Origin: Pecten maximus | Taxonomy: Eukaryota | Direction: 5' to 3' | Assembly (NCBI RefSeq): GCF_902652985.1 | Contig: NC_047017.1 | Coordinates: 17,360,001-17,424,000 of the forward strand | DNA: 64,000 bases | Shown: one piece after another, positions 1 to 64,000 of the stretch | Numbering within the stretch: the stretch's first letter is position 1 | Layout of the letters: each line of letters begins with the position of its first letter | Made by a program: the position numbers and the translations under genes | The notes under the pieces: model-generated | Database searches by the model: none | The model's input: only the letters and a program-made list of their open reading frames with translations | Told to the model about the DNA's origin: nothing

Positions 1-804
1 GATCTGAAGTAAAACCCTTGTACTTTCTGGTCTGGTAAGGACAGGTAGATGACAGTTGGCTCAACAATTGTGTCCTATCATTGTAAATAGTTGTCAGACT
101 CAGTCATTTGCCATTTTTGCTTGACGAAGGAAACAACATTTTTGGAATCGCTCACAAAAAGTTTTAATTCACTGTTTGTGTCGAAGAACAGAACTCCAAT
201 ATATATAGGGTCTTGATTCACTTAACTACTTCTCCTCGGAATCCTACTTCTCCATATTCAAACTGGCAATGGCGATGACACCGAGAATGGATGTCATCAT
301 CCAGCATGTAACATGGGATGCCAGGGAAGCTTAATCACTAGGCATTTCACAACAACACTAAGCAAAGCATACCTAAAATCTAGACATGTTTGTACTTGTT
401 CTGTTTCATTCAGACATAGAACTGAAGAAATATATATATTGTTCATACAATCAAAGAATTCATTATAGAAACTGATGAAAATAGCATCAAAATTTTCCAT
501 TCAAAATCATGTATTTATGAAAATATTAAAATGAACAAGAAGCAAGCTTCTACTCTGAGTTAAAACCAATGATATGCAACAGATACCGATACGAAACAAC
601 AAGCTTTCCTGACAGAAAACAACTGTAACTGGTCGCTCTAGGTGCTACACGTACAGCACATGTATTATGACAAGCATGCTTCAATTAGAAAATGATGAAC
701 ATAAAATGGTGAGAAATGAAAAATTGAATTCATGCATATTTTGAAAAAAAAAAAAAAAGAAAAAAAAAGCAAGTGAAATGATATTGGTTACATAAACAAC
801 TTAC

Positions 805-3800
805 TTGACTTCTTTCCTTTCCTCTCCTTTGTGTACTGCTCTTTGAGTTTAGAAATAAGCTGCTGGTCTACGTCCCATTCCTCTATATCTCTCTTCTCTG
901 TGTAATACAGACAGAGCCATGTTCAGGTCCCGTCTTTTTATATTAGTGGCCAACCGGGGTACCCCATCTAGACCACATACTGACTACCCAGTACCTTATC
1001 AACACCCAACCCCATCTATACCACATACTGACTACCCTATATATTATCAACACCCAACCCCATCCAGACCACATACTGACTACCCCGTACCTTATCAACA
1101 CCCAACCCCATCCAGACCCCATAATGACTACCCCATACCTTATCAACACCCAACCCCATCTATACCACATACTGACTACCCCGTACCTTATCAACACCCA
1201 ACCCCATCCTGACCACATACTGACTACCCCGTACCTCATCAACACCCCACCCCATCCAGACCACATACTCACTACCCCATACCTTATCAACACCCAACCC
1301 CATCCAGACCACATACTGATCACTACCCCGTACCTTATCAACACCCAACCCCATCCAGACCACATACTGACTACCCCGTACCTTATCAACACCCAACCCC
1401 ATCCAGACCCCATACTGACTACCCCATACCTTATCAACACCCAACCCCATCCAGACCACATACTGACTACCACACACCTTATTAATGCCCAACCCCATCT
1501 AGACCACATACTGACTACCCCGTACCTTATCAACACCCAACCCCATCCAGACCACATACTGACTACCCCGTACCTTATCAACACCAAACCCCATCCAGAC
1601 CCCATACTGACTACCCCGTACCTTATCAACACCAAACCCCATCCAGACCCCATACTGACTACCCCGTACCTTATCAACACCCAACCCCATCCAGACCACA
1701 TACTGACTACCCCGTACCTTATCAACACCCAACCCCATCCTCACCACATACTGACTACCCCGTACCTTATCAACACCCAACCCCATCCAGACCACATACT
1801 GACTACCCCGTACCTCATCAACACCCCACCCCATCCAGACCACATACTCACTACCCCATACCTTATCAACACCCAACCCCATCCAGACCACATACAGATC
1901 ACTACCCCGTACCTTATCAACACCCAACCCAATCTAGACCACATACAGACTACCCCGTACCTTATCAACACCCAACCCAATCTAGACCACATACAGACTA
2001 CCACACACCTTATCAACACCCAACCCCATCCAGACCCCATACTGACTACCCCATACCTTATCAACACCCAACCCCATCCAGACCACATACTGACTACCCC
2101 GTACCTTATCAACACCCAACCCCATCCAGACCACATACTGACTACCCCACACCTTATCAACACCCAACCCCATCCAGACCACATACTGACTACCCCGTAC
2201 CTTATCAACACCCAACCCCATCCAGACCCCATACTGACTACCCCGTACCTTATCAACACCCAACCCCATCCAGACCACATACTGACTACCACACACCTTA
2301 TTAATGCCCAACCCAATCCGCATCTTGGAACACCAACGACTAACCCATACCTTATCAATGCCCAACCCAATCCGCATTTTGGAACAGTTAGTCTTTAATG
2401 ACTACCTCACAAGCCCCACCCATCTAGATATAGCCTTAACCCACATTCACACCATCCCACAAATCAGATCAGAACCTGACCCAATCCAAATCACTGAATC
2501 CAGATTAAACCCACTTAACAACATTACCAGCAACCTATCCAAACCAGACCATCCACATAATGACCACGATGCAGACCTATCACAATAGCCCATAGTTTGC
2601 AAAATAATTGTCCCAATTGTCAGGGCATATGTAGTAACATACTGTGTTTCCTGCTAGGCATACAATTTATATTAAGATATTTAGATAAAGTCATATATCC
2701 AACAGCCATGCATTAAAAGCATTGCCAGTTGCTGAAAGGCAATCAAATCATTGACTCATTTTCAAAGTAATGTTTCACGAATTTCTTAAGATTTTTAAAA
2801 TTTTCATCATAATCTCAAGTGAAGGGAAATAACCCTCTCTTCTTTTTCAGACATAATGATTCAAATTTGTAAACACACAACTAAAATTATTTTTTATTTC
2901 GACAGTACTCACACAAAAATGTGTAAAATTCTCAATCGTTCAACTCAATCAGGAAACACAGCACTTACTCTATGCCTTCTTAATCATCAACACCTGGTCA
3001 TTTAAGTGACAAATCTTAAAAGTTGGACTCAGATTTATGAATTTGACAAACTCCGAGTAAATTCTTTCTTAAAACAGAAAAATCAAGATGCTGAGTGTTT
3101 CTAAAACATTACAAGTTATGACTTCTTATGTTAAAGTCTTATGCTAGCATTACAGTGACATAGGACAAATGTATATGCGATCCTATGTAGGGAGACAGCT
3201 ACACCAATTACTTTGTCTAAGGATAGGAAAGAATATTGTGTTTAATGTTTTCAACAAGTAGAACACTTAAAAGAAAAGAGTAGAATCTGTTGCCATGTTG
3301 ATGTGCTCTAAAGAGGGATTTTTTTGTATTTTTTTTTACCATTTCTGTGAATTTGCATAATCTGTTCTACATTTTGATTCAAAATCAAAGTAAATAAATA
3401 TTAAATGTTAAATTATATTCTTTTTACATTGTTCAAAATGTTGTATTTATATGAAGATAAAATCACCTTTAACATATAAACTTACTGTAAAATTCAACTT
3501 TTTCTCTCAATTTTGATCAGACAATATGGCAGCAAATTTGTGTTAGAGTTACTTGTAACTATGGAACTGAACAAACACAGATTCTACAATGACATAACTA
3601 GGGGTGGGTTAACACAGACAATGTGTGCGATGTTACCTACCCCAGTCTGGGCCATCGCCATGACTACGGGCCTCCCCAGCTCCCTCATCATTTTCAGCCA
3701 CAAGAAAGTTAAACTCGGCCATAGCCTCCACTGTTTCTGGGTCGTCATCACGGTCATCTACGATTCCAGTCAGACCATCCACCTGTAAAATAATTTTCAA

Positions 3801-6800
3801 ACAAGTTTTTCACAGGTAGCTGAACAAAGGTTTTTCGTATTCCCAATCAGCATGACAATATTTCAAAGTGGTTTTCGAAATTTTTCAAATAAATCATTAT
3901 GAATCTTTTTTCTTTTTTAATCTTGATGTAAATTTGTGTCACGGTCACGCTGTTCTTTGTCAGTCGGTGATAACAAAGGTATACAGCAACTGTAATTAGA
4001 ACATCGTTACCAGTAAATATTATTGCCGGGTAAGAAATTATTAGAAAAATAAGCATTTGACCTTTGACCCTGAGATTAAGGTCAAAGTGACTATACGGTA
4101 GTACATTGCACATTGTCTGCACTGGAAGGCGACACATAATTGATTTCTTAGTTTATTGGTAATCTTCCTGCCTTCACTTCTTTACTACAAGTTCTCCCAA
4201 TAGAAACACAATATGCTACCTTGATATTTGGCCTTTTTGTAGCTAATCTCACTTCATGCTCATCGTCTGCTGCCATGCCATCATCATTTTCATCACTGAA
4301 AGAAAATTATCATCAATATATTAGCTCAATATTTCATAGTGAACACTATTTGGAAAATAACACAAATGAATACACTATGATATATGTTTACGCTTGCTTC
4401 ATATATCCATGTGTTCCTACAGCAATCTATTTGTTACAAAATGTGGAAGTATTCTTGTAGGAATGACCTTGGTGACCTTTATTAAGTTCTTCTTCGCCAT
4501 ATAAATGCAATATCAATGGTAATACAAAATATTTCATGTTATACAAAATTACCTTCTTGCATATTAAGTTATCCATGAAGTGAAAATCAGAAAGTGTAAT
4601 CTATAGACAAATCAATGAATCAGCCACGAAAATGCTTGAGTAGCTACTAGTCTGTTCTTTAATTCAATTTTGAAGAGGCTTATATTTAGTATAATATATA
4701 CATTACATAATATATAGCATTGTTAGCTTGATATATATAAAGATAAAGAAAGTTAACTTAAGTTCTTTTTTATGATGTACAAATATGAATTCCACAATAC
4801 ATGGAAGCAATACAGTCTGCACCTTTTTTTATCGTTGGTGTATAGGAATACGAGTACATGAAAAAATAGAAGTCACAATATTTAATACCTGGCGGTAAGA
4901 TTGGGATAAACAACACATTATACAAAATGACTGGGAAACAGTACTGCTCCGTATTATGGAGGTAATCATTTTGTCCACTATATACATAACACCTGACTGG
5001 TACGTATACTATGTTGTAACTTGTCTGATGTGAACATAATTTTATCTTATTCCCAACATATTCTATACTCCAAAAAAAATCAGAAAAGCACAGCATTAAA
5101 AGCTTAGCAGCATGAAAATTTATGCTTAAAATTCCTTTGGTAAAATCATTATACTATGATATGTATTAAAAAATTTTGCATGGAGACCAGGAGACCGGAA
5201 CAACAGACACCTGCCACATGCCATATAGTATCATATCTATAGGATCTCAGTTTAACAAACCACATTTGCACAACATTCAGAAGGAGAAAGATGTGGGATG
5301 TCTTGATTTAAAAAATTCAAAATAAAAGAAAAATAGAAATAATGAAGGACCATAATTCTCTCCATTCATATATATATATATGTTATACACTGGACATTAT
5401 GACAAACTATTGTAATTTCATGTTACAACAAATACAGGCCATTGAAATGGAAAGAAGATATGTTCTAGACAAAACATTGCTGACATTCACTCAGCCTGCA
5501 GCCCAACATCATACCATAATATCTTATGTCCTACTTATATCTATACCACAGATTTATACTCAGCAAAAAACAGAACTTCACATCTAACTGGAGAAAAAAT
5601 TAAAAACACCCCCTTTGGAAAAATCCCATGTGAATCGACCAATCAATGAATTAAAACAAAAGAATTGCAAGTAATCCATAGTCCTTAAATTCTGGCTAAC
5701 TAGCTTTTTTGACCTAAAAGTATTTCACACAAAAATATTACTCTTCTGTGCTACAAGAAGAAAATCTGAAAACCCATCTGAAATACTACAGTACTATTTT
5801 GAAATGTCTATAACCATTTTTTGAGTGAATTAGAGAAGTGATAAAGATATTGTAGTATTATATCAATATAAGAGGTTGTTAACCCCAAAATACCCAAAAC
5901 AATTAAACTAATCTATTTGGTACATTGAGATGTCCTTGTTCTTTATTCCAGGTTTGGTTGGAATAGCTCTTGCTCTTTTCCGAGAAACTGAGCTACACCT
6001 TGCACTCAAAATTTTAAAGTACAGTTTCCCAGCATCCCCAATGCATTTCAAAGTCACTGGACCATATAATCTGGGTGTTATTCTGCAAATGATGGGTGGG
6101 TTAAGATGACCACTATGTGATCTTACTATATCAAAACATTATCAAGTTGAGTCTAAGTTGGACTATATATCTTCTTTGAGTAACAGATTTAAATGCATAA
6201 CTTTTAAATAAAGAGAATGTTGATACTGCTGCCAAAAAGGTAACTCCTGTTTTCCTAATGTTTTGTCGCTTCAAATGGGGAAAAACATTTACAGAAGTTC
6301 ACATGGGAATTAATCTGGTTTCATTTCATATCAGATGTATATCACCCTATGGGAGACTAACAATATGTTGATTTTCTTGAGTAATACTTTTGCATTTATT
6401 GAGACAGAAATGCAAGCATAGAAGATAGTACTAGTGAATGGTGAACAGTACATGCACAGGCATACCTGAGGTTATCATCATCATCATCCACTACATTTTC
6501 TGTGCCTAGAAAGTCTAGGGTAGCTAGGACTGAGGCTTCACTATCCATCAGAGCACCTTCCACAAGGGAAGCTGGCACCTTCTTAGGTGGTCTGATCAAA
6601 GAGATAGGAAGCATGCATCAGAGGAAGAAAGACTCATACCTATACAAATTATGTATGAAATGCAAATACCATACATTCTTATAAGTCATTAGTACAGAAT
6701 TTGCAATCGTAGAGAAATATATTCACCAAATTTATGTTACATGATTTTAATACTCACCTGAACAGAATCAAAGTATATGATAAAGCCAAATTAGGGTATG

Positions 6801-9800
6801 GGAGGAAAGCACAACATCTATGTTATTGTTTTTTTTCTTTCAAATGAGCAAGTAAAAATGGTTAACATAAATCTAAAATTTTGGATTTCTTTTGTAATCA
6901 TTCATATACTTTTAGAAAACAGACTGAACCAGTGGTGACAAAATGATAAAACATTTTGATAATTTGTAATGAATTACTTCATTTTTTTTTTTCTATCTTC
7001 ATTGTAAACTGCATATGTACCATTGAGTATATTGATATGTCTAAGTCATCGTTAAATTAATTGAGCTGACACTACAAAATGCTATATTTGTAGGTCATAT
7101 TAACTATTGTACAGCAATAAATTAGAAACTTGCCTGGATTCAGAGAAGTGGGAAGAATGGTTACTGAGAAATGGTTATTGAGCTGTGCAGAAATTGGCTT
7201 CAGATAGAATTCAGATCAACAGGTAGTGTAACATTGATTCAGAGCTGTATAATTTACAGTGTATTGTAGGAGGTATAACACATCTGCCATTAACATGCAT
7301 ATATTTATAAACTAAGCTTTGGGTGAATACATGTAAAACAAAGAATGTCTCATAGCAAAATAAATATTTTATACATATTTGTACACTGCTCCAATATTAT
7401 AATTCATAATCCTTAAAGTAAATGCCCCTAACAGACACTGAATAAATACTTCAGGTAACTCATTGTTTAATGGTATTATTTAAACTGATAACAGGTTCCA
7501 CATTTCCATATTAGGCCAAACCAAAATAATTTCAGTCATCTTTCATAAGAGCTAGGGGTGACAAAATCATAAAATAATCATATTTTTCTATTGTACTTCA
7601 TTTAATGTTATCAAACTTAATTTACTCAATCATTTTTGATTGCATTGCCACTCAACCTAAGCAAATAATTGTTGTATGCTTAGAGGTATTAACTAACCGT
7701 AGTCTAATTTGTACATTATAACCTACATATGTACACAAACTTGTAAAACATGTTTTGCATTAACCCTTTCCATATTCATTCATACTTCGCAGTCATTACC
7801 GGAAGCGACTGAGGGTTGGTCCTTTGCGTATGTCACTTAGCACATGGCTAGCGCTCTCACTGCCACTGCGATAAAATTATGTTTTACGACTGTGTGGAAC
7901 TTGTAATATTGTTATCTCGCTATATATTTGCTGCAATATATCATATGGAATGAGTAGAATCTTTTTTCTGAAATTATTTTCATTCAAATTCAGCGAAATC
8001 GTTCAGTAGAATGACAGGAAGTACGACTGCTGATCTGCTCATTGTGTCACTACTTACTTATGTGCAAGTTATCACTCATATGTAACATGTATTCCTGTTT
8101 AATTGATATCTGATAGTTTATAATAGTTTATCATGTCTGAATCAGGGATTCTTGGCAATATGCATTTGATAACATCAGATGAAGAGTCCATTACATGTGA
8201 GATCAAAGTAAACTGCATTGACTATATGGTGCATATCATGGTTTTCACAGTTGTAGCCAGGGCCTGAATGGGGCAACACTCAGTCTTCTTGGCTAGGAAT
8301 CCTTTAATTTATACCAGATTAGGTTAAAATCATTTCACCTGTACACAAAGTATTGTTTTTGTGAATTATTTAACCCACTATTCAACTAATTATGTCCCAG
8401 TGATCAGGTGTGGGTGAATGGGAGTGGAATCCACACTCTTCATTTTAACCATAATGAGTTCCCATGTCCAATGTGAAAAGCTCGCAGGACAAATCAGGGA
8501 CAAATAAAACACTTTGCCATGGAATACACTAGCTTGCCACTAGGACAACTGAGCTGAAAACTAATGATGTAATGCTCCAACTCTTAGAATCCTATCTTTA
8601 TAGCATAAAAGCAACTCCTGTAGTACAAGAGTATTAAATATTTGTTCAATTTTTTGTAAGGATGAAGGGATTTTGAATCAATGCAAAACTGTAGCTGTAT
8701 AAATTTGAGCTGCATCAGAAATAATGCCGGAGTACCTGGCTTTGCTCTGGTCATTGTTGCGGGAGGCAGCAGGCTCGCCATTAACTAAGGCTGGTTGGGC
8801 ACCTTCAGCTTCATTCTCTACAGCATTTCCCTGGAGACCCAGTAAAGACCTGACTCGTGCAGATCTCACATTAATAATGGTGTCTGTATAGCCAATCTCC
8901 TGTAGATATCTGTAAACACAAACGCATTGCATTAAGTAAGCAATTCTGACCTCTATAATGGTTTACTATTCATTGTGTATAGCTGATTCAATACACACTA
9001 ATAATTCTTTTTAGAAAAGTATTTAATCAAGTATTAAGAAAATAATTGTATTTATATTTTAAAACATGTGGATTCCGATTCCCAACGAGAAATAGTTGTG
9101 TGCAAGACTTCTAAAAACAATCTTTTGATACTCCTAACTTATTACTAAATTGAATGCAAGCCATAAAGCCTAGATCATACATTAGAACGTATACAACATG
9201 AAAACACATGCATAACTTACTGTCTAAGAAGTTGTCTACCCTGCCGCCAGGACACATTGCTATTTGGTGTTATCACTTCTCCATCCATATTTTCATCTAT
9301 TTGGGGGAAAAAAATACATGTCATATACAAGGGTTTCATAAATAGTATGAAAATGTTTTAAATATTCCATATAAAATTCTAACATCTGATCATTTCCAAT
9401 ATGTATAGTTAGTTATCTCAAACTCATACCGATATTTTAGTCCCCATTCCTAGCATTTATAACTCAACCAAGTATCACTGTACAATAGACCCAGTACAGG
9501 ACGCAACAATCCAATTTAGCTTTGTATTTGCTCAGTTACCCAGCTTGTACAAGATCCCACATCCCTGGCTGACATTTCATTGGTCTTTGCCAGTCCACAC
9601 AGGTATCTTCCCGTAAAATTTGTTTTCATGACGATTGACTGTTAAAATACTCATTATGGCTTGACATGTCATGTGATAATTTCGAGGTGACTTATCAAAA
9701 CAGTTAACTCCTCAATCTAAGCAAATTTTAACTCCATAAGGAAATGTTTGGTTTAGTATAAGGGCTCAATAAATGTGTCAAAAGCATGCAACGCAATATA

Positions 9801-11602
9801 GACATTTTATGACAAGTCAAAACTGCATATCTGTGGGTGCAAGTTACTTAATATCAGCAAATTGTTACTTAATATCAGCAAATTGGAAGTTTGTGGTGGA
9901 AAAATCACCCAATGTAACTCAATTTTTGTATCTGTATATTGAAATGCATGCACCAAAATCATAAAATTTATTTACTTGTAGGAGTATCAAGTCTAATTTT
10001 AATTAGATTGCAAAACAAATGTAAGCTTTGGAAATTTTCTAAATCAATCACATAATCTCAGATCTCACACTGTCAGTAGTTAGTTTTGTTTATTATACAT
10101 TTTCTCATTAATGTACCTTCATTTTTCCTGTCAAGAGATGGAGGTTTGAGGTCCTCTTGATTCAAGTCTGTGCCATATTTCAACTTGTGATATTTAGCTC
10201 TGAAAAAAAAATGATATTACAACAATTGTACATATGATCACAGTAACGTTATGGTTAATTTTACACATAATTACAAACAATATACACATAACAGTATTTA
10301 TAATAGCAAGCTAATGTTAAGTTTCCACAGTAATTATAGCTTATATATATAATTAAATATTAGATATGCCTGTACATACCTTTCTTGTTTTAATGCGAAC
10401 TCCAACATCTTGATTCTGCGAACCAGATCTTGTTTTAAATTTTCCTGTCCTTTCCTTTCTCCTTGAAGAAATGCTATCCTTGCCTGTAAAACAGAATAAT
10501 TGATAGTACATGTTAGTCAAGAATTGTGAACAATATGATTATATCTACATCAAAAACAATGGCAATTTTTGTACTGTTCTGTCTGAGTCATTGTTAGCGC
10601 TTTAGCTTTTCAGGTGTCCTATAGATAATACATATAGATAAAAATAAATTCACATGATAAAATAGTTGTGGTAGCTTTGCTGTTACAATTGTTTAATTTT
10701 GTTAAATGTACATTTCACTTTATTTTGATTCATTGCTGGTTGCTGGTGTTCAGTTGTGAAAGCTCAGTTGGCAAAATGTCATTTTACATGTTGGAGGTTC
10801 AAACTATGATTCTTGTATGTTCCCTGTCTCACACATGTAAAGCATAATAATGGTGCAGGTGCATGGAGCAAATCATAATTGATAAATTTTATGTTTCTTA
10901 TTGGATTGTTGGACCAGTTAATGATTTTCGCTCAATGCATTATATAAGATAAATGTTGAAAGCCGAACTGATGGCATGAGTAGCACAGTAATCCAGAGTT
11001 CAATGTTGTCAGACTTTCAATATCCAAAACAATAACAATAGGTCAGTGTTCTGTAATGCTTTAATTTTGAAACAATAATCTTTACTGTATAATTATTCTC
11101 CTTCGTATAACTAGGAGCATTGCGATAACCTTACCTGTGAGAGGCATAGACAACTGTCAGAACTCATCCAGGATCCTCTTTTCAGATTAGAGCGAAATGT
11201 CAAAATTATTTGGCCGCCATATTGAAATCAAATATGGCGACTGCTGAGACTGAACTATTTTACTGTTAGTGTACCCGTAATGCTTTATTTGATAGGTTTA
11301 TGATCTTAATATATATTCACACATATAATCGATTGTTCGATTAACCTAAATTAACATGCAATATATTTTTTAAATGAAATAGCACGCATTTTCACCTGAA
11401 GTTCTGCCCGTTCCACTTCCCACTGTGATCTCTCCATCTCGAATCGAGCCCATTCTGTCTGCAAAAAATGTAGAATTCCTGGCATAGAATACTGCGGGCG
11501 CTGCCCCAAATCATCCTGCTGTTGTTTTGTCATCATTCCTATTGCCCCTGACAATGGGCCGACCTGCCCTCCGTGTTGAGACCCAGGACCCTCTTCGATC
11601 AT
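805..11602 (-). CDS. STRN3: Striatin family protein (STRN3/SG2NA-like), 5' partial; the WD40 exons lie beyond the left edge
   Basis: Phase-consistent GT-AG exons 11396-11602, 10380-10483, 10117-10199, 9221-9296, 8736-8909, 6466-6591, 4220-4295, 3641-3782, 805-897. The translation contains the striatin N-terminal signature YSMPGILHFLQTEWARFEMERSQWEVERAELQARIAFLQGERKGQENLKQDLVRRIKMLEFALKQERAKYHKLKYG, then SWRQGRQLLRQYLQEIGYTDTI and WDVDQQLISKLKEQYTKERKGKK. Invertebrates usually have one striatin, so the paralog symbol is approximate. Confidence 0.95.
960..2390. repeat. 48-bp minisatellite (~29 copies) in a striatin intron
   Basis: Unit ACCCCATCCAGACCACATACTGACTACCCCGTACCTTATCAACACCCA; it explains the 16-aa periodic ORFs in several frames. 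Confidence 0.95.
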
Positions 11603-11603
11603 C

Positions 11604-11618
11604 TTACATGGTCGCCAT
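11604..11618 (-). promoter_or_regulatory. uORF (MATM*) ending 1 nt before the striatin start codon
   Basis: Minus strand reads ATG GCG ACC ATG TAA G ATG ATC GAA. Confidence 0.5.
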
Positions 11619-13005
11619 TACAGTTTTTAAACCAACAGATGGCGCTGCAATGAAAATTACGTCAAACAATTTTTTCACACGGGAGCTTTCTGGAGTTATT
11701 CATTCAAATTTATGCTATTGTAAATTCTGAAAGTTGTTCCGAACGTATAATAGATTCCACCCTTTTCCGACAATAATAAAGGCAAATCAGCGAATGGAAA
11801 TGAATCACGCTGTAACCTTATCGTTGTAACACTATCATGTGTAAGTCTGTTATTGTGCATTGTTCTTGCAGTACCTAACATCATTTCTGTACTTGGATTG
11901 GTATTGTGCAAATGATGTTGTTGATATTACACTTCCCTCCGGGTGTGGCGATAACGTTACCCGATTCCATCATTGTCAGTCTGTTACATTTATCATCATA
12001 TTGAGCATTACATACTCTCTTTTAATGGGAGCTAACCCCAAATTGTTTTTTTCTTGAAACAAATGAATTGTGCGCGTAATTTCAGAAAAAGCGGACCGCG
12101 TTAAGGTGTGGTTTCATGCAAATTTATTCAGGTGAGAAATCCTATTCGAGTTGCCTCCCCTTCACTGGTGAAGTTTGAGATCAGGATAATAGACATCTAG
12201 AAAATGAGTTATCATTAAATTCGAATGATAATTTCAGTATAATGACATCACAAAATACTATTTGATATTGTTGAATAATTATAGAAGTAATTCAAATTTC
12301 TAATGTTAATTAATTTGGTAACCTTTAATGCAAAATAATGGTAACAAAAACTTGTTAAATGATAGGCCTACAGCTTTAATCCAAATTTATATAATTAATA
12401 AAAAAAAAACATCTATAATTCATTTAATTCTAATTAGTGATATCATTAATTTGAAATAAATTCAAGTATTTATATTGTTTATCTGTTTGATGATGTCACT
12501 ACTGTTTTGATTAATGATGTCAATAATGAAGAATTAAGGCATGGGTATAGTGTTAATTACAATTTATTGGAATTAAGGATATTATGAATTCCCTCTAGAT
12601 TTTGAAGATGACCAAGATTGGAAGAACAGCGGTGCTTGTTGATGGAATCAAATTATGATATTAGACATATTTTCAGCTTATTTCTAATAGGAAATGCTGT
12701 TAGAGTGAAATGTTCATGTTGCAGAAGCTAATAGATAGGTCTTTTTTTAATATAAATTGATGGGAGAGATCAACTTTGAACACAACAAAATTCTGTATGA
12801 AGAAGTTACCTTACACATGACACCTGACAATCGTTTTGCTAATAAATCTAAAATTTTATATCTTAACACAATATTTATCTACAGGAATCCTTGTTTCATA
12901 TAAACTGTTATTTGCTGAAAGTTGAATTGAAAATGAGAAACCACCCTTCTTTCATCTTTTTTTAAGACCAGCAATCTCGTACAAAATAGGGAGAAATGAT
13001 ATCAC

Positions 13006-14414
13006 TTATCCCAAGATCAACAATCGGAAGGGGTTGTAATACTGCTGTCTGTCCATCATTCTGTCGGTCTGCATCATCATTTCAACAAATCCAAATTTCA
13101 CACACCGCTTAAATTCCTTATTGAGAGTAAGAATTGATAAGGATTTGTTTTCGGGTCAAAAGGTCAAGGGATAAGGTCATTGTTGCTTCTCCTGTTCGAA
13201 TGGTTCAATCAAGCTCTGTTGATATTGGGATTGTTTGCTTGGGTGTTCAATTGTGAGTATACCTCAAACTTGTACTTCATGCATTGGTTGATTATGAGTA
13301 TACCTCAAATGATTTGTGTTTCAGGTTACCAAGGACAAGGAACTGTTACTGATTATAGAAAATCTTTGTCTGAGCACTCTTGCGACTTCATTATTTAATT
13401 AATGCATTTTAATAAAACTATGAGCATTGGTCGATTATGAGTATATTTCAAACCAGTTTGTGTTTCAGGGTGCCAATTAGGTCATGGAAAAGGTCACTTA
13501 CTATTTACAGAATATCTTTGTCAGCGCTCTTGTGAATTCATTATTTGATGCATTTTAATCAAACATTGGTGAAAAATGAGTATACCTCCAAGAGGTTTCC
13601 TTTCAGAATGCCAAGGTCAAAGGCAAGGTCACCATTGCTATTGGTAGAAAATCTTTGTCGTTGCCCTAGTGACTTTAGTTTTAACCAGATTTCAATCAAA
13701 TTTCATACACTGGTCAAATATGGATTGAATAGATTTTTTAAATTTTCATTGCGGCTATGTTAGCACGCCACGGGATATGTAGCTAGCTACTGGTATTCAT
13801 AGCCGCAATGAAAATTAAAAAAATCTATTCAATTCATATATTTACATAACCTTGATTTAAAAAAATCATATATCGAGAAAACGGGAAATTTTATTAAAAA
13901 GAAAAATTTGTCATGTATACGACGAAACGCCAAATTATTAGAACAGCCGGGAGATCCCACCTATGCACCACGCCATTGTTTTAATGTCGTTCCGCATTTT
14001 CCGGTCTTTTTTGTTTAATTTTGTATAAAACAAAAAGAAAGAAGTATTAAAGTAAAAATAATATTAAATACAATCATTCAATTCAAATCATATTATTTTA
14101 TGTGAACAAATTGCAACAAAAACACAATATTTTCATAATTGAAAGGCGGACTATTTTTTTGATGGTGTATTAATATGACCCGATTAATCAGGTGATTTGC
14201 ACGAGAGACAATGTTTTCATATGGTTTTCATAGTGTATTCATGGTCATATGTTTTCACTTGGTATGTTCATATCAGCAAACCACATTAGGAATGTAAATA
14301 TATATAAGTATACCTCAATTAAGTTCATTTTTCAGGGTGCCATGGTCACCACTGCTATTTATATATGGTAGCAGATATGGAGGCGATTTGTATCACTTGT
14401 GATACCTTCTTGTT
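13006..14414 (+). mobile_element. Degenerate non-autonomous Helentron-like (HINE-type) element, interrupted by a nested insertion
   Basis: GTCT/GTCC microsatellite near the 5' end, internal diverged tandem units with GGTCAAGG and GAGTATACCTC motifs, and a 3' short palindrome GTATCACTTGTGATAC followed by CTTGTT. Confidence 0.55.
13716..14300. mobile_element. Hairpin-ended non-autonomous element nested in the HINE-like element
   Basis: ~45-bp inverted arms at 13716-13843 (TATGGATTGAATAGATTTTTTAAATTTTCATTGCGGCTATG / CATAGCCGCAATGAAAATTAAAAAAATCTATTCAATTCATA); far end ATGTAAATA; the host repeat unit resumes directly after. Confidence 0.6.
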
Positions 14415-14912
14415 ATAGAGAACGAATATTCTTACCCTGCCTACACTGCTCTCCCACGAGCATCTGTCAGAAATTGTCCGTCCATTGTCCATAGTCCAGA
14501 GCTACGTTATTGCAGCTATCTTGTATATAGCATGCATAGTGATGCAGTTGCCTTCTTAGTGTGAGTTTGTACTAGTGTAATTTACCAGACTGGAGTCTGG
14601 TAAGCAGAGGGTTGCAGGATCAATCACCAGTGAAGACTATCTACTTGCTTTCCAGTTACATAGGTTAAGACATTTGGCTGTATTTCGATATCTGATAAAA
14701 TATTTAAAAACACATGGATTATTCTTGTATCTTAATTCACATATCATGCTTGTATCAATGTTGTGACAAGGATTGTTGTTGGATTCACGTTGCAGATGTT
14801 GAATTTCACTCTTCAAAGACTTTTGAAAATAATATATTGTTTCAACCAAATAATAAATAACTTTTTTTTCTTTTAAGGATTAGGACGGAAAATTAGTATC
14901 ACGCTAGAAACA

Positions 14913-17900
14913 ATGAAGTTCATCTTGGTTGGAAATCGGATGGGACATATTCGGATGTGCAGATTCTTTGGCAGTGATAACCAGAAAGCACGGGCAAATA
15001 GAGATCATGAAATTATACGGTTATGCTTGAAAGATCAGAAACAAGTATGGGAAGATTGCAGATTACATACATTTTTTATCAGTTACATCATTCATTAGTC
15101 TGTATTAAGCTATAAGCTTCTGGATTTTCATGTTGAATTTAAAGTAATTATGTTCTGAAAATTTGTATTATATTTCAAAGCATAAAAGGTAGCCTATGTT
15201 TGTATATTATTTAGATACCAGGATATACATGCATGTTTATTTGTTTTATTACTGCTCATTTAAGGAGGGGATTGTGGAATACCAAGACACTATGCTGATT
15301 TATAGACTCTACACAAATCTAATCTTTATTGCCGGGACATCAGTGACTGAGGTAATACAACTTATGTTTACATTTGCTCCTCATTTTCCCATTGACACAA
15401 TGCTAAGAGGAAGTTGCCACCATATTCCTATAACACCCAGTGGAACAGGCTATAACACAGAGTGGGTCAGGCTATAACACCCAATGGGTCAGGCTATAAC
15501 ACCCAGTGGGTCAAGCTATAACACCCAGTGCCTCAGGCTATAACACCCAGTGTCTCAGGCTATAACACCCAATGGGTCAGGCTATAACTCCCAGTGGGTC
15601 AAGCTATAACACCCAGTGCCTCAGGCTATAACACCCGGTGTCTCAGACTATAACACCCAGTGTCTCAGGATATAAAACCCAATGGGTCAGACTATAACAC
15701 CCAGTGGGTCAGGCTTTAACACCCGGTGTCTCAGGCTATAACACCCGGTGTCTCAGACTATAACACCCAATGTCTCAGGCTATAACACCCAGTGTCTCAG
15801 GCTATACCCAGTGTCTCAGGCTATAACACCCAGTGCCTCAGGCTATAACACCCAATGTCTCAGGCTATAACACCCAATGTCTCAGGCTATAACACCCAGT
15901 GTCTCAGACTATAACACCCAATGTCTCAGGCTATAACACCCGGTGTCTCAGACTATAACACACAATGTCTCAGGCTATAACACCCAGTTCTTCAGGCTAT
16001 AACACCCGGTGTCTCAGACTATAACACCCAATGTCTCAGGCTATAACACCCGGTGTCTCAGGCTATAACACCCAGTTCATCAGGCTATAACACCCAGTGC
16101 CTCAGGCTATAACACCCAATGTCTCAGGCTATAACACCCAGTGTCTCAGACTATAACACCCAATGTCTCAGGCTATAACACCCGGTGTCTGAGGCTATAA
16201 CACCCGGTGTCTCAGGCTATAACACCCAGTGCCTCAGGCTATAACACCCAGTGGGTCAGGCTATAACACCCAGTGGGGAAGACAATAACACCCAGTGGGT
16301 CAGGCTTTCACACCCAGTGCCTCAGACTATAACACCCAGTGGGTCAGGCTATAACACCCAGTGGGTCAGGCTATAACACCCAATGGGTCAGACTATAACA
16401 CCCAGTGGGTCAGGCTATAACACCCAATGTCTCAGACTATAACACCCAATGGGTCAGACTATAATACCCGGTGTCTCAGACTATAACACCCAATGGATCA
16501 GACTATAACACCCAGTGGGTCAGACTATAACACCCAGTGGGTCAGGCTATAACACCCAATGGGTCAGACTATAGCACCCAGTGTCTCCGACTATAATACC
16601 CGGTGTCTCAGGCTATAACACCCAGTGGGTCAGACTATAACACCCAGTGTCTCAGACTATAACACCCAATGGGTCAGACTATAACACCCAGTGGGTCAGG
16701 CTATAACACCCAATGGGTCAGACTATAACACCCAATGTCTCAGACTATAACACCCAGTGGGTCAGACTATAACACCTAGTGGGTCAGGCTATAACACCCA
16801 GTGGGTCAGACTATAACACCCAATGGGTCAGACTATAACACTCAGTGGGTCAGGCTATAACACCCAGTGCCTCAGACTATAACACCCAATGGGTCAGACT
16901 ATAACACCCAGTGGGTCAGGCTATAACACCCAATGTCTCAGACTATAACACCCAGTGGGTCAGGCTATAACACCCAGTGGGTCAGGCTATAACACCCAGT
17001 GGGGAAGACAATAACACCCAGTGGGTCAGGCTTTCACACCCAGTGCCTCAGGCTATAACACCCAGTGGGTCAGGCTATAACACCCAGTGGGTCAGGCTAT
17101 AACACCCAATGGGTCAGGCTATAACACCCAGTGGGCCAGGCTATAACACCCAGTGGGTCAGGCTATAACACCCAGTGGGTCAGGCTATAACACCCAATGG
17201 GTCAGGCTATAACACCCAATGGGTCAGGCTATAACACCCAGTGGGTCAGGCTATAACACCCAGTGGGTCAGGCTATAACACCCAGTGCCTCAGACTATAA
17301 CACCCAGTGGGTCAGACTATAACACCCAATGTCTCAGACTATAACACCCAGTGGGTCAGGCTATAACACCCAGTGGGTCAGGCTATAACACCCAATGGGT
17401 CAGACTATAACACCCAGTGGGTCAAGCTATAACACCCAGTGCCTCAGACTATAACACCCAGTGGGTCAGGCTATAACACCCAGTGGGTCAGGCTATAACA
17501 CCCAGTGGCTCAGGCTATAACACCCAGTGACTCAGGCTATAACACCCAGTGCCTCAGGCTATAACACCCAATGGGTCAGGCTATAACACCCAGTGGGTCA
17601 GGCTATAACACCCAATGGGTCAGACTATAACACCCAGCGGGTCAGGCTATAACACCCAGTGGGTCAGACTATAACACCCAGTGGGTCAGGCTATAACACC
17701 CAGTGGGTCAGGCTATAACACCCAATGGGTCAGGCTATAACACCCAGTGGGTCAGGCTATAACACCCAGCGGGTCAGGCTATAACACCCAGTGGGTCAGG
17801 CTATAACACCCAATGGGTCAGACTATAACACCCAGTGGGTCAAGCTATAACACCCAGTGTCTCAGGCTATAACACCCGGTGTCTCAGACTATAACACCCA

Positions 17901-20900
17901 GTGCCTCAGGCTATAACACCCAGTGTCTCAGGCTATAACACCCAGTGGGTCAGACTATAACACCTGGTGTCTCCGACTATAATACCCGGTGTCTCAGGCT
18001 ATAACACCCAATGGGTCAGACTATAACACCCAGTGGGTCAAGCTATAACACCCAGTGCCTCAGGCTATAACACCCAGTGTCTCAGGCTATAACACCCAGT
18101 GGGTCAGGCTATAACACCCAGTGGGTCAGACTATAACACCCAGTGTCTCAGACTATAACACCCAATGGGTCAGACTATAACACCCAGTGGGTCAGGCTTT
18201 AACACCCAGTGTCTCAGGCTATAACACCCGGTGTCTCAGACTATAACACCCAGTGCCTCAGGCTATAACACCTAGTGGGTCAGGCTATAACACCCAATGG
18301 TTCAGGCTATAACACCCAGTGTCTCAGGCTATAACACCCAGTGGGTCAGACTATAACACCCAGTGTCTCAGACTATAACACCCAGTGTCTCAGGCTATAA
18401 CACCCAATGGGTCAGGCTATAACACCCAGTGTCTCAGGCTATAACACCTGGTGTCTCCGACTATAACACCCAGTGGGTCAGGCTATAACACCCAGTGTCT
18501 CAGGCTATAACACCCAATGGGTCAGACTATAACACCCAGTGTCTCAGGCTATAACACCTGGTGTCTCCGACTATAACACCCAGTGTCTCAGACTATAACA
18601 CCCAGTGTCTCAGGCTATAACACCCAGTGTCTCAGGCTATAACACCTGGTGTCTCCGACTATAACACCCAGTGTCTCAGGCTATAACACCCAGTGGGTCA
18701 GACTATAACAACTGGTGTTGGGTGGTGAGATGGTGCAGTGGTAACACTCTTGCCTTTTACCTAAGCGACATGCAGAGTTATATTACTTGTTGTTGAATAT
18801 GAAAAGGTATAAGGGTCACCTAAATGGCCATGTGGTTTTTCTCCAAGTAATCTCTGGTTTCCTCCCGCCCTAAGACCCCTTGTGCTCTTCCATCTAGGCC
18901 AAAAAGAGTGATTTATATAAGCTGATATAACTTGTTTCATAATTGTTGTAAAACAAATAAAATTCATAATACCAGTGTTCTTGTAGCCTTTTATTCTGCT
19001 CAGACATCTTATATCACATGCTTTATATCACCATCACATTTTTCAATGCTTTTATCATTATCAATATTTCAAATATTCCTTTACACTATTCTGACCTATT
19101 ACTCCAACTTTGTTCTCTTCATTTATATTATCAGGAATTCTATATTGATAATGAAGTTTATTTTGTCGATAGCTGGAGGAGTATTCTTGATCATAAAGAT
19201 GAGACTTGGCTTCACGATGTATCACGTTATATAAAATTGCACTTTGATATGTGTATTGTATTGTTCAGGACCGAAAGAAAAAACAAAATTTACATTGAGA
19301 AAATATCATTTTATCAATCTCTCTATCTTTATAAAGCATAGAAATGGTTTACATTATGTATACATTCAGAATGAGCTAGCAGTGATGGAAGTCCTACAGA
19401 ATTTTGTCGAAACTGTCATCAAGTATTTTGAAAATGTGGTAAGTACAAGAAGAAACTTATTCATTTTGAATAAAAACTCTCATTTTACATTTCAAAAATA
19501 TCAATCCCTAGTACAGTTTGAAAGCAATATATAATTTTGTAAGCATGAAGAATACTAGCCCTATTACTGAACTTGGATACAGATACCTGTGTAGCCTAAA
19601 GAATGTCCAAGTCTGGTGTCGGGACAGAGGAAACTCTGGCTAAGATACCAGGTACTATTTATGTATATATACCACTAATATAGCAGACTAGAAATAAGTC
19701 AGTTGATGTGTCAATCTTCATCCTCTGTTAACATCTTGTCCTAATGAATAGTTATAACTTCTTAATAAGGTAGTTGTTCAATTGTGATAAGTTTTTACAT
19801 TTCTTGATTTTCTAAGGAGTTATGTCCCTTTAATCATTTTTATGTGAGAGTAAGGCTTTTTCATTAGCCTGTTTTGTCTGACAATTCGAGGCCTGATTGT
19901 GTTAATTTTGTTTGTTTCAGTCAGAGCAGGATGTATCCTTTTTAAACACAACTCTGCATATCAAATGTAGTAAAGTTGTCTCAGGACAATACCATATTGA
20001 ACAGTATTAGCAACTTAAAATGCCATGCTATTATTTAGATTCAATTGTGCATGTATGTAAACTGGCCATGTATTTTAATCAGATAATCTCAAAATTTAAG
20101 GAAGTCTTTCTTGATTTTTAATATGGCATATAATTTGCATAAATGTATATTCAAGTTTATTTTGCAATGTAAAAAAACAAAAACAACAAAACAACATTAC
20201 ATTGTTTAGATAAAAAAATACTTTACAATGATAATTCATATTTCTGTGTTGTAATATTTAAGAATTGTACCTCATATTGACTGCGTATATGGTACGCAGT
20301 CAAAATGAGGTACAATCCTTATATTTAAATCAAACAAATCGTTTAGATACAGTACAAAGAAAAGAAAATTCAGTGTGTGTTGCAACGTTGGTAACTATGA
20401 CAGCCGTGGTTGCTAAGATAATATAGTTTCAGTGAATCTACGTAAAGACACCAGTATTGTTCACAAAATTAAAAGATACAGCTCCACATTTTTGTTTAAT
20501 ACCTTTTACATTTTTAATTAATTCATATATTCACAATCCACAATTTCCGTCTCAGACTAACTATGGTTGTCAAGCACAGTGTGTATTGACACAAATTTAG
20601 TAGTGACATTGTAAAATGTTCTCTATGAAATGTACGCTTCAGCCATTTGTTGTTAGATTACCTCATGGAGAAGTTAAATATGCATTCATTTCCACAATAT
20701 TCAGTTTAGTTTTTGATAAAATACTCACTTGACGTTAGCTTTTTGTGCAGAGATCATCGAGAAACAGAAGAAAACGTTAAAATTGCGTTGATCAGTCCTT
20801 TCAAAATGGCGCCGTCTAGTTGACATTCTGGTAACGTCACAAATAGACGACATCATAATTATGTTATCGATTCCTGCACTTACTAATCCGCTGAGCCTTT

Positions 20901-21125
20901 TTTCACTGCGTATACGCTAATTTATTCACAGTACGAGTATACTAAGCTGAAGAAGGGAGAGATGTAAATATATTTATGTATTGTTCCTTAACCTGTCAGT
21001 TTGTTTATAACATGGATAAGATCCATATGATCCTGGATGAAATGGTGGTTTCTGGAAATATAGCAGAGACCAATAGATCAAGAGTGCTCCTCCCTCTCCA
21101 GCTGATGGATGCTACCAGAAGATAA
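14913..21125 (+). CDS. AP4S1: AP-4 complex sigma subunit-like (clathrin adaptor small chain), 141 aa
   Basis: All-phase-0 exons 14913-15044, 15265-15351, 19370-19438, 19921-19932, 21000-21125 give MKFILVGNRMGHIRMCRFF...IVEYQDTMLIYRLYTNLIFIAG...ENELAVMEVLQNFVETVIKYFENVSEQDFVYNMDKIHMILDEMVVSGNIAETNRSRVLLPLQLMDATRR, colinear with AP4S1 as I recall it (NEMAIYEFIHNFVE...[34 protein letters not shown]). The frame is open upstream of the ATG to an acceptor at 14877, so an N-terminal extension is possible. Confidence 0.88.
15425..18712. repeat. 22-bp minisatellite (~150 copies, 3.3 kb) in AP4S1 intron 2
   Basis: Unit CTATAACACCCAGTGGGTCAGG with GTGTCT/GTGCCT/AATGGG variants. Confidence 0.97.
18718..18962 (+). 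mobile_element. Degenerate tRNA-derived SINE (V-SINE-like)
   Basis: A-box-like TGGTGCAGTGG, a V-domain-like GTGGTTTTTCTCCAAGTAATCTCTGGTTTCCTCCC, and an A-rich tail. Confidence 0.6.
19933..20999 (+). other. U12-type (minor spliceosome) GT-AG intron
   Basis: Donor GTATCCTTTT at 19933; branch site TTCCTTAAC at 20984-20992 just upstream of the AG at 20998-20999; splicing restores the frame SEQD/FVYNMDK. Confidence 0.9.
20253..20970. mobile_element. Hairpin-ended non-autonomous element inside the U12 intron
   Basis: Palindrome at 20253-20326 (AAGAATTGTACCTCATATTGACTGCGTA / TACGCAGTCAAAATGAGGTACAATCCTT); far end ATGTAAATA; internal ~140-bp core shared with 52728-52865. Confidence 0.6.
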
Positions 21126-22467
21126 TATTCCCTAGCAGACATTGTTATAAGGCTCTGTGTATTCCCTGTTAATGGATAAGTGTTTACAATAGGAGTAAAT
21201 TTTCTGGAGGAGTGACTTCTGAAGCTGAAGTCAGCCTGGCAAAGATTAAAAGGTGAAATGTAAGAGGTAGAATGTATGGCCTCAGTATTGTAATTCATAG
21301 CACCACAAGGGGTATCTACTTCATGATAGAATTGACATGATGAGGGGAATCCATTCCATGTCATACCCATGAGCAAATAGATATGAAGAAGGTTTGTGTC
21401 AATTTCTAGGAAAGATGTGAACTCACAGTTGACCTCAAAGGCGAAGCCATTCTAAGGAGAAACATGGAGTCAGAGGTATAACTACATCAGGAGATATAAA
21501 GCCTTGTGACACCATTTTAGGAGAGACTTGAACTTCTGGGTTAGTAAGCCATTCTAGAAGAGGAGTGAACTGACACCTGTGAATTGTTTTATGAGACAAA
21601 GTAATAGGAAAGTCATGCTCTTGGAAAGACATGGCATCAACAGTATAACTCCGTATGGAGAATTATTACCATGTAAAATCATTCCAGGAGGGTTGTGACC
21701 CACCAGGAACATACATGGACTGAAAGTGTTGTATTTGTGAAAACATATGGGGGTGTTTCTCAGAAGACAAGAAGTTATGGCCCCAATTAAACATATGGGG
21801 TGGTTTGTCAGATGACAAGAAGTTATGGCCCAATCATGCAAAAATCTTTTTAAAATGCTATTTATTTTAATATACCAGTATGTTGATAATTTACTTTTGG
21901 TGTGAAACACATATGTATTCCTTGACCAAAAGGTTTGATTTTGTGTTAAAGAAGTGCCATGTCTTGATCTTCTGGAGACAGACAATCTTTCCATATTTTT
22001 TACTGTCTGGTATTTTTACCTACATTTTTGTGAAATATTTTGTTTTGTGCATAGAGTTAGATTGTATGTGAATGTAATCTTCTAAGATTTGAAAGTTTTC
22101 TGTCAAATATAGCAAACAGACAGACTGTTGAAAGTCTGAAAGAATAGATAAGGGTGCATCCTTACAAAAAATATCACTTAAATGATTGGTTGAATTTTGG
22201 ATAAATTGAACTCCAGTCTGAATGAAATGATTCAATTTGTTTTCTAGTTAATGAAAGTGATCACCTTTTGCAATAGTATTAGTTTGCAAAATTCTTGGAT
22301 CATAATGAATATTTTACCCACATTTCAAGAGATATTCAAGCATACTAGTAATTTGTTTTAAACATATTGTTCATCTTACTTTAAATTTTACTTCAAATAT
22401 ATAATTGATGTGAATTTTGTTTGTTGTTACCGAATAAAATCAAAGTCCGAATTGTCTTTTTATTACT

Positions 22468-22645
22468 TTTTTTAGGTTATTTAACCTATAGTCATCATGT
22501 TTGGTCCATCGTTGTCCATTGTGCGTAAACTTTTCACACTTCACACTTTTGTCAGTGAGATTCTGTTGAAACTTTGCTGAATGACTCTAAGATGATTCTG
22601 ACCAATTAGAGTCAGATGACCATTAAGTCCCATGGACCTCTTGTT
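22468..22645 (+). mobile_element. Short HINE-like remnant
   Basis: TTTTTAGGT start, GTCC/GTTG microsatellite-like stretch, 3' end AAGTCCCATGGACCTCTTGTTT. Confidence 0.4.
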
Positions 22646-23936
22646 TAATTAGAGATAATTTCAGGTTGCATCAAAACTTATGACAAAAAGTTCAGGTCTC
22701 GCACAACTAATTATTTCACTACACATGTATATGTTATTACCAAGGACTCCATCCCCTCAGTCGCTCATTTAAAGTTAAAATTTATATCAAATTAAAGTTT
22801 AAAAATTTCCCTACCAAAAAATGATGTTATTGGATAGGTTTATTAGCATATAAGAGCACACCAGTACTTTAAAGACAGTAACCCTGATATTCACAGTGGA
22901 CACAGGAACCCCCACCAGGGGAATTCCCACCTTTTTACACCTGGAATCCTACATCTTCCTATTTTTACCAGGAGTGTATATTTTGGATTTTTAAAATTTC
23001 AAGACCCTACTCTTTATTCTGGTATATAGAAAAAAAAAACTTTGCATGTATTATTTACTCAAGAAATAGCTACAAACCCAAGAACCACATTTTCTTCAGG
23101 GACTTGGTTCAGGTGAAACACTGATTGGCTGAAGTAGTTGTGTGAGACCTTCATATTTAACAATTATCTCCCTTTGAACAGGTCGCTACATTTCAACATT
23201 TCAAAAGTACTTCTATTGATACCTATGAAACTAGAAAGGTATCAACAGCAGGTTTGTAATGAGGATTTCATTACAATGAGAGTCTTTAAAATGTCTCTTA
23301 TATGTGTATTTTTGGTCCCAGGGTGTTTATCCAATTATCACATTTACAAGTTTTTTAAACTTTTTTTTTCTATGTTAGAATACAGAATACAATGTAAGGT
23401 AATATACCTATTGTCATCGGAGTGAAGTCGTGGTAAACTTGACAAAGAATCTGTCTAGTTCGTGATTGATAAGACAAGGTCATACCTGGGGCATGTGACA
23501 CAGTCTGTTGATGTAATAAACAGGATTCCATTTGGATGTGTATTCTGTTAAGCCTATACAATATAGTACAAGGGTGAAAGTAGTAAACGAGACAGTCTGG
23601 TTCAGATGACCTGTGTCACTGGTAACTATTTTGAGTGGTTTGAAGAAATATTTGATAAAAACCGTTTGTTATTCTTTAAATATGCAGGGGTGAAACAATT
23701 ATATAACGTATTGTTGTCTATGCTGTATATTGCTATACTACCTAATTATAACATTATCTGAAGTCAAACAGTATCCTTAATTCAAAATAATTTTACAAGA
23801 AGGATGACATGTACATAAATTACATTAATTTTACATGAAGGGTGACCTATATATACAATATGGCAAGGACTCCGTGCATGTAATTAATTTCATGCAGATA
23901 TCACATAATAAAGACTTGATATTGATCAGATTTTAA

Positions 23937-26900
23937 TTACCCGACAAATTGACTGGGATTGAGAACATCAAATTTCATTCCGTTTCCCATGGACCCTGAT
24001 GTGCTGCCAGCACTAACTCCACTCATAAACTTGGATGGATCGGTCATACTGGAAGAGGACATCATTTGTTGATTAAGTTGATTTGGGTCGAAGCTACCAG
24101 AGCCACTACCACTGTTAGATCCTCCTCCAGAACTACTCCCAGAACTGCTGCTACTTCCACCACTACTTGACCCACCCCCACCAGAAGAAGAGCCACCTCC
24201 CATCATGTTGCTAGGCGACATCATCTGACTTGAGCCGCCACTTGGACTTGACGAACCCCCACTTGATCCACTGCTGCTGCCTCCACTACCAGAAGAACCA
24301 CCTCCCATCATGTTACTAGGTGACATCATCTGACTTGAACCACTTCCAGACGATGATCCTCCTGTTGATGACGAACCTCCTCCACTTCCACTCATCATAT
24401 TGCTCGGCGACATCATCTGGCTGGAACTGCCACCAGATGATCCACCACTTGAACCCGAAGATCCACCACTGCTCCCCATATTTTGCATGAATTGAGCAGG
24501 ATCAATTTTGTTTTTATCGGGACTGTTAATTGCATTTGGATCAAAGCTACCAGAACTACTGCTGCTACCCCCTCCAGAGCTGCTACTGCTTCCGCCGCTA
24601 CCCCCGGAACTTCCTCCCATCATGCTACTAGGCGACATCATCTGGCTCCCGGATGAACCTGAAGATCCTCCCATTGACGATGAACTTCCTCCGCTTCCAG
24701 TCATCATATTGCTTGGTGACATTTGACTTGAACTGCTTCCTGATGACCCACTACTTGATCCTGAAGTTCCACTTCCACTGGAACTGCTAGATGAACCACC
24801 ATTCATGTTCATTCCTTGAGTCATAGAAGACATTTGCTGCTGCATATTTTGGAGATTTTGGTTGAGCATGTTGTTGTTCATCGATGTCGGATCAAAGCTG
24901 CTGCTGCTACTACTGCTACTTCCACTTCCACCACTACTTCCACTGCTACTACTAGGTTGTTTCTGTTGATTAAGATTATTAGGGTTAAAACTACCTGTAT
25001 TTGATCCTGAACTGGACCCACTAGGGGATGACTGGCTTCCACTGCCTCCGCTTCCACTATTCATGTTTTGTTGAGCTTGCTGCATCATTTGGTTGTTCAA
25101 AGCATTAGGATCAAAGCTGCTGGAACTTCCACTAGATCCTGAACTGGATCCTGAACTAGATCCTGAACTAGATCCTGAACTAGATCCACTCGAAGATGAC
25201 TGACTTCCGCTACTGCTTCCTCCTCCACTGTTCATGTTTTGTTGTGCCTGTTGCATCATTTGGTTGTTCAAAGCATTAGGATCAAAGCTGCTGGAACTTC
25301 CACTAGAACCTGAACTGGATCCTGAACTAGATCCTGAACTGGATCCACTCGAAGATGACTGACTTCCGCTACTGCTTCCTCCTCCACTGTTCATGTTTTG
25401 TTGTGCCTGCTGCATCATTTGATTATTAAGTGAGTTGGGGTCGAAACTGCCCATCGATGAACTTCCTGAAGAACTGGAAGAAGAACCTGATATCATTTGA
25501 TTAGGGTTGAAGCTGCTACTTGAACTCCCCGAACTACTTCCGGAACTGCTTCCGGATGAGGAACCGCCAGAACCCGAAGATGGATTATTGGATTGCATGT
25601 ACTGTTGAGCTTGCTGCATCTGTTGTTGGAAAAGAGCATTTGGGTCGAAACTTCCAGATATGCTCGTATCTGACTGTGAAGATCCGGATGAACCTCCACT
25701 GCTACCATCTGAAGGGTTTGCCGGATTACTCCCTCCTGGGGATGCTACATTGCTAGAGCTACCTGTCAGAAACGACTGAGCAGCTTGTGATTGTTGTTGA
25801 TAGATGGCGTTAGGATCGAATGAAGCCCGTTTGAATACTGAAACGAACGTTTGATATATTTAGTGATTTATAGGAGTGATGAAAGTAGCTGAACAATAAT
25901 ATCACAGATAATAGTTAATATGTTCATTCATCAATGAATTATACATTGAACATATAAGCCGCACAGGAATTAGATATAGACGCAAAAAAATGAATTATAC
26001 TGCATCATACAGCTGTTTTGTCCTTCTAGAACTCATCAATACTATGGACCTGAAGTGCTTCTGCCTAGCAGTTAACGGAGGAAACTAAAAACAAGTCGAA
26101 AGAAATGTCAACATTTTGATGGGGAGGGAACAACAGCCTTATTACTCGATACATTTGTTTAGCAGAAATTCAATAACAGAAACACCATTTAACTGTCAGC
26201 TTTAGCTATTAAAAACTACCTGGTAGTTATTTAACTTACATTTGTTTTGAAAGAAGCGCTGGTTTGCATGTGCTAGATGAACTATGGCAGCTTGTCTAAC
26301 ATTATAAATCTACTGTTACGGTGAATCATGGGGTTAAAGTTGTAATATATATAACCTGTAATTAGACTGTTGATTCAGAGATATCGTATCCAACTATCTA
26401 TACAAATTGGCGGTGCAAGTCCAGTGATATATAATTAAAAGGATATTTATCTACTGAAGCGTTTTGAGTAGAAGAACTTCAAGTGGCAATCGTATTAAAA
26501 GATTGAATTGAATTGAGTTACATTTTAACCACTAATCTTTAAAATGGTTTAAAAACAAGGTGCGCTTGGAATTTTATCAATTTTTTTTATTATCCAGTGT
26601 TATTTATAGGTGTGTGTTTAATACGTAAAAGTACCAGCGGTATAGAAAGCATTACAGTCTAAATCGCGATTATAAATCTATAATACTGTTTGTCAAAATC
26701 AGTTTTGGCTCATCCCACACATAAGGACTATCAAGAGTTGTAGTAGCTACATGTGCGGAACGAAACGAACAACCAAGGGAAAAAAACAAATTAAGAGTTC
26801 AACCTCCTTGCCATGGACCAAAAACAACACATTTGAAAACGTCATGTCAGACACAAAGGATTAGTACCTTAAGATATTAATGAGACAAATCACAATAAAA

Positions 26901-27746
26901 AAAGAAAAATAATTTAAATTGGAAATCAAAACAATATATATATACAAGGCGTACCTACGGAAATAAGGAGGAAAGGACAATGTGCAATAAAAGAGAAAAA
27001 TACAAAGTATATATCTACATGATGACATGCATATATGCATTAGGTAAGAGCTGTCTTACCTGAATTAAGGAAGAGGTGAAGGATATCATTATTCTAGTAA
27101 GTAAATGATCTATTGGTACAGATACTGTACAACATAAAATGTTTGTTTTATATAAACATTCGGCTTTCAATGTTTATAAGGAACAACAGGAATTGTTTAA
27201 GACAATTATTCTATTTATAACCACGACATCCGAAATTTTGTACCACACAACTTCACATATCTAATGAGATTGAGACCACAAGAAAAACATATCATTTTAA
27301 ACAGTAATGACCACTAGATACTATTTATCCATGTGAGTAATGTTCACTGCATTGTCGGGTTCCGGGAGCTGCCGGGAGCTGAGAGCACTTTCATTAGACA
27401 TTTAAAGAGGACTGGTGAAATACCATATCGGATTTCTCTACCAAAAATAAATTGTTTTTGAGGATGCATTTATTTTTTGCATGATTATCATTATGTGATT
27501 TCAACTCTTGTACTTTGGATACCAATAGTATCGTTTTTCATCCATTCCAATTTTGCGATGTCTTTTTCGCGATCGTTACATATTTGCAAAAAAAAAAAAA
27601 TAATAATAATATCAAAACCCGCAAAAATAACCAGTTTTGTGGTTATTCTGTGAAATAAGCTATAAGAACTTATATCGTTAAAGTTAAGGATTACCTGGGA
27701 GTGCATTGCAGCATGCTATGCAGACGAGTGCTATACAAAGAATCAT
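23937..27746 (-). CDS. FDPN gene A: secreted Ser/Gly/Met/Gln-rich FDPN-repeat protein, ~650 aa
   Basis: Exon 1 27695-27746 encodes signal peptide MILCIALVCIACCNA-LP with a phase-1 donor GTAATC. Exon 2 23937-25837 has acceptor TTTCAG and starts VFKR-ASFDPNAIYQQ, in frame with the 560-aa ORF. About 10 F[DN]P[NT] motifs; ends QFVG*. Confidence 0.85.
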
Positions 27747-29589
27747 GTTGGTAGTCGCTGATTGACGCCAGGCTTGTCTGCGGAACGGTGTTTGTGGACG
27801 GCGGCTCTACTGGCCAGGTCACCACTGAGGTCAGCTCTTTATCTCTCGGACAAGAGCGACGAGCTGTCCTATAACCATTTAAAATATTGGGCTAATCATT
27901 TACACAACATCTGCCTCCCATCTATCGCCATGTCGTGAGGATTTTGAATAACGTCAATAAGTCAATTTATCGAAAGACACCTTGCATTCTTTATCTTAGA
28001 AACATCACGTCTCCGTATTTCAAAGAGAATATTATACTGACAATAATTTATGCTTGATAACAATTTTGTATATTACACAAACTCAACTCGAAATCGATGA
28101 AACTAAAGTCGAATAAAAAAAATAGATATGAATAGAGACCCTTGAAAAAGTGCAAGAACAATAGAACCTTGTGATCCAGAAGAAAATTGCTATCAATTTT
28201 CACATTTTTTGATTTTTGATTTTATAAACACGACCGCTTTTTGTAATTCATTATACATAGGATAGTCCATGGAAACAAGGGAGTTGGCACTAAAAAGTGC
28301 TATCTTACTATGTAGGTCGAGTTCTTTGGGCGATTTGGTCCCGTATTCCTTTTCCTTGCGTGATATGGCATTACCCTAGTTCTCATTTTGATGGCTTGAC
28401 ATTACATAGCTGATGCCTAGGCAGTAAGTGACTCAGATATCATTCTCGTCTATCATCATTATACCCTTTTCAAATGTTTCTGATTTTCTTTTCATTCTTT
28501 ACTCAAGAAAAATTAATTTCGAGTTCGATTTACGATTTTTGTATTCTTTTGTTCGGGAGTTATAGAGACAGTATTTCTGAATAACTACTAGACTCGATGT
28601 CACAAAACTTTGGTAACCGTTTGATTTATAAAGATATTAGTTTTGTTGATATGCTCTTCGCGTTTCTATTTTAATTACGGAATTCCACTATCCTATATGT
28701 AAATAAGACATCCATTCAAATTAAGCTAATTACACCCCGTGAACGGAATATGCTGTCAACTACGTTATAAAGAAGGAAATAGAGCAGACCGGGGGGCCGT
28801 TTTATGAATGGTATATAATCTAGTCCCTTGGTTCACGGGAAAAGTCATTCTCCTGTAATTGTGAGGAAAAGTTAAATGGCTGCACAGATAGAATATCTCA
28901 ACACTCCCCGAATTCCCATGGATTAACAAAGAGGGACAACTGATTGCCGTTACAAGACCCAGTTAATTAAGATACATCACATTTCTCCTTTTTTGTATGT
29001 CAAAAATTAAAATTTTAATAACACACTAATCCATAATATCGTTTGCTTCTGGGATAGGTTTTGTGATTTATCAAAGACGAGGCGATCTAATTGAAAAATG
29101 CAAGATTTTTTTCTTCTTCTGAAATATGAACCTGTCAATCTACTCTATCGATAGAAAACTGATATGTCAGTCGATAATACTATGCTCCAGTCAGTGAATG
29201 ATTGAATTTGAGTTTACCCTATATATATCATAAGGAATATGATTTTTTTTGGGGGGGGGTCATAAACGTTAACTTGCCCCGTTATCTCTAAGTATTTGAC
29301 TTTATATATATTTTTTTGTGTTAGTTCACAACTAATATTTTTCAGTCAATTTATGCACCGATAATTTGAAATAGGTAATGGGTAAATGTTCCAATATTTA
29401 AAACAAAGAATGCTGTCTTTCGAATGCACTTTAAAAAGATAAAGTTATAAATAAGTATATTAAATTGCTTTATCATCCAAAATGCCTACATTGTGTGACA
29501 ATTATACGCTTCATGTATTTTCAAGTTCAACCGATCTGCTTTATATTGTCGTTAAACGCTACCAATATAGATTTTGTCTGATAATGTCA

Positions 29590-30125
29590 CCCAACATTAT
29601 CATGCAGTGCCAATTTGTGCGAGTGTATAAGGATTCGCTAGCTTTGCCACACAACATTATGCAACAGTGCCCAGTTGTATGAAGATTTGTTAGCCTTGCC
29701 ATGCAACACGTTATCTAACAATGTAAATTTGTCGGAAGACTTGTTAGCTTAATAATACAATGCATTGTCTAACAGTGCCCAGTTGTATAAAGATTTGTTA
29801 GCTTTACCATGCAACACATTATCTAACAATACTAGGTTGTATGAAAATTTGTTAGCTTTATTATACAAAACATCATCTAACAGTTTCCAGTTGTATGAAG
29901 ATTTGGTAGCTTTACCATGCAACACATTATCTAACAATGCTAGGTTGTATGAAGATTTGTTTGCTTTTAATACAACACATTATCTAACAGTTTCCAGTTG
30001 TATGAAGATTTGTTTGCTTTTAATACAACACATTATCTAACAGTGCCTAGTTGTATGAGGATTTGTTAGCTTTTAATACAACCCATCATCTAACAGTGTC
30101 CAGTGTATGTAAATTTGTTAGCTTT
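29590..30125. repeat. ~54-bp diverged tandem repeat (~10 copies)
   Basis: Recurring TTGTATGAAGATTTGTTAGCTTT...CAACACATTATCTAACA; 18-aa periodicity in the ORF track. Confidence 0.85.
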
Positions 30126-31529
30126 GGTATCATAATATTCGTGTACACTTCCCCAACCTATCAATGATTCTGCTCTGCTATCGTTTGATGACCAGTAAGA
30201 ATCATTCTAACAGTACAGGATATTTTTGATAGTGATTCAAAGTACGTCAAGAATCAATTGTCATTCATTCCATTATCTCAACAAGGTCTGGAATATCTCA
30301 ATTGCCCTTTTGTATAAAACCTGTTGCAAAACAATTACTTAGTAGCTTATGTTTTTTGCTTTTGTGTAAAATGTCATTTACTCTTTATATTAATAACATG
30401 GGATAACATGTATTAATTTATCCATCCGCATGCCCTAGAAATTTAAATACAAAAACTGGTGTTATATTCATTTTACAATTTCGTTTTACAAACTTCATAT
30501 TTTTGGGGAAAAAAACTAATATCATTGACAATAAAGGATGACATTATTAATCTATTTCACACCCTGGGGCCATTATTGTTCATTTTCTTTTTCTCCAATA
30601 CGAAGTATAGTTTTAAATACGATTTATCATATGAAATCGATACTGGACAAATTGTCGATTGATTTCTTGTCGATTATAATGAGATAAGCCCTAGAAATAA
30701 CTCCCACTGGGTTTTTCATTCTTCATACTCACATAAAAGGGGTTTTTCTAAAATAGCTCATATCCTTTTTCTATAGTACTGCCTGTGAATGTTTTTGTCG
30801 TGTGATCGGATTTCTTATTCCTAGATGGGAATATAAATTTTCTTTTCTCATTAAAATGAAACACAAATAAATATATTTACAAAGGATTTGGATAAATAAA
30901 TTTAATCTGACTTTATGTTTCTGAATTCGTATACTCTTCAATTCAACTTATGAGATATTGTGAAAACTCACTTAGATCAAGTTGGCATATAAAGGTATGT
31001 TTACCTTTCTTGAAATATGATCTTTGCTTGCTAAGATCATTGTTATTTCTTCTACTGAAGTACGACTAGCTACTATGATGACGTATTTTCCGTGTCCGCT
31101 TATTGATTTGATTATATCCAATCTCGTGTGTACAGCTGAGTATCAAATACTCTCTAAGAGTTCCAGTTAATGGTAATATTTGATAAAACTCACGAGTGAA
31201 TAAGTTTTAAACCAAACATTGCTAATTGAGTATTTAAACAGTCTCGTAGCAAATTAAAAAGTGACGAAAGCTTTAGAAAATTCCATGAATACAACTTTTA
31301 AAATGACGTGTTTTAATATTTACATAAACTTTTAAGTGTGTGTTGTCTTTTCTCAGTGATTTCAAATAGTTTTACTGTTAAATTCAAAATTCAGATTGTA
31401 GCATTGTTAATGGAGAATTGAAGTGGCATATCAAGCGGCAGCGGACGGAAACTAATGGATTATGTTGATATGATTTCATGAGTACTGTTATATATATCGT
31501 GTAATTGCAAAACTAAACTGCATATTTTG

Positions 31530-31790
31530 AATACATGTATAATTATGTACTGTTAAAGTTCCTCATAAGAAAACGCAATGAAAATATTTCAAAAACCAAA
31601 CACAGTTAATAACGTGTATTTCATTACCTAATTAAAGATAATACATAAAATTTACATATATTGTATGATTATGTACTGTTAAAGTGCTTCATAAGAAAAT
31701 GCAATGAAATATTTCAAAAACCCAACATCGTTGAAAGAGTGTATTTCATTACCTAATTATAGATAATATATAAAATTTACATATATCAAA
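31530..31790. repeat. ~126-bp tandem duplication
   Basis: TATGTACTGTTAAAGT...CATAAGAAAA...GTGTATTTCATTACCTAATTA occurs twice. Confidence 0.8.
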
Positions 31791-33155
31791 ATTGACTCCT
31801 ATTAGTAATAGGTTTCTCTTGTATACCTGTCTCAGGTGTGTACACCAACTTATTAGGTACCATATTAGTGGCAGGTAAGTCGTCAGTCTTTTTCAATAGA
31901 ACTGGCACCAAGACAAAAGTTTAACCCATACATACGAAAGCTGTAATCGGGATTTTAGCTTGGTATTCGGAACCTGTTAAACTCACAATGCACGTATGAT
32001 TTATGATAGTGATATGACTTAGTCTGTATTTGCTTTTCTGGTGATATTGTAAATGTCTATTCTCTACAGTTGAAAAGATGGCAAATGACTAACGCATTGC
32101 TCGCGTACTTAAGCCCAGATTGTGTTCTGATGTGTAGATGCATGTACAATACATATATGTATAAGCGATTAAAACGAATGTTTAAAACGAATATTTTACA
32201 TGAAACATTGTAGGTATGGTAGAGCTTTATTTTCTGATTCATAGGATTTACTGGCGACATTTTAAAAAGAAAAAAGAACCAGTACTTTTATAGGAGTGTA
32301 TTACACTCACACATACACTTTAGATTAAAGGAGTCTTATTCTGATTTCCATATCTGGTAATCGACAAAAGCTGTGAATAACATACGGAGAATTTTAATCT
32401 CTTAATACAGATTATCGGATTAGTAAAAGCTAATAAGCCTGTTTTGCCAAGAGATTAACTTAAAAATTGTTTTTGCCAGAAGGTCTTTAAAGTTGTTTCA
32501 GAATTAATCCTGTCACGAAAATATTGACCTTGTAGATGTTATTTTAGAATTTATTAATCAAAATTTGTGCTGTCTTATATTGTGTACTGTAATCAATGTG
32601 TGACACTTCCCCCCAGGAATCACCAATACAGATTGACTTTGTACAAATTAATAAGACTTTACTGTGCTTAAAACACATGTTAAATAAATAAAGTATATAT
32701 ACAAGCGTAACATATCAATATAGTGCGTGTCACGTTGGCACCAATGACACCATGCACTGTTACAATGCGAACAATGTATGTTGACGTCACACTGTCACGA
32801 ATATCACAAGTGATGACGCCCAGTTGCCATGAGAACTTATGAAATGTATTCCTGTTATATTGGATATTATTTGACACTGATGGAAATCGCATCGATGCTA
32901 TTTTAAAACGCAAAGTTGTACACATTTTAAGTCACCATGGCTCAATGTTGATATACATTTGAGTTTAAAAATGTCGTTATATGACTTTTCAAAAGTTAAA
33001 TTCGATGCTATTCACATTTTAAATTATTACATTTAAGCGATTTACATAGCACATCAACGACACCAACTTTCGCTCTAAATCCATGTTAAACCATACATAT
33101 TAATGTAAAATATCACGATGTTTCATTGTATTACTGGTGAGCAGGGAATACAAGA

Positions 33156-34742
33156 TTAAGCCGTTCCGGGCCTTTCAGAATCAGTATTGGAAAATGTTAC
33201 TTTCTTTTTTGCTCTAATGTCTGCTACAGAAACGAAGCCGAAAAAGTTTGTGGAACGTCCTACAACTTTGAACGAATTTGTTTTCCGCAGAGAGCTTTGT
33301 TGAGGTTTCTTCTCCTTAATTGTCTTCCGAATACCTTTTGTCCTGTCTTGTTGTGTTTTGGTATTTTGTACACGTGTCTGGTTCTGTGTGGCTACAACTT
33401 TTTTGTCCGTTTTTGCAACACTTGTTGTAGTAAGACTACTTTTCCTTTCCACATCCTTTGTATTTAGAGTACCGTCTGAATCTATGCTTTTATACCATTC
33501 CGGTTGGTTACTTCGTGTCGAGGAAGCAGACCTCTCAGTATGGCTGACTCTTTTATGCGATGAAGCCGGTTTATCAGCTTTTTCTACACTCTCGTTTTTA
33601 ACAGTGTTCCGTTTGACATTTTTCTCTATTTTGGGAGTATTTTGAATAGTTTTCTCCATTTTGGGAGCATTTTGATGATTTTTCTCCATTTTGGGAGCAT
33701 TTTGATGATTTTTCTCCATTTTAGTATTGTGATGACTTTTCTCAACGTTCACCGTCGATGAATTCTTTGAGTGGCTATTTGAAGAAGATGAGTTTGATGA
33801 TGGCGGTCCTTCCTGTCGCGAGGATGTAGCACGTGACTGGCCATTAGTTAATGATGACTTATATTGCACTTTATTAGAACTTTGATTGCTTGGAGATGGA
33901 GCTGACGACTTAGACGATGGTGATGGTATACCGGGTACTTGTGCCATTCGAATTGATACTCGGTCTGGTTGCCCAGGCGACATGGTGACCATTATCCGCT
34001 CACCTCCCTGTCCAGGTTTGATATTTGGAAGGGGTAGGGACATTTTTCTAGCTTCACCCTTTTCAGTTCTAGAAACATTCATATCATTAACTTTAGAAAA
34101 GTTTGGATTCCTATAAACATCCTGATACGCAGGTCCTTGTGAGCTGTAACTACGTGAATCATTCACTGGAATATATGAATTGTTATTTTCAGGTCGAGTA
34201 GTAAATTGACTGGAATCATACCTGTTTGGAGTCTCCCTCCGTAAGTTTTCCCCGGGCATGTTAGCCATAGACAGTCGGGATGAAGGCAGGGAGCCATGAT
34301 GTACCATACTTGATCTAGAACTGTTCACATCCCCGCGCGGATATTGGCGAAACTGGTAAGCATCCTGACTGCTGTTGGCCCTTGAGTTGGGTACACTTTC
34401 ATTCCTCGCGTTATCCATTTGCTGCTGGTGAATCTCCAAATATGACTTGGGGAACCGACCACTGTAATGAATGTCATTTAAACTCATACTCTTTCGGAGA
34501 AATCGGCGTCCGTTGTCCTGACTATCCCTTTCCATCCAATACCGGCGTTCGGAGTCGTACCTATGTTTATCGACGACTCGCTGCTGTACCCGTCTTCTCT
34601 CGTCGACTGGAGACTGCATTGTCCTCAGAACCTCCATCATCTCCATGTCAAGCCGTTCCTCGTAGAACGGGATCACCTCCATCTGTCTCATCGGTTTCAT
34701 GACAGATACATTTGGTTTTTTCGTAAGCACGCTTTCCCGCAT
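33156..34742 (-). CDS. Intronless uncharacterised 528-aa low-complexity protein with basic C-terminus and no signal peptide
   Basis: 1.6-kb ORF in AT-rich DNA; internal 10-aa repeat KMEKNHQNAP; C-terminal KKKVTF. Confidence 0.8.
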   Translation of the reverse strand: MRESVLTKKPNVSVMKPMRQMEVIPFYEERLDMEMMEVLRTMQSPVDERRRVQQRVVDKHRYDSERRYWMERDSQDNGRRFLRKSMSLNDIHYSGRFPKSYLEIHQQQMDNARNESVPNSRANSSQDAYQFRQYPRGDVNSSRSSMVHHGSLPSSRLSMANMPGENLRRETPNRYDSSQFTTRPENNNSYIPVNDSRSYSSQGPAYQDVYRNPNFSKVNDMNVSRTEKGEARKMSLPLPNIKPGQGGERIMVTMSPGQPDRVSIRMAQVPGIPSPSSKSSAPSPSNQSSNKVQYKSSLTNGQSRATSSRQEGPPSSNSSSSNSHSKNSSTVNVEKSHHNTKMEKNHQNAPKMEKNHQNAPKMEKTIQNTPKIEKNVKRNTVKNESVEKADKPASSHKRVSHTERSASSTRSNQPEWYKSIDSDGTLNTKDVERKSSLTTTSVAKTDKKVVATQNQTRVQNTKTQQDRTKGIRKTIKEKKPQQSSLRKTNSFKVVGRSTNFFGFVSVADIRAKKKVTFSNTDSERPGTA

Positions 34743-37700
34743 TATTAAGTTGTAAAGTCCCTCTTATGGTAACGTCGGCTATACACATCCCCCTTCCATG
34801 TCCCGAGTGGTTTGGCTTTTAAACGCTACACTATGCATATAGAGTCAATGTGATTGTTAAAATGTTTCGGTTCATAAAGCAAATTAATCACATATTCCTT
34901 TTATAGTTGCTCTTTATAAGCCATTATTACTTCTTTTTTAAAGCCGAACCTTATCTCAATGATATGTATTGAAATACGTGAATGAATGGACATGGTGAGC
35001 ATGTAATCCTTCATACACCTGAACAACGCCAAGCCGTGTGGGCAAACTGACAAAAGATTAGTGGATACTCGACAAATAACCGTGCTACCCTGCTAAGTGT
35101 TTAACAGAGTGCTACCAAAATACACCAAAACACTGGTCGCTATGAGAGTAGAAATGGGTCAATGAGCCTCTAATACACTGGCAGTGCCGATTAGTGCTGA
35201 AAATGACAAGACCAAAAGTCATTATGCAAATATTTCATTTGTAAATCCAAGTGTAATGTGGGTTAATCGCCTATCTGATAGCTAAGTATAGACAGTGTTT
35301 TCAATAGAAACTTGCATGTATTATACACGGCGAACCATTATTTTGATTATGTAATGGATTGTTATCTTTAGATCTATAATTGAAATGAATGAAATGATAC
35401 AAAAACCTAAGGTATATAGTAACAATGTAGCATGAACTAATTCCGTATTTGTTAGTGGATTTACTTTTTGAACCTATTTCATCGTTGTCAGAGAGTTTTA
35501 TATGTCAATACAATATATATGCAAATACAGCGCACTAAATTTCGTATTTCTTGTATTGAATAATCGGTGCTTGCGTTCCTAGCAACGGCCTCTAATTGCA
35601 TATCATGACAACCTTCAGAAATTCTCCATGATTAAGCCATCTTTTGACAGTTGAAATACAATTTCTTAAATAAATAAAGGATTCCAAACAAACAATATTA
35701 TAAATTTGTTAATGGAACTAAATTCAATTTGAATACAATTATTAAAAATTATAAAATTTGTATGAACGTAACTTAATTAGCATAAATATATATGTATGGA
35801 TGTACATTGTAAATAGATGTGAATTTAAATAGGTGTGTTTAGATATTACGAAAAGTGACGAGATTAAAGTCACAGAATCTACGATATTCACGTGAAAGCA
35901 ATGTGTTGATTCTTAAATGAATTTTTAAAATAATATGAATACCTTACTTTGTTTTTCACTGTCATCATCGTAAATAAGGGGATATCAGCAATTGTTTTTC
36001 GACAACTAATATTTCATTGTACTGGTAGGTAATGATTATCTACCGATTTTCAACGTACAAAAACACATTTTTCGCGTAATATTCAAGATAAAAGAAAAAA
36101 GTTTCATACGTTTTTGTCTTTGTACATTATATAGTTATATCAATTCAAACAGACAATGTTTTTGTGTGGAAATAGACACAACACAATGAGACATACAGTC
36201 ATGTACATGTATGTTATTCAATTTGATGTCAGTTTCAAGTCAGAAGCAGGTAAACATGAATGTGAGTATGATAATACAAACTTTAATTCTTTGGGGGAAA
36301 AAACCCATACATAAATAGCTTTTCTTTTTAACTATATTTTATGATCAAACATGAATTCAATAGTGCATAATAACATATGAAATTCTTTGTAGATCAAAGA
36401 TTATCTAAAAATAGTGATGTTGGTGTAGTTGTGTTGTCTTAGTGAAGTATTATTGACAAAGCTTTACCGTAAAAAAATTAAATGGGCCATGGTAGAGTCT
36501 TCACGATGTCATATTTTAATTGATTGCGGCTTGCTCAGGTCTTTGATTCAATACTTCTGAATATCTGAACATTCTCTTTTGTGTTTGTGATCATGGACCG
36601 TCCCTTCTTTATCGTCCTCACTCTCCCTACGGTGTTTGTTGAGGGTCACCGATATCTCCAAGCGACCCACACGCATTGTCTATTTACCTTAATTAAAAGC
36701 TTGGGAGGCACGATGTTTTTCACTTTAACACTGGTTCATATATATAAATTCTGTTTCATGTAGCACTATATTAACATCGGTGAAAATCGTACGGTTGCGT
36801 CATTTCGTTGGTTTTTTAAATTTTGCCCCGAGAAGCCAGGATTTAATAACTTGATTCTGGTTGTGTCGCCTTTGATAAAATTACATTCGATCTTATCAGA
36901 AGCTAATAGCCTTAAATATGATTCAATCCCGTTTTTTCCACATTTTCTTTCCACAGACAGACCACAGGACATTTAAAATGAAAACAAAGCCACAGAGGTG
37001 TTGTTTAGCGTTATTAACTCTAGATATCAATCAAAATGTGACGATCTCTCGGATGATAGCTTCTTTTTTTCTCAGCTAATGGTATTCAAAGTTTTCTGAA
37101 TAACGATTAACCATTTAGCTTGTCTCATCTCACATTTTGCTGACTTAATGTATCATAGACGAGTTCCTCCACTTTGCACGATGCAAAACTTTAAAAGATA
37201 ATTATTCTATACAATACTTACTTTGTAGATATTTCTTTTAAAGAATATTTTCTTAAAAACAATTTGGAATTGAATTCCAGTGATCACAGTCTGCACTTAA
37301 ATTTATGCAATGTTCAGACGGATAACGGGGAATATTGCGAGTGGTTTTAAACATTATTTACTCCACCACTTTTATTTAGGACATACATCGAAGCATTATC
37401 TATTGTAATATTATTGTATATACCGGTATTATCAGAAAAAGTGCTACTGAATAACTAAAATTACCCTGTGGTACCTATTCGTATTATGGTAGTAGTAAAC
37501 AGCGCGATGTTTTAAATTCCTGAATATGTAGTGACTCCATACAGAAGCGGCTAGTACCAGTAGTACTAAGGCACACCTGACGGGTTAAAAACATACACAA
37601 ATCCACTTTCTCCCTAACACATTAATATAGTCAAAGACAGCGTATTCATAACAAAAACCTTTCTATAAAAACATTTACCACAAATTATTGTTTAAAAACT

Positions 37701-38019
37701 TCTAAGGTCATCTTCCTCCTGTTAAAAGAAACTTTTCTTCTCTATTGAGTGACCTTTATAGACAGGTTTGACTTTACAAAACATGTGTATCTATATTCAC
37801 GGCTATATTTCGATCCATCAGTTATATATAAATAAAGTTATAATCCTGCAGACATGCTTAGGTATTGATATCATGGGTGTGGTTATTATCAGTATTTCCA
37901 TGACTTAAAGATACCATATCAGCCAGGCTGTTTACGTATATTCCACCTGTTTCTCAATTATGTTAATACAGAGAAAGCCTCGCCAGAGACGGGTTCGCTG
38001 CACAACGCATATCTCCGCC

Positions 38020-39301
38020 ATGCCACAAGCGGTTTTCTGTCTCCTTCTTTTGCTTGCAAGAGGTAATTGATTTGTATCAATTTAAAACTTTATAATTTGC
38101 TTCCTTAATAATTTCATAAACAACTATAATTATAAGTCGATTGACTTGATGTTATAATCATGTAATTTAAACGGGTCACTTTTAGCCTTCAGTTGTCAAA
38201 GACGTACTGCTCTAACTTAGTATTCGTGAAATTTAATGTCACGCGACGTTGAAATCTTAAATGAGTGTACCCATGTATTCACGTTTCTGTCACGCTAAAT
38301 TATGTTCTTCTTTTGTTTCTACTTTAGGAAGTTTGACGACTGCATCTAGACCGGAATTTATATCAGCTGGTCACTTTCTTAATGCAAACTCCAGACCATT
38401 GTCTGGTCAAACGCTCGGTAATCATGGACCGTATATGTTTCATCAGAGACCAATGTTACCCAGTCAAAATGAAAATGAAGTAAGTAGACCATCGAATAAT
38501 GCTGGTGTAGCATTTGCCCCACAATTGATACACGACTATTTCAAACCTGGCAAAGAATCATACGGCCAAGGATCGCTTGAGCAGCAAAACAAATGGCCGT
38601 CGAACTTCATGGCAACAAGGCCGAAGCCCATCCAAATGACCCTGGCTAAGAACAGCAGACCTATGTTAGGGTTACTAAAACAACTTATGGCCGGTAGATT
38701 CCATATAGTGGCTGACGCCATTCATTTGGATGCTGTACCGATCATCGAACGACCTATGCAGCCGTATATAGAAGGTATGATTATTGAACCAGACAGTTTA
38801 ATAACAAGTGTACATAGCCACATTGAACCAATACAGCCAATGCATTTTGAATTACCAGAATCAGCCAGACCAGAACACGTTACTTCTTTGACGAATGCCC
38901 GCCCAAACAATGGTGTGCAGCAAGTCCCATTCCAACTGCTTCTCAAAGAATTCAATGACTTGGCTGCGAAAATTAATTTAAAACCCAATGAGCACGCGGT
39001 TACATTTTCCAGCTTATACCAAAATTATATGAAGCTGCTCGAACAACAAAACAAAACAGCATCTCCTCCTATTTTAAAAACTACACTGCCCACAACGACT
39101 GCAAAAACAGAATCAACAGCACCACCTACGACTTCGGAAACGAGGTCAACCATAATTATGAACGTAACACCCACCACATCCGATATTCCAATGAAGACAA
39201 AAGATGACTTTAACATGATCCAGACATCATTCAGCAAAGCTAAAGATGATAAGCCAGCCGTGTGGCTTCCGGGTATGGGACCGGAAATGACCTCACCGTA
39301 A
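38020..39301 (+). CDS. Gene B: secreted orphan protein, Pro-rich with Thr-rich C-terminal part, ~338 aa
   Basis: Exon 1 38020-38062 (MPQAVFCLLLLLAR, phase-1 GTAATT) joins exon 2 38328-39301 (pyrimidine tract + TTTAG) in the frame of the 346-aa ORF; AATAAA near 39479. Confidence 0.8.
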
Positions 39302-39564
39302 TCGTTCTCGGAGATATCCACGGCGAAGGAACCAAAAAATAATGTATATGTTCTTGCTATGTCCAAATGACTGTTTTACTGCTTTCTTAATTCTTTAATT
39401 TCCTTTCAAGAAGGATGTGATTTGTCAGTAAAATGTCTAAGGTATTGTTGCTAGTTATGTTATTTGTAAGAATGAAAAATAAACAATTATTCATATTATA
39501 ATTTTATACAAAGGCCTGTAGCATTTCAACGATCAAATGAAGATGACTTGCAATTATTTAATGA

Positions 39565-39720
39565 ATATTATGCAAATGCAGATTTTGGTTGAGGGCAATC
39601 CATGGTTTTGGAGCTGACCTGGACAATATTCCCCGAGGCCGAAGGTCGAGGGGGATATAGTTCAGGGCAGATCCGTAAAACCACTGAATCCCCTCAACCA
39701 AAGTCTTCATTTACATTGTT
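39565..39720. mobile_element. Long imperfect palindrome, probably the end of a hairpin-type element
   Basis: TGCAAATGCAGATTTTGGTTGAGGG...ATATTCCCCGAGGCCGAAGGTCGAGGGGGATAT...CCCTCAACCAAAGTCTTCATTTACA. Confidence 0.6.
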
Positions 39721-40184
39721 ATATGATTTATATTAATGTTAAAAACAAAAACTATATTGACTCCTCGGTGATGTCATGAAATGTTTAAGGAAAATATTGG
39801 ATACTAGGGTCAAAATCTTGTTAGGAACTTAAATCTCTATCTCTGGTCTGATATCTTAAGAAACTGTACATAATCAGTCCGTATCATTAAACCGTTGTAT
39901 ATATATATAACTATATTTTTTGTCTTCATAAGACATTTTGGTGTTTGCTTTTCATAGAAAAAATTAAATAAAACATATGATCCTTTGGAAGTACATCTCC
40001 AGTTTTAAAATTGTGTTAATACTTGTAAGTTATATAAACAAAACTAGATAATACGTGTGATGGATATCTGTATAAAATATACACGAAACATTCAAAAAAT
40101 ATTCTCGTCAACCACAATCCAATCTATTGTCTCCACAATTAACATTCACAAAGAATAACAAAAATATCTAATAACAAATGTGCT

Positions 40185-43100
40185 CTATTTCTTTTTCCCA
40201 AGTGGATTAGCATTTGGGTCAAAACTTCCTGCCGACATTGAATTTGGATCAAATGATCCAAAGTGCATGGAGTTGGGATCAAATGATCCAGCTTTCATGG
40301 AGTTGGGGTCAAATGAGCCAGCTTTCATGGAGTCAGGGTCAAATGATCCTGCTGACATAGAGTTAGGGTCAAAGTTCGGCATAGAATTGATGACGTCAGG
40401 ATTAAATGTTCTTTTCCTCCTTCCAGTTCCTGATAATAGAGGAAGTAATCAATTTTTGAAAATCATTTCATTTTTTTTCTGGTAACCTTATTATCAAACC
40501 CTGTACCATTCCGTAGATACTAAAACTATTTCCATTTCTGAAATTAAATCTTACTCGGGTATTATTGATTTTTTAAATGTAGTCTTCCATAATTAATCAA
40601 GTTAGTTGGCTTAGAAGAAGAAAATGCCCCTAGCAGAATAACATTTGTAATTTCATATATTTTATCAAATACTACTAGTTAAATTCTTTGTAGAAAAATA
40701 GCATCATTGATAAAACTTCAATTTGAAGAACTTCATAAAAACTATCATATTATTCTAAGCATTCAGAAAAACAATTGCAATATGAAAATATACAAACCAA
40801 AGTTGTTTATACTGTTGGGATCAAAGGAGCCAGATGAACTTCCGGTAAAAGAATTTGGGTCAAAAGAACCGGATGTACCTTCACCAGATGTAAATTGATT
40901 AGGGTCAAACGACCCACTGCTGCCACTGAAATAGAACGCCCAGATATTGGTAACGAGCAATACAAACATGGAAATGCTTATAATAGACTGGCTGAGAGAT
41001 TTACATCCGTAACACAAAAACACATTCTTTCTTTATCAAAGAAATCATTTTTTATCACAATTGTTCGTTTCACAAAAAAGAAAAGAAACAAAGAAAGAAA
41101 TGCAACCCTTGACACCAGTAAGTACATGATATAGATTCATATTCGTTGGGTTTATGTTATAAAGACATATCTTTTGCTGAAATATATAATCATTGTTCAA
41201 TAAAAGACAACCAAACATTAATATTCCTTATATCAAAAATAACAAAACAAGAAAAAAAAAAAAAAAAACCGACCTTCCCCCGGATCCGCTGGAGAATCCA
41301 CTGCCACTACCAAATCCACCAGTACTGCTTCCGAACCCGGAGCTGCTTCCGTCGCCTCCGAAGTTACTGTTGATTGCGTTAGGGTCGAATGAACCACTTC
41401 CGGTACTGCTGCTGCTGCTACCGTCACCAAAACCATTGGAGCTGAACCCTCCAGAACCAAAGTTCTGGTTTAAGGCATTAGGGTCAAAAGTTCCTGGAAA
41501 TTATCGAGAATTTGAGAATACACAAGACTTTGACTATTTGACATTAGGGCAAATATGATCATCTGTATTATATAAAAAAATCATAGTTGGGTTTCAAAAG
41601 CTGTGATATAAACAAACGAAATGAGTTTGTAATAGACATATACATGTATGCCAATGACGTGCTAGACAAATAAAAAGTAACAACACAATAACAAAAGACA
41701 GCTCCCGGTTGAATCTCATTTAAATATTATTAGCAATAAACTTTACCATTTATAAATAATTCTTATATAATTACAAAAAGATCGAAAACATGCTATAACA
41801 ATACCTTCTGATGATAAGTTCCCACTTCCTTTACAAACTCTCAGCATCGGTTTAACATAATTTGACAGAAACTCACCATACACTAAATATAAATTCACCA
41901 TTTATCAACATAACACAAACTTATCATACACTTAACATAAACTCTCCATACACTAACATAAAACTCGTCAAAGGCTAAACATAAACTCACCATACACTAA
42001 AAATAATTTAATCATACACTAAACATAAACTCACCATACACTTAACATAAACTCACCATACATTTAACATAAACTCACCATACATTTAACATAAACTCAC
42101 CATTCACTTAACATAAACTCACTATACACTAAACATAAACTCACCATACACTAGACATAAACTCACTTTACACTAAAAATAATTTAATTATACACTAAAG
42201 ATAAACTCACAATACATCTAACATAAACTCACCATACACTTAACATAAACTCATCGTACACTTAACATGAACTCACCATACACTAAACATATACTCACCA
42301 TACACTTAACATAAACTGACCATACACTTAACATAAACTCACTATACACTAAACACAAACTCACTATACACTTAACATAAACTCACCATACACTAAACAT
42401 AAACTCACTATACACTAAACATAAACTCACCATACTTAACATAAACTCATTAACGCACAGACACGGAACAGAAAAGCACCAGACACGAACAAGAAAGCAC
42501 CAGACACGTAAACAGAAACGCACCAGACACGAAACAAACCACCAGACACGGAACAGAAACGCACCAGACACGTAACAGAAACGCACCAGACACGGAACAG
42601 AAACGCACAGACACGGAACAGAAACGCACAGACACGGAACAGAAACGCAGCAGACACGAAAAAGATAAACTCACAATACACTAACATAAACTCACCATAC
42701 ACTTAACATAAACTCACCATACACTTAACATAAACTCACAATACACTAAACATAAACTCACCATACACTTAACATAAACTCACTATACACTTAACATAAA
42801 CTCACAATACACTAAACATAAACTCACCATACACTTAACATAAACTCACCATACACTTAACATATACTCATCATACACTTAAAATAAACTCACAATACAC
42901 TTAACATAAACTCACTATACACTTAACATAAACTCACAATACACTAAACATAAACTCACCATACACTTAACATAAACTCACCATACACTTAACATATACT
43001 CATCATACACTAAACATAAACTCACCATACAATTAACATAAACTCACTATACACTTAACATAAACTCACAATACACTAAACATAAACTCACCATACACTT

Positions 43101-44497
43101 AACATAAACTCACCATACACTTAACATATACTCATCATACACTTAAAATAAACTCACAATACACTTAACATAAACTCACCATACACTTAACATAAACTTA
43201 CCATACACTTAACATTTACTCATCATACACTTAACACAAACTCACCATACACTTAACATATACTCATCATACACTTAACATAAACTCACCATACACTTAA
43301 CATAAACTCACAATACACTAAACATAAACTCACCATACACTTAACATAAACTCACCATACACTTAACATAAACTCACAATACACTAAACATTTACTCACC
43401 ATACACTTAACATAAAGTCACTATACACTTAACATAAACTCACCATACATTAAACATAAACTCACCATACACTTAACATAAACCCATTATACACTAAACA
43501 TAAAATCACCATTCACTTAACATAAACTCACCATACACTATCATAAACTCACCATTCACTTAACATAAACTCACCACAAACTAAACATAAACTCACCATA
43601 CACTAAACATAAACTCACCATACACTTAAAATAAACTCACCATACACTTAACATAAACTCACAATACACTTAACATAAATTCACCATACACTTGATATAA
43701 ACTCACCATACACTTAACATAAATTCACCATACACTTAATGTAAACTCACCATACACTTAATATAAATTCACCATACACTTAAGATAAACTCACCATACA
43801 CTTAACATAAACTCACCATACACTTAACATAAACTCACCATACACTAAACATAAACTCACCATACACTTAAAATAAACTCACCATACACTTAACATAAAT
43901 TCACCATACACTTAATATAAACTCACCATACACTTAAAATAAACTCACAATGCACTAAACATAAACTCACCATACACTAAACATAAACTCACCATACACT
44001 AAACATAAACTCACCTTATACTGAACATAAACTCACCATACACTAACATAAACTCACCATACACTTAACATAAACTCACCATACACTTAACATAAACTCA
44101 CCATAAACTCACCATACACTAAACATAAACTCACCATGCACTAAACATAAACTCACCTTACACTGAACATAAACTCACCATACACTAACATAAACTCACC
44201 TTACACTGAACATAAACTCACCATACACTGAACATAAACTCACCATACACTAAACATAAACTCACAATACACTTAACATATACTCACCATACACTAAACA
44301 TAAACTCAACGTACACTTAACATAAACTCACCATACACTTAACATAAACTCACCATACACTTAACATAAACTCGTCAATGACTAAAATAAACTCACTATA
44401 CACTAAACACAAACTCACTGTCGGCCCAACATAACTCACCATCAGCTAAACATAACGGAAGAACAACCAGCAAACAAACACGAGCGAGAGTTGACAT
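40185..44497 (-). CDS. FDPN gene C: secreted Gly/Ser/Phe-rich FDPN-repeat precursor, 216 aa
   Basis: Exons 44440-44497 (MSTLARVCLLVVLPLCLA-D), 41274-41493, 40798-40925, 40185-40429; phases 1,2,1 are consistent and total 651 nt. 12 F[DN]P[ND] motifs, internal GTG-RRKR, C-terminal PLGKKK*. Confidence 0.88.
41868..44450. repeat. 22-bp minisatellite (~105 copies) in gene C intron 1
   Basis: Unit TAAACTCACCATACACTTAACA; its reverse complement contains ATG|GTGAGT. Confidence 0.95.
42455..42665. repeat. Second ~22-bp repeat (~10 copies) embedded in the minisatellite
   Basis: Unit CAGACACGGAACAGAAACGCAC. Confidence 0.9.
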
Positions 44498-46230
44498 CGT
44501 CGAAGTTCTGTAGAAAATGACATAGCTTCCTTGATCAATTGCTTATCTTCCTCGCCTACACTGGAATATGGGTTATCACCGCCAAATTGGTCAACCTGCA
44601 ACTATTGGGGGTCATCCTGCTGACCAGAACCCAGAACGGTCATCTTTTTAGTAATTTATACAATAATTGTTTCAGAGAAATATAAAGATTTTGCAAACTC
44701 CATTAACTATGGGGGCTTTTGCATCCCAACATTCAACCAAAATACTGTATCTATTGCACATGTTTCATATGGTAATTGATTTTTGAAATATGTTTGAACA
44801 TTTCAATGAAAATTTGTTGGACCACCGTACAATATAAACAGTCAATTCAGTTTAAAGAATTTATGTGTTTTGATGCTTGATCCAACATTATTGTCCAGGC
44901 TAAAGTCATATAGCATATATCAAATGTTGTCATTCTTTATAGTCATCGAAGCAGCCATAAAGAATGACATTATTTTGTGATTTTGATGCACACGTGTATA
45001 AAACGATGGGTTGCTATATTATATAGAAACAGACAGAGAATGCAGACATTAAACGGAATAGTAATCCTAGCTTAAAATCTATAAAAACAATGGCAAACTA
45101 TGAATAACTTCTAGATATACATGGAGACAATTGAAAAGATACAAGAACGAGAGGCCAGGCGTCCCGGAAGGGTAAGTGTCTCCTGTTTCTACGCCAAAGT
45201 AATGTAACGTCCTCAAAGAGAGCACTAGGGTAGTGATAATAGAATCACCAGGCATATCAACGCTCCTCAAACAGGGAATTTCGAAACGTCCCGATGAGAT
45301 CCCGACGCCGATCATAAATGTTTGCAATGATCTTCATCAACAGGGACCAAAACAGGAACAAATTTAAATCTCTCATTTTGCAGAAATCTATATCCTATCG
45401 TTATCTTAAAATATTGGCGATAGTGTCAGTTCTGCACAGCTTACTTAAATAAATAGAAACACGCAGATCACAATTTCAAATTGCCTGCTTTAAACTAACT
45501 CATAATTTCTTATATTGAACATTGTCATAACCTCGTTACCTATGCATAAATTGCCGATTTACGCTGACAATATAATGATAATATATCTAACTCCATTATC
45601 AGCTCATATTAGTCATTCAAGCACTTGATGCATCAAAAGTTGAATCCAGCTGAAGAAGTTTTCGTTCGTCACCAATAAATGTAAGTGGATATCTCTATTC
45701 GAGTCGTTTATTAGGGGTCTTAGGAAACAGGAATCTGGACGATAATGACGACGGTTACAATGACAGCTAAATTGAATGAGAAAAATACGTTTCTTACAAA
45801 GTTTTTCATTAAATTTTTGACAGTTGTAATCATAAATGGAAATTGTTTGAATGAAATAGATCTAGACGTAATAAAATCGATTGATTTCTGAAAATCCATC
45901 TATCATGCTTAAAGTAAACTTCCCACCTATGGCCATTTGTTGTGACGTCCTAAATACCCGATATTATAATACCCAAAGATAAAAAGCGTATCGCCTGCGT
46001 GTCTAATTGAAGATAAAAGCCACACAGCTGCTTCCAGGGGGAAGTGACGTAACTGATGATGGCGGGAAATGGAGATAAACCGAGGCAACCTATCTGACTC
46101 TCCGATAATGCTAACTGGACATCATGCTTGGAGATGACAACTGTTAGAGTTATATTACGTTCTGTATTTTAGAAAACATTTACGAGTATTTGCTGTTAAT
46201 TGATTAATTAGTTGATAATTACGAACGAGG

Positions 46231-49200
46231 ATGAGGAGCAATGTGACTTGGACTGCCGTTGCTATGACGATAGTGTTGATTTCCGGTAAGTACCACGTAT
46301 ACGTTTGATTATGAAGAAAATTCAATATTATTCAAAATAATGCTTAGTCATATATATAAGGTGCATTCCCTAAGCAAAAAACGTTGCATTGTTCGTATTT
46401 AATGTTTCAAACATATACGTAATTCCGAATTCCGGAATTAAGAACCACAGTTAATCAATAATTATCAATCACCACCATCTCGACTCATATAACCCCGTCA
46501 CTATGAATACTTATAAAATATTACATTTTATAATTCCTATAACCTAACAAAAAATAGCCAGGCGTTACTTATTTTGAACTTGTCTACCAGTAGTTTGAAA
46601 TTGAACCAGAGGTCATGTTTTATCGTAGTACAGAATGTACTTTTGAACCATATAAGAGCGACTTATTTCCTCACTTTGGCAGCATTGTCAATATACAATT
46701 AAACCCCACCAACTCAAAATCGTATGAACCATGTAAAAAGTTAGAGGATTACGAGGTATTCGAGTAATCAGAAGCTTGTCAAAGATATCGATATCGATCA
46801 CCCCCATTCTGTAAAATCACAGAGGAAATTAACTGAAGTCACCTCTTTATGTTAAGACTGCTTTGGCTATCGAGAACTTTGTAACTCTTTTGTCAGACAT
46901 ATGAAGACTATGCTAACATTCAACATGCATGATATATGTTGACAACAAAATCAATCACTGCTATACATAATGGGATTTTTTAAAATAACTATTTAGTCTG
47001 CATCTATTTAATTGATCAACACATAAATATCATTTTGCAACATGGTGTTATGTGTTTTTCTTTATCTTTACAGGTACCAGTTCAATCGCACTACCCGGCC
47101 TTGACCTTAGCACTAGTGTTGATGACCCCGAACCTTTCCATCTACCTGCATACCTCAGTCCTGTAGGCGAAGGCAGCAAAGGGGTGAAAACCCAGCCCAC
47201 TACTCGCCCCCCTTCCACCCAGCAACCTGCTTCACACAGCATCACCGCCGGGCAAAATGGCGACGCATTCTCAAACTACCTCATAAAGAGTCTCACACAA
47301 ATGGACGCAAACACTCTAAAGACGCTTTCGAATATTATCAATCTGGAATTGAATAAACAAGTACCATCTCATCAGATACAAGGTCAAGCTCAAAGTCAGA
47401 CATATGACAAAGTTAACGTCCAAAGTCCACCTGAGGCAACACATATTGGTCAGTATCCACACATATCTCATGGGATCACCAGTGAGTCTTCAAGTAGCCA
47501 ATATAAACCTTCGACAATGGCAGGAGCTTCCCAAATGAAGCAGGAAGGTCAAGGATATTCTCACTCTAATAACCTATCCAATAAGCCACTTGGTTTGAAC
47601 GGTGGTCAAGCACCGGCTTTCTCACAACAGACCGTTGATCCCTCTAGGAACCAGCAGCCACAAATGGGAACTTCAGTTAGCCAGTCACAATTTAACCCTG
47701 GACAGATGACGGCGTCTAGTATGGGAGGTGGAAATGGTAACACGGTCCAGGGTATTTCTAACTCGATGTTTCAGACTGCTGTAAGCGGTGGCCGGCCGTC
47801 AGCCTCTAATATGGAAGTGGATACGTCATTTGATCCAAACAGACTCATGGCATCGATAGAAGCAGAGACGTCTCAATACAACCCGAATGCATTCATGGCA
47901 AAGCAAAATTACATCACCGCAAACCAATGGAACTTTGCTAAGCAAAACCAGGTACCTCAGAACACACAATACGTCAATCAGGTTCAGACGGATAATTCTG
48001 CCGTAGAACAACAGAAGAAACCAAACATTATGGGAACTACTCAGCTTAATTTTGAATCCTGATATAATGATGACAGCACTAGGCATTAAAGGCCTGAAAT
48101 TTACATTTAATCCCGATAAAATCAACTCGTTTGGAAGCAATGGGTTTCAGCCTGGTTTGTATCCGCAGTCTTCTGGCAATCGGAAGTTGCCGAAGAACAT
48201 GTTCAATGCAGATACAGTCAACAAGATGCTAATGAGTCACGGTGTAGAGCCAAATCATCAGACAAAACAACAGCCAACGAAGGACCAGGCAAGTCAGGTC
48301 GTCCACAAGTCGGTATACAATCCAGATACATTCAATCATCCGGCAGTACACACTGTACCAAACACCTACTTGCAGTTTATTGGAAATGAAGGTAGTGCTA
48401 CTGTGCAGTCATCAGTAAATAACCATATCGGTAATGGTAAATCAGAGCAATCCATACAATCCGAAACACCTTCTCGTCAGCAAAACGGGAATGAATTCCA
48501 CACACATTTATTGTCACCGATCAGTGATATGGGTAGCACGTCATCTATAAACAACACTTTACAGTCAGTGAAGTTCAATCCCGATCAGACAAATGCTGCC
48601 CAACGCCAGTTCGACCCAGAAATATTATATAAATCTCTGTTTGTCGGTGGAGGCAGACATACATTACCTAGCACACACATGACAATATCTCTACGAAAAT
48701 CGGCTCGCGATGAAAATGGAACAGACGCTGCAGAAATCAATACACCTAAACCACAGACAACCAGTTCAAACTCAAAAGATTCAGGACAATCTACAACTCT
48801 ATCGAGTACCGTTACGTCTACCAAACAACCGGAGACAAGTGTTACGTCAACCACGACTGCTACTACAACTGGAGCAGACGGACTCATGTTTAACCCCGAC
48901 AACGTAAATGCAGGCATTGCCCAGATGATGAATTTCAGCCCAGGATCTCTGATGATGGGATACAATCAGATACAAGCAGGGCAGAACACTAATATGGCAA
49001 ATGCTGCATATAACCCTAATCAAATCAATCAAATGGGAGAATTCCAATCAGTGGTGTCTCCCATGATGGCGGCATTAATGGGAGAAAGCGGCGGTGAGAG
49101 TAACATTGGGTCTCAGACTGCCTCTCAGCCTAATCATGACCAGTCTCAAAGTATATCTGTCATGTTTAATCCAGCTGATGTGAATCACGCAAAGATGAGC

Positions 49201-50196
49201 TTCGACATCAACCAGCAGATGGGTTTCAATGAAAATTCAGGCAACGCAATGTTTGACCCCATGAAGATAAATGTTCTTACAAATAAGAATTTAAATAAGT
49301 CGGTCGGTGCTACCAACAAAAACAACTTCTTTAGCTCAAACGGAATGAATATGATGGATAATTCTGTTTTCACCGGAATGTTTGACCCCAACAAAGTCAA
49401 TCAAGCGCCTATGGCAGATATGAAAGTTAACAAACATCAAAATAGTTCAGCTAGCTCTTCAATGATGAATTATATGTCAACATTTTTGGGAGTGGGTAGT
49501 GTTGGAGGTGCTGGGGGATCTGTGTTTGGCGGGAGTTTTAATCCCTCGGAAGTTAATACGGCTGTTTTTAATCCAAATGATGTGAACAATGCACGAATGA
49601 ACTTTGACCCCGCTAATATGCTTGATCGTAATCCTGGTTACGATTCGGAAAAAGCGTCTCAGACAAATTTCGATCCTACAAAGATCAACGATATTCACAT
49701 GAATTTCCAGCCGCCTTTTATACATGTTGATAAAAACAAGGACGTTAACTCTACATCTAATGCATTTAGTCAGTACAACTCCAAATTCACTCCAGGGCAG
49801 CTCTCTCCTAATGGTAACGCTATGGTGTTTAATCCCACTGAGATAAACCAGGCCAAAATGCACTTTAGCGCTGTAGACATTTTCAACTCCACTGACATCG
49901 GAAATTCCATTGTGACACAGGGCAGCTCGCTCTTCAGTCCACAAGTGCCAAATAAAAATTCCAACATTGCGATGCCTGTGTTCGATCCAGTAGCAGTCAA
50001 CAATATGCAAATGAATTTCCTTCCCAATTCAGCATTGGGTGCTTATCAATCCTCTTTAACAACCATCGGAACAAAACCGAAGCCGAGTACCACATCAATG
50101 TCCACCCCTACTTCACCTACTACTACGACAAGGCAGAAAACGTCCATCACAGCTCCAAGTTCTGTTTCATCTCCAAACTCCACCGACGTAAACTGA
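46231..50196 (+). CDS. FDPN gene D: large secreted Asn/Gln/Ser/Met-rich FNP/FDP-repeat protein (~1058 aa if a 1-nt frameshift near 48054 is corrected)
   Basis: Exon 1 46231-46285 (MRSNVTWTAVAMTIVLIS, phase-1 GTAAGT) joins exon 2 from 47074 (TTTACAG). The 336-aa and 714-aa ORFs overlap and share motifs and composition; ~20 [FY][DN]P motifs; AATAAA near 50236. Confidence 0.82.
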
Positions 50197-51974
50197 TAGT
50201 AGTTGCAAGGAAGAATGTGTTTATCATAATGCAAGAAATAAATATTAAATGCTGTTGTGATGATATCTAGCACTGCTTTATTTATTTAATTATTTATGAA
50301 TTTATTAACTTCCATTTTTGTCACTGATCATTACTAACATAAATGTCATACATTTGGTTCAACAAATTTCATGCTTGAACTTTTAATTTCGTTGGTGTAT
50401 ATGAAATGTGACATTAAATTGCTGTGCTGCCCTAGGTCATAGGAGAGATCAAGAAAATGACGGATTTTATCTAATAGTAGTTTTTCGACTATCTCCCTGA
50501 GAAAACCTACCAATCAATGTTTCGTGTTACCACGTTATGAGGAACAAACTGATCAACTGAGAGATGGGTGAAGCAAGCATGTATCTGTTCTTGAACCGTT
50601 CAGTTTGACTTATATGATTAGTGGAGAATTGATGAAGATGATAATGAAATACTAGGCTCTACGCTCGATGGATTGCACAAAATACGCACAAGATATTAAC
50701 ACCTTTCGAAACAGTTTGATACAGTGGAATCAAAATGAATTAAACTTAACCAACAGTTGTTTCAGTCTTATACAATTCGTCAGTGATGCTATGAGAGGCA
50801 AATAAAACCCGAAACAGGCCGAAAGAAATAGATGTCAAAATCTGGATGTTCTGAACTGTGTAACTATTCAAATAAACTAAATCGTGACAAGCAATCTAAG
50901 ATATACCTTGGGGACTTAAAAGTCCACCAGCAGTGTCTACCTCCTGTAATCACTAATAATTGTGCAAAAGACACACAAGCTATTATCACCTTTAAACAAA
51001 TGAGAGTTCGAGACAGTGGAAATGAAGTGAGTTAACTACACCATAATACGACAACGACCCCATACGTGGCGATTTATGCGGCCATAAAGTGCCAATAGAT
51101 AAAGAATGGAGGGAAAGACAAAAAAACCCACAAAAATCGAATATACAATGTATATGTATATAAAAGAGTGTGTCTAATTCTCACTTCGATTCCACATAAT
51201 CATCATCATTACCAAACTTTAAGAGGCACGGTACAATATCTGGTGTACAAATATGGCGCTCCAACAAATATTGAAAAATTATATTTCCTTCAATAAAACA
51301 ACAAAATGATAGACTAAGAACTCATTTTTGACAATTTTAACCAAGGAGAATCTGACCACCCATGGCCCTCGACATGATGTCTACACCATCTGTGTCTATG
51401 GAAGGTAACATAAATGTTGCAGCTAGATTTCGTAGCATATAAGGTACTTTCCTTTTTTCAATTATTTAAGAAACGTATTGGAAGTATAAGCTTGTATCAA
51501 TATATGGGCATGAAAAGACAATAACAACAATTTCATGAAAGAATTTGTGACACGATAAAAACATAAGCACACTTGGCTGAATTGTCCCTTTATTGCAGTA
51601 AATTTTCCATTAAATTATTTCTGTATTCTACAACGTAAGGTTGTATCTTAGAGAGATGGATATATGGTCTCGCTGAAAGGCCAAAATTGTTGTCTATGCC
51701 CAAAACTTTCCGAGGAAAAGGTGCGGTACATGGCACAAACGGAATGCAATGTTATCTTGGAACTAAATAATGCCAAGGTCGACATGTGGTCACTTACGTT
51801 AAGTAGATATTCCTGTACAAGGGAGTAACGGTCAAAGTGTGCCCAGATTGTCCTTCACTCTTGATAACGAACAATGATGTCACGTTTAAGATAATTCATA
51901 TCATATTAGTGTCTTCTCACTTATGTCACCTGCCAGTCCTTTGTCTTCGATAGATTAACACCTTTTCGAACATT

Positions 51975-54900
51975 ATGAAGTGGTTTTCACTTCTTTTCGT
52001 TGTGGCCCTCTTTCATGGGGGATTGGGGAGGAACTTTGCAGGTAAGAGATAGTGGCCAGAGTTAATGGTGGACCACATTTTGCTGATGGCAATTTGAGAT
52101 AAGAGAGTATTAGTTGAACTGTAATCTCGTGTACCCTAACTCAAAGTATAAATACGAAAACAAATTTCACATCTAAACTTTTATCTTTGCTAATTGATGA
52201 TGCTAGGTACATTTAATAGAAACTTAAGTACGGTTCGGAAAGTGCGTCATCACTGTGCTTTAACAAAAAAGGTGTCCACATATGCGATAACAATTAATAC
52301 CGCATCAACATCAATTCGAAAACAGCGAACCCAATAATATTCTTGTTTACACATGAAAAAACGTACTATTGTTTTGCATAATATTAATGCAATATCATAA
52401 TTATTTGGATACACAAAATATTTCATTATGAAATAATATCATTTATTGCATTTTTGCCAGTGAAATATAGAAATTTATCAAGCTAATAAAACTTATATTT
52501 TCACTGCAGCGATGAGCAGTGAAAATATAAGATGTTGCAGTGAAAATATAAGATGTTGCAGTGAAAATATAAGTTTTGCAGTGAAAATATAAGTTTTCCG
52601 TTTTTGACCAGTCAGAGCGGACCTTTGTATTCACCTCGTTGAAACTTGCCGATTTTTCCAATCGAAGCGGAGATAGACAAATTGGTTATTTTGCTATATT
52701 TTTGAAATAATCTGACCAATTTTTGACCAAATACTCACTTGACGTTAGCTATTCATGCACATATTCTCCGATAACTGTAGAAAATGCTTAAATTGCGCTG
52801 ATCAGTCCTTTAAAAATGGCGCCGTCATGTTGACGTAGAGTAACGTCACAATGAGATGACGTCATTACTGATTCCCGCACTTTTTGACACTATTAATTTT
52901 TCGATGTTTTTAATTTTGTTTAAAAGTTTATGAAATGCAATAAAAAGAAAATTGAATGGTTTCCCGTTAAATATAACATATGTTTCACTCGTATGACAGA
53001 ATATCGATATTTTCACGAGTGCGAAGCACGAGTGAAAAATATCGATATTCTGTCATACGAGTGAAATATATGTTATATTAAACGGGCAACCATTCAATAT
53101 CCTCTATGTATTAATGATAGTTACATCGATAAATTGATTAATATTTTGATAGCGGATACAAGTCTATTTTACGCTCAATATGACGTTGGAGGAAGAGTAA
53201 AAAGAGTAGAATCCGGTGTCTGGTACAGTAACAGAATATTTAGAATGCACAATTCTAACCCTTATTTCAGCAGGAACCGATTACCCGAGTAGTATTTGGA
53301 TCAGATTGAAGAATATGTGTATTCCATAAAGCAGGTCAATGTCATTTCACATTAATATATTTTAAAAGAACAAAAGTAGGTTCATTTAATTTCAGAAGCC
53401 ATTTCTTCGATGCATTTTTGTTATGTTAAATGCTGGGATATAACATGAAAAAAAAACGCAAACCCAAAACCAAAAATAGAATTTCGAAATTCCATTCTGG
53501 GGCCATTAGGACGTTTTCTAGACATAAAAGAATATATCGTGATCAAAAAGGATGACATCGCCTAAACATAAAAAGAAAGCAGTACTTGTTTTCTTCTCTG
53601 ATATGACGTCATAAGATTCTGACATTACTGCCATTACTGGTAATTACAAAATCACGTATTGTAGTTACGTGACACCATTGAAGTATTTATTGTGTTAACG
53701 AGTGTTATTTACTTGATGTTTACTAGTGACATTTTCTTGATTTACACTATAACAAGTTAGGATTTTCGAATGTAACATAAATAGATCATTTAGAAAAATA
53801 ATGATTGCATGAAACTTCATAGTCATCTCGAGGCATTTGATGCGAAAGGAGCGCGGACATCAAGGCCATTCTTAATCAACTTGTATATACAAGTTTTCGG
53901 TCTCCTTCTTCAGGATTACGGAGACAGACGTCCAGTTCCGGTGCCACTTCCGTTTTTTCACCTTTTAGTCCAGTAAAAATGGGAAGCGTGAGTGGTGCCG
54001 GTGCCATGAATCCGTTCGCTGCTCAGAGTCAGATGAATCATACCGGGTTTCAAAGTAGTTCGTCATCAACTTCTTCTATTTTCTTGTCTTCCGGAAAGAA
54101 CACAAACTTCAATCCCCTGTCAGGACCCTCTGGAGCGTTAAACCCCTTTAACACCCAGGCATCGTCAGGACAGCAAAGTACTTCTGGAAATAACACAAAC
54201 TTCAATCCCCTGTCGGGACCTTCTGGAGCATTAAACCCCTTTAACACCCAGGCATCACCAGGACAGCAAAGTACTACCGGATACTCCGGACCCGCAGGCA
54301 ATCCAATGCAGTCAGGAAATCCTATGGACATGAATCCATTTGGAGGTAGCACTAATGCAACTTCCAATTCTTCAAGCCAATCAACGGCAAAATTCCCATT
54401 AAATATGAATCCATTCGGATCAAACCAAATGAGTTCAACTGGTTTCTCATCAACATTTGATCCTAACAAAATTAACGGGATGGCATTCTCGGCACTGATT
54501 GGAAGAGGAACATTAGGTCAGTTTAATATACCGCTACTATTTACTATGTACGCTTTTAGAAGCAATCAAGTGGAATAATATTCTTATTTTAGTGTGTTGC
54601 TATCATTGTAGTTAAGCGACAAGCCTCGGGAGGATCTTCCACGATCCCCAAATACGACCCAAATGCGGTCAACCAGTTGACGTCGAGTTTCCTTGACCCC
54701 TCCAAGTCCATGCTCGGCGCAGGAGGTGCCACTGGTGGCATGTACAACCCAGATCAGTGGAATACTATCAGCTTCAACATGTTCAACCCCCAGTCTCAGC
54801 TAGGGAAGCGATGTAAGTTGGGACTTGTTGTAATACATAGGCTAAATGTCGTATGTAAATTACACAAACACAAGATGACGACTCACATTCAAAGAAATTT

Positions 54901-55618
54901 GTAGCAGAATATGTCGCGTTAAAAGTAATTCGGATAAACATTCTCAAGACAATTAGATTCTGCATTGAATTATAAGCATTTAAATATCTAGTCAATCTTA
55001 TAATTGTATTACGGTCAAAAGATTATTCTTTGCGTTTATGTTTAAGATATCAAAAGACAAACTGCTCAAGCGCCAAGCACAGGTGGAAGTATGTCACCTT
55101 CTGCTGGATCAACTTCCGGTGGATCTAGTCCCAGTGGATCTAGCCTGACCAGCGGGGCAAGTCAGACAGGAGGAGCCAGTCAGTCTGGGGGAGCTAGTCA
55201 GGCCGGAAGTGCTAGCCAAACTGGGGGAGTTAGTCAAACTGGGGGCTCGAGTCAGACATCAGGGGCTTCTCAGCTGACACAACCTAGCATGTTTACTAAC
55301 CCAGGGGCATTTACAATGGGTGGTGGGTCACCTTCCTCATCCTCTTCGTCTTCAGGAAGTAGCGGAGGAAGTAGTAGTAGCAGTAGTAGTAGTGGCAGCG
55401 GAAGCGGAAGTGGAGGTAGTGGATCATCCAGTTCCAGTTCTATACCATCATTCGATCCAAACAAATTAAACCAAATTATGTTTAGCTTCCTTGATCCCTC
55501 AAAAGCCCAACTAGGGCAAGGAGGGGGAGGGGGGTCTGGTTTTAATCCGGACCAGATCAACAGCCAGGTGTTCAACTTCTTCAACCCTAACCTCATGATG
55601 GGAGGAGGAAGACGCTAA
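51975..55618 (+). CDS. FDPN gene E: secreted modular precursor, 480 aa, three modules delimited by dibasic sites
   Basis: Exons 51975-52041 (MKWFSLLFVVALFHGGLG), 53914-54516, 54612-54812, 55047-55618, all introns phase 1, total 1443 nt. Modules start LRR-Q, VKR-Q and IKR-Q; AATAAA near 55720. Confidence 0.88.
52441..53107. mobile_element. Hairpin-ended non-autonomous element in gene E intron 1
   Basis: ~75-bp-arm palindrome at 52950-53100 centred on GC-GAA-GC; internal ~20-bp repeats GCAGTGAAAATATAAG; second copy at 62744-63038. Confidence 0.75.
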
Positions 55619-57443
55619 GGTAAACCATAACGTGACACGGGGCTTTATTTATTAGGATTTGATGCATAACATGCTGTACAATTTTAGTCGGATGAATTTT
55701 ACACTGTTAATGCACATGTAAATAAAAGAAAATAAGTTAGAATGCTGAGTGATGCTCCTGTGATATATTGTAGGATGCATCAAAAGAATAAGATGATACT
55801 TGATAAATATGTTGTGTGGATTTTGTAAAAATAGTGCATTTGTGACAAAAAGTCTGTTTGATCAAGCCATGTCATGTAATTTTACAATATATCAAGCTGA
55901 TCACATCAATTCACCAAAATCTTGCGTAAGTAAATAAACCTTAATCATTGTATACAAAGATGTCCATGATGTTTAATTTTCGCTGAATAATCATATTTTA
56001 ATTTCATAAAGCATGAGAATACATTTCCAAATGTTACAACGTACGATTTATCAAGTCTATGAATGTCTCTATTTGTATGTTTCAGGATAAACGCCAAAAG
56101 AGGTGAAACATTACTACTTCAATATTTTCTATAAAAATATAATAAACATGGGAACAGACACCACGTATTTGTGTTGTTTTTCTATGCTGTAATGACCATC
56201 GAAAAAGGACAGTTATTGTTGAATACAACTTTCTTCATTAAGTCACCATTATCGTTCGCTGTTCAACATTAAGTAAGTGAAACTGCATTTAGTACATAAT
56301 TAGGGAAAGAGACTTTCTTCCTAAGCATTGTGATATCAAAGGATATTTCAAAATGGTATTTAAAATAAGGATAACAACAAAAATTAGCATTGCCTTGTTT
56401 CATACCCCCGTGTGATTTTCTTTCGATATATGAAAATATGTTGTGTTTTTTTAGGAAAACAAACATTCGGATTTTGTTTTATGAAATCTTAAGTCAGAAC
56501 ATAATTAGGAAGGGAGATGCATAATAACAAAAACTGCGAATATATGGATACTGTTAAATGGTAACATGACAAAATAAAAATAAAAAAAAATAAAAAAAAT
56601 ATGGCTACTGGTTCAAGGTAACGCATCAAAAACAGTTAAAAGATGGATACTGTTTCATTGTAACATGACAACAAGAACGGCGAATAGATGGATCATGTTT
56701 CATGGTTATTGGTGGATTATTTCAGAAAATACTAAAAGATAACAAAATATATTTCGATACTATCCTTCTGAGTAGAAATCTACACATAACATCTGTATCA
56801 ACGATTTCATCTATATAAGTCATTATCTATTATGTTTACACTAGGGAACATATAAACAAGTCATGCTTTACCCTTGTGGGCAGAGTCAATGAGACCCAAT
56901 CAACTCTTACTGATTCTGGACTAGGCGAGAATCAATATCAATTGTTACACCTGTTGGTCAATTGGTCATTCATCAAATGTCCTACTAATGACACCCGTAA
57001 TTAGTGTTTCTTTATTACACATGGACAAATTACATGTTAGGGACCTATAAACACACATACGATCTGAACATTCATCTGTTGAAGTCGCTGACCAAAGTGT
57101 CCCGTCTTCAAGTTTATAGTAAGAGGGAAATACCAAAACACTTCCATTATTGGATCCATAACAACCACCATGGTACGTATATAGTACTTCAGATATCTGG
57201 GGTGTACTCTTTTCAAAACAACCAGCCTGTGTAAATAGATCTAACACAGACATTCCTAACTCTTATTGTCCTCACATTTAAAACTCACTATGTAACACGT
57301 GGTATACTCCTTTCAGTAAACGTAAACCCGTATTTAAACACCAGCGAAGTATGGCATTTGACTGTTGTTAGTACAATAACAATAGATAGGGACAGAGACA
57401 ATTTCGTAAAGGCTTAAAATTTGGGTACACACATCTCGCGCAG

Positions 57444-60400
57444 ATGAGAATGGCTCTACGCATCATGAAAAAGAGTACATTTTCTACACCGAGGAGATTA
57501 AGTTTCTTTCGGAAGTCTTCGGAAGCATCAAATAATGGCTCGGAATACTCGGATTCTGAAGTTCGTGTACCAAGCAAGGTCAGGAATAAGTATTGTATGT
57601 CTACGTGCAAGTCTCATATTATATTACGACGTTGTCAGTGTTAAGAGTTAATAATGTTCACAAGGGTAGCCCATTATTTGCCTTATTTAACTACAAGTTT
57701 CTCAAGATATATTTTTTGCAAAATGTTTACAGATAAACATTCATCGTGTAAATATATAAATATTTTGTCACGCTTTCATGTAAATCACAACAAAATCATC
57801 GTATAGCTGCATCATGTCAGTATTAGGTGGCGGTGAACAGTACTGTCTGTGTTGACGAAACAGTACCATATCTATAAGATTCATCATTTAACCTTCAATT
57901 TCAAATTCAGTATATCCTTGGACATCCTGGATATAATTATTAATCATATCGCATATTTCTATTTAAACCTATTTGTGTGTCTGTTCATGTTAGTTTACAG
58001 CTGCGAAGTAATGTATCTTTGTGTGTAGCTATGCTGTCATCCATTACGTTAATTACCTGGTATTATAGATAAAGGGGTTTATAGTTAATCAGCTGGGAAA
58101 TAGTTTATATTATTGTGTGAAATAGTCCAAGCTATTCCCCACTGGAAAAGGTGAACTGTTTCGAAGATGTCATTGTTAAACTGTCACATCAAATATGCAT
58201 AGAGAAAACACAGAATGGATAGCATCATACTCATGATTTAAGATTTAACTTAAAGCTGACAACGCAAGATAAAAAGCTTTCCTTTTGAAATAAGAAGAAA
58301 TAATGATTTTTGAAATGGTTTGGAGATGTTCTCTGTGATACAAATATATCTATCTCACGTGCATGCACGCTATTATAGGCACATATCACCAGTCTGTTAA
58401 CTAAGCAGACTTCAACTACAATATCTGCCACTTCCTTGAAAACTGTGACCGGAAGATATATATTTATAAAAGGGAACATCTCCAAACCATTTAAAAAAAG
58501 TATGTTGTTGTTTCTTTTATTTCAAAGCGAAAGCTTTTTAACTTGCGTTGTCAGCTTTAAATATAAAGCAAGTCTATGAAGTGGAGCAACAATATTGAAG
58601 ACAACATATCAATGCATACGTAATTATCGTAATCATAAAAGTAGATGTCGTTCTTAATATTTTAAGATTTAATTATAATCAGGGATATAATGGATATTTA
58701 TTTACATGAGCAAAACTACCTGGTCCCTGCATCTGGTTTGTTAAAACAACGATCGGACACAAAAAAACTACATATTGATATTATTATCATGAATAAAAAC
58801 AGTTCTGATCTAAAATAGATTTATCCTAAATTAAGAATATATATTTACAATGTTTTTTACCAAAATAAAACTTCTATTATACATTAATCCCTTAAATAGT
58901 CAGAGCTTCACATTTCAGACTAGTTTTCATTCCATATAAGTCATAAAACAGCTCTCCATATACTCAATACAGTTTTTTTTCTGAAAAATAAGCCATTGAG
59001 GTAAAGATACTTATTTCGACATAACTATTTTACATAGATACGTACAGTCTCGTAATAAACAAACAATATCAATGAAACTACACGAGGAAAGCAACGAACA
59101 TGTATAAATATATGGAATCATATTTATTAAGCATTTTGGAATGGCGAGTGTCATCTGCTTCATCAGCGATTCTTGTACTATAATTTTTGTGTATACAAAT
59201 ATTATATATATAGCGTTTTAAAGATGGAGAACAGGTTCAGTGACAGCAAAAACACTATAACGACCGTAACTAAACGTCTTGCTTAATAAGATATCAGATT
59301 ACCGAGTTTGAGAACCATCCATAATAAATCCGATATCAAAGTTGGAATAAAAAACAGTGACATGAAAGAACGGATATGAAACAAAGAAAAAATTATCAAC
59401 TCCACAAGTAAGCTGAAAGTAATGTCATGGTTCAGATTTACTCTGTCTCTTTGCTACGAAATTATGAACATCACACAAGGCATTCAAACGAATTAAGCAA
59501 ATTTGGAGCACTGAAATATCCTAAATCCGGGAATTCTATAGATCGTTATAACCTTTTAGGACCTAATAAATATATATTCCATCGAGGCACCCGTTGAAAC
59601 TTCCGAAATGGAGACTAAGCCAGGTGATCACTGTAAAACATGAGACTAATCATATGAGAAAATCTTGACTGAGTTCAACAGAACACATATATCCAATCTT
59701 AACATACAAAAGTATCTGAAGACTTGCAATTGCGTTTCTATTGATGTCAGGAAAACTACCAATCTGGAAATGGAAAGGTTATATTTCTAAATGTTTTGTA
59801 AATTATCTTCAAGAATGCTACTTCATGTACAACTACAAAATTTTTAATTGTATATTTTTGGCAGTTTTCATTATGTTTAAATGTTTATTTCACAGGTCCA
59901 TCAGTTGACCAAAGAACAGATAACAGGTATTGTATTTGTTGATGTTCCTCATTTTGTGTAAAAAGCAGCACTTTCATTGCTTCATAATATGTGCAAAATC
60001 CATCACAGTAAAACTTAAATATACCTTAACAAAACGCATATGATTGAATATAGGTGTATATATTTTGGATGCATGAATGCACGTGGAACTCGATCGCTTT
60101 TATTTCTTCATATTGAATTATTAATTAACATGTTGTTCATTTGTTTATCAACGCAGAATTTAGGGATACATTCCTTTTATTCGACCAGGACGGTGATGGG
60201 ACTATAACAACAAAGGAGCTAGGTCACGTGATGCGATCTCTGGGCCAGAACCCTACCGATGCAGAGCTTCATGATATGATATCTCTGGTAGACAATGACG
60301 GTAAGACAGCAGCGATATGTTCTATTTTCCTCTCCCAAAGTTTCATATTTCTTTAAGCTACTTCCCTGAGTACTCATAATTTTCATACTTGACGTTCTTT

Positions 60401-61625
60401 TGGAATTCAATTTTCAAATTATAATTCTTATTTTAATTGTGGAGCTATTTCACTTCCCCACTTGAACTTTGACCTATTGTTTTTTTTTTTTTAGCTTTTA
60501 CAGCCGCCTTCTAGGTATTAAAACTTTAAACCCTTTGTGTCGCAGCTGAAGTTTCCTTAAATTACGTCACAACTGCATGATGCAGTTTTAATTCATATTG
60601 GCTGTACTGTACCTTATTATCAGCTTGTATTGTAATGGGCTTATGTAGTGTCATTTGTAAATGCATATTTTAAAATCAATTTTACCGTCAATGACATACC
60701 ATTTCAACGTGTTGGGCTGTTTCAGGAAACGGCTCAATAGATTTCGATGAATTCCTTCACCTTGTTGCCAAGAGACTACAAGAAGCAGACATTGAAACGG
60801 GTCTGGTAGAGGCATTCCGCCTGTTTGATAAAGATGGTAACGGTTTCCTCACTGCAAATGAGCTACAAAGTGTTGTAGCGACATCGGGGGAAATCCTTAC
60901 CGACGCAGAAGTTGATATACTGATGAATGAAGCTGATGTCAACAACGATGGAAAAATAAACTATAAAGGTATAGAATGATGTTACAACTATGTATTGGCA
61001 TGATAAGGTTGTATTAATTATTGTGTCACAGGTATTCTTCACATATGTCAAATATTCATGTTATATCAAATGTTTCACACCTGTCAAAAATTTGCTTTAT
61101 TACATCATCATGGAATATAAATAAAAACCGAACGGTGTTCTCTATATGCTGCCTTGAAAATGGCCAAATTTTTCTGTAAAGAAATGAAGTTATAAAAGAT
61201 TGTGTGATTTTTGTTTTTTGAATCTTTGCAGCATATTTGGTTTATTATTATCATCATGATTTTTTTCAACTACGCATTTGATTAAGAAAGTATTGCTTAT
61301 CAGTTACCAGTTGACTATGAAGCACGAGGCAACGTTTTGTAGGTGTCGTTCGATAGGTTGGTTAACATATTCAAATTGAAAACATTTCAATAACCATTCA
61401 ACACCTTATATAATACAGTTCGAATACTTTTGTCATATTGAATTATCCTTTACATATCATGTTATTATCGCAAACTTTTTGTTATATTCTTAAATTAATT
61501 TTAGGATGCAATGAAATTGTATCCAAATCAGGTGTGAACATTACCTATTGATCATATTACACAAGTAATACAAATGAAATGTTTCCTTTATTTCAGAGTT
61601 CGTCAAGTTGATGACAGGGAAATGA
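57444..61625 (+). CDS. Calmodulin-like protein (4 EF-hands), probably N-terminally extended
   Basis: Exons 59896-59926 (31 nt), 60157-60300 (144 nt), 60726-60968 (243 nt) and 61597-61625 match calmodulin exon sizes. Loops [48 protein letters not shown]. The first exon 57444-57578 (phase 0, AAG|GTCAGG) is less certain. Confidence 0.9.
58254..58556. mobile_element. MITE with long TIRs and TTAA flanks (Kolobok-like)
   Basis: TTAA-AGCTGACAACGCAAG...CTTGCGTTGTCAGCT-TTAA; inverted similarity extends ~80 bp (ATGGTTTGGAGATGTTC / GAACATCTCCAAACCAT). Confidence 0.75.
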
Positions 61626-62743
61626 AGACAGGGAAGAACCCGTCACTAAAGTGTTCTGTAGACTTAGTCATTCGTCATGAAAACGCAATATTTCTGTTCT
61701 TTATGCTGTGATAACTACAATAAATCCACACACTTTAGATATGTTTCCTGGCAGGATTTATGATATCTTTATTCTTTGAACTCTTAATGTATCCACAGGC
61801 TGGTTTTCGTGGTGACTATTAGTTTTATGACAATTATCAAGGATTCTTATTACATATAAAATCCTGATCATGTTCTACGCTTTCTCATCAACATCAACCC
61901 ATAAGTACTTATACAGTCGAGCATCTTCCTTTTTCCAGCATGCAAAAAAGTGATCGGATTTTGGAACGGCAAGATTTCTTGGTGTTATCTTATGTACCAT
62001 TTGTCTGTAATATATATATATATGCGAACGTGTAAGAATTATATTTATTATTTACTCTTTCACTCACAAATCACTCAAAGAAATCATTAGACGTCATAGA
62101 CTTGCAGAAATCGGAAGCGAAACTTGATGTTCAGGATGTAAAATAATTTGTGAAACAAATAAATCCATGAACGCATGATGATCTCAGACACAATAAACTA
62201 TGTCATAATGAAAAACGGACTTCAGCATTTTTATCTCGAAAGATTTGTTTTTGTGTTTATTCACGCCCCAGTTTCATCAATATTAGATACAAGCCATAAT
62301 ACAAGATTTATTCCACATCTAATATCGGGGAAAACTTAAAACAATAAAATTTCCTTAACATAAGGAAAATTGATGAAACAGAGGCAGGGATAAATAGAAT
62401 GTAATTTCATAACCAAAAGATTATTTTGTTGAAGTTAGATATAAAAGATATCATAAATTCACCAATTGATTAAATATTGAGTGCATATAATTATGCCTCT
62501 TCTATATTTAAATATGTGCTTTATGTCATTTTTACTTCTTTTCAAACCTTTTGGTCCCGAAGCATCAGTGATGAGTCTTAGATGAATGAAAAAGCTGTAT
62601 GCAGTTTGCTAGTTCATTGTTTGACATATACCGTTGTTATATTCATATGACAGTTGTTATTCTCTTGTCTTTTGCACAATTGTTATAATTACATAGCATA
62701 CGTGTCCTGAAAGAGACACTTGCGACGTGGGGAGAAAACATAG

Positions 62744-63038
62744 ATAGAGGATATTGAATAGTTTACCGTTTGATATAACATATATTTCACGAGTATGACA
62801 GAATATCGATATTTTTACGAGTGCAACGCACAATATTGAAATATTCTGTCATACGAGTGACGGGAAACCATTCATTTCATACTTTTTATTGCATTTTTTA
62901 TAGCAAAATGTATTGTGTCAAAATATTTAATATTTTCACTGCAAAAACTTATATTTTCTCTGCAAATCGCTGCAGTGAAAACCTAAGTTTTATTAGTATG
63001 ATAAATTTCTATATTTTACTGGCAAAGATGCAATAAAT
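62744..63038. mobile_element. Internally deleted, inverted copy of the 52441-53107 element
   Basis: ATAGAGGATATTGAAT...GAGTATGACAGAATATCGATAT...TTACTGGCAAAGATGCAATAAAT matches the reverse complement of both ends of the first copy. Confidence 0.8.
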
Positions 63039-64000
63039 AAACATATTTCACGATATCAGATTAATGTAATTATTATCCATTGTTTATTGCAGGATACAGT
63101 AATTTGGTGTCGAATAGATAACAGAAAAAGCATAGTCAAGATATCAGAATCTCTCCCATATTTAATGCACATTAAATACACAATGTTTATTAACATCATG
63201 ATGACTTTTAATGAGCTAATTCCTTTGTGAAAGTGGAATTAAGTATTGTGTATTTTGTTTAAATAAGCAATCGACTGTACCTGCCAAAAGAAAAGTACAC
63301 ATATTATAAGTTTATAAAAAAAAAATCAGGCCATAAGGATGACTCGTGAGACAAGTCGATTTCCTTGATAGATGTTTGAATTAAATAAGAGATAGATTTC
63401 ATATTGACACGGAATGTTAAGGTCCTTAAGAAATCACGCCGAACACTCCTTTGTCATGTGGCATGTGTACATGTCACACATCAGACCAAAGATAAGTCTC
63501 ACACCTGTTTAAGATCACAAGGTTCCTTAAACAAGCACGTGACATTTCCACATGGAATCTGGCGGTCAAATCATTACCAGTTTATCCGGATATGTTAAAA
63601 CCAAGTTTCTTGATGATATTATTAAAGACGTATTCAATATAGATATTAATATTTAAATGCATCATGCAATATACAATAAATACCATAACAATGCAATAAT
63701 TCAATAAGTGGTGCTTAATCGTATTTCCTTCACCTTTCACTGCCTCACAAATGACGCATTCTGGAGTAATTATATGCAATACATGTTTAGATACATAGAC
63801 CGCTTTATTATATTATTTGAATTTTTTTATTACAAAAAATACTTTGCACCTTTACATATACTGAAATTTAAAATATGCTCTTTTGTCTCTAGAGAAACAT
63901 CAAGACGCATTGTCTGCATGGGCAATTTTAGGGTAAGATTGATATAAGCATTGCCTGTTATATCATTCTTTTGTATTACATTTTAATGCAATAAACTTGA

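Follow-up and report, generated by a model that had tools for sequence, protein, structure and literature searches.

Putatively secreted, Cys-free FDPN-motif proteins encoded by a conserved gene cluster of Pecten maximus and other bivalves

The window analysed here, 64,000 nucleotides of Pecten maximus chromosome scaffold C3, holds a cluster of four genes, designated A, C, D and E, and a fifth gene in their midst (Table 1). A hydrophobic signal exon heads each of the four and ends in phase 1, on a G, and the splice sites of all four models are GT-AG: the arrangement that a first-pass annotation had proposed, a short signal-peptide exon followed by a phase-1 intron, is found in every case (4/4). 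The Cys residues of A, C, D and E are confined to their signal peptides, leaving the mature proteins free of Cys, as had been claimed, and Met, which had been called abundant, makes up 3.2-7.5% across the proteins. The models and their signal exons thus bear out the description of these genes as clustered, of low complexity and of a secreted type; this observation is confirmed, and the interpretation that was placed on it is partly supported.

Table 1. Features of the cluster and their positions in the window
Feature	Structure and content	Position	Strand	Evidence
Gene A, exon 1	Encodes the signal peptide (17 aa + 1 nt); phase-1 end with GT donor	27695..27746	-	Sequence only
Gene A, exon 2	Ser/Gly/Gln/Asn/Met-rich	23937..25837	-	ORF and model
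Fifth gene ("SRP-motif" gene)	338 aa; exons 38020-38062 (signal, phase 1) and 38328-39301	38020..39301	+	
Gene C	216 aa; four exons, 44497-44440 (signal, phase 1), 41493-41274, 40925-40798, 40429-40185	40185..44497	-	
Gene D, exon 1	Signal peptide, phase 1	46231..46285	+	Near-identical exon with the same donor in Argopecten
Gene D, large exon	Asn/Ser/Thr/Gln-rich	47074..50196	+	ORFs, contigs, homologs
Gene E, exon 1	Signal peptide, phase 1	51975..52041	+	RNA-type contigs
Gene E, cassette exon	603 nt, phase 1-1, NPF/FNP-rich	53914..54516	+	Absent from observed transcripts
Gene E, module exon	FDPN module between a KR-Gln start and a Gly-Lys-Arg end	54612..54812	+	RNA junction, alignments
Gene E, last exon	Runs from KR-Gln through a Ser/Gly/Thr/Gln spacer and the FDPN module to Gly-Gly-Gly-Arg-Arg	55047..55618	+	

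Six-frame translation of the whole window yields 23 matches to the strict pattern [FY][DN]P[NDST]x[ILVM]N, and all 23 fall within the genes, in coding frame and strand: 7 in A, 4 in C, 8 in D and 4 in E. In 30 shuffled versions of the window the matches averaged 0.13 and never exceeded 1, so that the recurrence attributed to the motif stands (23 in-frame matches versus approximately 0.1). When residues were shuffled within each protein, the observed count was reached in 0 of 2000 trials, the exception being the part of D that precedes a frameshift (described below), which contains no strict match at all. (A note on method: searches and folding were run exon by exon, and the spliced models were used for checks of frame and composition.)

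Is the motif nearly all that these proteins have in common? That had been the claim, and it is wrong: a conserved module of approximately 50 residues (58 in one count), here called the FDPN module, is common to A, D and E. Its consensus runs [FY]DPNxΦN, five residues, ΦDPSxxxLG, a Gly-rich loop, [FY][ND]PDxxN and xxxFxΦFNP. Fifteen copies, from Pecten, Argopecten, Crassostrea and Mytilus, align without an indel and with 16 invariant positions, while the length of the adjoining Ser/Gly part is variable and differs even between two scallops. In profile comparison (hhalign) the E module matches the core of the D family and the C-terminus of gene A with identical scores (92.7%, E 4e-7, in each case), and matches C exon 4 weakly (80%). 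With E exon 2 as the query, the last exon of E was the sole other copy detected in the genome. The module is predicted by AlphaFold2 to have a helix after each Asx-Pro and no compact fold (pLDDT 57), and a predicted complex of four copies scores 0.01, a value that speaks neither for nor against self-association; for D the mean pLDDT is 42.5, with helices at the motifs only. Most likely each Asx-Pro caps a short amphipathic helix, and such predicted motif helices, separated by flexible spacers, fit a sticker-spacer picture.

In E and C the modules begin after KR or RR, in most cases with Gln next, and close with Gly and basic residues. These KR-Gln or RR-Gln starts and Gly-KR, Gly-RRKR, Gly-KKK or Gly-RR ends are kept in Pecten, Argopecten, Crassostrea and Mytilus; conservation of the framing across clades argues for processing by a proprotein convertase. 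There is one module per phase 1-1 exon and there are 2 to 7 modules per precursor, those of oyster and mussel carrying several each. In D no dibasic site is conserved and the KR-Gln/Gly-basic framing is absent.

The individual proteins are otherwise dissimilar. The 650-aa product of gene A is 38% Ser and 19% Gly; its exon 2 begins after KR and contains 10 FDPN/FNPN motifs, and the protein terminates in Gly, its C-terminal 52 aa constituting the FDPN module. A search for homologs of A was swamped by low-complexity candidates and returned no match; orthologs are seen indirectly, as an A-like gene in oyster and as unionid proteins that combine an A-type N-terminus with an E module. Gene C is Gly/Ser/Phe-rich (FG-like, with 11% Phe) and contains 12 [FY][DN]P motifs; RRKR occurs internally and Gly-Lys-Lys-Lys at the C-terminus. 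Its exon 4 aligns with Pfam PF25296, Decapeptide repeat region, at 19.1 bits (E 0.0012), below the gathering threshold of 45 bits, and is not assigned to that family; its 159 matches in its own genome were considered as paralogs and rejected, those inspected being minisatellites that translate as decapeptides. (Intron 1 of C also carries a minisatellite, of 22 nt, found by TRF.) The fifth gene has a Thr-rich, mucin-like tail and is without the FDPN motif; it has syntenic orthologs in Argopecten (L001, 3222-4556) and Crassostrea (L015, 1198-2238), and its dN/dS is 0.32.

Gene D, with its mucin-like Thr/Ser/Pro stretches and 18 [FY][DN]P motifs, is the largest member, and it is here that the first-pass annotation needs amendment. 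Sizes of 216 to 1058 aa had been given: the lower figure holds, for C, but this assembly does not contain an intact 1058-aa reading frame for D. A single additional base at 48045-48054, within an LNF/NPDIMM motif, shifts the frame by +1; the first frame stops at 48060-48062 after 347 aa, and 713 more codons follow in the +1 frame, with the conserved core of the family at approximately residues 436-550 of this second part. The extra base is also carried by one RNA-type contig. An intron bridging the two frames was considered and rejected, there being no plausible GT-AG pair and the RNA-type contig running unspliced through the region. The reading frame of the Argopecten ortholog is continuous, and dN/dS is 0.18-0.22 on either side of the frameshift. 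RNA-type contigs over D extend from 47304 to 50249, at a depth of 2-14, and end at polyA signals at 50237/50244; no contig among them covers the signal exon. The homologs of D number 16, all of them bivalve where named; orthologs in Mytilus, Potamilus and Dreissena begin with signal peptides, and a ΦPGΦ motif is conserved directly after the signal peptide in D orthologs.

Transcripts of E are better represented. RNA-type contigs from three runs splice 52041 to 54612, skipping the cassette exon, and reach 5' to 51898, 51934 and 51944 (X2, X4 and X5, respectively; the X5 contig has template-switch oligo at its 5' end), which places the 5' end of the transcript near 51898. The depth of this short transcript is 280 in X2, versus 2-14 for D. 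Its product is 279 aa long, or 480 aa with the cassette exon, which opens with RRQ, closes with an FDPN unit and is conserved in Argopecten with a dN/dS of 0.125; an exon similar to it is found downstream of D in Dreissena. The prediction that signal exons are spliced in transcripts thus holds for E, for which RNA-type contigs contain the junction, and the signal exon of A is modelled from the genomic letters. Co-expression, also predicted, was seen for D and E, the transcripts of which co-occur in the same two runs (X2 and X4) of one study. Expression appears restricted, because most of the Pecten maximus runs listed contain next to none of the stretch.

The order fifth gene, C (-), D (+), E (+) recurs in Argopecten, and again in Crassostrea, with an A-like gene in addition. 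The Mytilus cluster comprises C, D and E; in Potamilus, C and D share a contig with an E-like protein, and in Dreissena D and E are present. C orthologs adjoin D in Mytilus and Potamilus, the Potamilus ortholog being a repeat of the GGFGG type. The phase-1 signal exons of C, D and E are matched in Argopecten irradians, in which the called start of C precedes the matching ATG by one codon and that of E lies at the corresponding ATG or one codon upstream. (The Logan contigs that contain homologs look genomic, because they include an intron or start at an exon boundary.) Synteny this tight in five lineages (Pecten/Argopecten, Crassostrea, Mytilus, Potamilus and Dreissena) suggests shared regulation or function, and dN/dS values of 0.10-0.32 across the cluster signify purifying selection. 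The FDPN-module family, as defined here, was found in bivalves, at fixed length and encoded beside a D-type gene.

That the family had gone unrecognised, as the first-pass annotation surmised, is borne out. Pfam searches with nine exon translations returned nothing significant; the ESM Atlas held no usable match to D or the last exon of E; homologs are named "hypothetical" or "uncharacterized" only; and text searches of the literature by motif strings, accessions and locus tags retrieved no relevant paper. The module and motif strings are absent from the text and supplements of three bivalve neuropeptide catalogues (PMC4200219, PMC5996578 and PMC8398477, covering oyster, pearl oyster and Yesso scallop). 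A role in shell or ligament had been offered for checking against proteomics: the motif strings are absent from the supplements of a paper on (Met-rich) insoluble proteins of Pinctada shell and ligament and of one on a bivalve biomineralisation toolbox, and the supplements of a shell-proteome paper contain no motif match.

Taken together, the locus is very probably an ancient, bivalve-restricted cluster of paralogs encoding secreted, Cys-free, intrinsically disordered proteins built on F[DN]PxxΦN. What such proteins might do is a question to be answered at lower confidence. The best reading, to which somewhat less than even probability is assigned, is that they form a secreted cohesive material. 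The products would be co-secreted into one extracellular gel or matrix in which the Phe/Met-bearing motifs and the terminal module make cohesive contacts between long flexible spacers of Ser/Gly (A, E), Gly/Phe (C) or mucin-like Asn/Gln/Thr (D), the spacers probably being O-glycosylated. Proprotein convertases would cut E, C and possibly A at the conserved KR, RR and RRKR sites, and the pieces, starting with Gln (as pyroglutamate) and ending in a Gly-derived amide, would be protected from extracellular exopeptidases. We infer the processing and capping as well as the glycosylation, co-secretion and cohesion; strict spacing within the module counts against a material, since sticker-spacer materials rarely need fixed spacing, and together with the KR-Gln and Gly-KR framing it looks like a peptide-hormone precursor. 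A more specific form of the proposal is tentative, and should be rated as doubtful: that the FDPN module represents a domain for extracellular assembly or recognition, overlooked until now and dating from the base of the autobranch bivalves, and that its carriers (mucin-like D, FG-like C, prion-like A and the polyprotein E), co-secreted, convertase-cut and capped by pyroglutamate and amide, go to make a material peculiar to bivalves (ligament, a byssal or settlement cement or a feeding gel, for example). If so, they would constitute a new class of processed, end-capped, disordered building blocks. (Further observations were counted against a material: the frameshift of D, present in the assembly and in one RNA-type contig, the restricted expression, and the motif strings missing from the shell and ligament and the biomineralisation supplements.)

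Alternatively, E, C and perhaps A may be precursors of secreted signalling peptides (a hormone, a neuropeptide or a waterborne pheromone), released by convertases, one product per exon, and capped by pyroglutamate and amidation, with the fixed-length module as a receptor ligand and D as a larger relative with another role. This is a possibility of clearly less than even likelihood, and it makes good use of the dibasic and Gly-basic framing conserved in four genera, of the one-module-per-exon organisation, of the constancy of a module lying beside a variable Ser/Gly part, and of the depth of the short E transcript relative to D. It has difficulty with the size of the released pieces (60-180 residues, mostly Ser/Gly spacer, which no cleavage site separates from the module), which is unusual for neuropeptides, with the three neuropeptide surveys from which module strings are absent, and with the occurrence of the same module or motif in D, a mucin-like protein of approximately 1000 aa with no conserved dibasic sites, and in the 650-aa A. 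Convertase cleavage does not itself single out a signalling peptide: Pif, a matrix protein of the pearl oyster, is also convertase-cleaved.

A set of secreted, disordered glycoproteins, paralogous but each with a role of its own and not assembling with one another (components of soluble mucus or lubricant, surface coatings), in which the motif serves to dock a common processing enzyme, lectin or receptor and not as a self-cohesive sticker, is rather improbable. Mixed architectures, very different sizes and the Thr/Ser/Pro stretches of D and the fifth gene would be expected of such a set, and the short predicted Asx-Pro-capped helices look like binding motifs, but synteny across five lineages, which suggests shared regulation or function, and the appearance of D and E in the same runs count against it. 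Largely refuted, and most improbable, is the proposition that these are unsecreted proteins with mis-modelled signal exons and cytosolic, endocytic-type (NPF, DPF-like) motifs: NPF, FNP and FDP in Ser/Gly-rich disorder do resemble epsin/Eps15-type tails, and the cassette exon of E has NPF repeats, but RNA-type contigs splice a canonical signal-peptide exon to E, Argopecten keeps the phase-1 signal exons with gene starts at or beside them, D orthologs of three genera start with signal peptides, and Pfam finds no ENTH, EH, ANTH or other cytosolic domain.

Bivalve materials (ligament rubber, byssus, cement, shell matrix, feeding mucus) are of interest to biologists and engineers alike, their protein parts lists are far from complete, and here is a locus kept together in five lineages, under purifying selection and transcribed, yet without a name, a domain or a paper that could be found. 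The cluster unites features that are usually separate: signals for processing of the prohormone type, and long chains of low complexity that resemble a material. The outcome would be either a new structural family of end-capped disordered blocks or large amidated signalling peptides of a new family, and in either event a conserved module with clear orthologs in farmed species would provide specialists with a defined entry point.

Known systems resemble the cluster in part. Precursors of neuropeptides and peptide hormones processed by convertase and PAM share the signal peptide, the dibasic-framed repeated units with signals for Gly amidation and Gln pyroglutamate formation, the single unit per exon and a copy number that varies among species; the cluster differs in units of 60-180 aa that are mostly Ser/Gly spacer, in a conserved part that recurs in a mucin-like protein of approximately 1000 aa, and in its absence from the bivalve neuropeptide lists searched. 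FG-repeat nucleoporins and other sticker-spacer formers of hydrogels and coacervates likewise have Cys-free disordered chains with regular Phe-centred motifs in Gly/Ser/Asn/Gln spacers, and C and its unionid ortholog are rich in GFG/GGFGG; unlike nucleoporins, the cluster proteins have signal peptides, F[DN]PxxΦN in place of FG/GLFG, and a fixed-length module, and their cohesion is only putative. Spidroins and other fibre proteins also attach a short and strongly conserved terminal module to a repetitive core that is long and variable (as do A and each E unit), but there is no sequence similarity and the FDPN module is not predicted to fold alone. The Pro/Thr/Ser-rich O-glycosylation domains of gel-forming mucins may correspond to the Thr/Ser/Pro stretches of D and the fifth gene, glycosylation of which is putative, but the Cys residues of mucins have no counterpart in the mature proteins, nor do their Cys-rich VWD, C8 or CK domains, which serve disulfide polymerisation (Pfam). 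The vertebrate SCPP cluster (enamel, dentin, milk, saliva) is also a tandem set of fast-evolving secreted disordered genes with one ancestor and the same signal-exon structure, in an unrelated lineage and with unrelated sequences; the cluster differs in its shared intron phase 1 and in having no SxE phosphorylation clusters. Abductin, the rubber of the scallop hinge ligament, was part of the context originally proposed, and is similarly a secreted, Cys-free, low-complexity bivalve protein containing Gly, Met and Phe, but A, C, D and E contain no GGFGGMGGGX decapeptide repeats. Physical linkage is ruled out, and no link to abductin emerges: the abductin-like genes of this genome, without the FDPN motif, encode GGFGGMGGG-type decapeptides on a different chromosome, at 22.78-22.87 Mb of scaffold C8.

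Searches of Pfam, database names and the literature turned up no family, informative name or paper for the FDPN proteins, just as the first-pass annotation had been unable to recognize them; they form a protein family that is new, as is its conserved module. A six-frame scan of the window (Pecten maximus scaffold C3, 17,360,001-17,424,000), which is free of N, yields 23 matches to [FY][DN]P[NDST]x[ILVM]N, and all 23 lie in the coding frame and on the coding strand of A, C, D or E, the four genes to which the motif had been assigned from the sequence; the mean for the strict motif in shuffled windows is 0.13. Residue shuffles of each protein also fail to reach the observed counts, the exception being the first part of D, where the strict motif does not occur. 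(A technical note: the models of the four genes, collected in the table, were rebuilt from splice signals and open frames; joined exon models were used solely for checks of frame and composition, and searches and folds were done on single exons.) Every junction in these models is GT-AG, the signal exons all end in phase 1 with G as the last base (4/4), Cys is confined to the signal peptides and Met content is 3.2-7.5%, which bears out the Cys-free, Met-rich mature regions and phase-1 signal exons originally described.

Rebuilt models of the four genes with FDPN-type motifs (window positions)
Gene	Exons	Strand	Length	Basis
A	27746-27695 + 25837-23937	minus	650 aa	open frames, splice signals
C	44497-44440, 41493-41274, 40925-40798, 40429-40185	minus	216 aa	open frames, splice signals
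D	46231-46285, then 47074 onward	plus		open frames, splice signals
E	51975-52041, optional 53914-54516, 54612-54812, 55047-55618	plus		open frames, splice signals

The proposal that these proteins share little beyond the heptad has to be given up: E contains a module of fixed length, and its profile matches D and A. Fifteen copies of the module from Pecten, Argopecten, Crassostrea and Mytilus fit a single 58-residue pattern with zero gaps, and 16 positions are invariant in a 14-sequence alignment of those copies and database homologs. The pattern reads [FY]DPNxΦN (Φ being a hydrophobic position), five residues, ΦDPSxxxLG, a Gly-rich loop, [FY][ND]PDxxN and xxxFxΦFNP. In profile-profile comparison the E module aligns with the best-conserved region of the D family (92.7%, E = 4e-7), equally well with the C-terminal 52 residues of A (92.7%, E = 4e-7), and more weakly with exon 4 of C (80%); C exon 2 matches at one motif only. 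With E exon 2 as query, the module is found in the Pecten genome only in the two E exons; D is single-copy there.

When 1.84 billion representative proteins were scanned in full with HMMER, the large D exon matched only 16, among them proteins of Argopecten irradians (68% identity), Crassostrea virginica, Pinctada imbricata, Mytilus coruscus and Potamilus streckersoni, and every match from these five species is labelled uncharacterized or hypothetical. D orthologs with full N-termini begin with a signal peptide, after which comes a conserved ΦPGΦ. E-type proteins are present in Dreissena polymorpha, Potamilus, Sinanodonta and other assemblies. Two unionid proteins of approximately 200 aa (P0039 and P0040, from Potamilus and Sinanodonta) fuse an A-type N-terminus, marked by KR-Gln, FDPNALY and abundant Gln, to one E-type module and thereby link A to E; their layout may be close to that of the ancestor of A and E.

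The cluster also includes a fifth secreted gene, at 38020-39301 (+), with the phase-1 signal-exon design of A, C, D and E, repeated [ST]RP motifs and a Thr-rich tail, and without the FDPN motif; its synteny extends to Argopecten and Crassostrea. In Argopecten the order is fifth gene (+), C (-), D (+), E (+) and an EF-hand gene, matching the window, and the phase-1 signal exons are the same. The Crassostrea virginica cluster comprises the fifth gene, a minus-strand gene rich in Gly, Phe and NPF, D, an E with several modules and an A-like gene; in Mytilus coruscus C (-) and D (+) are joined by an E (+) that likewise carries several modules; in Potamilus a GGFGG-rich C (-) adjoins D (+), and their contig also encodes an E-like protein; in Dreissena D is followed by an E-type first exon. 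Synteny across these bivalves makes the cluster older than the split of Pteriomorphia, Palaeoheterodonta and Imparidentia. The EF-hand neighbor is represented in the window by a calmodulin-like exon at 60141-60356 (+), downstream of E, and is likewise placed in the Argopecten irradians locus L001 (19981-22796). A gene called at L001 13963-22796 starts at the E signal exon, encodes 1091 aa, extends beyond the end of the locus and overlaps the EF-hand gene; the model was probably produced by read-through or fusion.

Gene D had been described as an intact ORF of 1058 aa, but translation of its first frame ends at 48062, giving 347 aa, and the +1 frame continues for another 713 codons. DNA alignment with the Argopecten irradians ortholog places an extra single base in Pecten D at 48045-48054, with the stop at 48060-48062. 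The break falls inside a conserved LNF/NPDIMM motif across which the Argopecten ortholog is continuous; an intron joining the two frames was sought and no plausible one was found. The same extra base occurs in one RNA-type contig, which comes from a different individual (it differs by SNPs and a GCC insertion). Relative to Argopecten, dN/dS is 0.22 upstream of the break and 0.18 downstream, so that selection has acted on the downstream part for the greater part of the divergence. Either the break is recent or polymorphic, or it is an error shared by chance.

Are these genes transcribed? In four Pecten maximus runs, all from a single 2015 study, 34-41% of the words of 46231-55618 are present, approximately what the D and E exons lead one to expect; in most other runs of the species almost none are. 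Contigs of the runs coded X1, X2, X4 and X5 were placed on the 6,000 letters of 46201-52200. Those of X2, X4 and X5 span E exon 1, after which their sequence matches 54617 onward, and E accordingly has a canonical phase-1 junction from 52041 to 54612: the signal exon that had been predicted for E is spliced in RNA-type contigs. The X2 contig of E is 922 nt long, at a depth of 280. In the X5 contig a SMART-type template-switch oligo directly precedes 51898, which identifies X5 as cDNA and sets the 5' end of E mRNA near that position; 51898 is the likely cap site, 77 nt upstream of the ATG. Contigs of D cover 47304-50249 piecewise, at a depth of 2-14 that climbs toward the 3' end, and coverage ends at polyA signals at 50237 and 50244. 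No contig of X1, X2, X4 or X5 falls in 46201-47300, the stretch with the predicted D signal exon. Both D and E are found in X2 and X4, and this shared presence lends weak support to their co-expression.

The same E contigs bear on its optional exon, a 603-nt, phase 1-1 cassette that is NPF/FNP-rich and contains an internal duplication of 93 nt. All three runs that show the exon-1 junction (X2, X4 and X5) skip it. It is conserved under purifying selection (dN/dS 0.125), and an exon resembling it is found downstream of D in Dreissena.

AlphaFold2, supplied with a 16-sequence alignment, gives the D exon a mean pLDDT of 42.5, with short helices only, at the motifs; the best-predicted region, residues 500-550, is the conserved core. 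The module alone (14 sequences) reaches a pLDDT of 57, its helices beginning directly after each Asx-Pro, without a compact fold. These are predicted to be disordered chains with helical motifs capped by Asx-Pro.

What kind of family is this? It falls within one of two kinds already known, clustered secreted low-complexity proteins or convertase-processed polyproteins, and it combines features of both. Our tentative choice, held at somewhat less than even confidence, is that the products of A, C, D and E form a co-secreted cohesive material. Counted in its favor are: 1) the compositions of C (FG-like), A (Gln/Asn/Met-rich) and D (mucin-like); 2) the attachment of a conserved terminal module to a variable core; 3) the linkage of five secreted genes over long evolutionary time; 4) the occurrence of D and E in the same runs; and 5) the absence of the family from the bivalve neuropeptide catalogues searched. 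The last of these points bears directly on the alternative, that the genes encode processed signaling peptides, which we hold at a somewhat lower confidence. It draws on the ends of the exons and proteins: E exons open with KR/RR-Gln and close with Gly and basic residues across clades; within C there is an RRKR (RRRR in Argopecten), and its C-terminus is Gly-Lys-Lys-Lys; A starts after KR and has Gly as its last residue. One exon corresponds to one module, a precursor has several, and the module itself has fixed spacing. If the products are instead a cohesive material, convertase cuts and pGlu/amide capping would serve to protect its building blocks. The family has no match among the Pinctada insoluble shell and ligament protein sequences searched. 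A link to abductin, put forward as context at the outset, was rejected, the abductin genes being elsewhere (scaffold C8) and lacking the FDPN motif. A cluster of abductin-like loci, at least four in number (L024-L027) and carrying FGGMGGG decapeptide repeats, occupies C8:22,777,575-22,874,951 of the Pecten maximus genome, on a chromosome other than the window's.

Other features of the window can be noted briefly. Between A and the fifth gene, at 33156-34742 (-), lies a Ser/Asn/Lys-rich ORF of 528 aa that has no Pfam match and does not open with a signal peptide; it probably belongs to an unrelated gene. Intron 1 of C is filled by a 22-nt minisatellite of approximately 100 copies (41865-44455), whose units include GTGAGT-like donor sequences on the gene strand. 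Two other large minisatellites, at 15428-18710 (22-nt unit, 149 copies) and 961-2319 (48-nt unit, 28 copies), explain why the composition profile has GC-rich, skewed stretches.

Follow-up and report, generated by a model that had tools for sequence, protein, structure and literature searches.

Several described systems of secreted peptides and proteins come close to the gene reported here. The chemistry of convertases, carboxypeptidases and PAM is established, and amidated Gly-rich antimicrobial peptides occur in arthropods. Pedal peptides start with Phe-Asp and occur as many short copies flanked by dibasic sites. In the available part of a scallop ganglion study, 25 and 6 pedal peptide variants are reported (PMC5996578). 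Myticalins, as described in the accessible text on them, are prepropeptides of bivalve epithelia that contain a dibasic site and are predicted to be amidated; they are 23-42 aa long and Arg/Pro-rich, with a pI above 11 and an anionic C-terminal propiece (PMC5577615). Shematrins are mantle-expressed, have mean Tyr contents of 10.6-13.8% and are neutral to basic (pI 7.5-10.6).

We analyzed a 64,000-nt stretch of Pecten maximus DNA (the window) and found that one of its genes, gene C, is a real, spliced and expressed scallop gene for a predicted secreted precursor. The processing route that it implies is textbook, but its cargo, long, acidic, Tyr-free repeat peptides with predicted amide caps, appears to be undescribed. 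We found no description of the motif in molluscs in the literature searched, most subscription journals lying outside that scope, and nothing that matches is named in the available parts of PMC6337334 and PMC5549309.

Gene C has four exons (Table 1) separated by introns of phases 1, 2 and 1 that are GT-AG throughout, and its product is 216 aa plus stop. We tried five positions for the exon 2 donor, and one alone gave a single open frame (216 aa). The product begins with a hydrophobic leader, whose core at residues 7-17 (Kyte-Doolittle) is that of a predicted signal peptide, and continues through a Gly/Ser/Phe region with five FDPN units, G-RRKR (residues 138-142) and a 10-aa repeat block to G-KKK-stop. 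An earlier note, made from the letters alone, had described NNFGTG-RRKR-TFNPDV and a PLG-KKK-stop end, and the spliced model reads in this way, with the exon junction at NNF|GTG. The same note placed the cleavage site at an exon start; RRKR indeed starts three residues past the junction-spanning Gly of exon 4. The C-terminal 10-aa repeat that it reported is present (30-nt period, 4.3 copies by TRF), but its formula is approximate, as one unit has FDPD and the last is FDPNANPL. Its "furin" label agrees with RRKR being an instance of the R-x-[K/R]-R consensus, though sequence cannot tell which enzyme would cut there. Loose contig ends carry the 5' UTR upstream as far as about 44540 or beyond. 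Within 41860-44460, which holds the intron 1 minisatellite, the minus strand contains 85 copies of GTGAGT and 58 of ATGGTGAGT.

Table 1. Positions of gene C features and of neighboring genes in the window
Feature	Position	Strand	Evidence
Gene B: signal peptide, KR, long Ser/Gly/Met FDPN protein, ends Gly-stop	23937..27746	-	gene model only
Gene C 3' UTR, continuing beyond 39700	39700..40184	-	X1 contig
Gene C exon 4	40185..40429	-	
Gene C G-KKK-stop, predicted amidation signal	40185..40199	-	
Gene C second peptide (70 aa), a TFNPDV lead followed by the 10-aa repeat GSFDP[N/D]SMxx, the number of copies differing among individuals	40200..40409	-	
Gene C G-RRKR, predicted amidation signal and convertase site, near exon 4 start	40410..40424	-	
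Gene C exon 3: three FDPN units, end FDPNSINNF	40798..40925	-	gene model, RNA contigs
Gene C exon 2, with two FDPN units set among Gly/Ser/Phe spacers	41274..41493	-	gene model, RNA contigs; resembles exon 2 of contig-6 paralog
22-nt minisatellite filling gene C intron 1; unit resembles exon 1 donor site	41865..44455	.	
Gene C exon 1, coding portion, with the predicted signal peptide and its expected cleavage near Ala18	44440..44497	-	Kyte-Doolittle hydrophobic core, loose contig ends
Main frames of gene D, for a long FNP/FDP protein that lacks Gly-dibasic sites	47016..50196	+	
Gene E: exon modules KR-Gln...G-KR and KR-Gln...G-RR-stop	51975..55618	+	spliced RNA contigs
Calmodulin-like gene, in the cluster between E and F, seen in the same runs as C and E	57384..62011	+	

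Nine of the 24 listed sequencing runs cover part of the window, and five of these, from two studies, cover more than a fifth of it. The runs are probably RNA, a status that the spliced joints support. Exons 2, 3 and 4 lie on one contig in each of three runs (X1, X2 and X5), and the joint between exons 3 and 4 is present in three of the four runs examined. Loose contig ends at 41494 continue into exon 1, for 101 letters in X5 and 10 in X1. All four exons are thus in one transcript, on RNA contigs from two studies, and the objection that they might belong to separate transcripts fails. Runs X7 and X12 had no contigs of genes C or E, in contig lists that do not show absence. Low-depth contigs across intron 2 in X1 and X2 represent some unspliced or DNA material.

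The run contigs also revealed length variation. One unit of the 30-nt repeat is missing from X1, and in X5 exon 2 is longer by an 18-nt insertion, so that repeat number and spacer length vary among individuals; the variants listed from the run contigs include none in the RRKR and GKKK codons. Neither the motif density nor the basic sites of gene C look like chance, as judged from genome-wide pattern counts and shuffling. Fourteen of the 40 genome-wide matches to a G-[S/T..]-FDPN codon pattern fall within 42 kb at the gene C locus, nine of them in gene C; the reversed control gave 15 matches genome-wide. When residues 19-216 were shuffled 100,000 times, R-x-[KR]-R appeared in 103 shuffles and a terminal G with at least two basic residues in 34.

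Gene C is part of a cluster. Six-frame scans of the window and 100 kb on either side confined the F/Y-D/N-P motif to ~50 kb with at least six genes: B, C, D and E, then F and a further exon (G) past the window end. Gene E is spliced in X1 and X5. At the start of each of its exons, Gln comes directly after a dibasic site. The two constitutive exons end G-KR and G-RR-stop; the main transcript skips another exon (53914-54516). A search of the scallop's own genome found no copy of the gene E module outside the window. Gene models alone give a start of F-KR and a Gly end for gene B, and for gene F a start of L-RR and a V-G-RR ahead of a short tail. In C, E, B and F, a basic site lies at most nine residues from an exon start. 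Gene D has one frame break near 48054 in this assembly, outside RNA contig coverage, and its large exon has orthologs in Argopecten and Mizuhopecten (63-65% identity).

With a tighter codon pattern, we also located a paralog, which lies on contig 6. It is modeled with eight exons, phase 2 introns, an exon 1 junction as in gene C and, on the gene model only, the end FDPNAINANFG-G-RR-stop; its exon 2 gave a weak BLASTP match to that of gene C (E 7e-4). An own-genome search with exon 4 returned 47 matches; of nine loci retrieved, the four non-self ones that we inspected were other repeats.

A HMMER search over 1.84 billion representatives gave 173 matches at E <= 0.001. Among the 150 listed, motif screening and inspection identified two family-like entries, P0030 and P0056; the other matches inspected were unrelated repeats, including the neuropeptide-like precursor P0059 and the Lymnaea entry P0107. 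P0030 comes from metagenome records as an exon-like call. It shares 63% identity with gene C exon 4 (E 9e-28), and its called frame has no dibasic site ahead of the repeat block. Two other exon-like homologs have basic sites just ahead of a related repeat block: V-L-KR-Q in P0056, which ends in Gly, and G-KR-NLQ-KR-YNPDV in L031. L031 was the relevant one of five loci from a pattern scan, the other four encoding unrelated, phage-like or other non-animal proteins. We did not find a full-length gene C ortholog among longer proteins (four candidates for exon 4, none scoring), with HMMER, in a metagenome locus scan (56 stretches matched, none confirmed) or in the pattern scan.

A profile of the gene E module, built from two sequences, identified seven proteins among 1134 candidates, including proteins of Ylistrum, Mizuhopecten and the zebra mussel whose modules end G-RR, G-KRR or G-R. 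Full-length copies of the module are 60-72% identical between scallop and zebra mussel, the best being 72% over 57 aa. A second zebra mussel protein, DPMN_177200, carries GSFDPNAINANFGG, ends G-KK and has an annotated SignalP call at 1-16 in the available tables of PMC9210306. A third, DPMN_161919, has long motifs in common with gene F (compared by eye) and keeps the RR before its first motif; it is likely the gene F ortholog. The named homologs are all hypothetical or uncharacterized. By sequence, the family is common to scallops and zebra mussels. These lineages separated several hundred million years ago. The earlier note had asked whether RRKR and GKKK are conserved in orthologs, and across the family amidation-type ends are conserved: G-RR in the contig-6 paralog, G-KK in DPMN_177200 and G-KK in ten of ten members of the P0030 cluster.

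The contig-6 paralog and DPMN_177200 are of the first-half type only, and they stop, at G-RR and G-KK, after an FDPN motif like the one before RRKR. For this reason, the RRKR of gene C likely marks the C terminus of an older one-peptide gene, behind which a second exon module was placed. Such an addition would explain why the cleavage site lies at an exon start.

To describe the basic sites across the family, we compared 33 basic clusters in 15 family proteins. Gly occupied position -1 in 17 of the 19 clusters that lie after a motif (within 15 residues after [FY][DN]P) and in two of the 14 others (Fisher p 3e-5, a value that overstates the difference because sites are related or repeated and the cut-off was chosen after viewing the data). 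The two exceptions after a motif are the second sites of G-KR-YI-KR-Q doubles. Five gene-D-type proteins, which were kept out of the test, had Gly at 0 of 13. Nine of the 15 proteins end in G, G-R or G-[KR]2-3; of the six without a terminal amidation signal, four look like gene calls running into introns. The modules thus have Gly at their ends and none at their starts, and start sites are often followed by Gln. Convertases, carboxypeptidases, PAM and glutaminyl cyclase are enzymes that read such a layout, and the pattern points to convertase cleavage and amidation, as a prediction. Among bivalve epithelial peptides, myticalins are likewise predicted to be processed in this way (PMC5577615).

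Applied to gene C, this route would comprise signal peptide removal, cleavage after RRKR, trimming of the basic residues and formation of an amide from the last Gly, and would probably yield a peptide of ~119 aa ending NNFGT-amide and one of 70 aa ending ANPL-amide. It is highly improbable, in our judgment, that the basic clusters are mere charge patches of a protein secreted whole. The processing of gene C is a prediction from its sequence, and the byssal proteins Dbfp9-beta and Dbfp10-alpha, which likewise end G-K according to the accessible part of PMC6474901, would fit an uncleaved protein. However, the clusters occur at module borders only, and Gly precedes the sites at module ends and rarely those at module starts. 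In gene C itself there are just two, at residues 139 and 214, which confines the sites to the peptide borders. No basic sites separate its FDPN units, unlike the short copies of a pedal peptide precursor.

Both predicted peptides have a pI of 4.05; Arg is absent from them, and there are 2 Lys. The precursor is free of Tyr, and its Cys is confined to the signal peptide. Of eight sequences scanned against Pfam, none reached the gathering cut-off, and exon 4 scored 19.4 bits as a Decapeptide (PF25296) against a cut-off of 45. AlphaFold gave no confident fold (pTM 0.16 and 0.17), with local turns only in the exon 4 model (pTM 0.16). A PDB sequence search returned weak matches that look like Gly/Ser linkers, and the Atlas gave no usable lead for P0191 or for P0002, where enamelin at 0.77 fell below lead level. 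For gene C, the deduced composition rules out DOPA adhesives, shematrins and cationic antimicrobial peptides. A myticalin-type peptide would have more than 10% Arg and a pI far from that of gene C, a shematrin would be Tyr-rich, and a DOPA-type byssal protein would contain Tyr.

The homolog DPMN_177200 provides a view of tissue. In the three-tissue comparison available from PMC9210306 it is foot-specific, with values of 66.8 in foot, 6.4 in gill and 0 in mantle. The 36-row byssal table there, many rows of which have no ID, does not list it by ID. Since its ID occurs only in the foot-specific row of the available tables, it is not among the genes changed after byssus cutting (PMC9210306). Judged by motif (by eye), DPMN_177200 resembles the contig-6 paralog more than it does gene C. 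A blank for the family in scallop foot secretome tables is uninformative, as these tables appear to contain no complete sequences.

One reading is that the family supplies basic-tailed proteins to the matrix of shell or ligament and that they are processed in the manner of LICP, a pyroglutamate-capped 10-mer of the pearl oyster ligament (PMC13080008, in the part available). Its members are secreted and of low complexity, their cluster includes a calmodulin-like gene that turns up in the same runs, and the accessible text of PMC7591529 describes insoluble Met-rich shell proteins. Against this, the zebra mussel homolog has a mantle value of 0, the peptide tables of a shell proteome from four bivalves, one of them a scallop, contain none of the family motifs, nor do Perna viridis shell tables contain a family member, and gene C is unlike the Tyr-rich shematrins. 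We consider a shell or ligament function improbable. The motif matches in the Perna viridis table are calponin and an RNase.

A role as mucosal defence peptides of foot and gill, either myticalin-like or akin to the amidated arthropod peptides, seems to us equally improbable. The signal peptide, convertase site, predicted amidation and epithelial expression are as in myticalins, and the gene F ortholog varies strongly in gill, where the available table gives a non-significant logFC of -5.6 (FDR 0.46; PMC9210306). The strongly basic, Arg-rich myticalins of the available text (PMC5577615) nevertheless contrast with the acidic, Arg-free peptides of gene C.

Signalling deserves more weight, although we still think it unlikely. 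The family might be hormones, paracrine factors or waterborne cues from peripheral neurons or glands, with E as the conserved ligand and C as a divergent form. The prohormone layout, tandem modules, KR-Gln starts that could give pyroglutamate, and G-KR ends would all suit such a role, as would the identity of the E module between scallop and zebra mussel. However, the motifs FDPN, FNPN, SFDP and FNPD have 0 occurrences in six supplements of the ganglion study, which used de novo precursor prediction and gives a curated list for one species (PMC5996578). In addition, the gene C products are 70-119 aa long, of low complexity and variable in repeat number. Together, the blanks in shell and ganglion data point weakly away from shell and ganglia.

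We favor, at about even chances, a reading in which amidated, disordered FDPN modules form the matrix of a non-byssal gland secretion of foot or gill, such as a mucus or gel. With lengths of about 119 and 70 aa, an acidic composition and predicted disorder, the gene C products suit a secreted matrix better than short neuropeptides. The Phe of F-D-P-N could act as a sticker between flexible Gly/Ser spacers, and end-capping could protect the chains and remove terminal charge to give a hydrated matrix, a mechanism whose prospects we put at evens. The conservation of the E module is tighter than a gel filler would predict and is more ligand-like, and the matrix reading explains it poorly. A more speculative picture, which we think rather doubtful, would join both aspects: an ancient, clustered, exon-modular bivalve family of long amidated, often pyroglutamate-capped FDPN peptides would constitute a dedicated foot and gill secretory system, in which E-type products serve as signal or nucleator and repeat-expanded C-, B- and F-types form a gel, free of DOPA, that assembles under water once prohormone-style cleavage sets it off. 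If these proteins are foot gel components, they would represent a DOPA-independent bivalve secretion relevant to settlement, crawling and zebra mussel fouling. If the conserved E module is a ligand, it would be a mollusc peptide signal missed so far.

Molluscan neuropeptide precursors share its signal peptide and G-basic pattern but contain many short copies, whereas gene C would give two long products. Shematrins and the Dreissena byssal proteins (Dpfp/Dbfp) are likewise secreted, Gly-rich and repetitive, often with basic tails; gene C differs in being acidic and without Tyr, and its homolog is neither mantle-expressed nor among the listed byssal IDs. The gene E orthologs of Ylistrum (XP_060082940.1), Mizuhopecten (OWF35745.1) and Dreissena (KAH3857261.1) have FDPN-type motifs and modules that end G-KR, G-RR and G-KRR; unlike gene C, these unannotated proteins consist of a conserved ~50-aa module and not of repeats. 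DPMN_177200, to the extent that the available record describes it, has a signal peptide followed directly by FDPN, GSFDPNAIN[S/A]NFGG, Gly/Ser/Phe spacers and a terminal G-KK, all as in gene C, but comprises a single peptide and lacks both an internal dibasic site and the 10-aa repeat.

The first intron of gene C, a minus-strand gene predicted to encode a secreted FDPN-repeat peptide precursor, is largely occupied by a minisatellite. Despite the 85 GTGAGT sites counted over this array on the minus strand (window 41860-44460), the first donor of exon 1 is the one used in both sequencing runs whose contigs have loose ends reading from exon 2 into exon 1. Read-through from exon 1 into the intron meets a stop after at most about 14 codons.

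The reading frame of gene D shifts near window position 48054, and three orthologs continue in frame across the same place. No RNA contigs spanned this break, which may reflect an allele or an assembly error.

Features of the window, of the cluster past its end and of related loci
Feature	Location	Details
Minisatellite	window 961-2319	48-nt unit
Minisatellite	window 15428-18710	22-nt unit
Minisatellite	window 29654-30125	54-nt unit
Low-complexity exons, long	window 33156-34763 (-), 38330-39301 (+)	between genes B and C
Minisatellite, gene C intron 1	window 41865-44455	22-nt unit; resembles and begins at exon 1 donor
Gene E exon modules	window 51975-55618	start with Gln, end in Gly-basic
High-copy repeat element	window 52430-53110, 62760-63070	parts inverted; many contigs in all 4 runs compared
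Divergent calmodulin-like gene	window 57384-62011	within cluster; splicing seen in runs X1 and X5
Gene F	L011 397-6143	10-exon model, 701 aa; past window, continues cluster
YDPN/YNP-rich exon	L011 8235-8834	past window, continues cluster
Contig-6 paralog	G000:C6:12906816-12909942 (L043)	8 exons (model); GGFGGSGFGSSS repeats, C-terminal G-RR
FNPNSQHLS-type 10-aa repeat frame, contig 11	L009 1483-1734	(-)

Long spurious frames arise from the three minisatellites at 961-2319, 15428-18710 and 29654-30125. Of the low-complexity exons, the one at 38330-39301 (+) has a Thr-rich tail and the one at 33156-34763 (-) is a 535-aa Ser/Arg-rich frame. For the calmodulin-like gene, no contigs were seen in runs X7 or X12, contigs being unable to show absence.

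Outside the window, the repeat frame on contig 11 is probably a minisatellite. In P0059, a protein of 658 aa, a signal peptide and a dioxygenase-like N-terminal part are combined with a large number of SWGxF[E/D]P peptides flanked by KR; this protein is possibly a fused gene call.

Judged from sequence, gene E is the stronger of the peptide-precursor candidates. Its main transcript skips exon 53914-54516, as seen in RNA contigs. The gene E modules are 60-72% identical to full-length modules of the zebra mussel, and their number differs from species to species. The zebra mussel protein DPMN_177200 is, by motifs compared by eye, likely the ortholog of the contig-6 paralog.

Follow-up and report, generated by a model that had tools for sequence, protein, structure and literature searches.

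A conserved aromatic-Asx-Pro motif in clustered, low-complexity bivalve proteins: a candidate sticker for a putative gel-forming family predicted to be secreted

A short aromatic motif recurs in a cluster of Pecten maximus genes and is real and conserved. In the window (the whole stretch of 64,000 nucleotides analysed here), motif units are spread over a cluster of six or more genes whose signal peptides are predicted, by eye, and alignments with homologues point to an invariant core of [FY]-[DN]-P-x-x-hydrophobic-N (Table 1). We favour, at a probability of roughly 0.45, the reading that this motif is the conserved sticker of a secreted, disordered, granule-stored and gel-forming bivalve family of soft-tissue glands.

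Table 1 Features of the gene cluster, in coordinates of the window.
Feature	Position	Strand	Basis and remarks
Gene A, paralogue	23937..27746	-	Joint 25837/27695 in 2/4 runs; predicted signal-peptide exon; KR site
Gene C, paralogue	40185..44497	-	Exon 1 at 44440-44497; joint 40428/40797 and loose end 41494 in X2
Gene D exon 1, predicted signal peptide	46231..46285	+	ATG and GT donor; N-terminus matches Mizuhopecten orthologue P0001; no RNA contig joins it
Gene D exon 2, ~1040 aa	47074..50196	+	Orthologues; transcript contigs cover part
Gene D extra base, frame shift	48054..48054	+	Comparison with single-ORF orthologues
Motif unit FNPADVNHAKMSF	49165..49203	+	Opens the gene D copy of the ~50-aa module common to gene E
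Gene D most conserved core	49510..49720	+	Alignment A1 columns ~1020-1090; five head-to-tail units of 10, 12, 12, 10 and 12 residues
Motif unit FNPTEINQAKMHF	49828..49866	+	String located in sequence
Motif unit FDPVAVNNMQMNF	49981..50019	+	String located in sequence
Gene E exon 1, predicted signal peptide	51898..52041	+	ATG 51975; GT..AG joint to 54612 in 3/4 runs
Gene E alternative exon	53914..54516	+	Donor joined to 54612 in X1 only; acceptor inferred
Gene E exon, first ~55-aa module	54612..54812	+	KR-Gln; units at 54653 and 54743; Gly-Lys-Arg end; joints in 4/4 runs
Gene E exon, second module	55047..55619	+	KR-Gln; Ser/Gly spacer; units at 55451 and 55541; Gly-Arg-Arg; stop; transcript joints, homologues

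The motif is far more frequent than in shuffled sequence. [FY][DN]P occurs 15 times in the main ORF of gene D, 6 times in gene E and 10 times in gene A, against means of 0.54, 0.09 and 0.08 (maxima of 4, 2 and 3) in 2,000 composition shuffles. All ten strings quoted for genes A, C, D and E in the sequence-only reading that preceded this work were found in the sequence, with gene D units starting at 49165, 49567, 49669, 49828 and 49981, gene A strings at 25286 and 25115 (minus strand) and the gene C string at 41488 (minus strand). Position statistics used the 17 sites across 48880..55600 minus one lying too close to the C-terminus (n = 16). V/I/L/M/F fills position 6 in 14 sites (P = 1e-7) and Asn fills position 7 in 14 (P = 5e-12), while position 11 is hydrophobic in 10 (P = 1e-3) and position 13 is Phe in 8 (P = 1e-6); across the same 16 sites, information content at positions 8, 10 and 12 was not significant (P = 0.06-0.28). 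Between species, the comparison set in advance bore out the claim that positions 6 to 13 stand above background: mean identity there was 0.51 versus 0.24 (11 gene D units, four distant orthologues). In these orthologues, Asn7 reached 0.91 versus 0.27 for Asn outside motifs, and position 13 reached 0.59, the same as any Phe in the gene D protein (0.59).

The proposal of a 13-residue unit ending in Phe holds only in part. Phe13 is enriched, as above, but is found at 0 of 10 gene A sites, and the eight sites originally quoted for genes D and E are the best-fitting half. When cores from 21 homologues were pooled, the next hydrophobic-x-Pro began 10, 12 or 13 residues on in 78 of 114, and none followed within 25 residues in 28; the final Phe is therefore mostly the head of a next, shorter unit. 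The 13-mer is partly a framing effect, with a unit period of 10-13 residues.

That the units are a neutral by-product of slippage in low-complexity DNA is hardly credible. Recent tandem repeats at the DNA level are indeed present in genes A and C (171/159 bp and 30 bp), but the ten units of gene D share 49% DNA identity, and only 31% at third codon positions, and Tandem Repeats Finder reported no array over gene D, so these units did not arise by recent slippage. This third-codon divergence, together with conservation of the motif across bivalve orders, refutes a slippage origin. Selection acting on the motif unit, first argued from conserved spacing despite divergent DNA, is supported by the enrichment over shuffles, the cross-species conservation and the divergence of the unit DNA.

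Protein comparisons identify true homologues of genes D and E in scallops (Mizuhopecten LOC110442573 and KP79_PYT10582, Argopecten XP_069116164, Ylistrum LOC132562224) and in other bivalves (Pinctada FSP39_015528, Mercenaria XP_053389211, Dreissena DPMN_099867, Potamilus CHS0354_015533 and 015535), and scallops, pearl oysters, clams and freshwater mussels all retain the motif. Genes D and E have in common a ~50-residue module of paired units (HHalign 80%, E = 1.3e-5). Conservation of the ~55-residue gene E module extends to Mizuhopecten, Ylistrum, Mercenaria, Dreissena and Potamilus, with about 55% identity between scallop and Potamilus. The gene D core is matched in Mercenaria P0070 (43% over 54 aa), with its exact spacings preserved across bivalve orders. 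Units are conserved and spacers vary in length throughout the homologue alignments. Unit types recombine between genes: Potamilus P0055 combines A-type and E-type units and Dreissena P0068 carries at least five E modules. A related-locus search of JGI metagenomes gave 586 pattern matches and no confirmed locus, and synteny therefore rests on the contigs of equal size that carry the Mizuhopecten pair (568,633 bases) and the Potamilus pair (531,025 bases), on the near-adjacent Potamilus locus tags and on one Mercenaria gene model that has the D core and E modules in one protein. Searches of the Pecten genome itself, which give lower bounds, detected no further copy of either D or E. The homologues carry no function or family name; searches by accession, motif and topic found no paper or description of the family in the literature within reach, which excludes most subscription journals.

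The cluster proteins set hydrophobic units in polar spacers, with near-zero net charge and no Cys in the four exons counted. The protein encoded by gene D exon 2 lacks Cys, is rich in N/S/T/G/Q/M and carries 18 [FY][DN]P sites; its two Thr/Ser/Pro-rich stretches are also present in the orthologues. The extra base in this exon may be either an assembly error or a null allele. Gene A has 10 short units in Ser/Gly spacers with 67 Ser-Gly dipeptides, and in gene C the spacers are Gly/Ser/Phe and short units form a 10-residue tandem. Splicing was seen for genes A, C and E; in gene E, transcript contigs join the hydrophobic first exon to the module exons, and X5 has an adaptor-like 5' loose end at 51898. 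The alternative exon of gene E, also found in Ylistrum and Mizuhopecten gene models, encodes an S/G/N/P/F-rich peptide with an RR-Gln start and one motif unit. Five of the 24 sequencing runs listed contain the stretch and none of the five is recorded as RNA; the lack of the stretch in the other runs is no evidence on expression. An EF-hand gene also lies within the cluster.

Gene E has the marks of a processed precursor. Across the homologue set, Gly plus a dibasic site follows 23 of 36 module ends, a further 5 stop at Gly, Gly-Lys or Gly-Arg where the record ends, and the remaining 8 mostly continue into linker; KR/RR-Gln occurs in 9 of 24 records. Signalling peptides typically bear an amide and a pyroglutamate, a point against the gel reading. 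These processing marks would suit gene E as the source of long signalling peptides with amidated ends (neuropeptide, paracrine or pheromone), with the motif as receptor determinant and genes A, C and D as derivatives, as would the predicted signal peptide, the KR-Gln starts and Gly-KR/RR ends, the 2-5 copies per precursor and the module identity between scallop and Potamilus. We nevertheless consider this unlikely. Conservation lies in the module interior, whereas residues beside the amide site vary, the reverse of what a C-terminal peptide determinant would show; the predicted pieces are 60-190 aa long with long Ser/Gly spacers; gene D carries the same module without cleavage sites; and the supplement text of the Yesso scallop ganglion and oyster visceral ganglion catalogues, whose image figures are unsearchable, gave no motif match. 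The same processing recalls myticalin precursors, which have a signal peptide, dibasic cleavage and amidation, and could suggest mucosal host-defence peptides. This is very improbable, as the gene E exons have a net charge of only +3 with cleavage sites counted, and no Arg/Pro-rich stretch, and are thus not the strongly cationic peptides expected.

Predicted structure gives no sign of a globular domain. Pfam assigned no family to any of the 8 window ORFs and gave two weak single-member matches only among 14 module homologues; the best PDB sequence match had E = 0.14, and the ESM Atlas returned no usable match for two homologues. AlphaFold2 models of genes D and E had no globular fold (pTM 0.15-0.16), and a complex prediction for the E module in four copies reached a score of 0.02, well short of the 0.32 mark, which is evidence neither way. 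The idea that each unit is an N-capped amphipathic helix may hold in reduced form: in these low-confidence models, helices start at the motif Pro in 3 of 3 cases for E (pLDDT 59) and most of 8 for D (pLDDT 41), but most span 4-6 residues, not 13. In the hydrophobic staple, a hydrophobic residue, Asx, Pro, two variable residues and a hydrophobic residue occupy N', Ncap and N1 to N4. The motif residues fit these places, and the bivalve motif adds an invariant Asn at N5, which would favour a very short helix over a long amphipathic one. Three known motifs were rejected: endocytic DPF/NPF motifs are cytosolic, whereas the cluster proteins have predicted signal peptides; Kelch YDP hairpins place Asn elsewhere in the motif and there was no Pfam match; and reflectin repeats differ in spacing.

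A binding or self-assembly role for the motif is plausible. Position-specific conservation, Asn7 foremost, is tighter than generic stickers require, and the exact spacings of the D core could likewise fit a short linear motif that becomes folded when bound to a globular partner outside the cell (a mucin vWD domain, lectin, chitin-binding protein or sorting receptor), making the proteins multivalent cross-linkers rather than self-assemblers. We think this quite unlikely: no partner was identified, and the exons seen of the calmodulin-like neighbour show no evident signal peptide, so its product would sit in another compartment.

In the gel-forming reading that we prefer, the cysteine-free, low-complexity proteins would be secreted, and some of them would be cleaved at dibasic sites and capped inside secretory granules; mucus-type gland cells of soft tissue (foot, gill or palp, gut) are the most likely setting. 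Phe1 would pack against residue 6, spanning an Asx-Pro turn or one-turn helix that Asn7 closes, and the hydrophobic-x-Phe stretch after the core would offer an additional exposed aromatic patch. Ser/Gly/Gln/Asn spacers would remain disordered and might be O-glycosylated. Convertase cleavage, pyroglutamate and the C-terminal amide would protect the released pieces. Self-association through many weak motif-motif contacts could then yield a gel or matrix, condensing cargo in granules and cross-linking it after release.

Tissue values for the family come from zebra mussel, in which C-like and F-like genes were matched by eye on short motifs; they concern C and F, not D or E. CLCA is a mucous-cell marker. 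The gene-F-like DPMN_161919 comes first in the list of zebra mussel gill genes with reduced expression at moderate heat (FDR 0.46) and adjoins CLCA and a GH18 chitinase, which have a similar fold change and level; none of the top 20 genes of that list is annotated as a neuropeptide (PMC9210306). The gene-C-like DPMN_177200 has values of 66.8 in foot, 6.4 in gill and 0 in mantle (PMC9210306). The foot-specific list also contains oocyte-type genes, so its tissue is mixed. Expression values of family members in zebra mussel are modest for a bulk gel protein. A glycine-rich protein of Mytilisepta gill was also considered, and no tie to the FDP-repeat family could be made. We infer a gland-tissue site, tentatively, from these thin data in one other species.

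The same self-assembling chemistry could instead serve shell, periostracum or ligament in a repetitive low-complexity matrix family, which we consider doubtful. The family is, like many shell proteins, bivalve-wide, predicted secreted, low-complexity and clustered; the EF-hand gene inside the cluster would fit; and the composition-named unknowns of a Mytilus shell proteome include a GFS-rich prism protein that, compared by composition only, recalls gene C in make-up. Yet the zero mantle value of the gene-C-like gene speaks against it, as does the lack of Asp-rich, Tyr-rich or chitin-binding parts, and no family member was found by motif or identifier in a 361-row mantle-specific table (tau > 0.95 genes only, with long cells perhaps cut).

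For the gel-forming reading, at the probability given above, the points against include the limits of the Dreissena data, the modest expression, the amidation and pyroglutamate signals, the absence of the Cys-rich domains by which classical gel-forming mucins cross-link, and a mucin-rich style proteome. In shipworm, the crystalline style proteome is 22% mucin and only 2% uncharacterised, and the proteins from which the style is made are noted to be poorly known (PMC8561940). A bolder extension, to which we give little weight, is that the family forms a non-mucin scaffold of a bivalve-specific gel such as the crystalline style or feeding mucus, built from peptides that are processed in neuropeptide style and assemble by means of a new Asx-Pro/Asn sticker, conserved from the time when filter-feeding bivalves first radiated.

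Should the motif drive reversible gelling, bivalve mucus or style could be approached through a short peptide that is open to synthesis, and biomaterials would gain a new sticker chemistry; should it be a ligand, a class of long amidated peptides has been missed. Molluscan secreted proteins of low complexity tend to diverge too quickly for alignment between orders. This family keeps a ~55% identical, 55-residue module from scallop to freshwater mussel, together with amidation signals and, apparently, clustering, which points to a core, so far unnamed bivalve function.

Known protein systems offer comparisons. Neuropeptide and prohormone polyproteins share the signal peptide, dibasic sites with Gln after and Gly before, and several copies; gene E differs in its long spacer-rich pieces, internal conservation and an uncleaved paralogue with the same module. 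Shematrins and similar shell matrix proteins are likewise secreted, Gly-rich, repetitive and lineage-restricted, and shematrin-like proteins are described as basic (PMC9210306). The bivalve family is neither basic nor Tyr-rich, and its sole member with tissue values is at 0 in mantle. Gel-forming mucins (MUC2/MUC5 type) are cross-linked by Cys-rich vWD and CK domains. The family resembles them in predicted secretion, in the Ser/Thr-rich stretches of gene D and in a member listed beside CLCA, but has no cysteine in the four exons counted and no vWD, C8, TIL or CK domain by Pfam, so any gel would be non-covalent. Sticker-and-spacer condensers include prion-like domains, FG nucleoporins, squid beak and mussel coacervate proteins and granule-aggregated peptide hormones. 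With these the family shares aromatic and Met stickers in S/G/Q/N spacers; no sequence homology to them was found, and the bivalve sticker is not a lone aromatic residue but a longer Asx-Pro unit, position-specific and including an invariant Asn.

Every motif instance quoted by the sequence-only reading, which had proposed a 13-residue unit F[DN]PxxΦNxxxΦxF, is present in the sequence. [FY][DN]P occurs 15 times in the main open reading frame of gene D (0.54 in composition shuffles), 6 times in gene E (0.09) and 10 times in gene A (0.08). In a tally of all sites across window 48880-55600 (16 of 17 used, the remaining one being too near the end), position 6 was hydrophobic and position 7 was Asn at 14 sites each, position 11 was hydrophobic at 10 and position 13 was Phe at 8, with positions 8, 10 and 12 free of constraint. 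Identity was measured between 11 D units and four distant orthologues (P0004, P0005, P0006 and P0008), excluding three close orthologues and one near-duplicate. Mean identity was 0.51 at positions 6-13 versus 0.24 outside motifs, a contrast somewhat inflated because motifs serve as anchors for aligners. Identity reached 0.91 at Asn7 (0.27 for other Asn), 0.52 at position 6 (0.03-0.08 for other Val and Ile) and 0.50 at position 11 (0.20 for other Met). Two results speak against the 13-residue form: position 13 (0.59) only matched any Phe in the gene D protein (0.59), and none of the 10 gene A sites gave a unit ending in Phe13. The D units have diverged as DNA (49% overall, 31% at third positions), and it is barely credible that the motif is a neutral repeat.

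The repeat core is [FY][DN]PxxΦN. Among 114 cores from 21 homologues (raw counts), the next hydrophobic-x-Pro lay 12 residues on in 30, 13 in 39, 10 in 9 and at other distances in 8, and was missing in 28. Because it lies mostly at 10, 12 or 13 residues, the final Phe of the proposed unit is mostly the head of a second, shorter unit. The period is 13 in gene E and 10-12 in gene D. Two long-short pairs of units joined by a Gly linker make up a module of 50-55 residues, and in profile alignment the E module matches part of D (probability 80%, E 1.3e-5).

The window's best protein matches, for the searched part of gene D, were scallops (71% Mizuhopecten, 69% Argopecten). Gene D had eight homologous proteins, the named ones from Mizuhopecten, Argopecten and Pinctada. 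The E module gave 12 matches in one protein search, 3 in another and 23 in an unindexed search of 1.84 billion representatives, with the module present in 22; species names attached to E-module matches were Mizuhopecten, Ylistrum, Potamilus, Dreissena and Mercenaria. The 23rd (E 4e-4) was an unrelated repeat protein. Among hits with a species name, a minority of all hits, none came from outside bivalves. The bivalve orders represented have been separate for more than 450 million years. One E-module match came from the merc catalogue, which we take to be built from marine plankton transcripts; such an origin would hint at larval expression.

AlphaFold2 gave the E module a pLDDT of 59 and pTM of 0.16 (helices 8-18, 38-42 and 52-56) and the D region 41 and 0.15, with seven of its eight helices only 4-6 residues long. 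These models fit disorder with local turns; they do not establish helix formation. By helix-capping rules, Phe1 and residue 6 occupy hydrophobic-staple positions, and the invariant Asn one residue further on more probably terminates a helix of a single turn or forms part of a stacked ladder. A linear motif binding a partner is quite improbable.

Coordinates of the main features (window positions unless prefixed G000:C3, contig NC_047017.1; L008 is the stretch past the window end)
Feature	Position	Strand	Details
Gene B	38020-39301	+	signal exon joined at 38060/38326; Pro/Thr-rich
Gene D	46231		predicted signal exon, then one 3.1-kb exon
Gene E, signal-peptide exon	51898-52041		joined to 54612-54812 and 55047-55619 (run contigs)
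Gene E, optional exon	ends at 54516		
EF-hand, calmodulin-like gene	57171-62000	+	spliced; two alternative 5' exons; assigned by eye from exons
Gene F	G000:C3:17424397-17427600 (L008)		signal exon, RR site, Met-rich short units
Gene G	about G000:C3:17432235-17432830 (L008)		Tyr/His variants of unit, 12-residue tandem

Contigs of four sequencing runs carry GT..AG joints and are, because of these, read as spliced transcripts, although the RNA nature of the runs is only guessed. The gene E translation comprises a signal peptide, KR, a Gln-started peptide with module 1, Gly-KR, a short spacer, KR, a Gln-started Ser/Gly-rich peptide with module 2, Gly-RR and a stop; Gly plus a dibasic pair follows 23 of 36 module ends. 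Convertase cleavage, pyroglutamate formation and amidation act on just such a layout, a KR-Gln start with a Gly-dibasic end, and we predict all three for the product. A signalling peptide, which would share this layout, is unlikely: gene D has no cleavage pattern of this kind (KR/Gln, Gly-dibasic), and the motif had zero matches in the portions covered of the supplement texts of PMC5996578 (scallop ganglia) and PMC8398477 (oyster ganglia). Intron-retaining gene E contigs occur beside the spliced form at window 53096-54513 and 55620-56113 in contig sets X1, X2 and X3. Within intron 1, window 52440-53110 is an interspersed repeat, probably a small mobile element, that many contigs match in part and whose summed depth is high.

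Gene D has no Cys and, relative to a 1071-aa Mizuhopecten protein, a one-base frameshift near 48054, either an assembly error or a null allele. Genes A and C have a small signal exon, as in gene D, and motif units within Ser/Gly spacers. Gene A shows a 9-base in-frame insertion polymorphism at window 24964 in X1 and X5. Most of gene C intron 1 consists of 22-bp tandem repeats spanning about 2.6 kb (window 41865-44455). Read on the minus strand, the repeat unit holds a GTGAGT donor resembling that at the true exon 1 junction, which looks as though the splice site had been amplified.

Genes F and G both lie within 10 kb of the window end; a signal exon was looked for in gene G and not found. No further motif genes were seen in the 30 kb upstream of the window or 20 kb past L008. 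The EF-hand gene sits within the cluster, between E and F; gene B has neither the motif nor a Pfam match. A 535-codon, low-complexity open frame with a 30-bp repeat (window 33156-34763, minus strand) has run contigs over it and zero Pfam matches. Tandem arrays occupy window 961-2319 (48 bp, 28 copies), where long open frames look like repeat artefacts, and 15428-18710 (22 bp, 149 copies). By eye, the upstream flank holds cadherin/EGF-repeat exons and the downstream flank RBM25-like exons, genes usable as synteny anchors.

Expression clues come from a single source, the zebra mussel supplement of PMC9210306, in the tables covered. DPMN_177200, gene-C-like by motif and spacer, is listed at 66.8 in foot, 6.4 in gill and 0 in mantle; the foot list also includes oocyte-type genes, though the methods name the distal foot tip. 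DPMN_161919, which by eye has several short stretches in common with gene F, is the top down-regulated gill gene under moderate heat (log2FC -5.6, logCPM 6.0, FDR 0.46), followed by CLCA (-5.2, 5.9) and chitinase (-5.0, 6.0). One tentative reading is that a mucous or gut-type cell population was sampled patchily or is regulated. In the tables covered, no entry turned up for the E orthologue DPMN_099867. A shell, periostracum or ligament matrix protein is on the unlikely side; it would be favoured if the GFS-rich prism protein of PMC4517812 (Mytilus shell) were gene C, and the covered parts of that paper, as of bioRxiv 10.64898/2026.03.09.710468, PMC8561940 (shipworm style) and PMC5549309 (Mytilisepta atlas), do not describe the family. 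A defence peptide is very improbable.

We give a probability of roughly 0.45 to granule-stored, partly cleaved proteins acting as stickers and spacers. The family's proteins would enter dense secretory granules, in which E-type precursors would be cleaved and their ends capped; multivalent contacts between motifs would condense the proteins and, after release, form a non-covalent gel. Of this picture, the splicing, the gene clustering, the conservation and the sequence of the cleavage sites are shown directly; the processing, the structure, the association and the tissue are inferred. The bivalve family itself is real and conserved, and no prior description was found in the literature searched or in family libraries. 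Secreted repetitive low-complexity proteins are already known as a general kind; what is new is the combination of that kind with predicted prohormone-style processing and deep conservation.

Follow-up and report, generated by a model that had tools for sequence, protein, structure and literature searches.

Known secreted precursors cut at basic sites

Animal prohormone, neuropeptide and exocrine precursors are matured by a pathway of convertase, carboxypeptidase, amidating enzyme and glutaminyl cyclase. A gene of the scallop Pecten maximus, called here gene E, resembles these precursors in several respects: a signal peptide, [K/R]R sites flanking the units, a Gly as putative amide donor and a Gln that would become N-terminal, as well as several units on separate exons and splicing that alters the peptide set. 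It is unlike them in its units of 61–183 residues, which are of low complexity, predicted to be disordered and without cysteines, in the two back-to-back putative cleavage sites at each junction (G-KR-xx-KR-Q), and in its membership of an apparently bivalve-restricted family clustered with very large motif-repeat paralogues.

Two further systems offer a comparison. The fungal KEX2-processed repeat proteins (KEPs) are secreted proteins of repeated cores with kexin-type dibasic flanks, which were discovered by genome mining and mostly have no function assigned (PMC6339444, PMC7329392, PMC9769878). Unlike gene E they are fungal, have short cores and carry neither the Gly-amide and Gln-pyroglutamate signals nor exon cassettes; the likeness is one of analogy only, not of homology. 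Pif and BMSP, in turn, are bivalve shell-matrix pre-pro-proteins that are cut post-translationally into two functional proteins (PMC5379566). Pif is cleaved at a single point and contains VWA and chitin-binding domains, whereas gene E has no known domain, several cassettes and end-capping signals. True relatives are found in Mizuhopecten (KP79_PYT10582) and Potamilus (CHS0354_015533 and CHS0354_015535), which share with gene E its module as well as its [K/R]R-Q starts and G-basic ends.

Exon layout and transcripts of gene E

Gene E lies in a stretch of 64,000 nucleotides, referred to below as the window. The features of the gene are the following.

51898..52041, plus strand: 5′ exon with 5′UTR, ATG at 51975, signal peptide and phase-1 end (one G)
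52442..53107, no strand assigned: repeat within intron 1, of probable transposon origin and very abundant in RNA contigs
53914..54516, plus strand: cassette exon 1, holding the NPF-rich module 1 of 201 codons, from translation; 3′ joint in RNA
53919..53927, plus strand: Arg-Arg-Gln opening module 1, from translation and shuffle test
54501..54506, plus strand: Gly-Arg near the close of exon 1, four residues from its end, kept as LVGR in Mizuhopecten and FVGR in the bivalve contig L008
54612..54812, plus strand: exon 2 (module 2), both joints confirmed by RNA, orthologues found
55047..55619, plus strand: exon 3 (module 3), from translation; joints 54812/55047 and 55619/56086 in RNA; orthologues found
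55620..56085, plus strand: 3′UTR intron, spliced in RNA contigs X2 and X5, retained in X1 and X3
56086..56113, plus strand: start of the 3′UTR exon, RNA contigs reaching 56113

The sequence-only reading of this DNA had described three coding exons; a fourth, the signal-peptide exon 51898–52041, was missing from that list. From the ATG at 51975 it encodes MKWFSLLFVVALFHGGLG, by its sequence the N-terminal signal peptide, followed by RNFA. A template-switch oligo stands directly before 51898 in the 5′-complete contig X5. In X2 and X5 the 5′ exon is joined straight to exon 2 (52041/54612, GT..AG), so that the exon-skipping isoforms suspected earlier do occur, and the best-supported mRNA of the gene is such a form, without the large exon 53914–54516. 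The junctions on the 3′ side of exon 1 (54516/54612, GT..AG, X1 and X3) and between exons 2 and 3 (54812/55047, GT..AG) are confirmed by RNA contigs, but the exon 1 acceptor (53913/53914) is absent among their joints, and the contigs carrying exon 1 continue unspliced into the upstream intron. Exon 1 also contains an internal duplication of 93 bp (54088–54281). The stop codon of exon 3 (55616–18) is placed one base upstream of the donor. As had been proposed, exons 1, 2 and 3 are all of phase 1 at both ends.

The intron-1 repeat lies outside the coding sequence of gene E, and reaches a depth of 500–1000 in the RNA contigs, where rearranged joints and loose ends are numerous. The transcript is present in four samples of 2015 and one of 2017. 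Two large P. maximus RNA runs of 2020 contain hardly any of the window. Should these runs be the libraries of adult mantle from the genome paper, the gene would be less likely to act in the adult shell.

Cutting and capping signals

In translation, exon 1 reads (G)LRR-QTSSS ... SALIG-R-GTL, exon 2 reads (V)KR-QASGG ... NPQSQL-G-KR, and exon 3 opens with (Y)IKR-QTAQA, continues through a Ser/Gly-rich spacer into the module (55430–55615) and ends in MMGG-G-RR before the stop. The dibasic-Gln starts LRR-QTSSS, VKR-QASGG and IKR-QTAQA are thus identical to those first noticed. The Gly-basic closings claimed for every exon are present in exons 2 (QLG-KR) and 3 (GGG-RR), but exon 1 closes in LIGRGTL with a single Arg, and amidation of module 1 at LIG-R would depend on this one residue, away from the exon end. 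For exon 2 a product of 61 residues is predicted.

The placement of the sites is not random. Across 455 residues, all five dibasic pairs stand at exon ends, and in 200,000 within-exon shuffles the probability that [KR][KR]Q fell among the first five residues was 2.1e-4, 1.7e-3 and 2.8e-4 for exons 1, 2 and 3. Gly accounts for 16% of residues in proteins of the gene E type, and composition could explain some of the Gly-basic pattern. The product contains neither cysteine nor glutamate. An artefact of splice consensus was considered and rejected, as the exons end in AAG CGA T/gt and AGA CGC TAA G/gt and the basic codons lie 1–2 codons inside the acceptors.

The module and its duplication

The module comprises about 55 residues of the pattern FDPNxΦNQ..FLDPSK..LG..G-run..FNPDQxN..FNFFNP and is far better conserved than the spacer. 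Exon 2 and the C-terminal part of exon 3 are 54% identical (E = 5e-14), which bears out the suggestion that modules 2 and 3 arose by exon duplication. Since they are duplicates, their common ends are not independent evidence within one species. Disorder is predicted for the module: the structure model, of low confidence with its 21-row alignment, has a mean pLDDT of 58.7, is almost without secondary structure and shows no fold.

Relatives in the window and in other bivalves

Further FDPN genes are present in the window.

23940..25859, minus strand: paralogue of one large exon, opening FKR-ASFDPN and ending FVG-stop
40188..41500, minus strand: paralogue, gene C, last exon G-RRKR-TFNPD, ending PLG-KKK-stop
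47016..50193, plus strand: paralogue, gene D, whose large open frame holds roughly 25 F[DN]PxxΦN motifs

Some proteins of this cluster have 640–730 residues with dozens of motif copies, and in some paralogues Ala or Thr replaces the Gln after the site. A genome search for paralogues with the exon-2 protein returned the two modules of gene E only; the other FDPN genes of the window were missed and are therefore too diverged for that search.

A profile (A1), built from exons 2 and 3, gave 29 matches among 1.84 billion proteins, 19 of them with E <= 1e-10. The named species among them are two, both bivalves (Mizuhopecten yessoensis and the freshwater mussel Potamilus streckersoni), and the relatives are annotated solely as "hypothetical protein". 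By sequence, gene E is a member of an apparently bivalve-restricted family with the FDPN module, previously undescribed. In Pfam, neither the gene E exons (three) nor five adjacent open frames matched a family at E <= 0.1, exon 3 had no usable match in ESM Atlas, and literature searches with motif strings and the locus tags of relatives found no name or relevant paper for the family. The sequences are absent from the supplementary files searched of the Yesso scallop ganglion neuropeptide survey and do not occur in one supplementary file of the biomineralization toolbox paper. Identity with abductin or MSP-1 was considered and set aside: the composition differs, an Asp-rich or Gly-Met repeat domain being absent.

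The layout of [K/R]R-Gln at the start and Gly-[K/R]n or Gly-stop at the end recurs in M. yessoensis, P. streckersoni and a marine metatranscriptome protein, in further bivalve contigs and in the paralogues of the window, while the Ser/Gly-rich spacers between the sites diverge freely. The prohormone-style signals of the sequence-only reading are real: far from chance in the shuffles, and conserved across bivalve orders. KP79_PYT10582 of Mizuhopecten has VKR-Q and RLTR-Q starts and two copies of the exon-2 module, one more than gene E; to Mizuhopecten the last 64 residues of exon 1 are 75% identical. The two Potamilus relatives show RMRR-Q and GSKR-Q, and CHS0354_015533 is a single-product form with a signal peptide, a propeptide of 16 residues and KR-Q ... 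QMG-K-stop. The metatranscriptome protein, whose sequence is without introns, starts LFRR-Q. In L008 the starts are RRFDR-Q, (R)KR-Q, LRR-Q and GRR-Q, its exon-1 orthologue opening with G-RRFDR-Q directly after the acceptor and having FVGR at the exon end. Orthologues of exon 3 start NRR-Q and INKR-Q and end GGGGR-stop and PPGRRRR. A similar signal-peptide exon with a phase-1 donor is found in another bivalve as well, hence in two species.

At the C-terminal side, Gly precedes the basic residues or the stop at every module end examined, in at least six paralogue or orthologue groups (QLG-KR, QLG-RR, GGGG-R, PPG-RRRR, PTG-KR, MTG-KRR, MAG-KRR, MTG-RRR, SGG-KKR, QMG-K-stop, QMAG-stop, FVG-stop and PLG-KKK-stop), and in some genes of the family it is the last residue before the stop. 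At the putative cleavage side, P1 is Arg in all sites examined and P2 is K, R or T, a pattern more in keeping with a protease site than with a cross-link that depends on Lys. Transglutaminase cross-linking was accordingly set aside as the main reading, the constant residue being Arg and not Lys. The junction G-KR-(2–3 residues)-[KR]R-Q is found in three species, with YI in P. maximus, GLF in the metatranscriptome protein and AL-L in L008. In all cases the first site follows the signal peptide by a few residues, as in propeptides.

The proposed rule of one exon for one peptide describes gene E but does not extend to the family. The module-3 unit of L008 is divided over three exons (phases 2 and 1), and in the relatives P0007, P0008 and P0019 a single exon holds two modules that no basic site separates.

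A probable processed and secreted pro-protein

On balance we lean towards reading gene E as a secreted, disordered bivalve pro-protein, built of self-contained phase-1 cassettes that are cut by a convertase and capped at their ends. Each cassette consists of a short hydrophobic residue, [K/R]R, Gln, a variable Ser/Gly-rich spacer, the module of about 55 residues and Gly-[K/R]n. A convertase of the furin/PC type would cleave after Arg, the basic residues would be trimmed by a carboxypeptidase, the exposed Gly would give rise to a C-terminal amide, and the Gln left at the new N-terminus would cyclise to pyroglutamate. The gene E product is probably cut in this way into two polypeptides of about 61 and about 183 residues, or three if the cassette exon is included, both ends of each being capped. 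Comparison lends good support to the predicted convertase cleavage, with pyroglutamate and amide as the probable ends, because the layout recurs across relatives while the spacers vary. In the P. maximus genome the P_proprotein domain occurs at seven places, with no fewer than five convertase P-domain loci. There are also many places with Cu2_monooxygen, the copper monooxygenase family that includes the amidating enzyme. As the sites are contained within each cassette and phase 1 is common to all introns, skipping or duplication of an exon would alter the set of products with maturation undisturbed. Several features count against this explanation: predicted products much longer than usual amidated peptides, a Gly content that could partly account for the Gly-basic pattern, the non-independent ends of the duplicate modules 2 and 3, Ala or Thr in place of Gln in some paralogues, modules joined without a basic site in some relatives, and the near-absence of the window from the two 2020 runs.

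The same basic clusters might instead belong to an uncut, secreted, disordered matrix protein, in which they would act as charge patches for mineral, chitin or acidic polymers or as cross-linking sites. We consider this unlikely. The composition is like that of low-complexity shell and adhesive proteins, the poly-Ser runs could be phosphorylated and modules do occur joined without basic sites in some relatives, but Arg holds P1 wherever this was examined and Lys can be missing, the first site has its propeptide-like position just beyond the signal peptide, and several genes end in Gly-stop without any basic residue, which is sensible for amidation and not for a charge patch. That the whole is a non-functional, low-complexity open frame transcribed by chance seems extremely improbable. 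Its low complexity, the lack of a Pfam match and the unspliced exon-1 contigs would suit such a frame; canonical splicing in two studies, with one contig 5′-complete, and the frame, module and sites kept between bivalve orders do not.

Cleavage and capping are also expected of a signalling-peptide precursor (hormone, neuropeptide or pheromone), with the 55-residue module as ligand and the Ser/Gly-rich part as spacer. The full set of classical prohormone marks is conserved, conservation is much higher in the module than in the spacer, and the product would bear a cap at either end, a feature of many bioactive peptides. However, neuropeptides in the strict sense are short products of about 3–40 residues from neurons, whereas those predicted here have 61–183, are disordered and lack cysteines. 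There is no internal site between module and spacer, so the spacer would stay joined to the module; the searched files of the ganglion survey lack the sequences, and the 640–730-residue paralogues with their dozens of motif copies resemble a material and not a ligand. A signalling role is thus quite unlikely, and for the processed pro-protein preferred here an extracellular gel, matrix or adhesive, as an exocrine or larval secretion, is more likely than a hormone. The sequence-only reading had suggested structural proteins, which may mature through the regulated secretory pathway.

Possible meaning for bivalve biology

A broader reading, possible though doubtful, is that of a bivalve lineage-specific family of autonomous phase-1 exon cassettes, each having a convertase site, a pyroglutamate start and an amide end to itself. 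Through splicing and exon duplication these would give, in combination, end-capped disordered blocks of 60–190 residues of an extracellular material. The materials named in this respect are larval shell, adhesive or gel. If it is true, a maturation of the neuropeptide style is used for a material instead of for signalling.

Should the predicted cutting and capping take place, the prohormone maturation pathway would yield long, disordered polypeptides resistant to exopeptidases, and gene E would be a clear example of exon cassettes with their own processing signals. Such cassettes help to explain how a gene grows and varies by exon duplication and skipping. A conserved and unannotated bivalve gene cluster thereby gains a name and a testable biochemical prediction, and it could be relevant to the biomaterials, larval or secreted, of farmed species such as scallops and freshwater mussels.

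Coding exons of gene E

Three phase-1 coding exons of gene E form the basis of the analysis:

53914-54516, forward strand: exon 1, (G)LRRQTSSS ... SALIGRGTL
54612-54812, forward strand: exon 2, (V)KRQASGG ... NPQSQLGKR
55047-55619, forward strand: exon 3, (Y)IKRQTAQA ... NLMMGGGRR, stop at 55616-18

The dibasic-Gln openings proposed by the sequence-only reading for these exons are exact in the translations. The Gly-basic closings proposed alongside them hold for exon 2 (LGKR) and exon 3 (GGGRR) but not for exon 1, which ends LIGRGTL, its Gly-Arg having only one basic residue and lying four residues before the exon end. Together, the exons encode 455 residues (Ser 108, Gly 72, Asn 37, Gln 33, Pro 33), with neither Cys nor Glu among them. 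Exon 1 contains a 93-bp unit repeated 2.1 times at 91% identity (54088-54281), by which a 31-residue NFNPLSGPSGALNPFNTQAS unit is duplicated. The tandem-repeat scan of exon 3 gave arrays of 15- and 18-bp periods at 55094-55257 and an AGT run at 55370-55398; 55327-55424 was left out as repeats by the RNA-contig layout.

Transcripts and splicing

Spliced contigs of gene E were found in four Pecten maximus RNA runs (X1, X2, X3 and X5) from two studies. The predicted exon borders match the joints 54516|54612 (X1, X3) and 54812|55047 (all four runs), both GT..AG. Two new joints occur in X2 and X5: 55619|56086, where the intron starts one base past the stop codon, and 52041|54612, by which an upstream exon is spliced straight to exon 2. 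The latter bypasses exon 1, so the suggested exon-skipping isoform is present. The upstream exon is as follows:

51898-52041, forward strand: signal-peptide exon, ATG at 51975, encoding MKWFSLLFVVALFHGGLGRNFA plus one G, phase-1 end

The X5 contig has a cDNA template-switch oligo at its start, immediately before 51898, which therefore marks the transcript start. MKWFSLLFVVALFHGGLGRNFA is a signal peptide; joined to exon 2, it reads ...RNFA-V-KR-QASGG. In the best-supported gene E mRNA, the signal peptide is thus followed by modules 2 and 3.

Joined to exon 1, the signal-peptide exon would read ...RNFA-G-LRR-QTSSS. No RNA-contig joint listed uses the exon 1 acceptor at 53913, and exon 1 contigs continue unspliced into the upstream intron (from 53096 in X1). 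Their depth in X2 and X3 is 5-17, near the intronic and intergenic background of 2-6, in contigs whose depths are not usable to quantify isoforms. The case for exon 1 as a true cassette has three parts. X1 and X3 contigs splice it to exon 2. Over its last 64 residues it shares 75% identity with a Mizuhopecten yessoensis gene model, which likewise joins this stretch to the exon-2 module. In L008, a 16-kb locus of another bivalve, its orthologue comes after a comparable phase-1 signal-peptide exon and opens G-RRFDR-Q straight past the acceptor.

The contigs fall into two classes over 51898-56113. X2 and X5 contain the signal-peptide exon and exons 2 and 3, with the 3′UTR intron spliced out; X1 and X3 contain exons 1, 2 and 3, are unspliced upstream (from 53096) and in the 3′UTR, and leave the signal-peptide exon uncovered. 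These classes could reflect an alternative promoter or an assembly effect. The 3′UTR exon starts with GAT AAA CGC CAA AAG AGG TGA (56086-56106), D-K-R-Q-K-R-stop in frame 0, not in the phase-1 frame. It may be what remains of a downstream cassette that was lost, the stop now lying one base before a donor still in use, because the orthologous exon of L008 precedes a coding cassette opening L-RR-Q.

Related sequences

Gene E is a member of an undescribed bivalve family. All gene E searches were run with single exons as queries. The exon 3 word search returned five open frames in other assemblies, whose contigs contain an orthologue of exon 2 that ends QLGKR, as well as orthologues of exon 3 that open NRR-QSSPS and INKR-QTTQS. 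The latter end GGGGR-stop-G, PPGRRRR and PTGKR, with a further exon opening VRR-QSSPS after PTGKR. Exon 1 matched KP79_PYT10582 of Mizuhopecten yessoensis (...SSLVGRMAL-VKR-QTSGG ... QFQLG-RR-RLTR-QTTIPKYDPN ... QSQLG-KR), in which the exon-2 module is duplicated with its borders unchanged.

Profile A1, built from the module (the conserved unit of about 55 residues with the FDPN motif in exons 2 and 3), gave 29 matches among 1.84 billion proteins, 19 of them at E <= 1e-10. They include two hypothetical proteins with adjacent numbers from the freshwater mussel Potamilus streckersoni, and a protein from a marine metatranscriptome catalogue whose sequence contains no introns (...NQLG-KR-GLF-RR-QSQQP). 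The Potamilus gene 015533 encodes a signal peptide and a 16-residue propeptide, then KR-QANFGSFDPN ... NPQNQMG-K-stop. In L008, the exon-1 orthologue (G-RRFDR-Q ... FVG-R) follows the phase-1 signal-peptide exon and joins (K)R-QLSLSS in phase 1, forming G-RKR-Q. Its module-3 unit is spread over three exons and ends MMTG-KRR-AL; the exon after it opens L-RR-QQIDPS, and VG-RR-QASPG ... QAQMAG-stop forms another unit.

Each gene E exon supplies an N-terminal site and a C-terminal Gly-basic signal of its own, and therefore junctions carry two sites 2-3 residues apart: G-KR-YI-KR-Q in gene E, G-KR-GLF-RR-Q and G-KRR-ALL-RR-Q in relatives. Since all introns are in phase 1, any exon could be skipped or duplicated and each remaining unit would still mature; skipping is seen in gene E RNA and module duplication in KP79_PYT10582. 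The proposal of one exon for one peptide suits the gene E exons but fails as a strict family rule, since L008 divides one unit among three exons and some relatives fuse two modules within an exon and lack a basic site between them.

Predicted processing

Across relatives, P1, the residue directly before the predicted cut, is Arg at every site examined, with K, R or T at P2. Most groups have Gln directly past the predicted cut, and two paralogue types have Ala or Thr. Gly precedes the C-terminal basic cluster in every end examined, and the last residues of three genes are Gly-stop or Gly-Lys-stop. Between sites, the Ser/Gly-rich spacers vary freely in length and sequence. From established knowledge of the pathway, convertase cleavage, trimming of basic residues, Gly-dependent amidation and Gln cyclisation would need such a pattern. 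The gene E sites fit this predicted processing, a reading well supported by sequence comparison.

In within-exon shuffles, [KR][KR]Q fell within the first five residues with P = 2.1e-4, 1.7e-3 and 2.8e-4 (exons 1, 2 and 3), and a terminal G-dibasic arose with P = 8e-4 (exon 2) and 1.7e-4 (exon 3); the protein has five dibasic pairs, each located at an exon end. Splice consensus does not account for this placement, because the basic codons are exonic and the donors read CGA T|gt and TAA G|gt. Composition and a Lys-dependent cross-link are both hard to reconcile with the comparative site pattern. The Pecten maximus genome holds convertase P-domain loci and many loci of the copper monooxygenase family, which includes the amidating enzyme; they show only that the machinery for the predicted processing can exist.

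Genomic neighbourhood and possible function

Gene E clusters with three more FDPN-motif genes:

25859-23940, reverse strand: paralogue, FKR-ASFDPN ... FVG-stop
40188-41500, reverse strand: gene C, paralogue, G-RRKR-TFNPD ... PLG-KKK-stop
47016-50193, forward strand: FDPN-motif paralogue of the same family

The first two of these paralogues show processing-type sites comparable to those of gene E. The adjacent locus-tag numbers of the two Potamilus relatives suggest that this clustering is old. Elsewhere in the window, a repeat in intron 1 of gene E (52442-53107), with RNA-contig depth of 500-1000 and numerous rearranged joints, resembles a transposon family transcribed from many copies and contains a 21-bp tandem array of 3.8 copies (52516-52593). 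A 48-bp minisatellite at 943-2398 (unit TTPYLINTQPHPDHIL), open in several frames on both strands, is probably non-coding. Two long Ser/Asn/Pro-rich open frames, 33156-34742 (reverse strand, 528 residues) and 38261-39301 (forward strand, 346 residues), have no Pfam match.

The three exons of gene E likewise matched no Pfam family, exon 3 had no usable match in the ESM Atlas, and the literature search found no paper with the motif or with any locus tag of the relatives. The sequence was not found in those files of the Yesso scallop neuropeptide survey that were searched. AlphaFold2 on the 21-row module alignment gave a mean pLDDT of 58.7 and almost no secondary structure; as modelled, the module is probably disordered or acquires a fold only upon binding. 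Predicted product size and composition, the placement of aromatic and Asx-Pro motifs in Ser/Gly spacers, and the clustering with very large motif-repeat paralogues favour an extracellular material (gel, matrix or adhesive) rather than a hormone; such a material would come from exocrine or larval cells. The relative in the metatranscriptome catalogue is a hint of expression in planktonic larvae.
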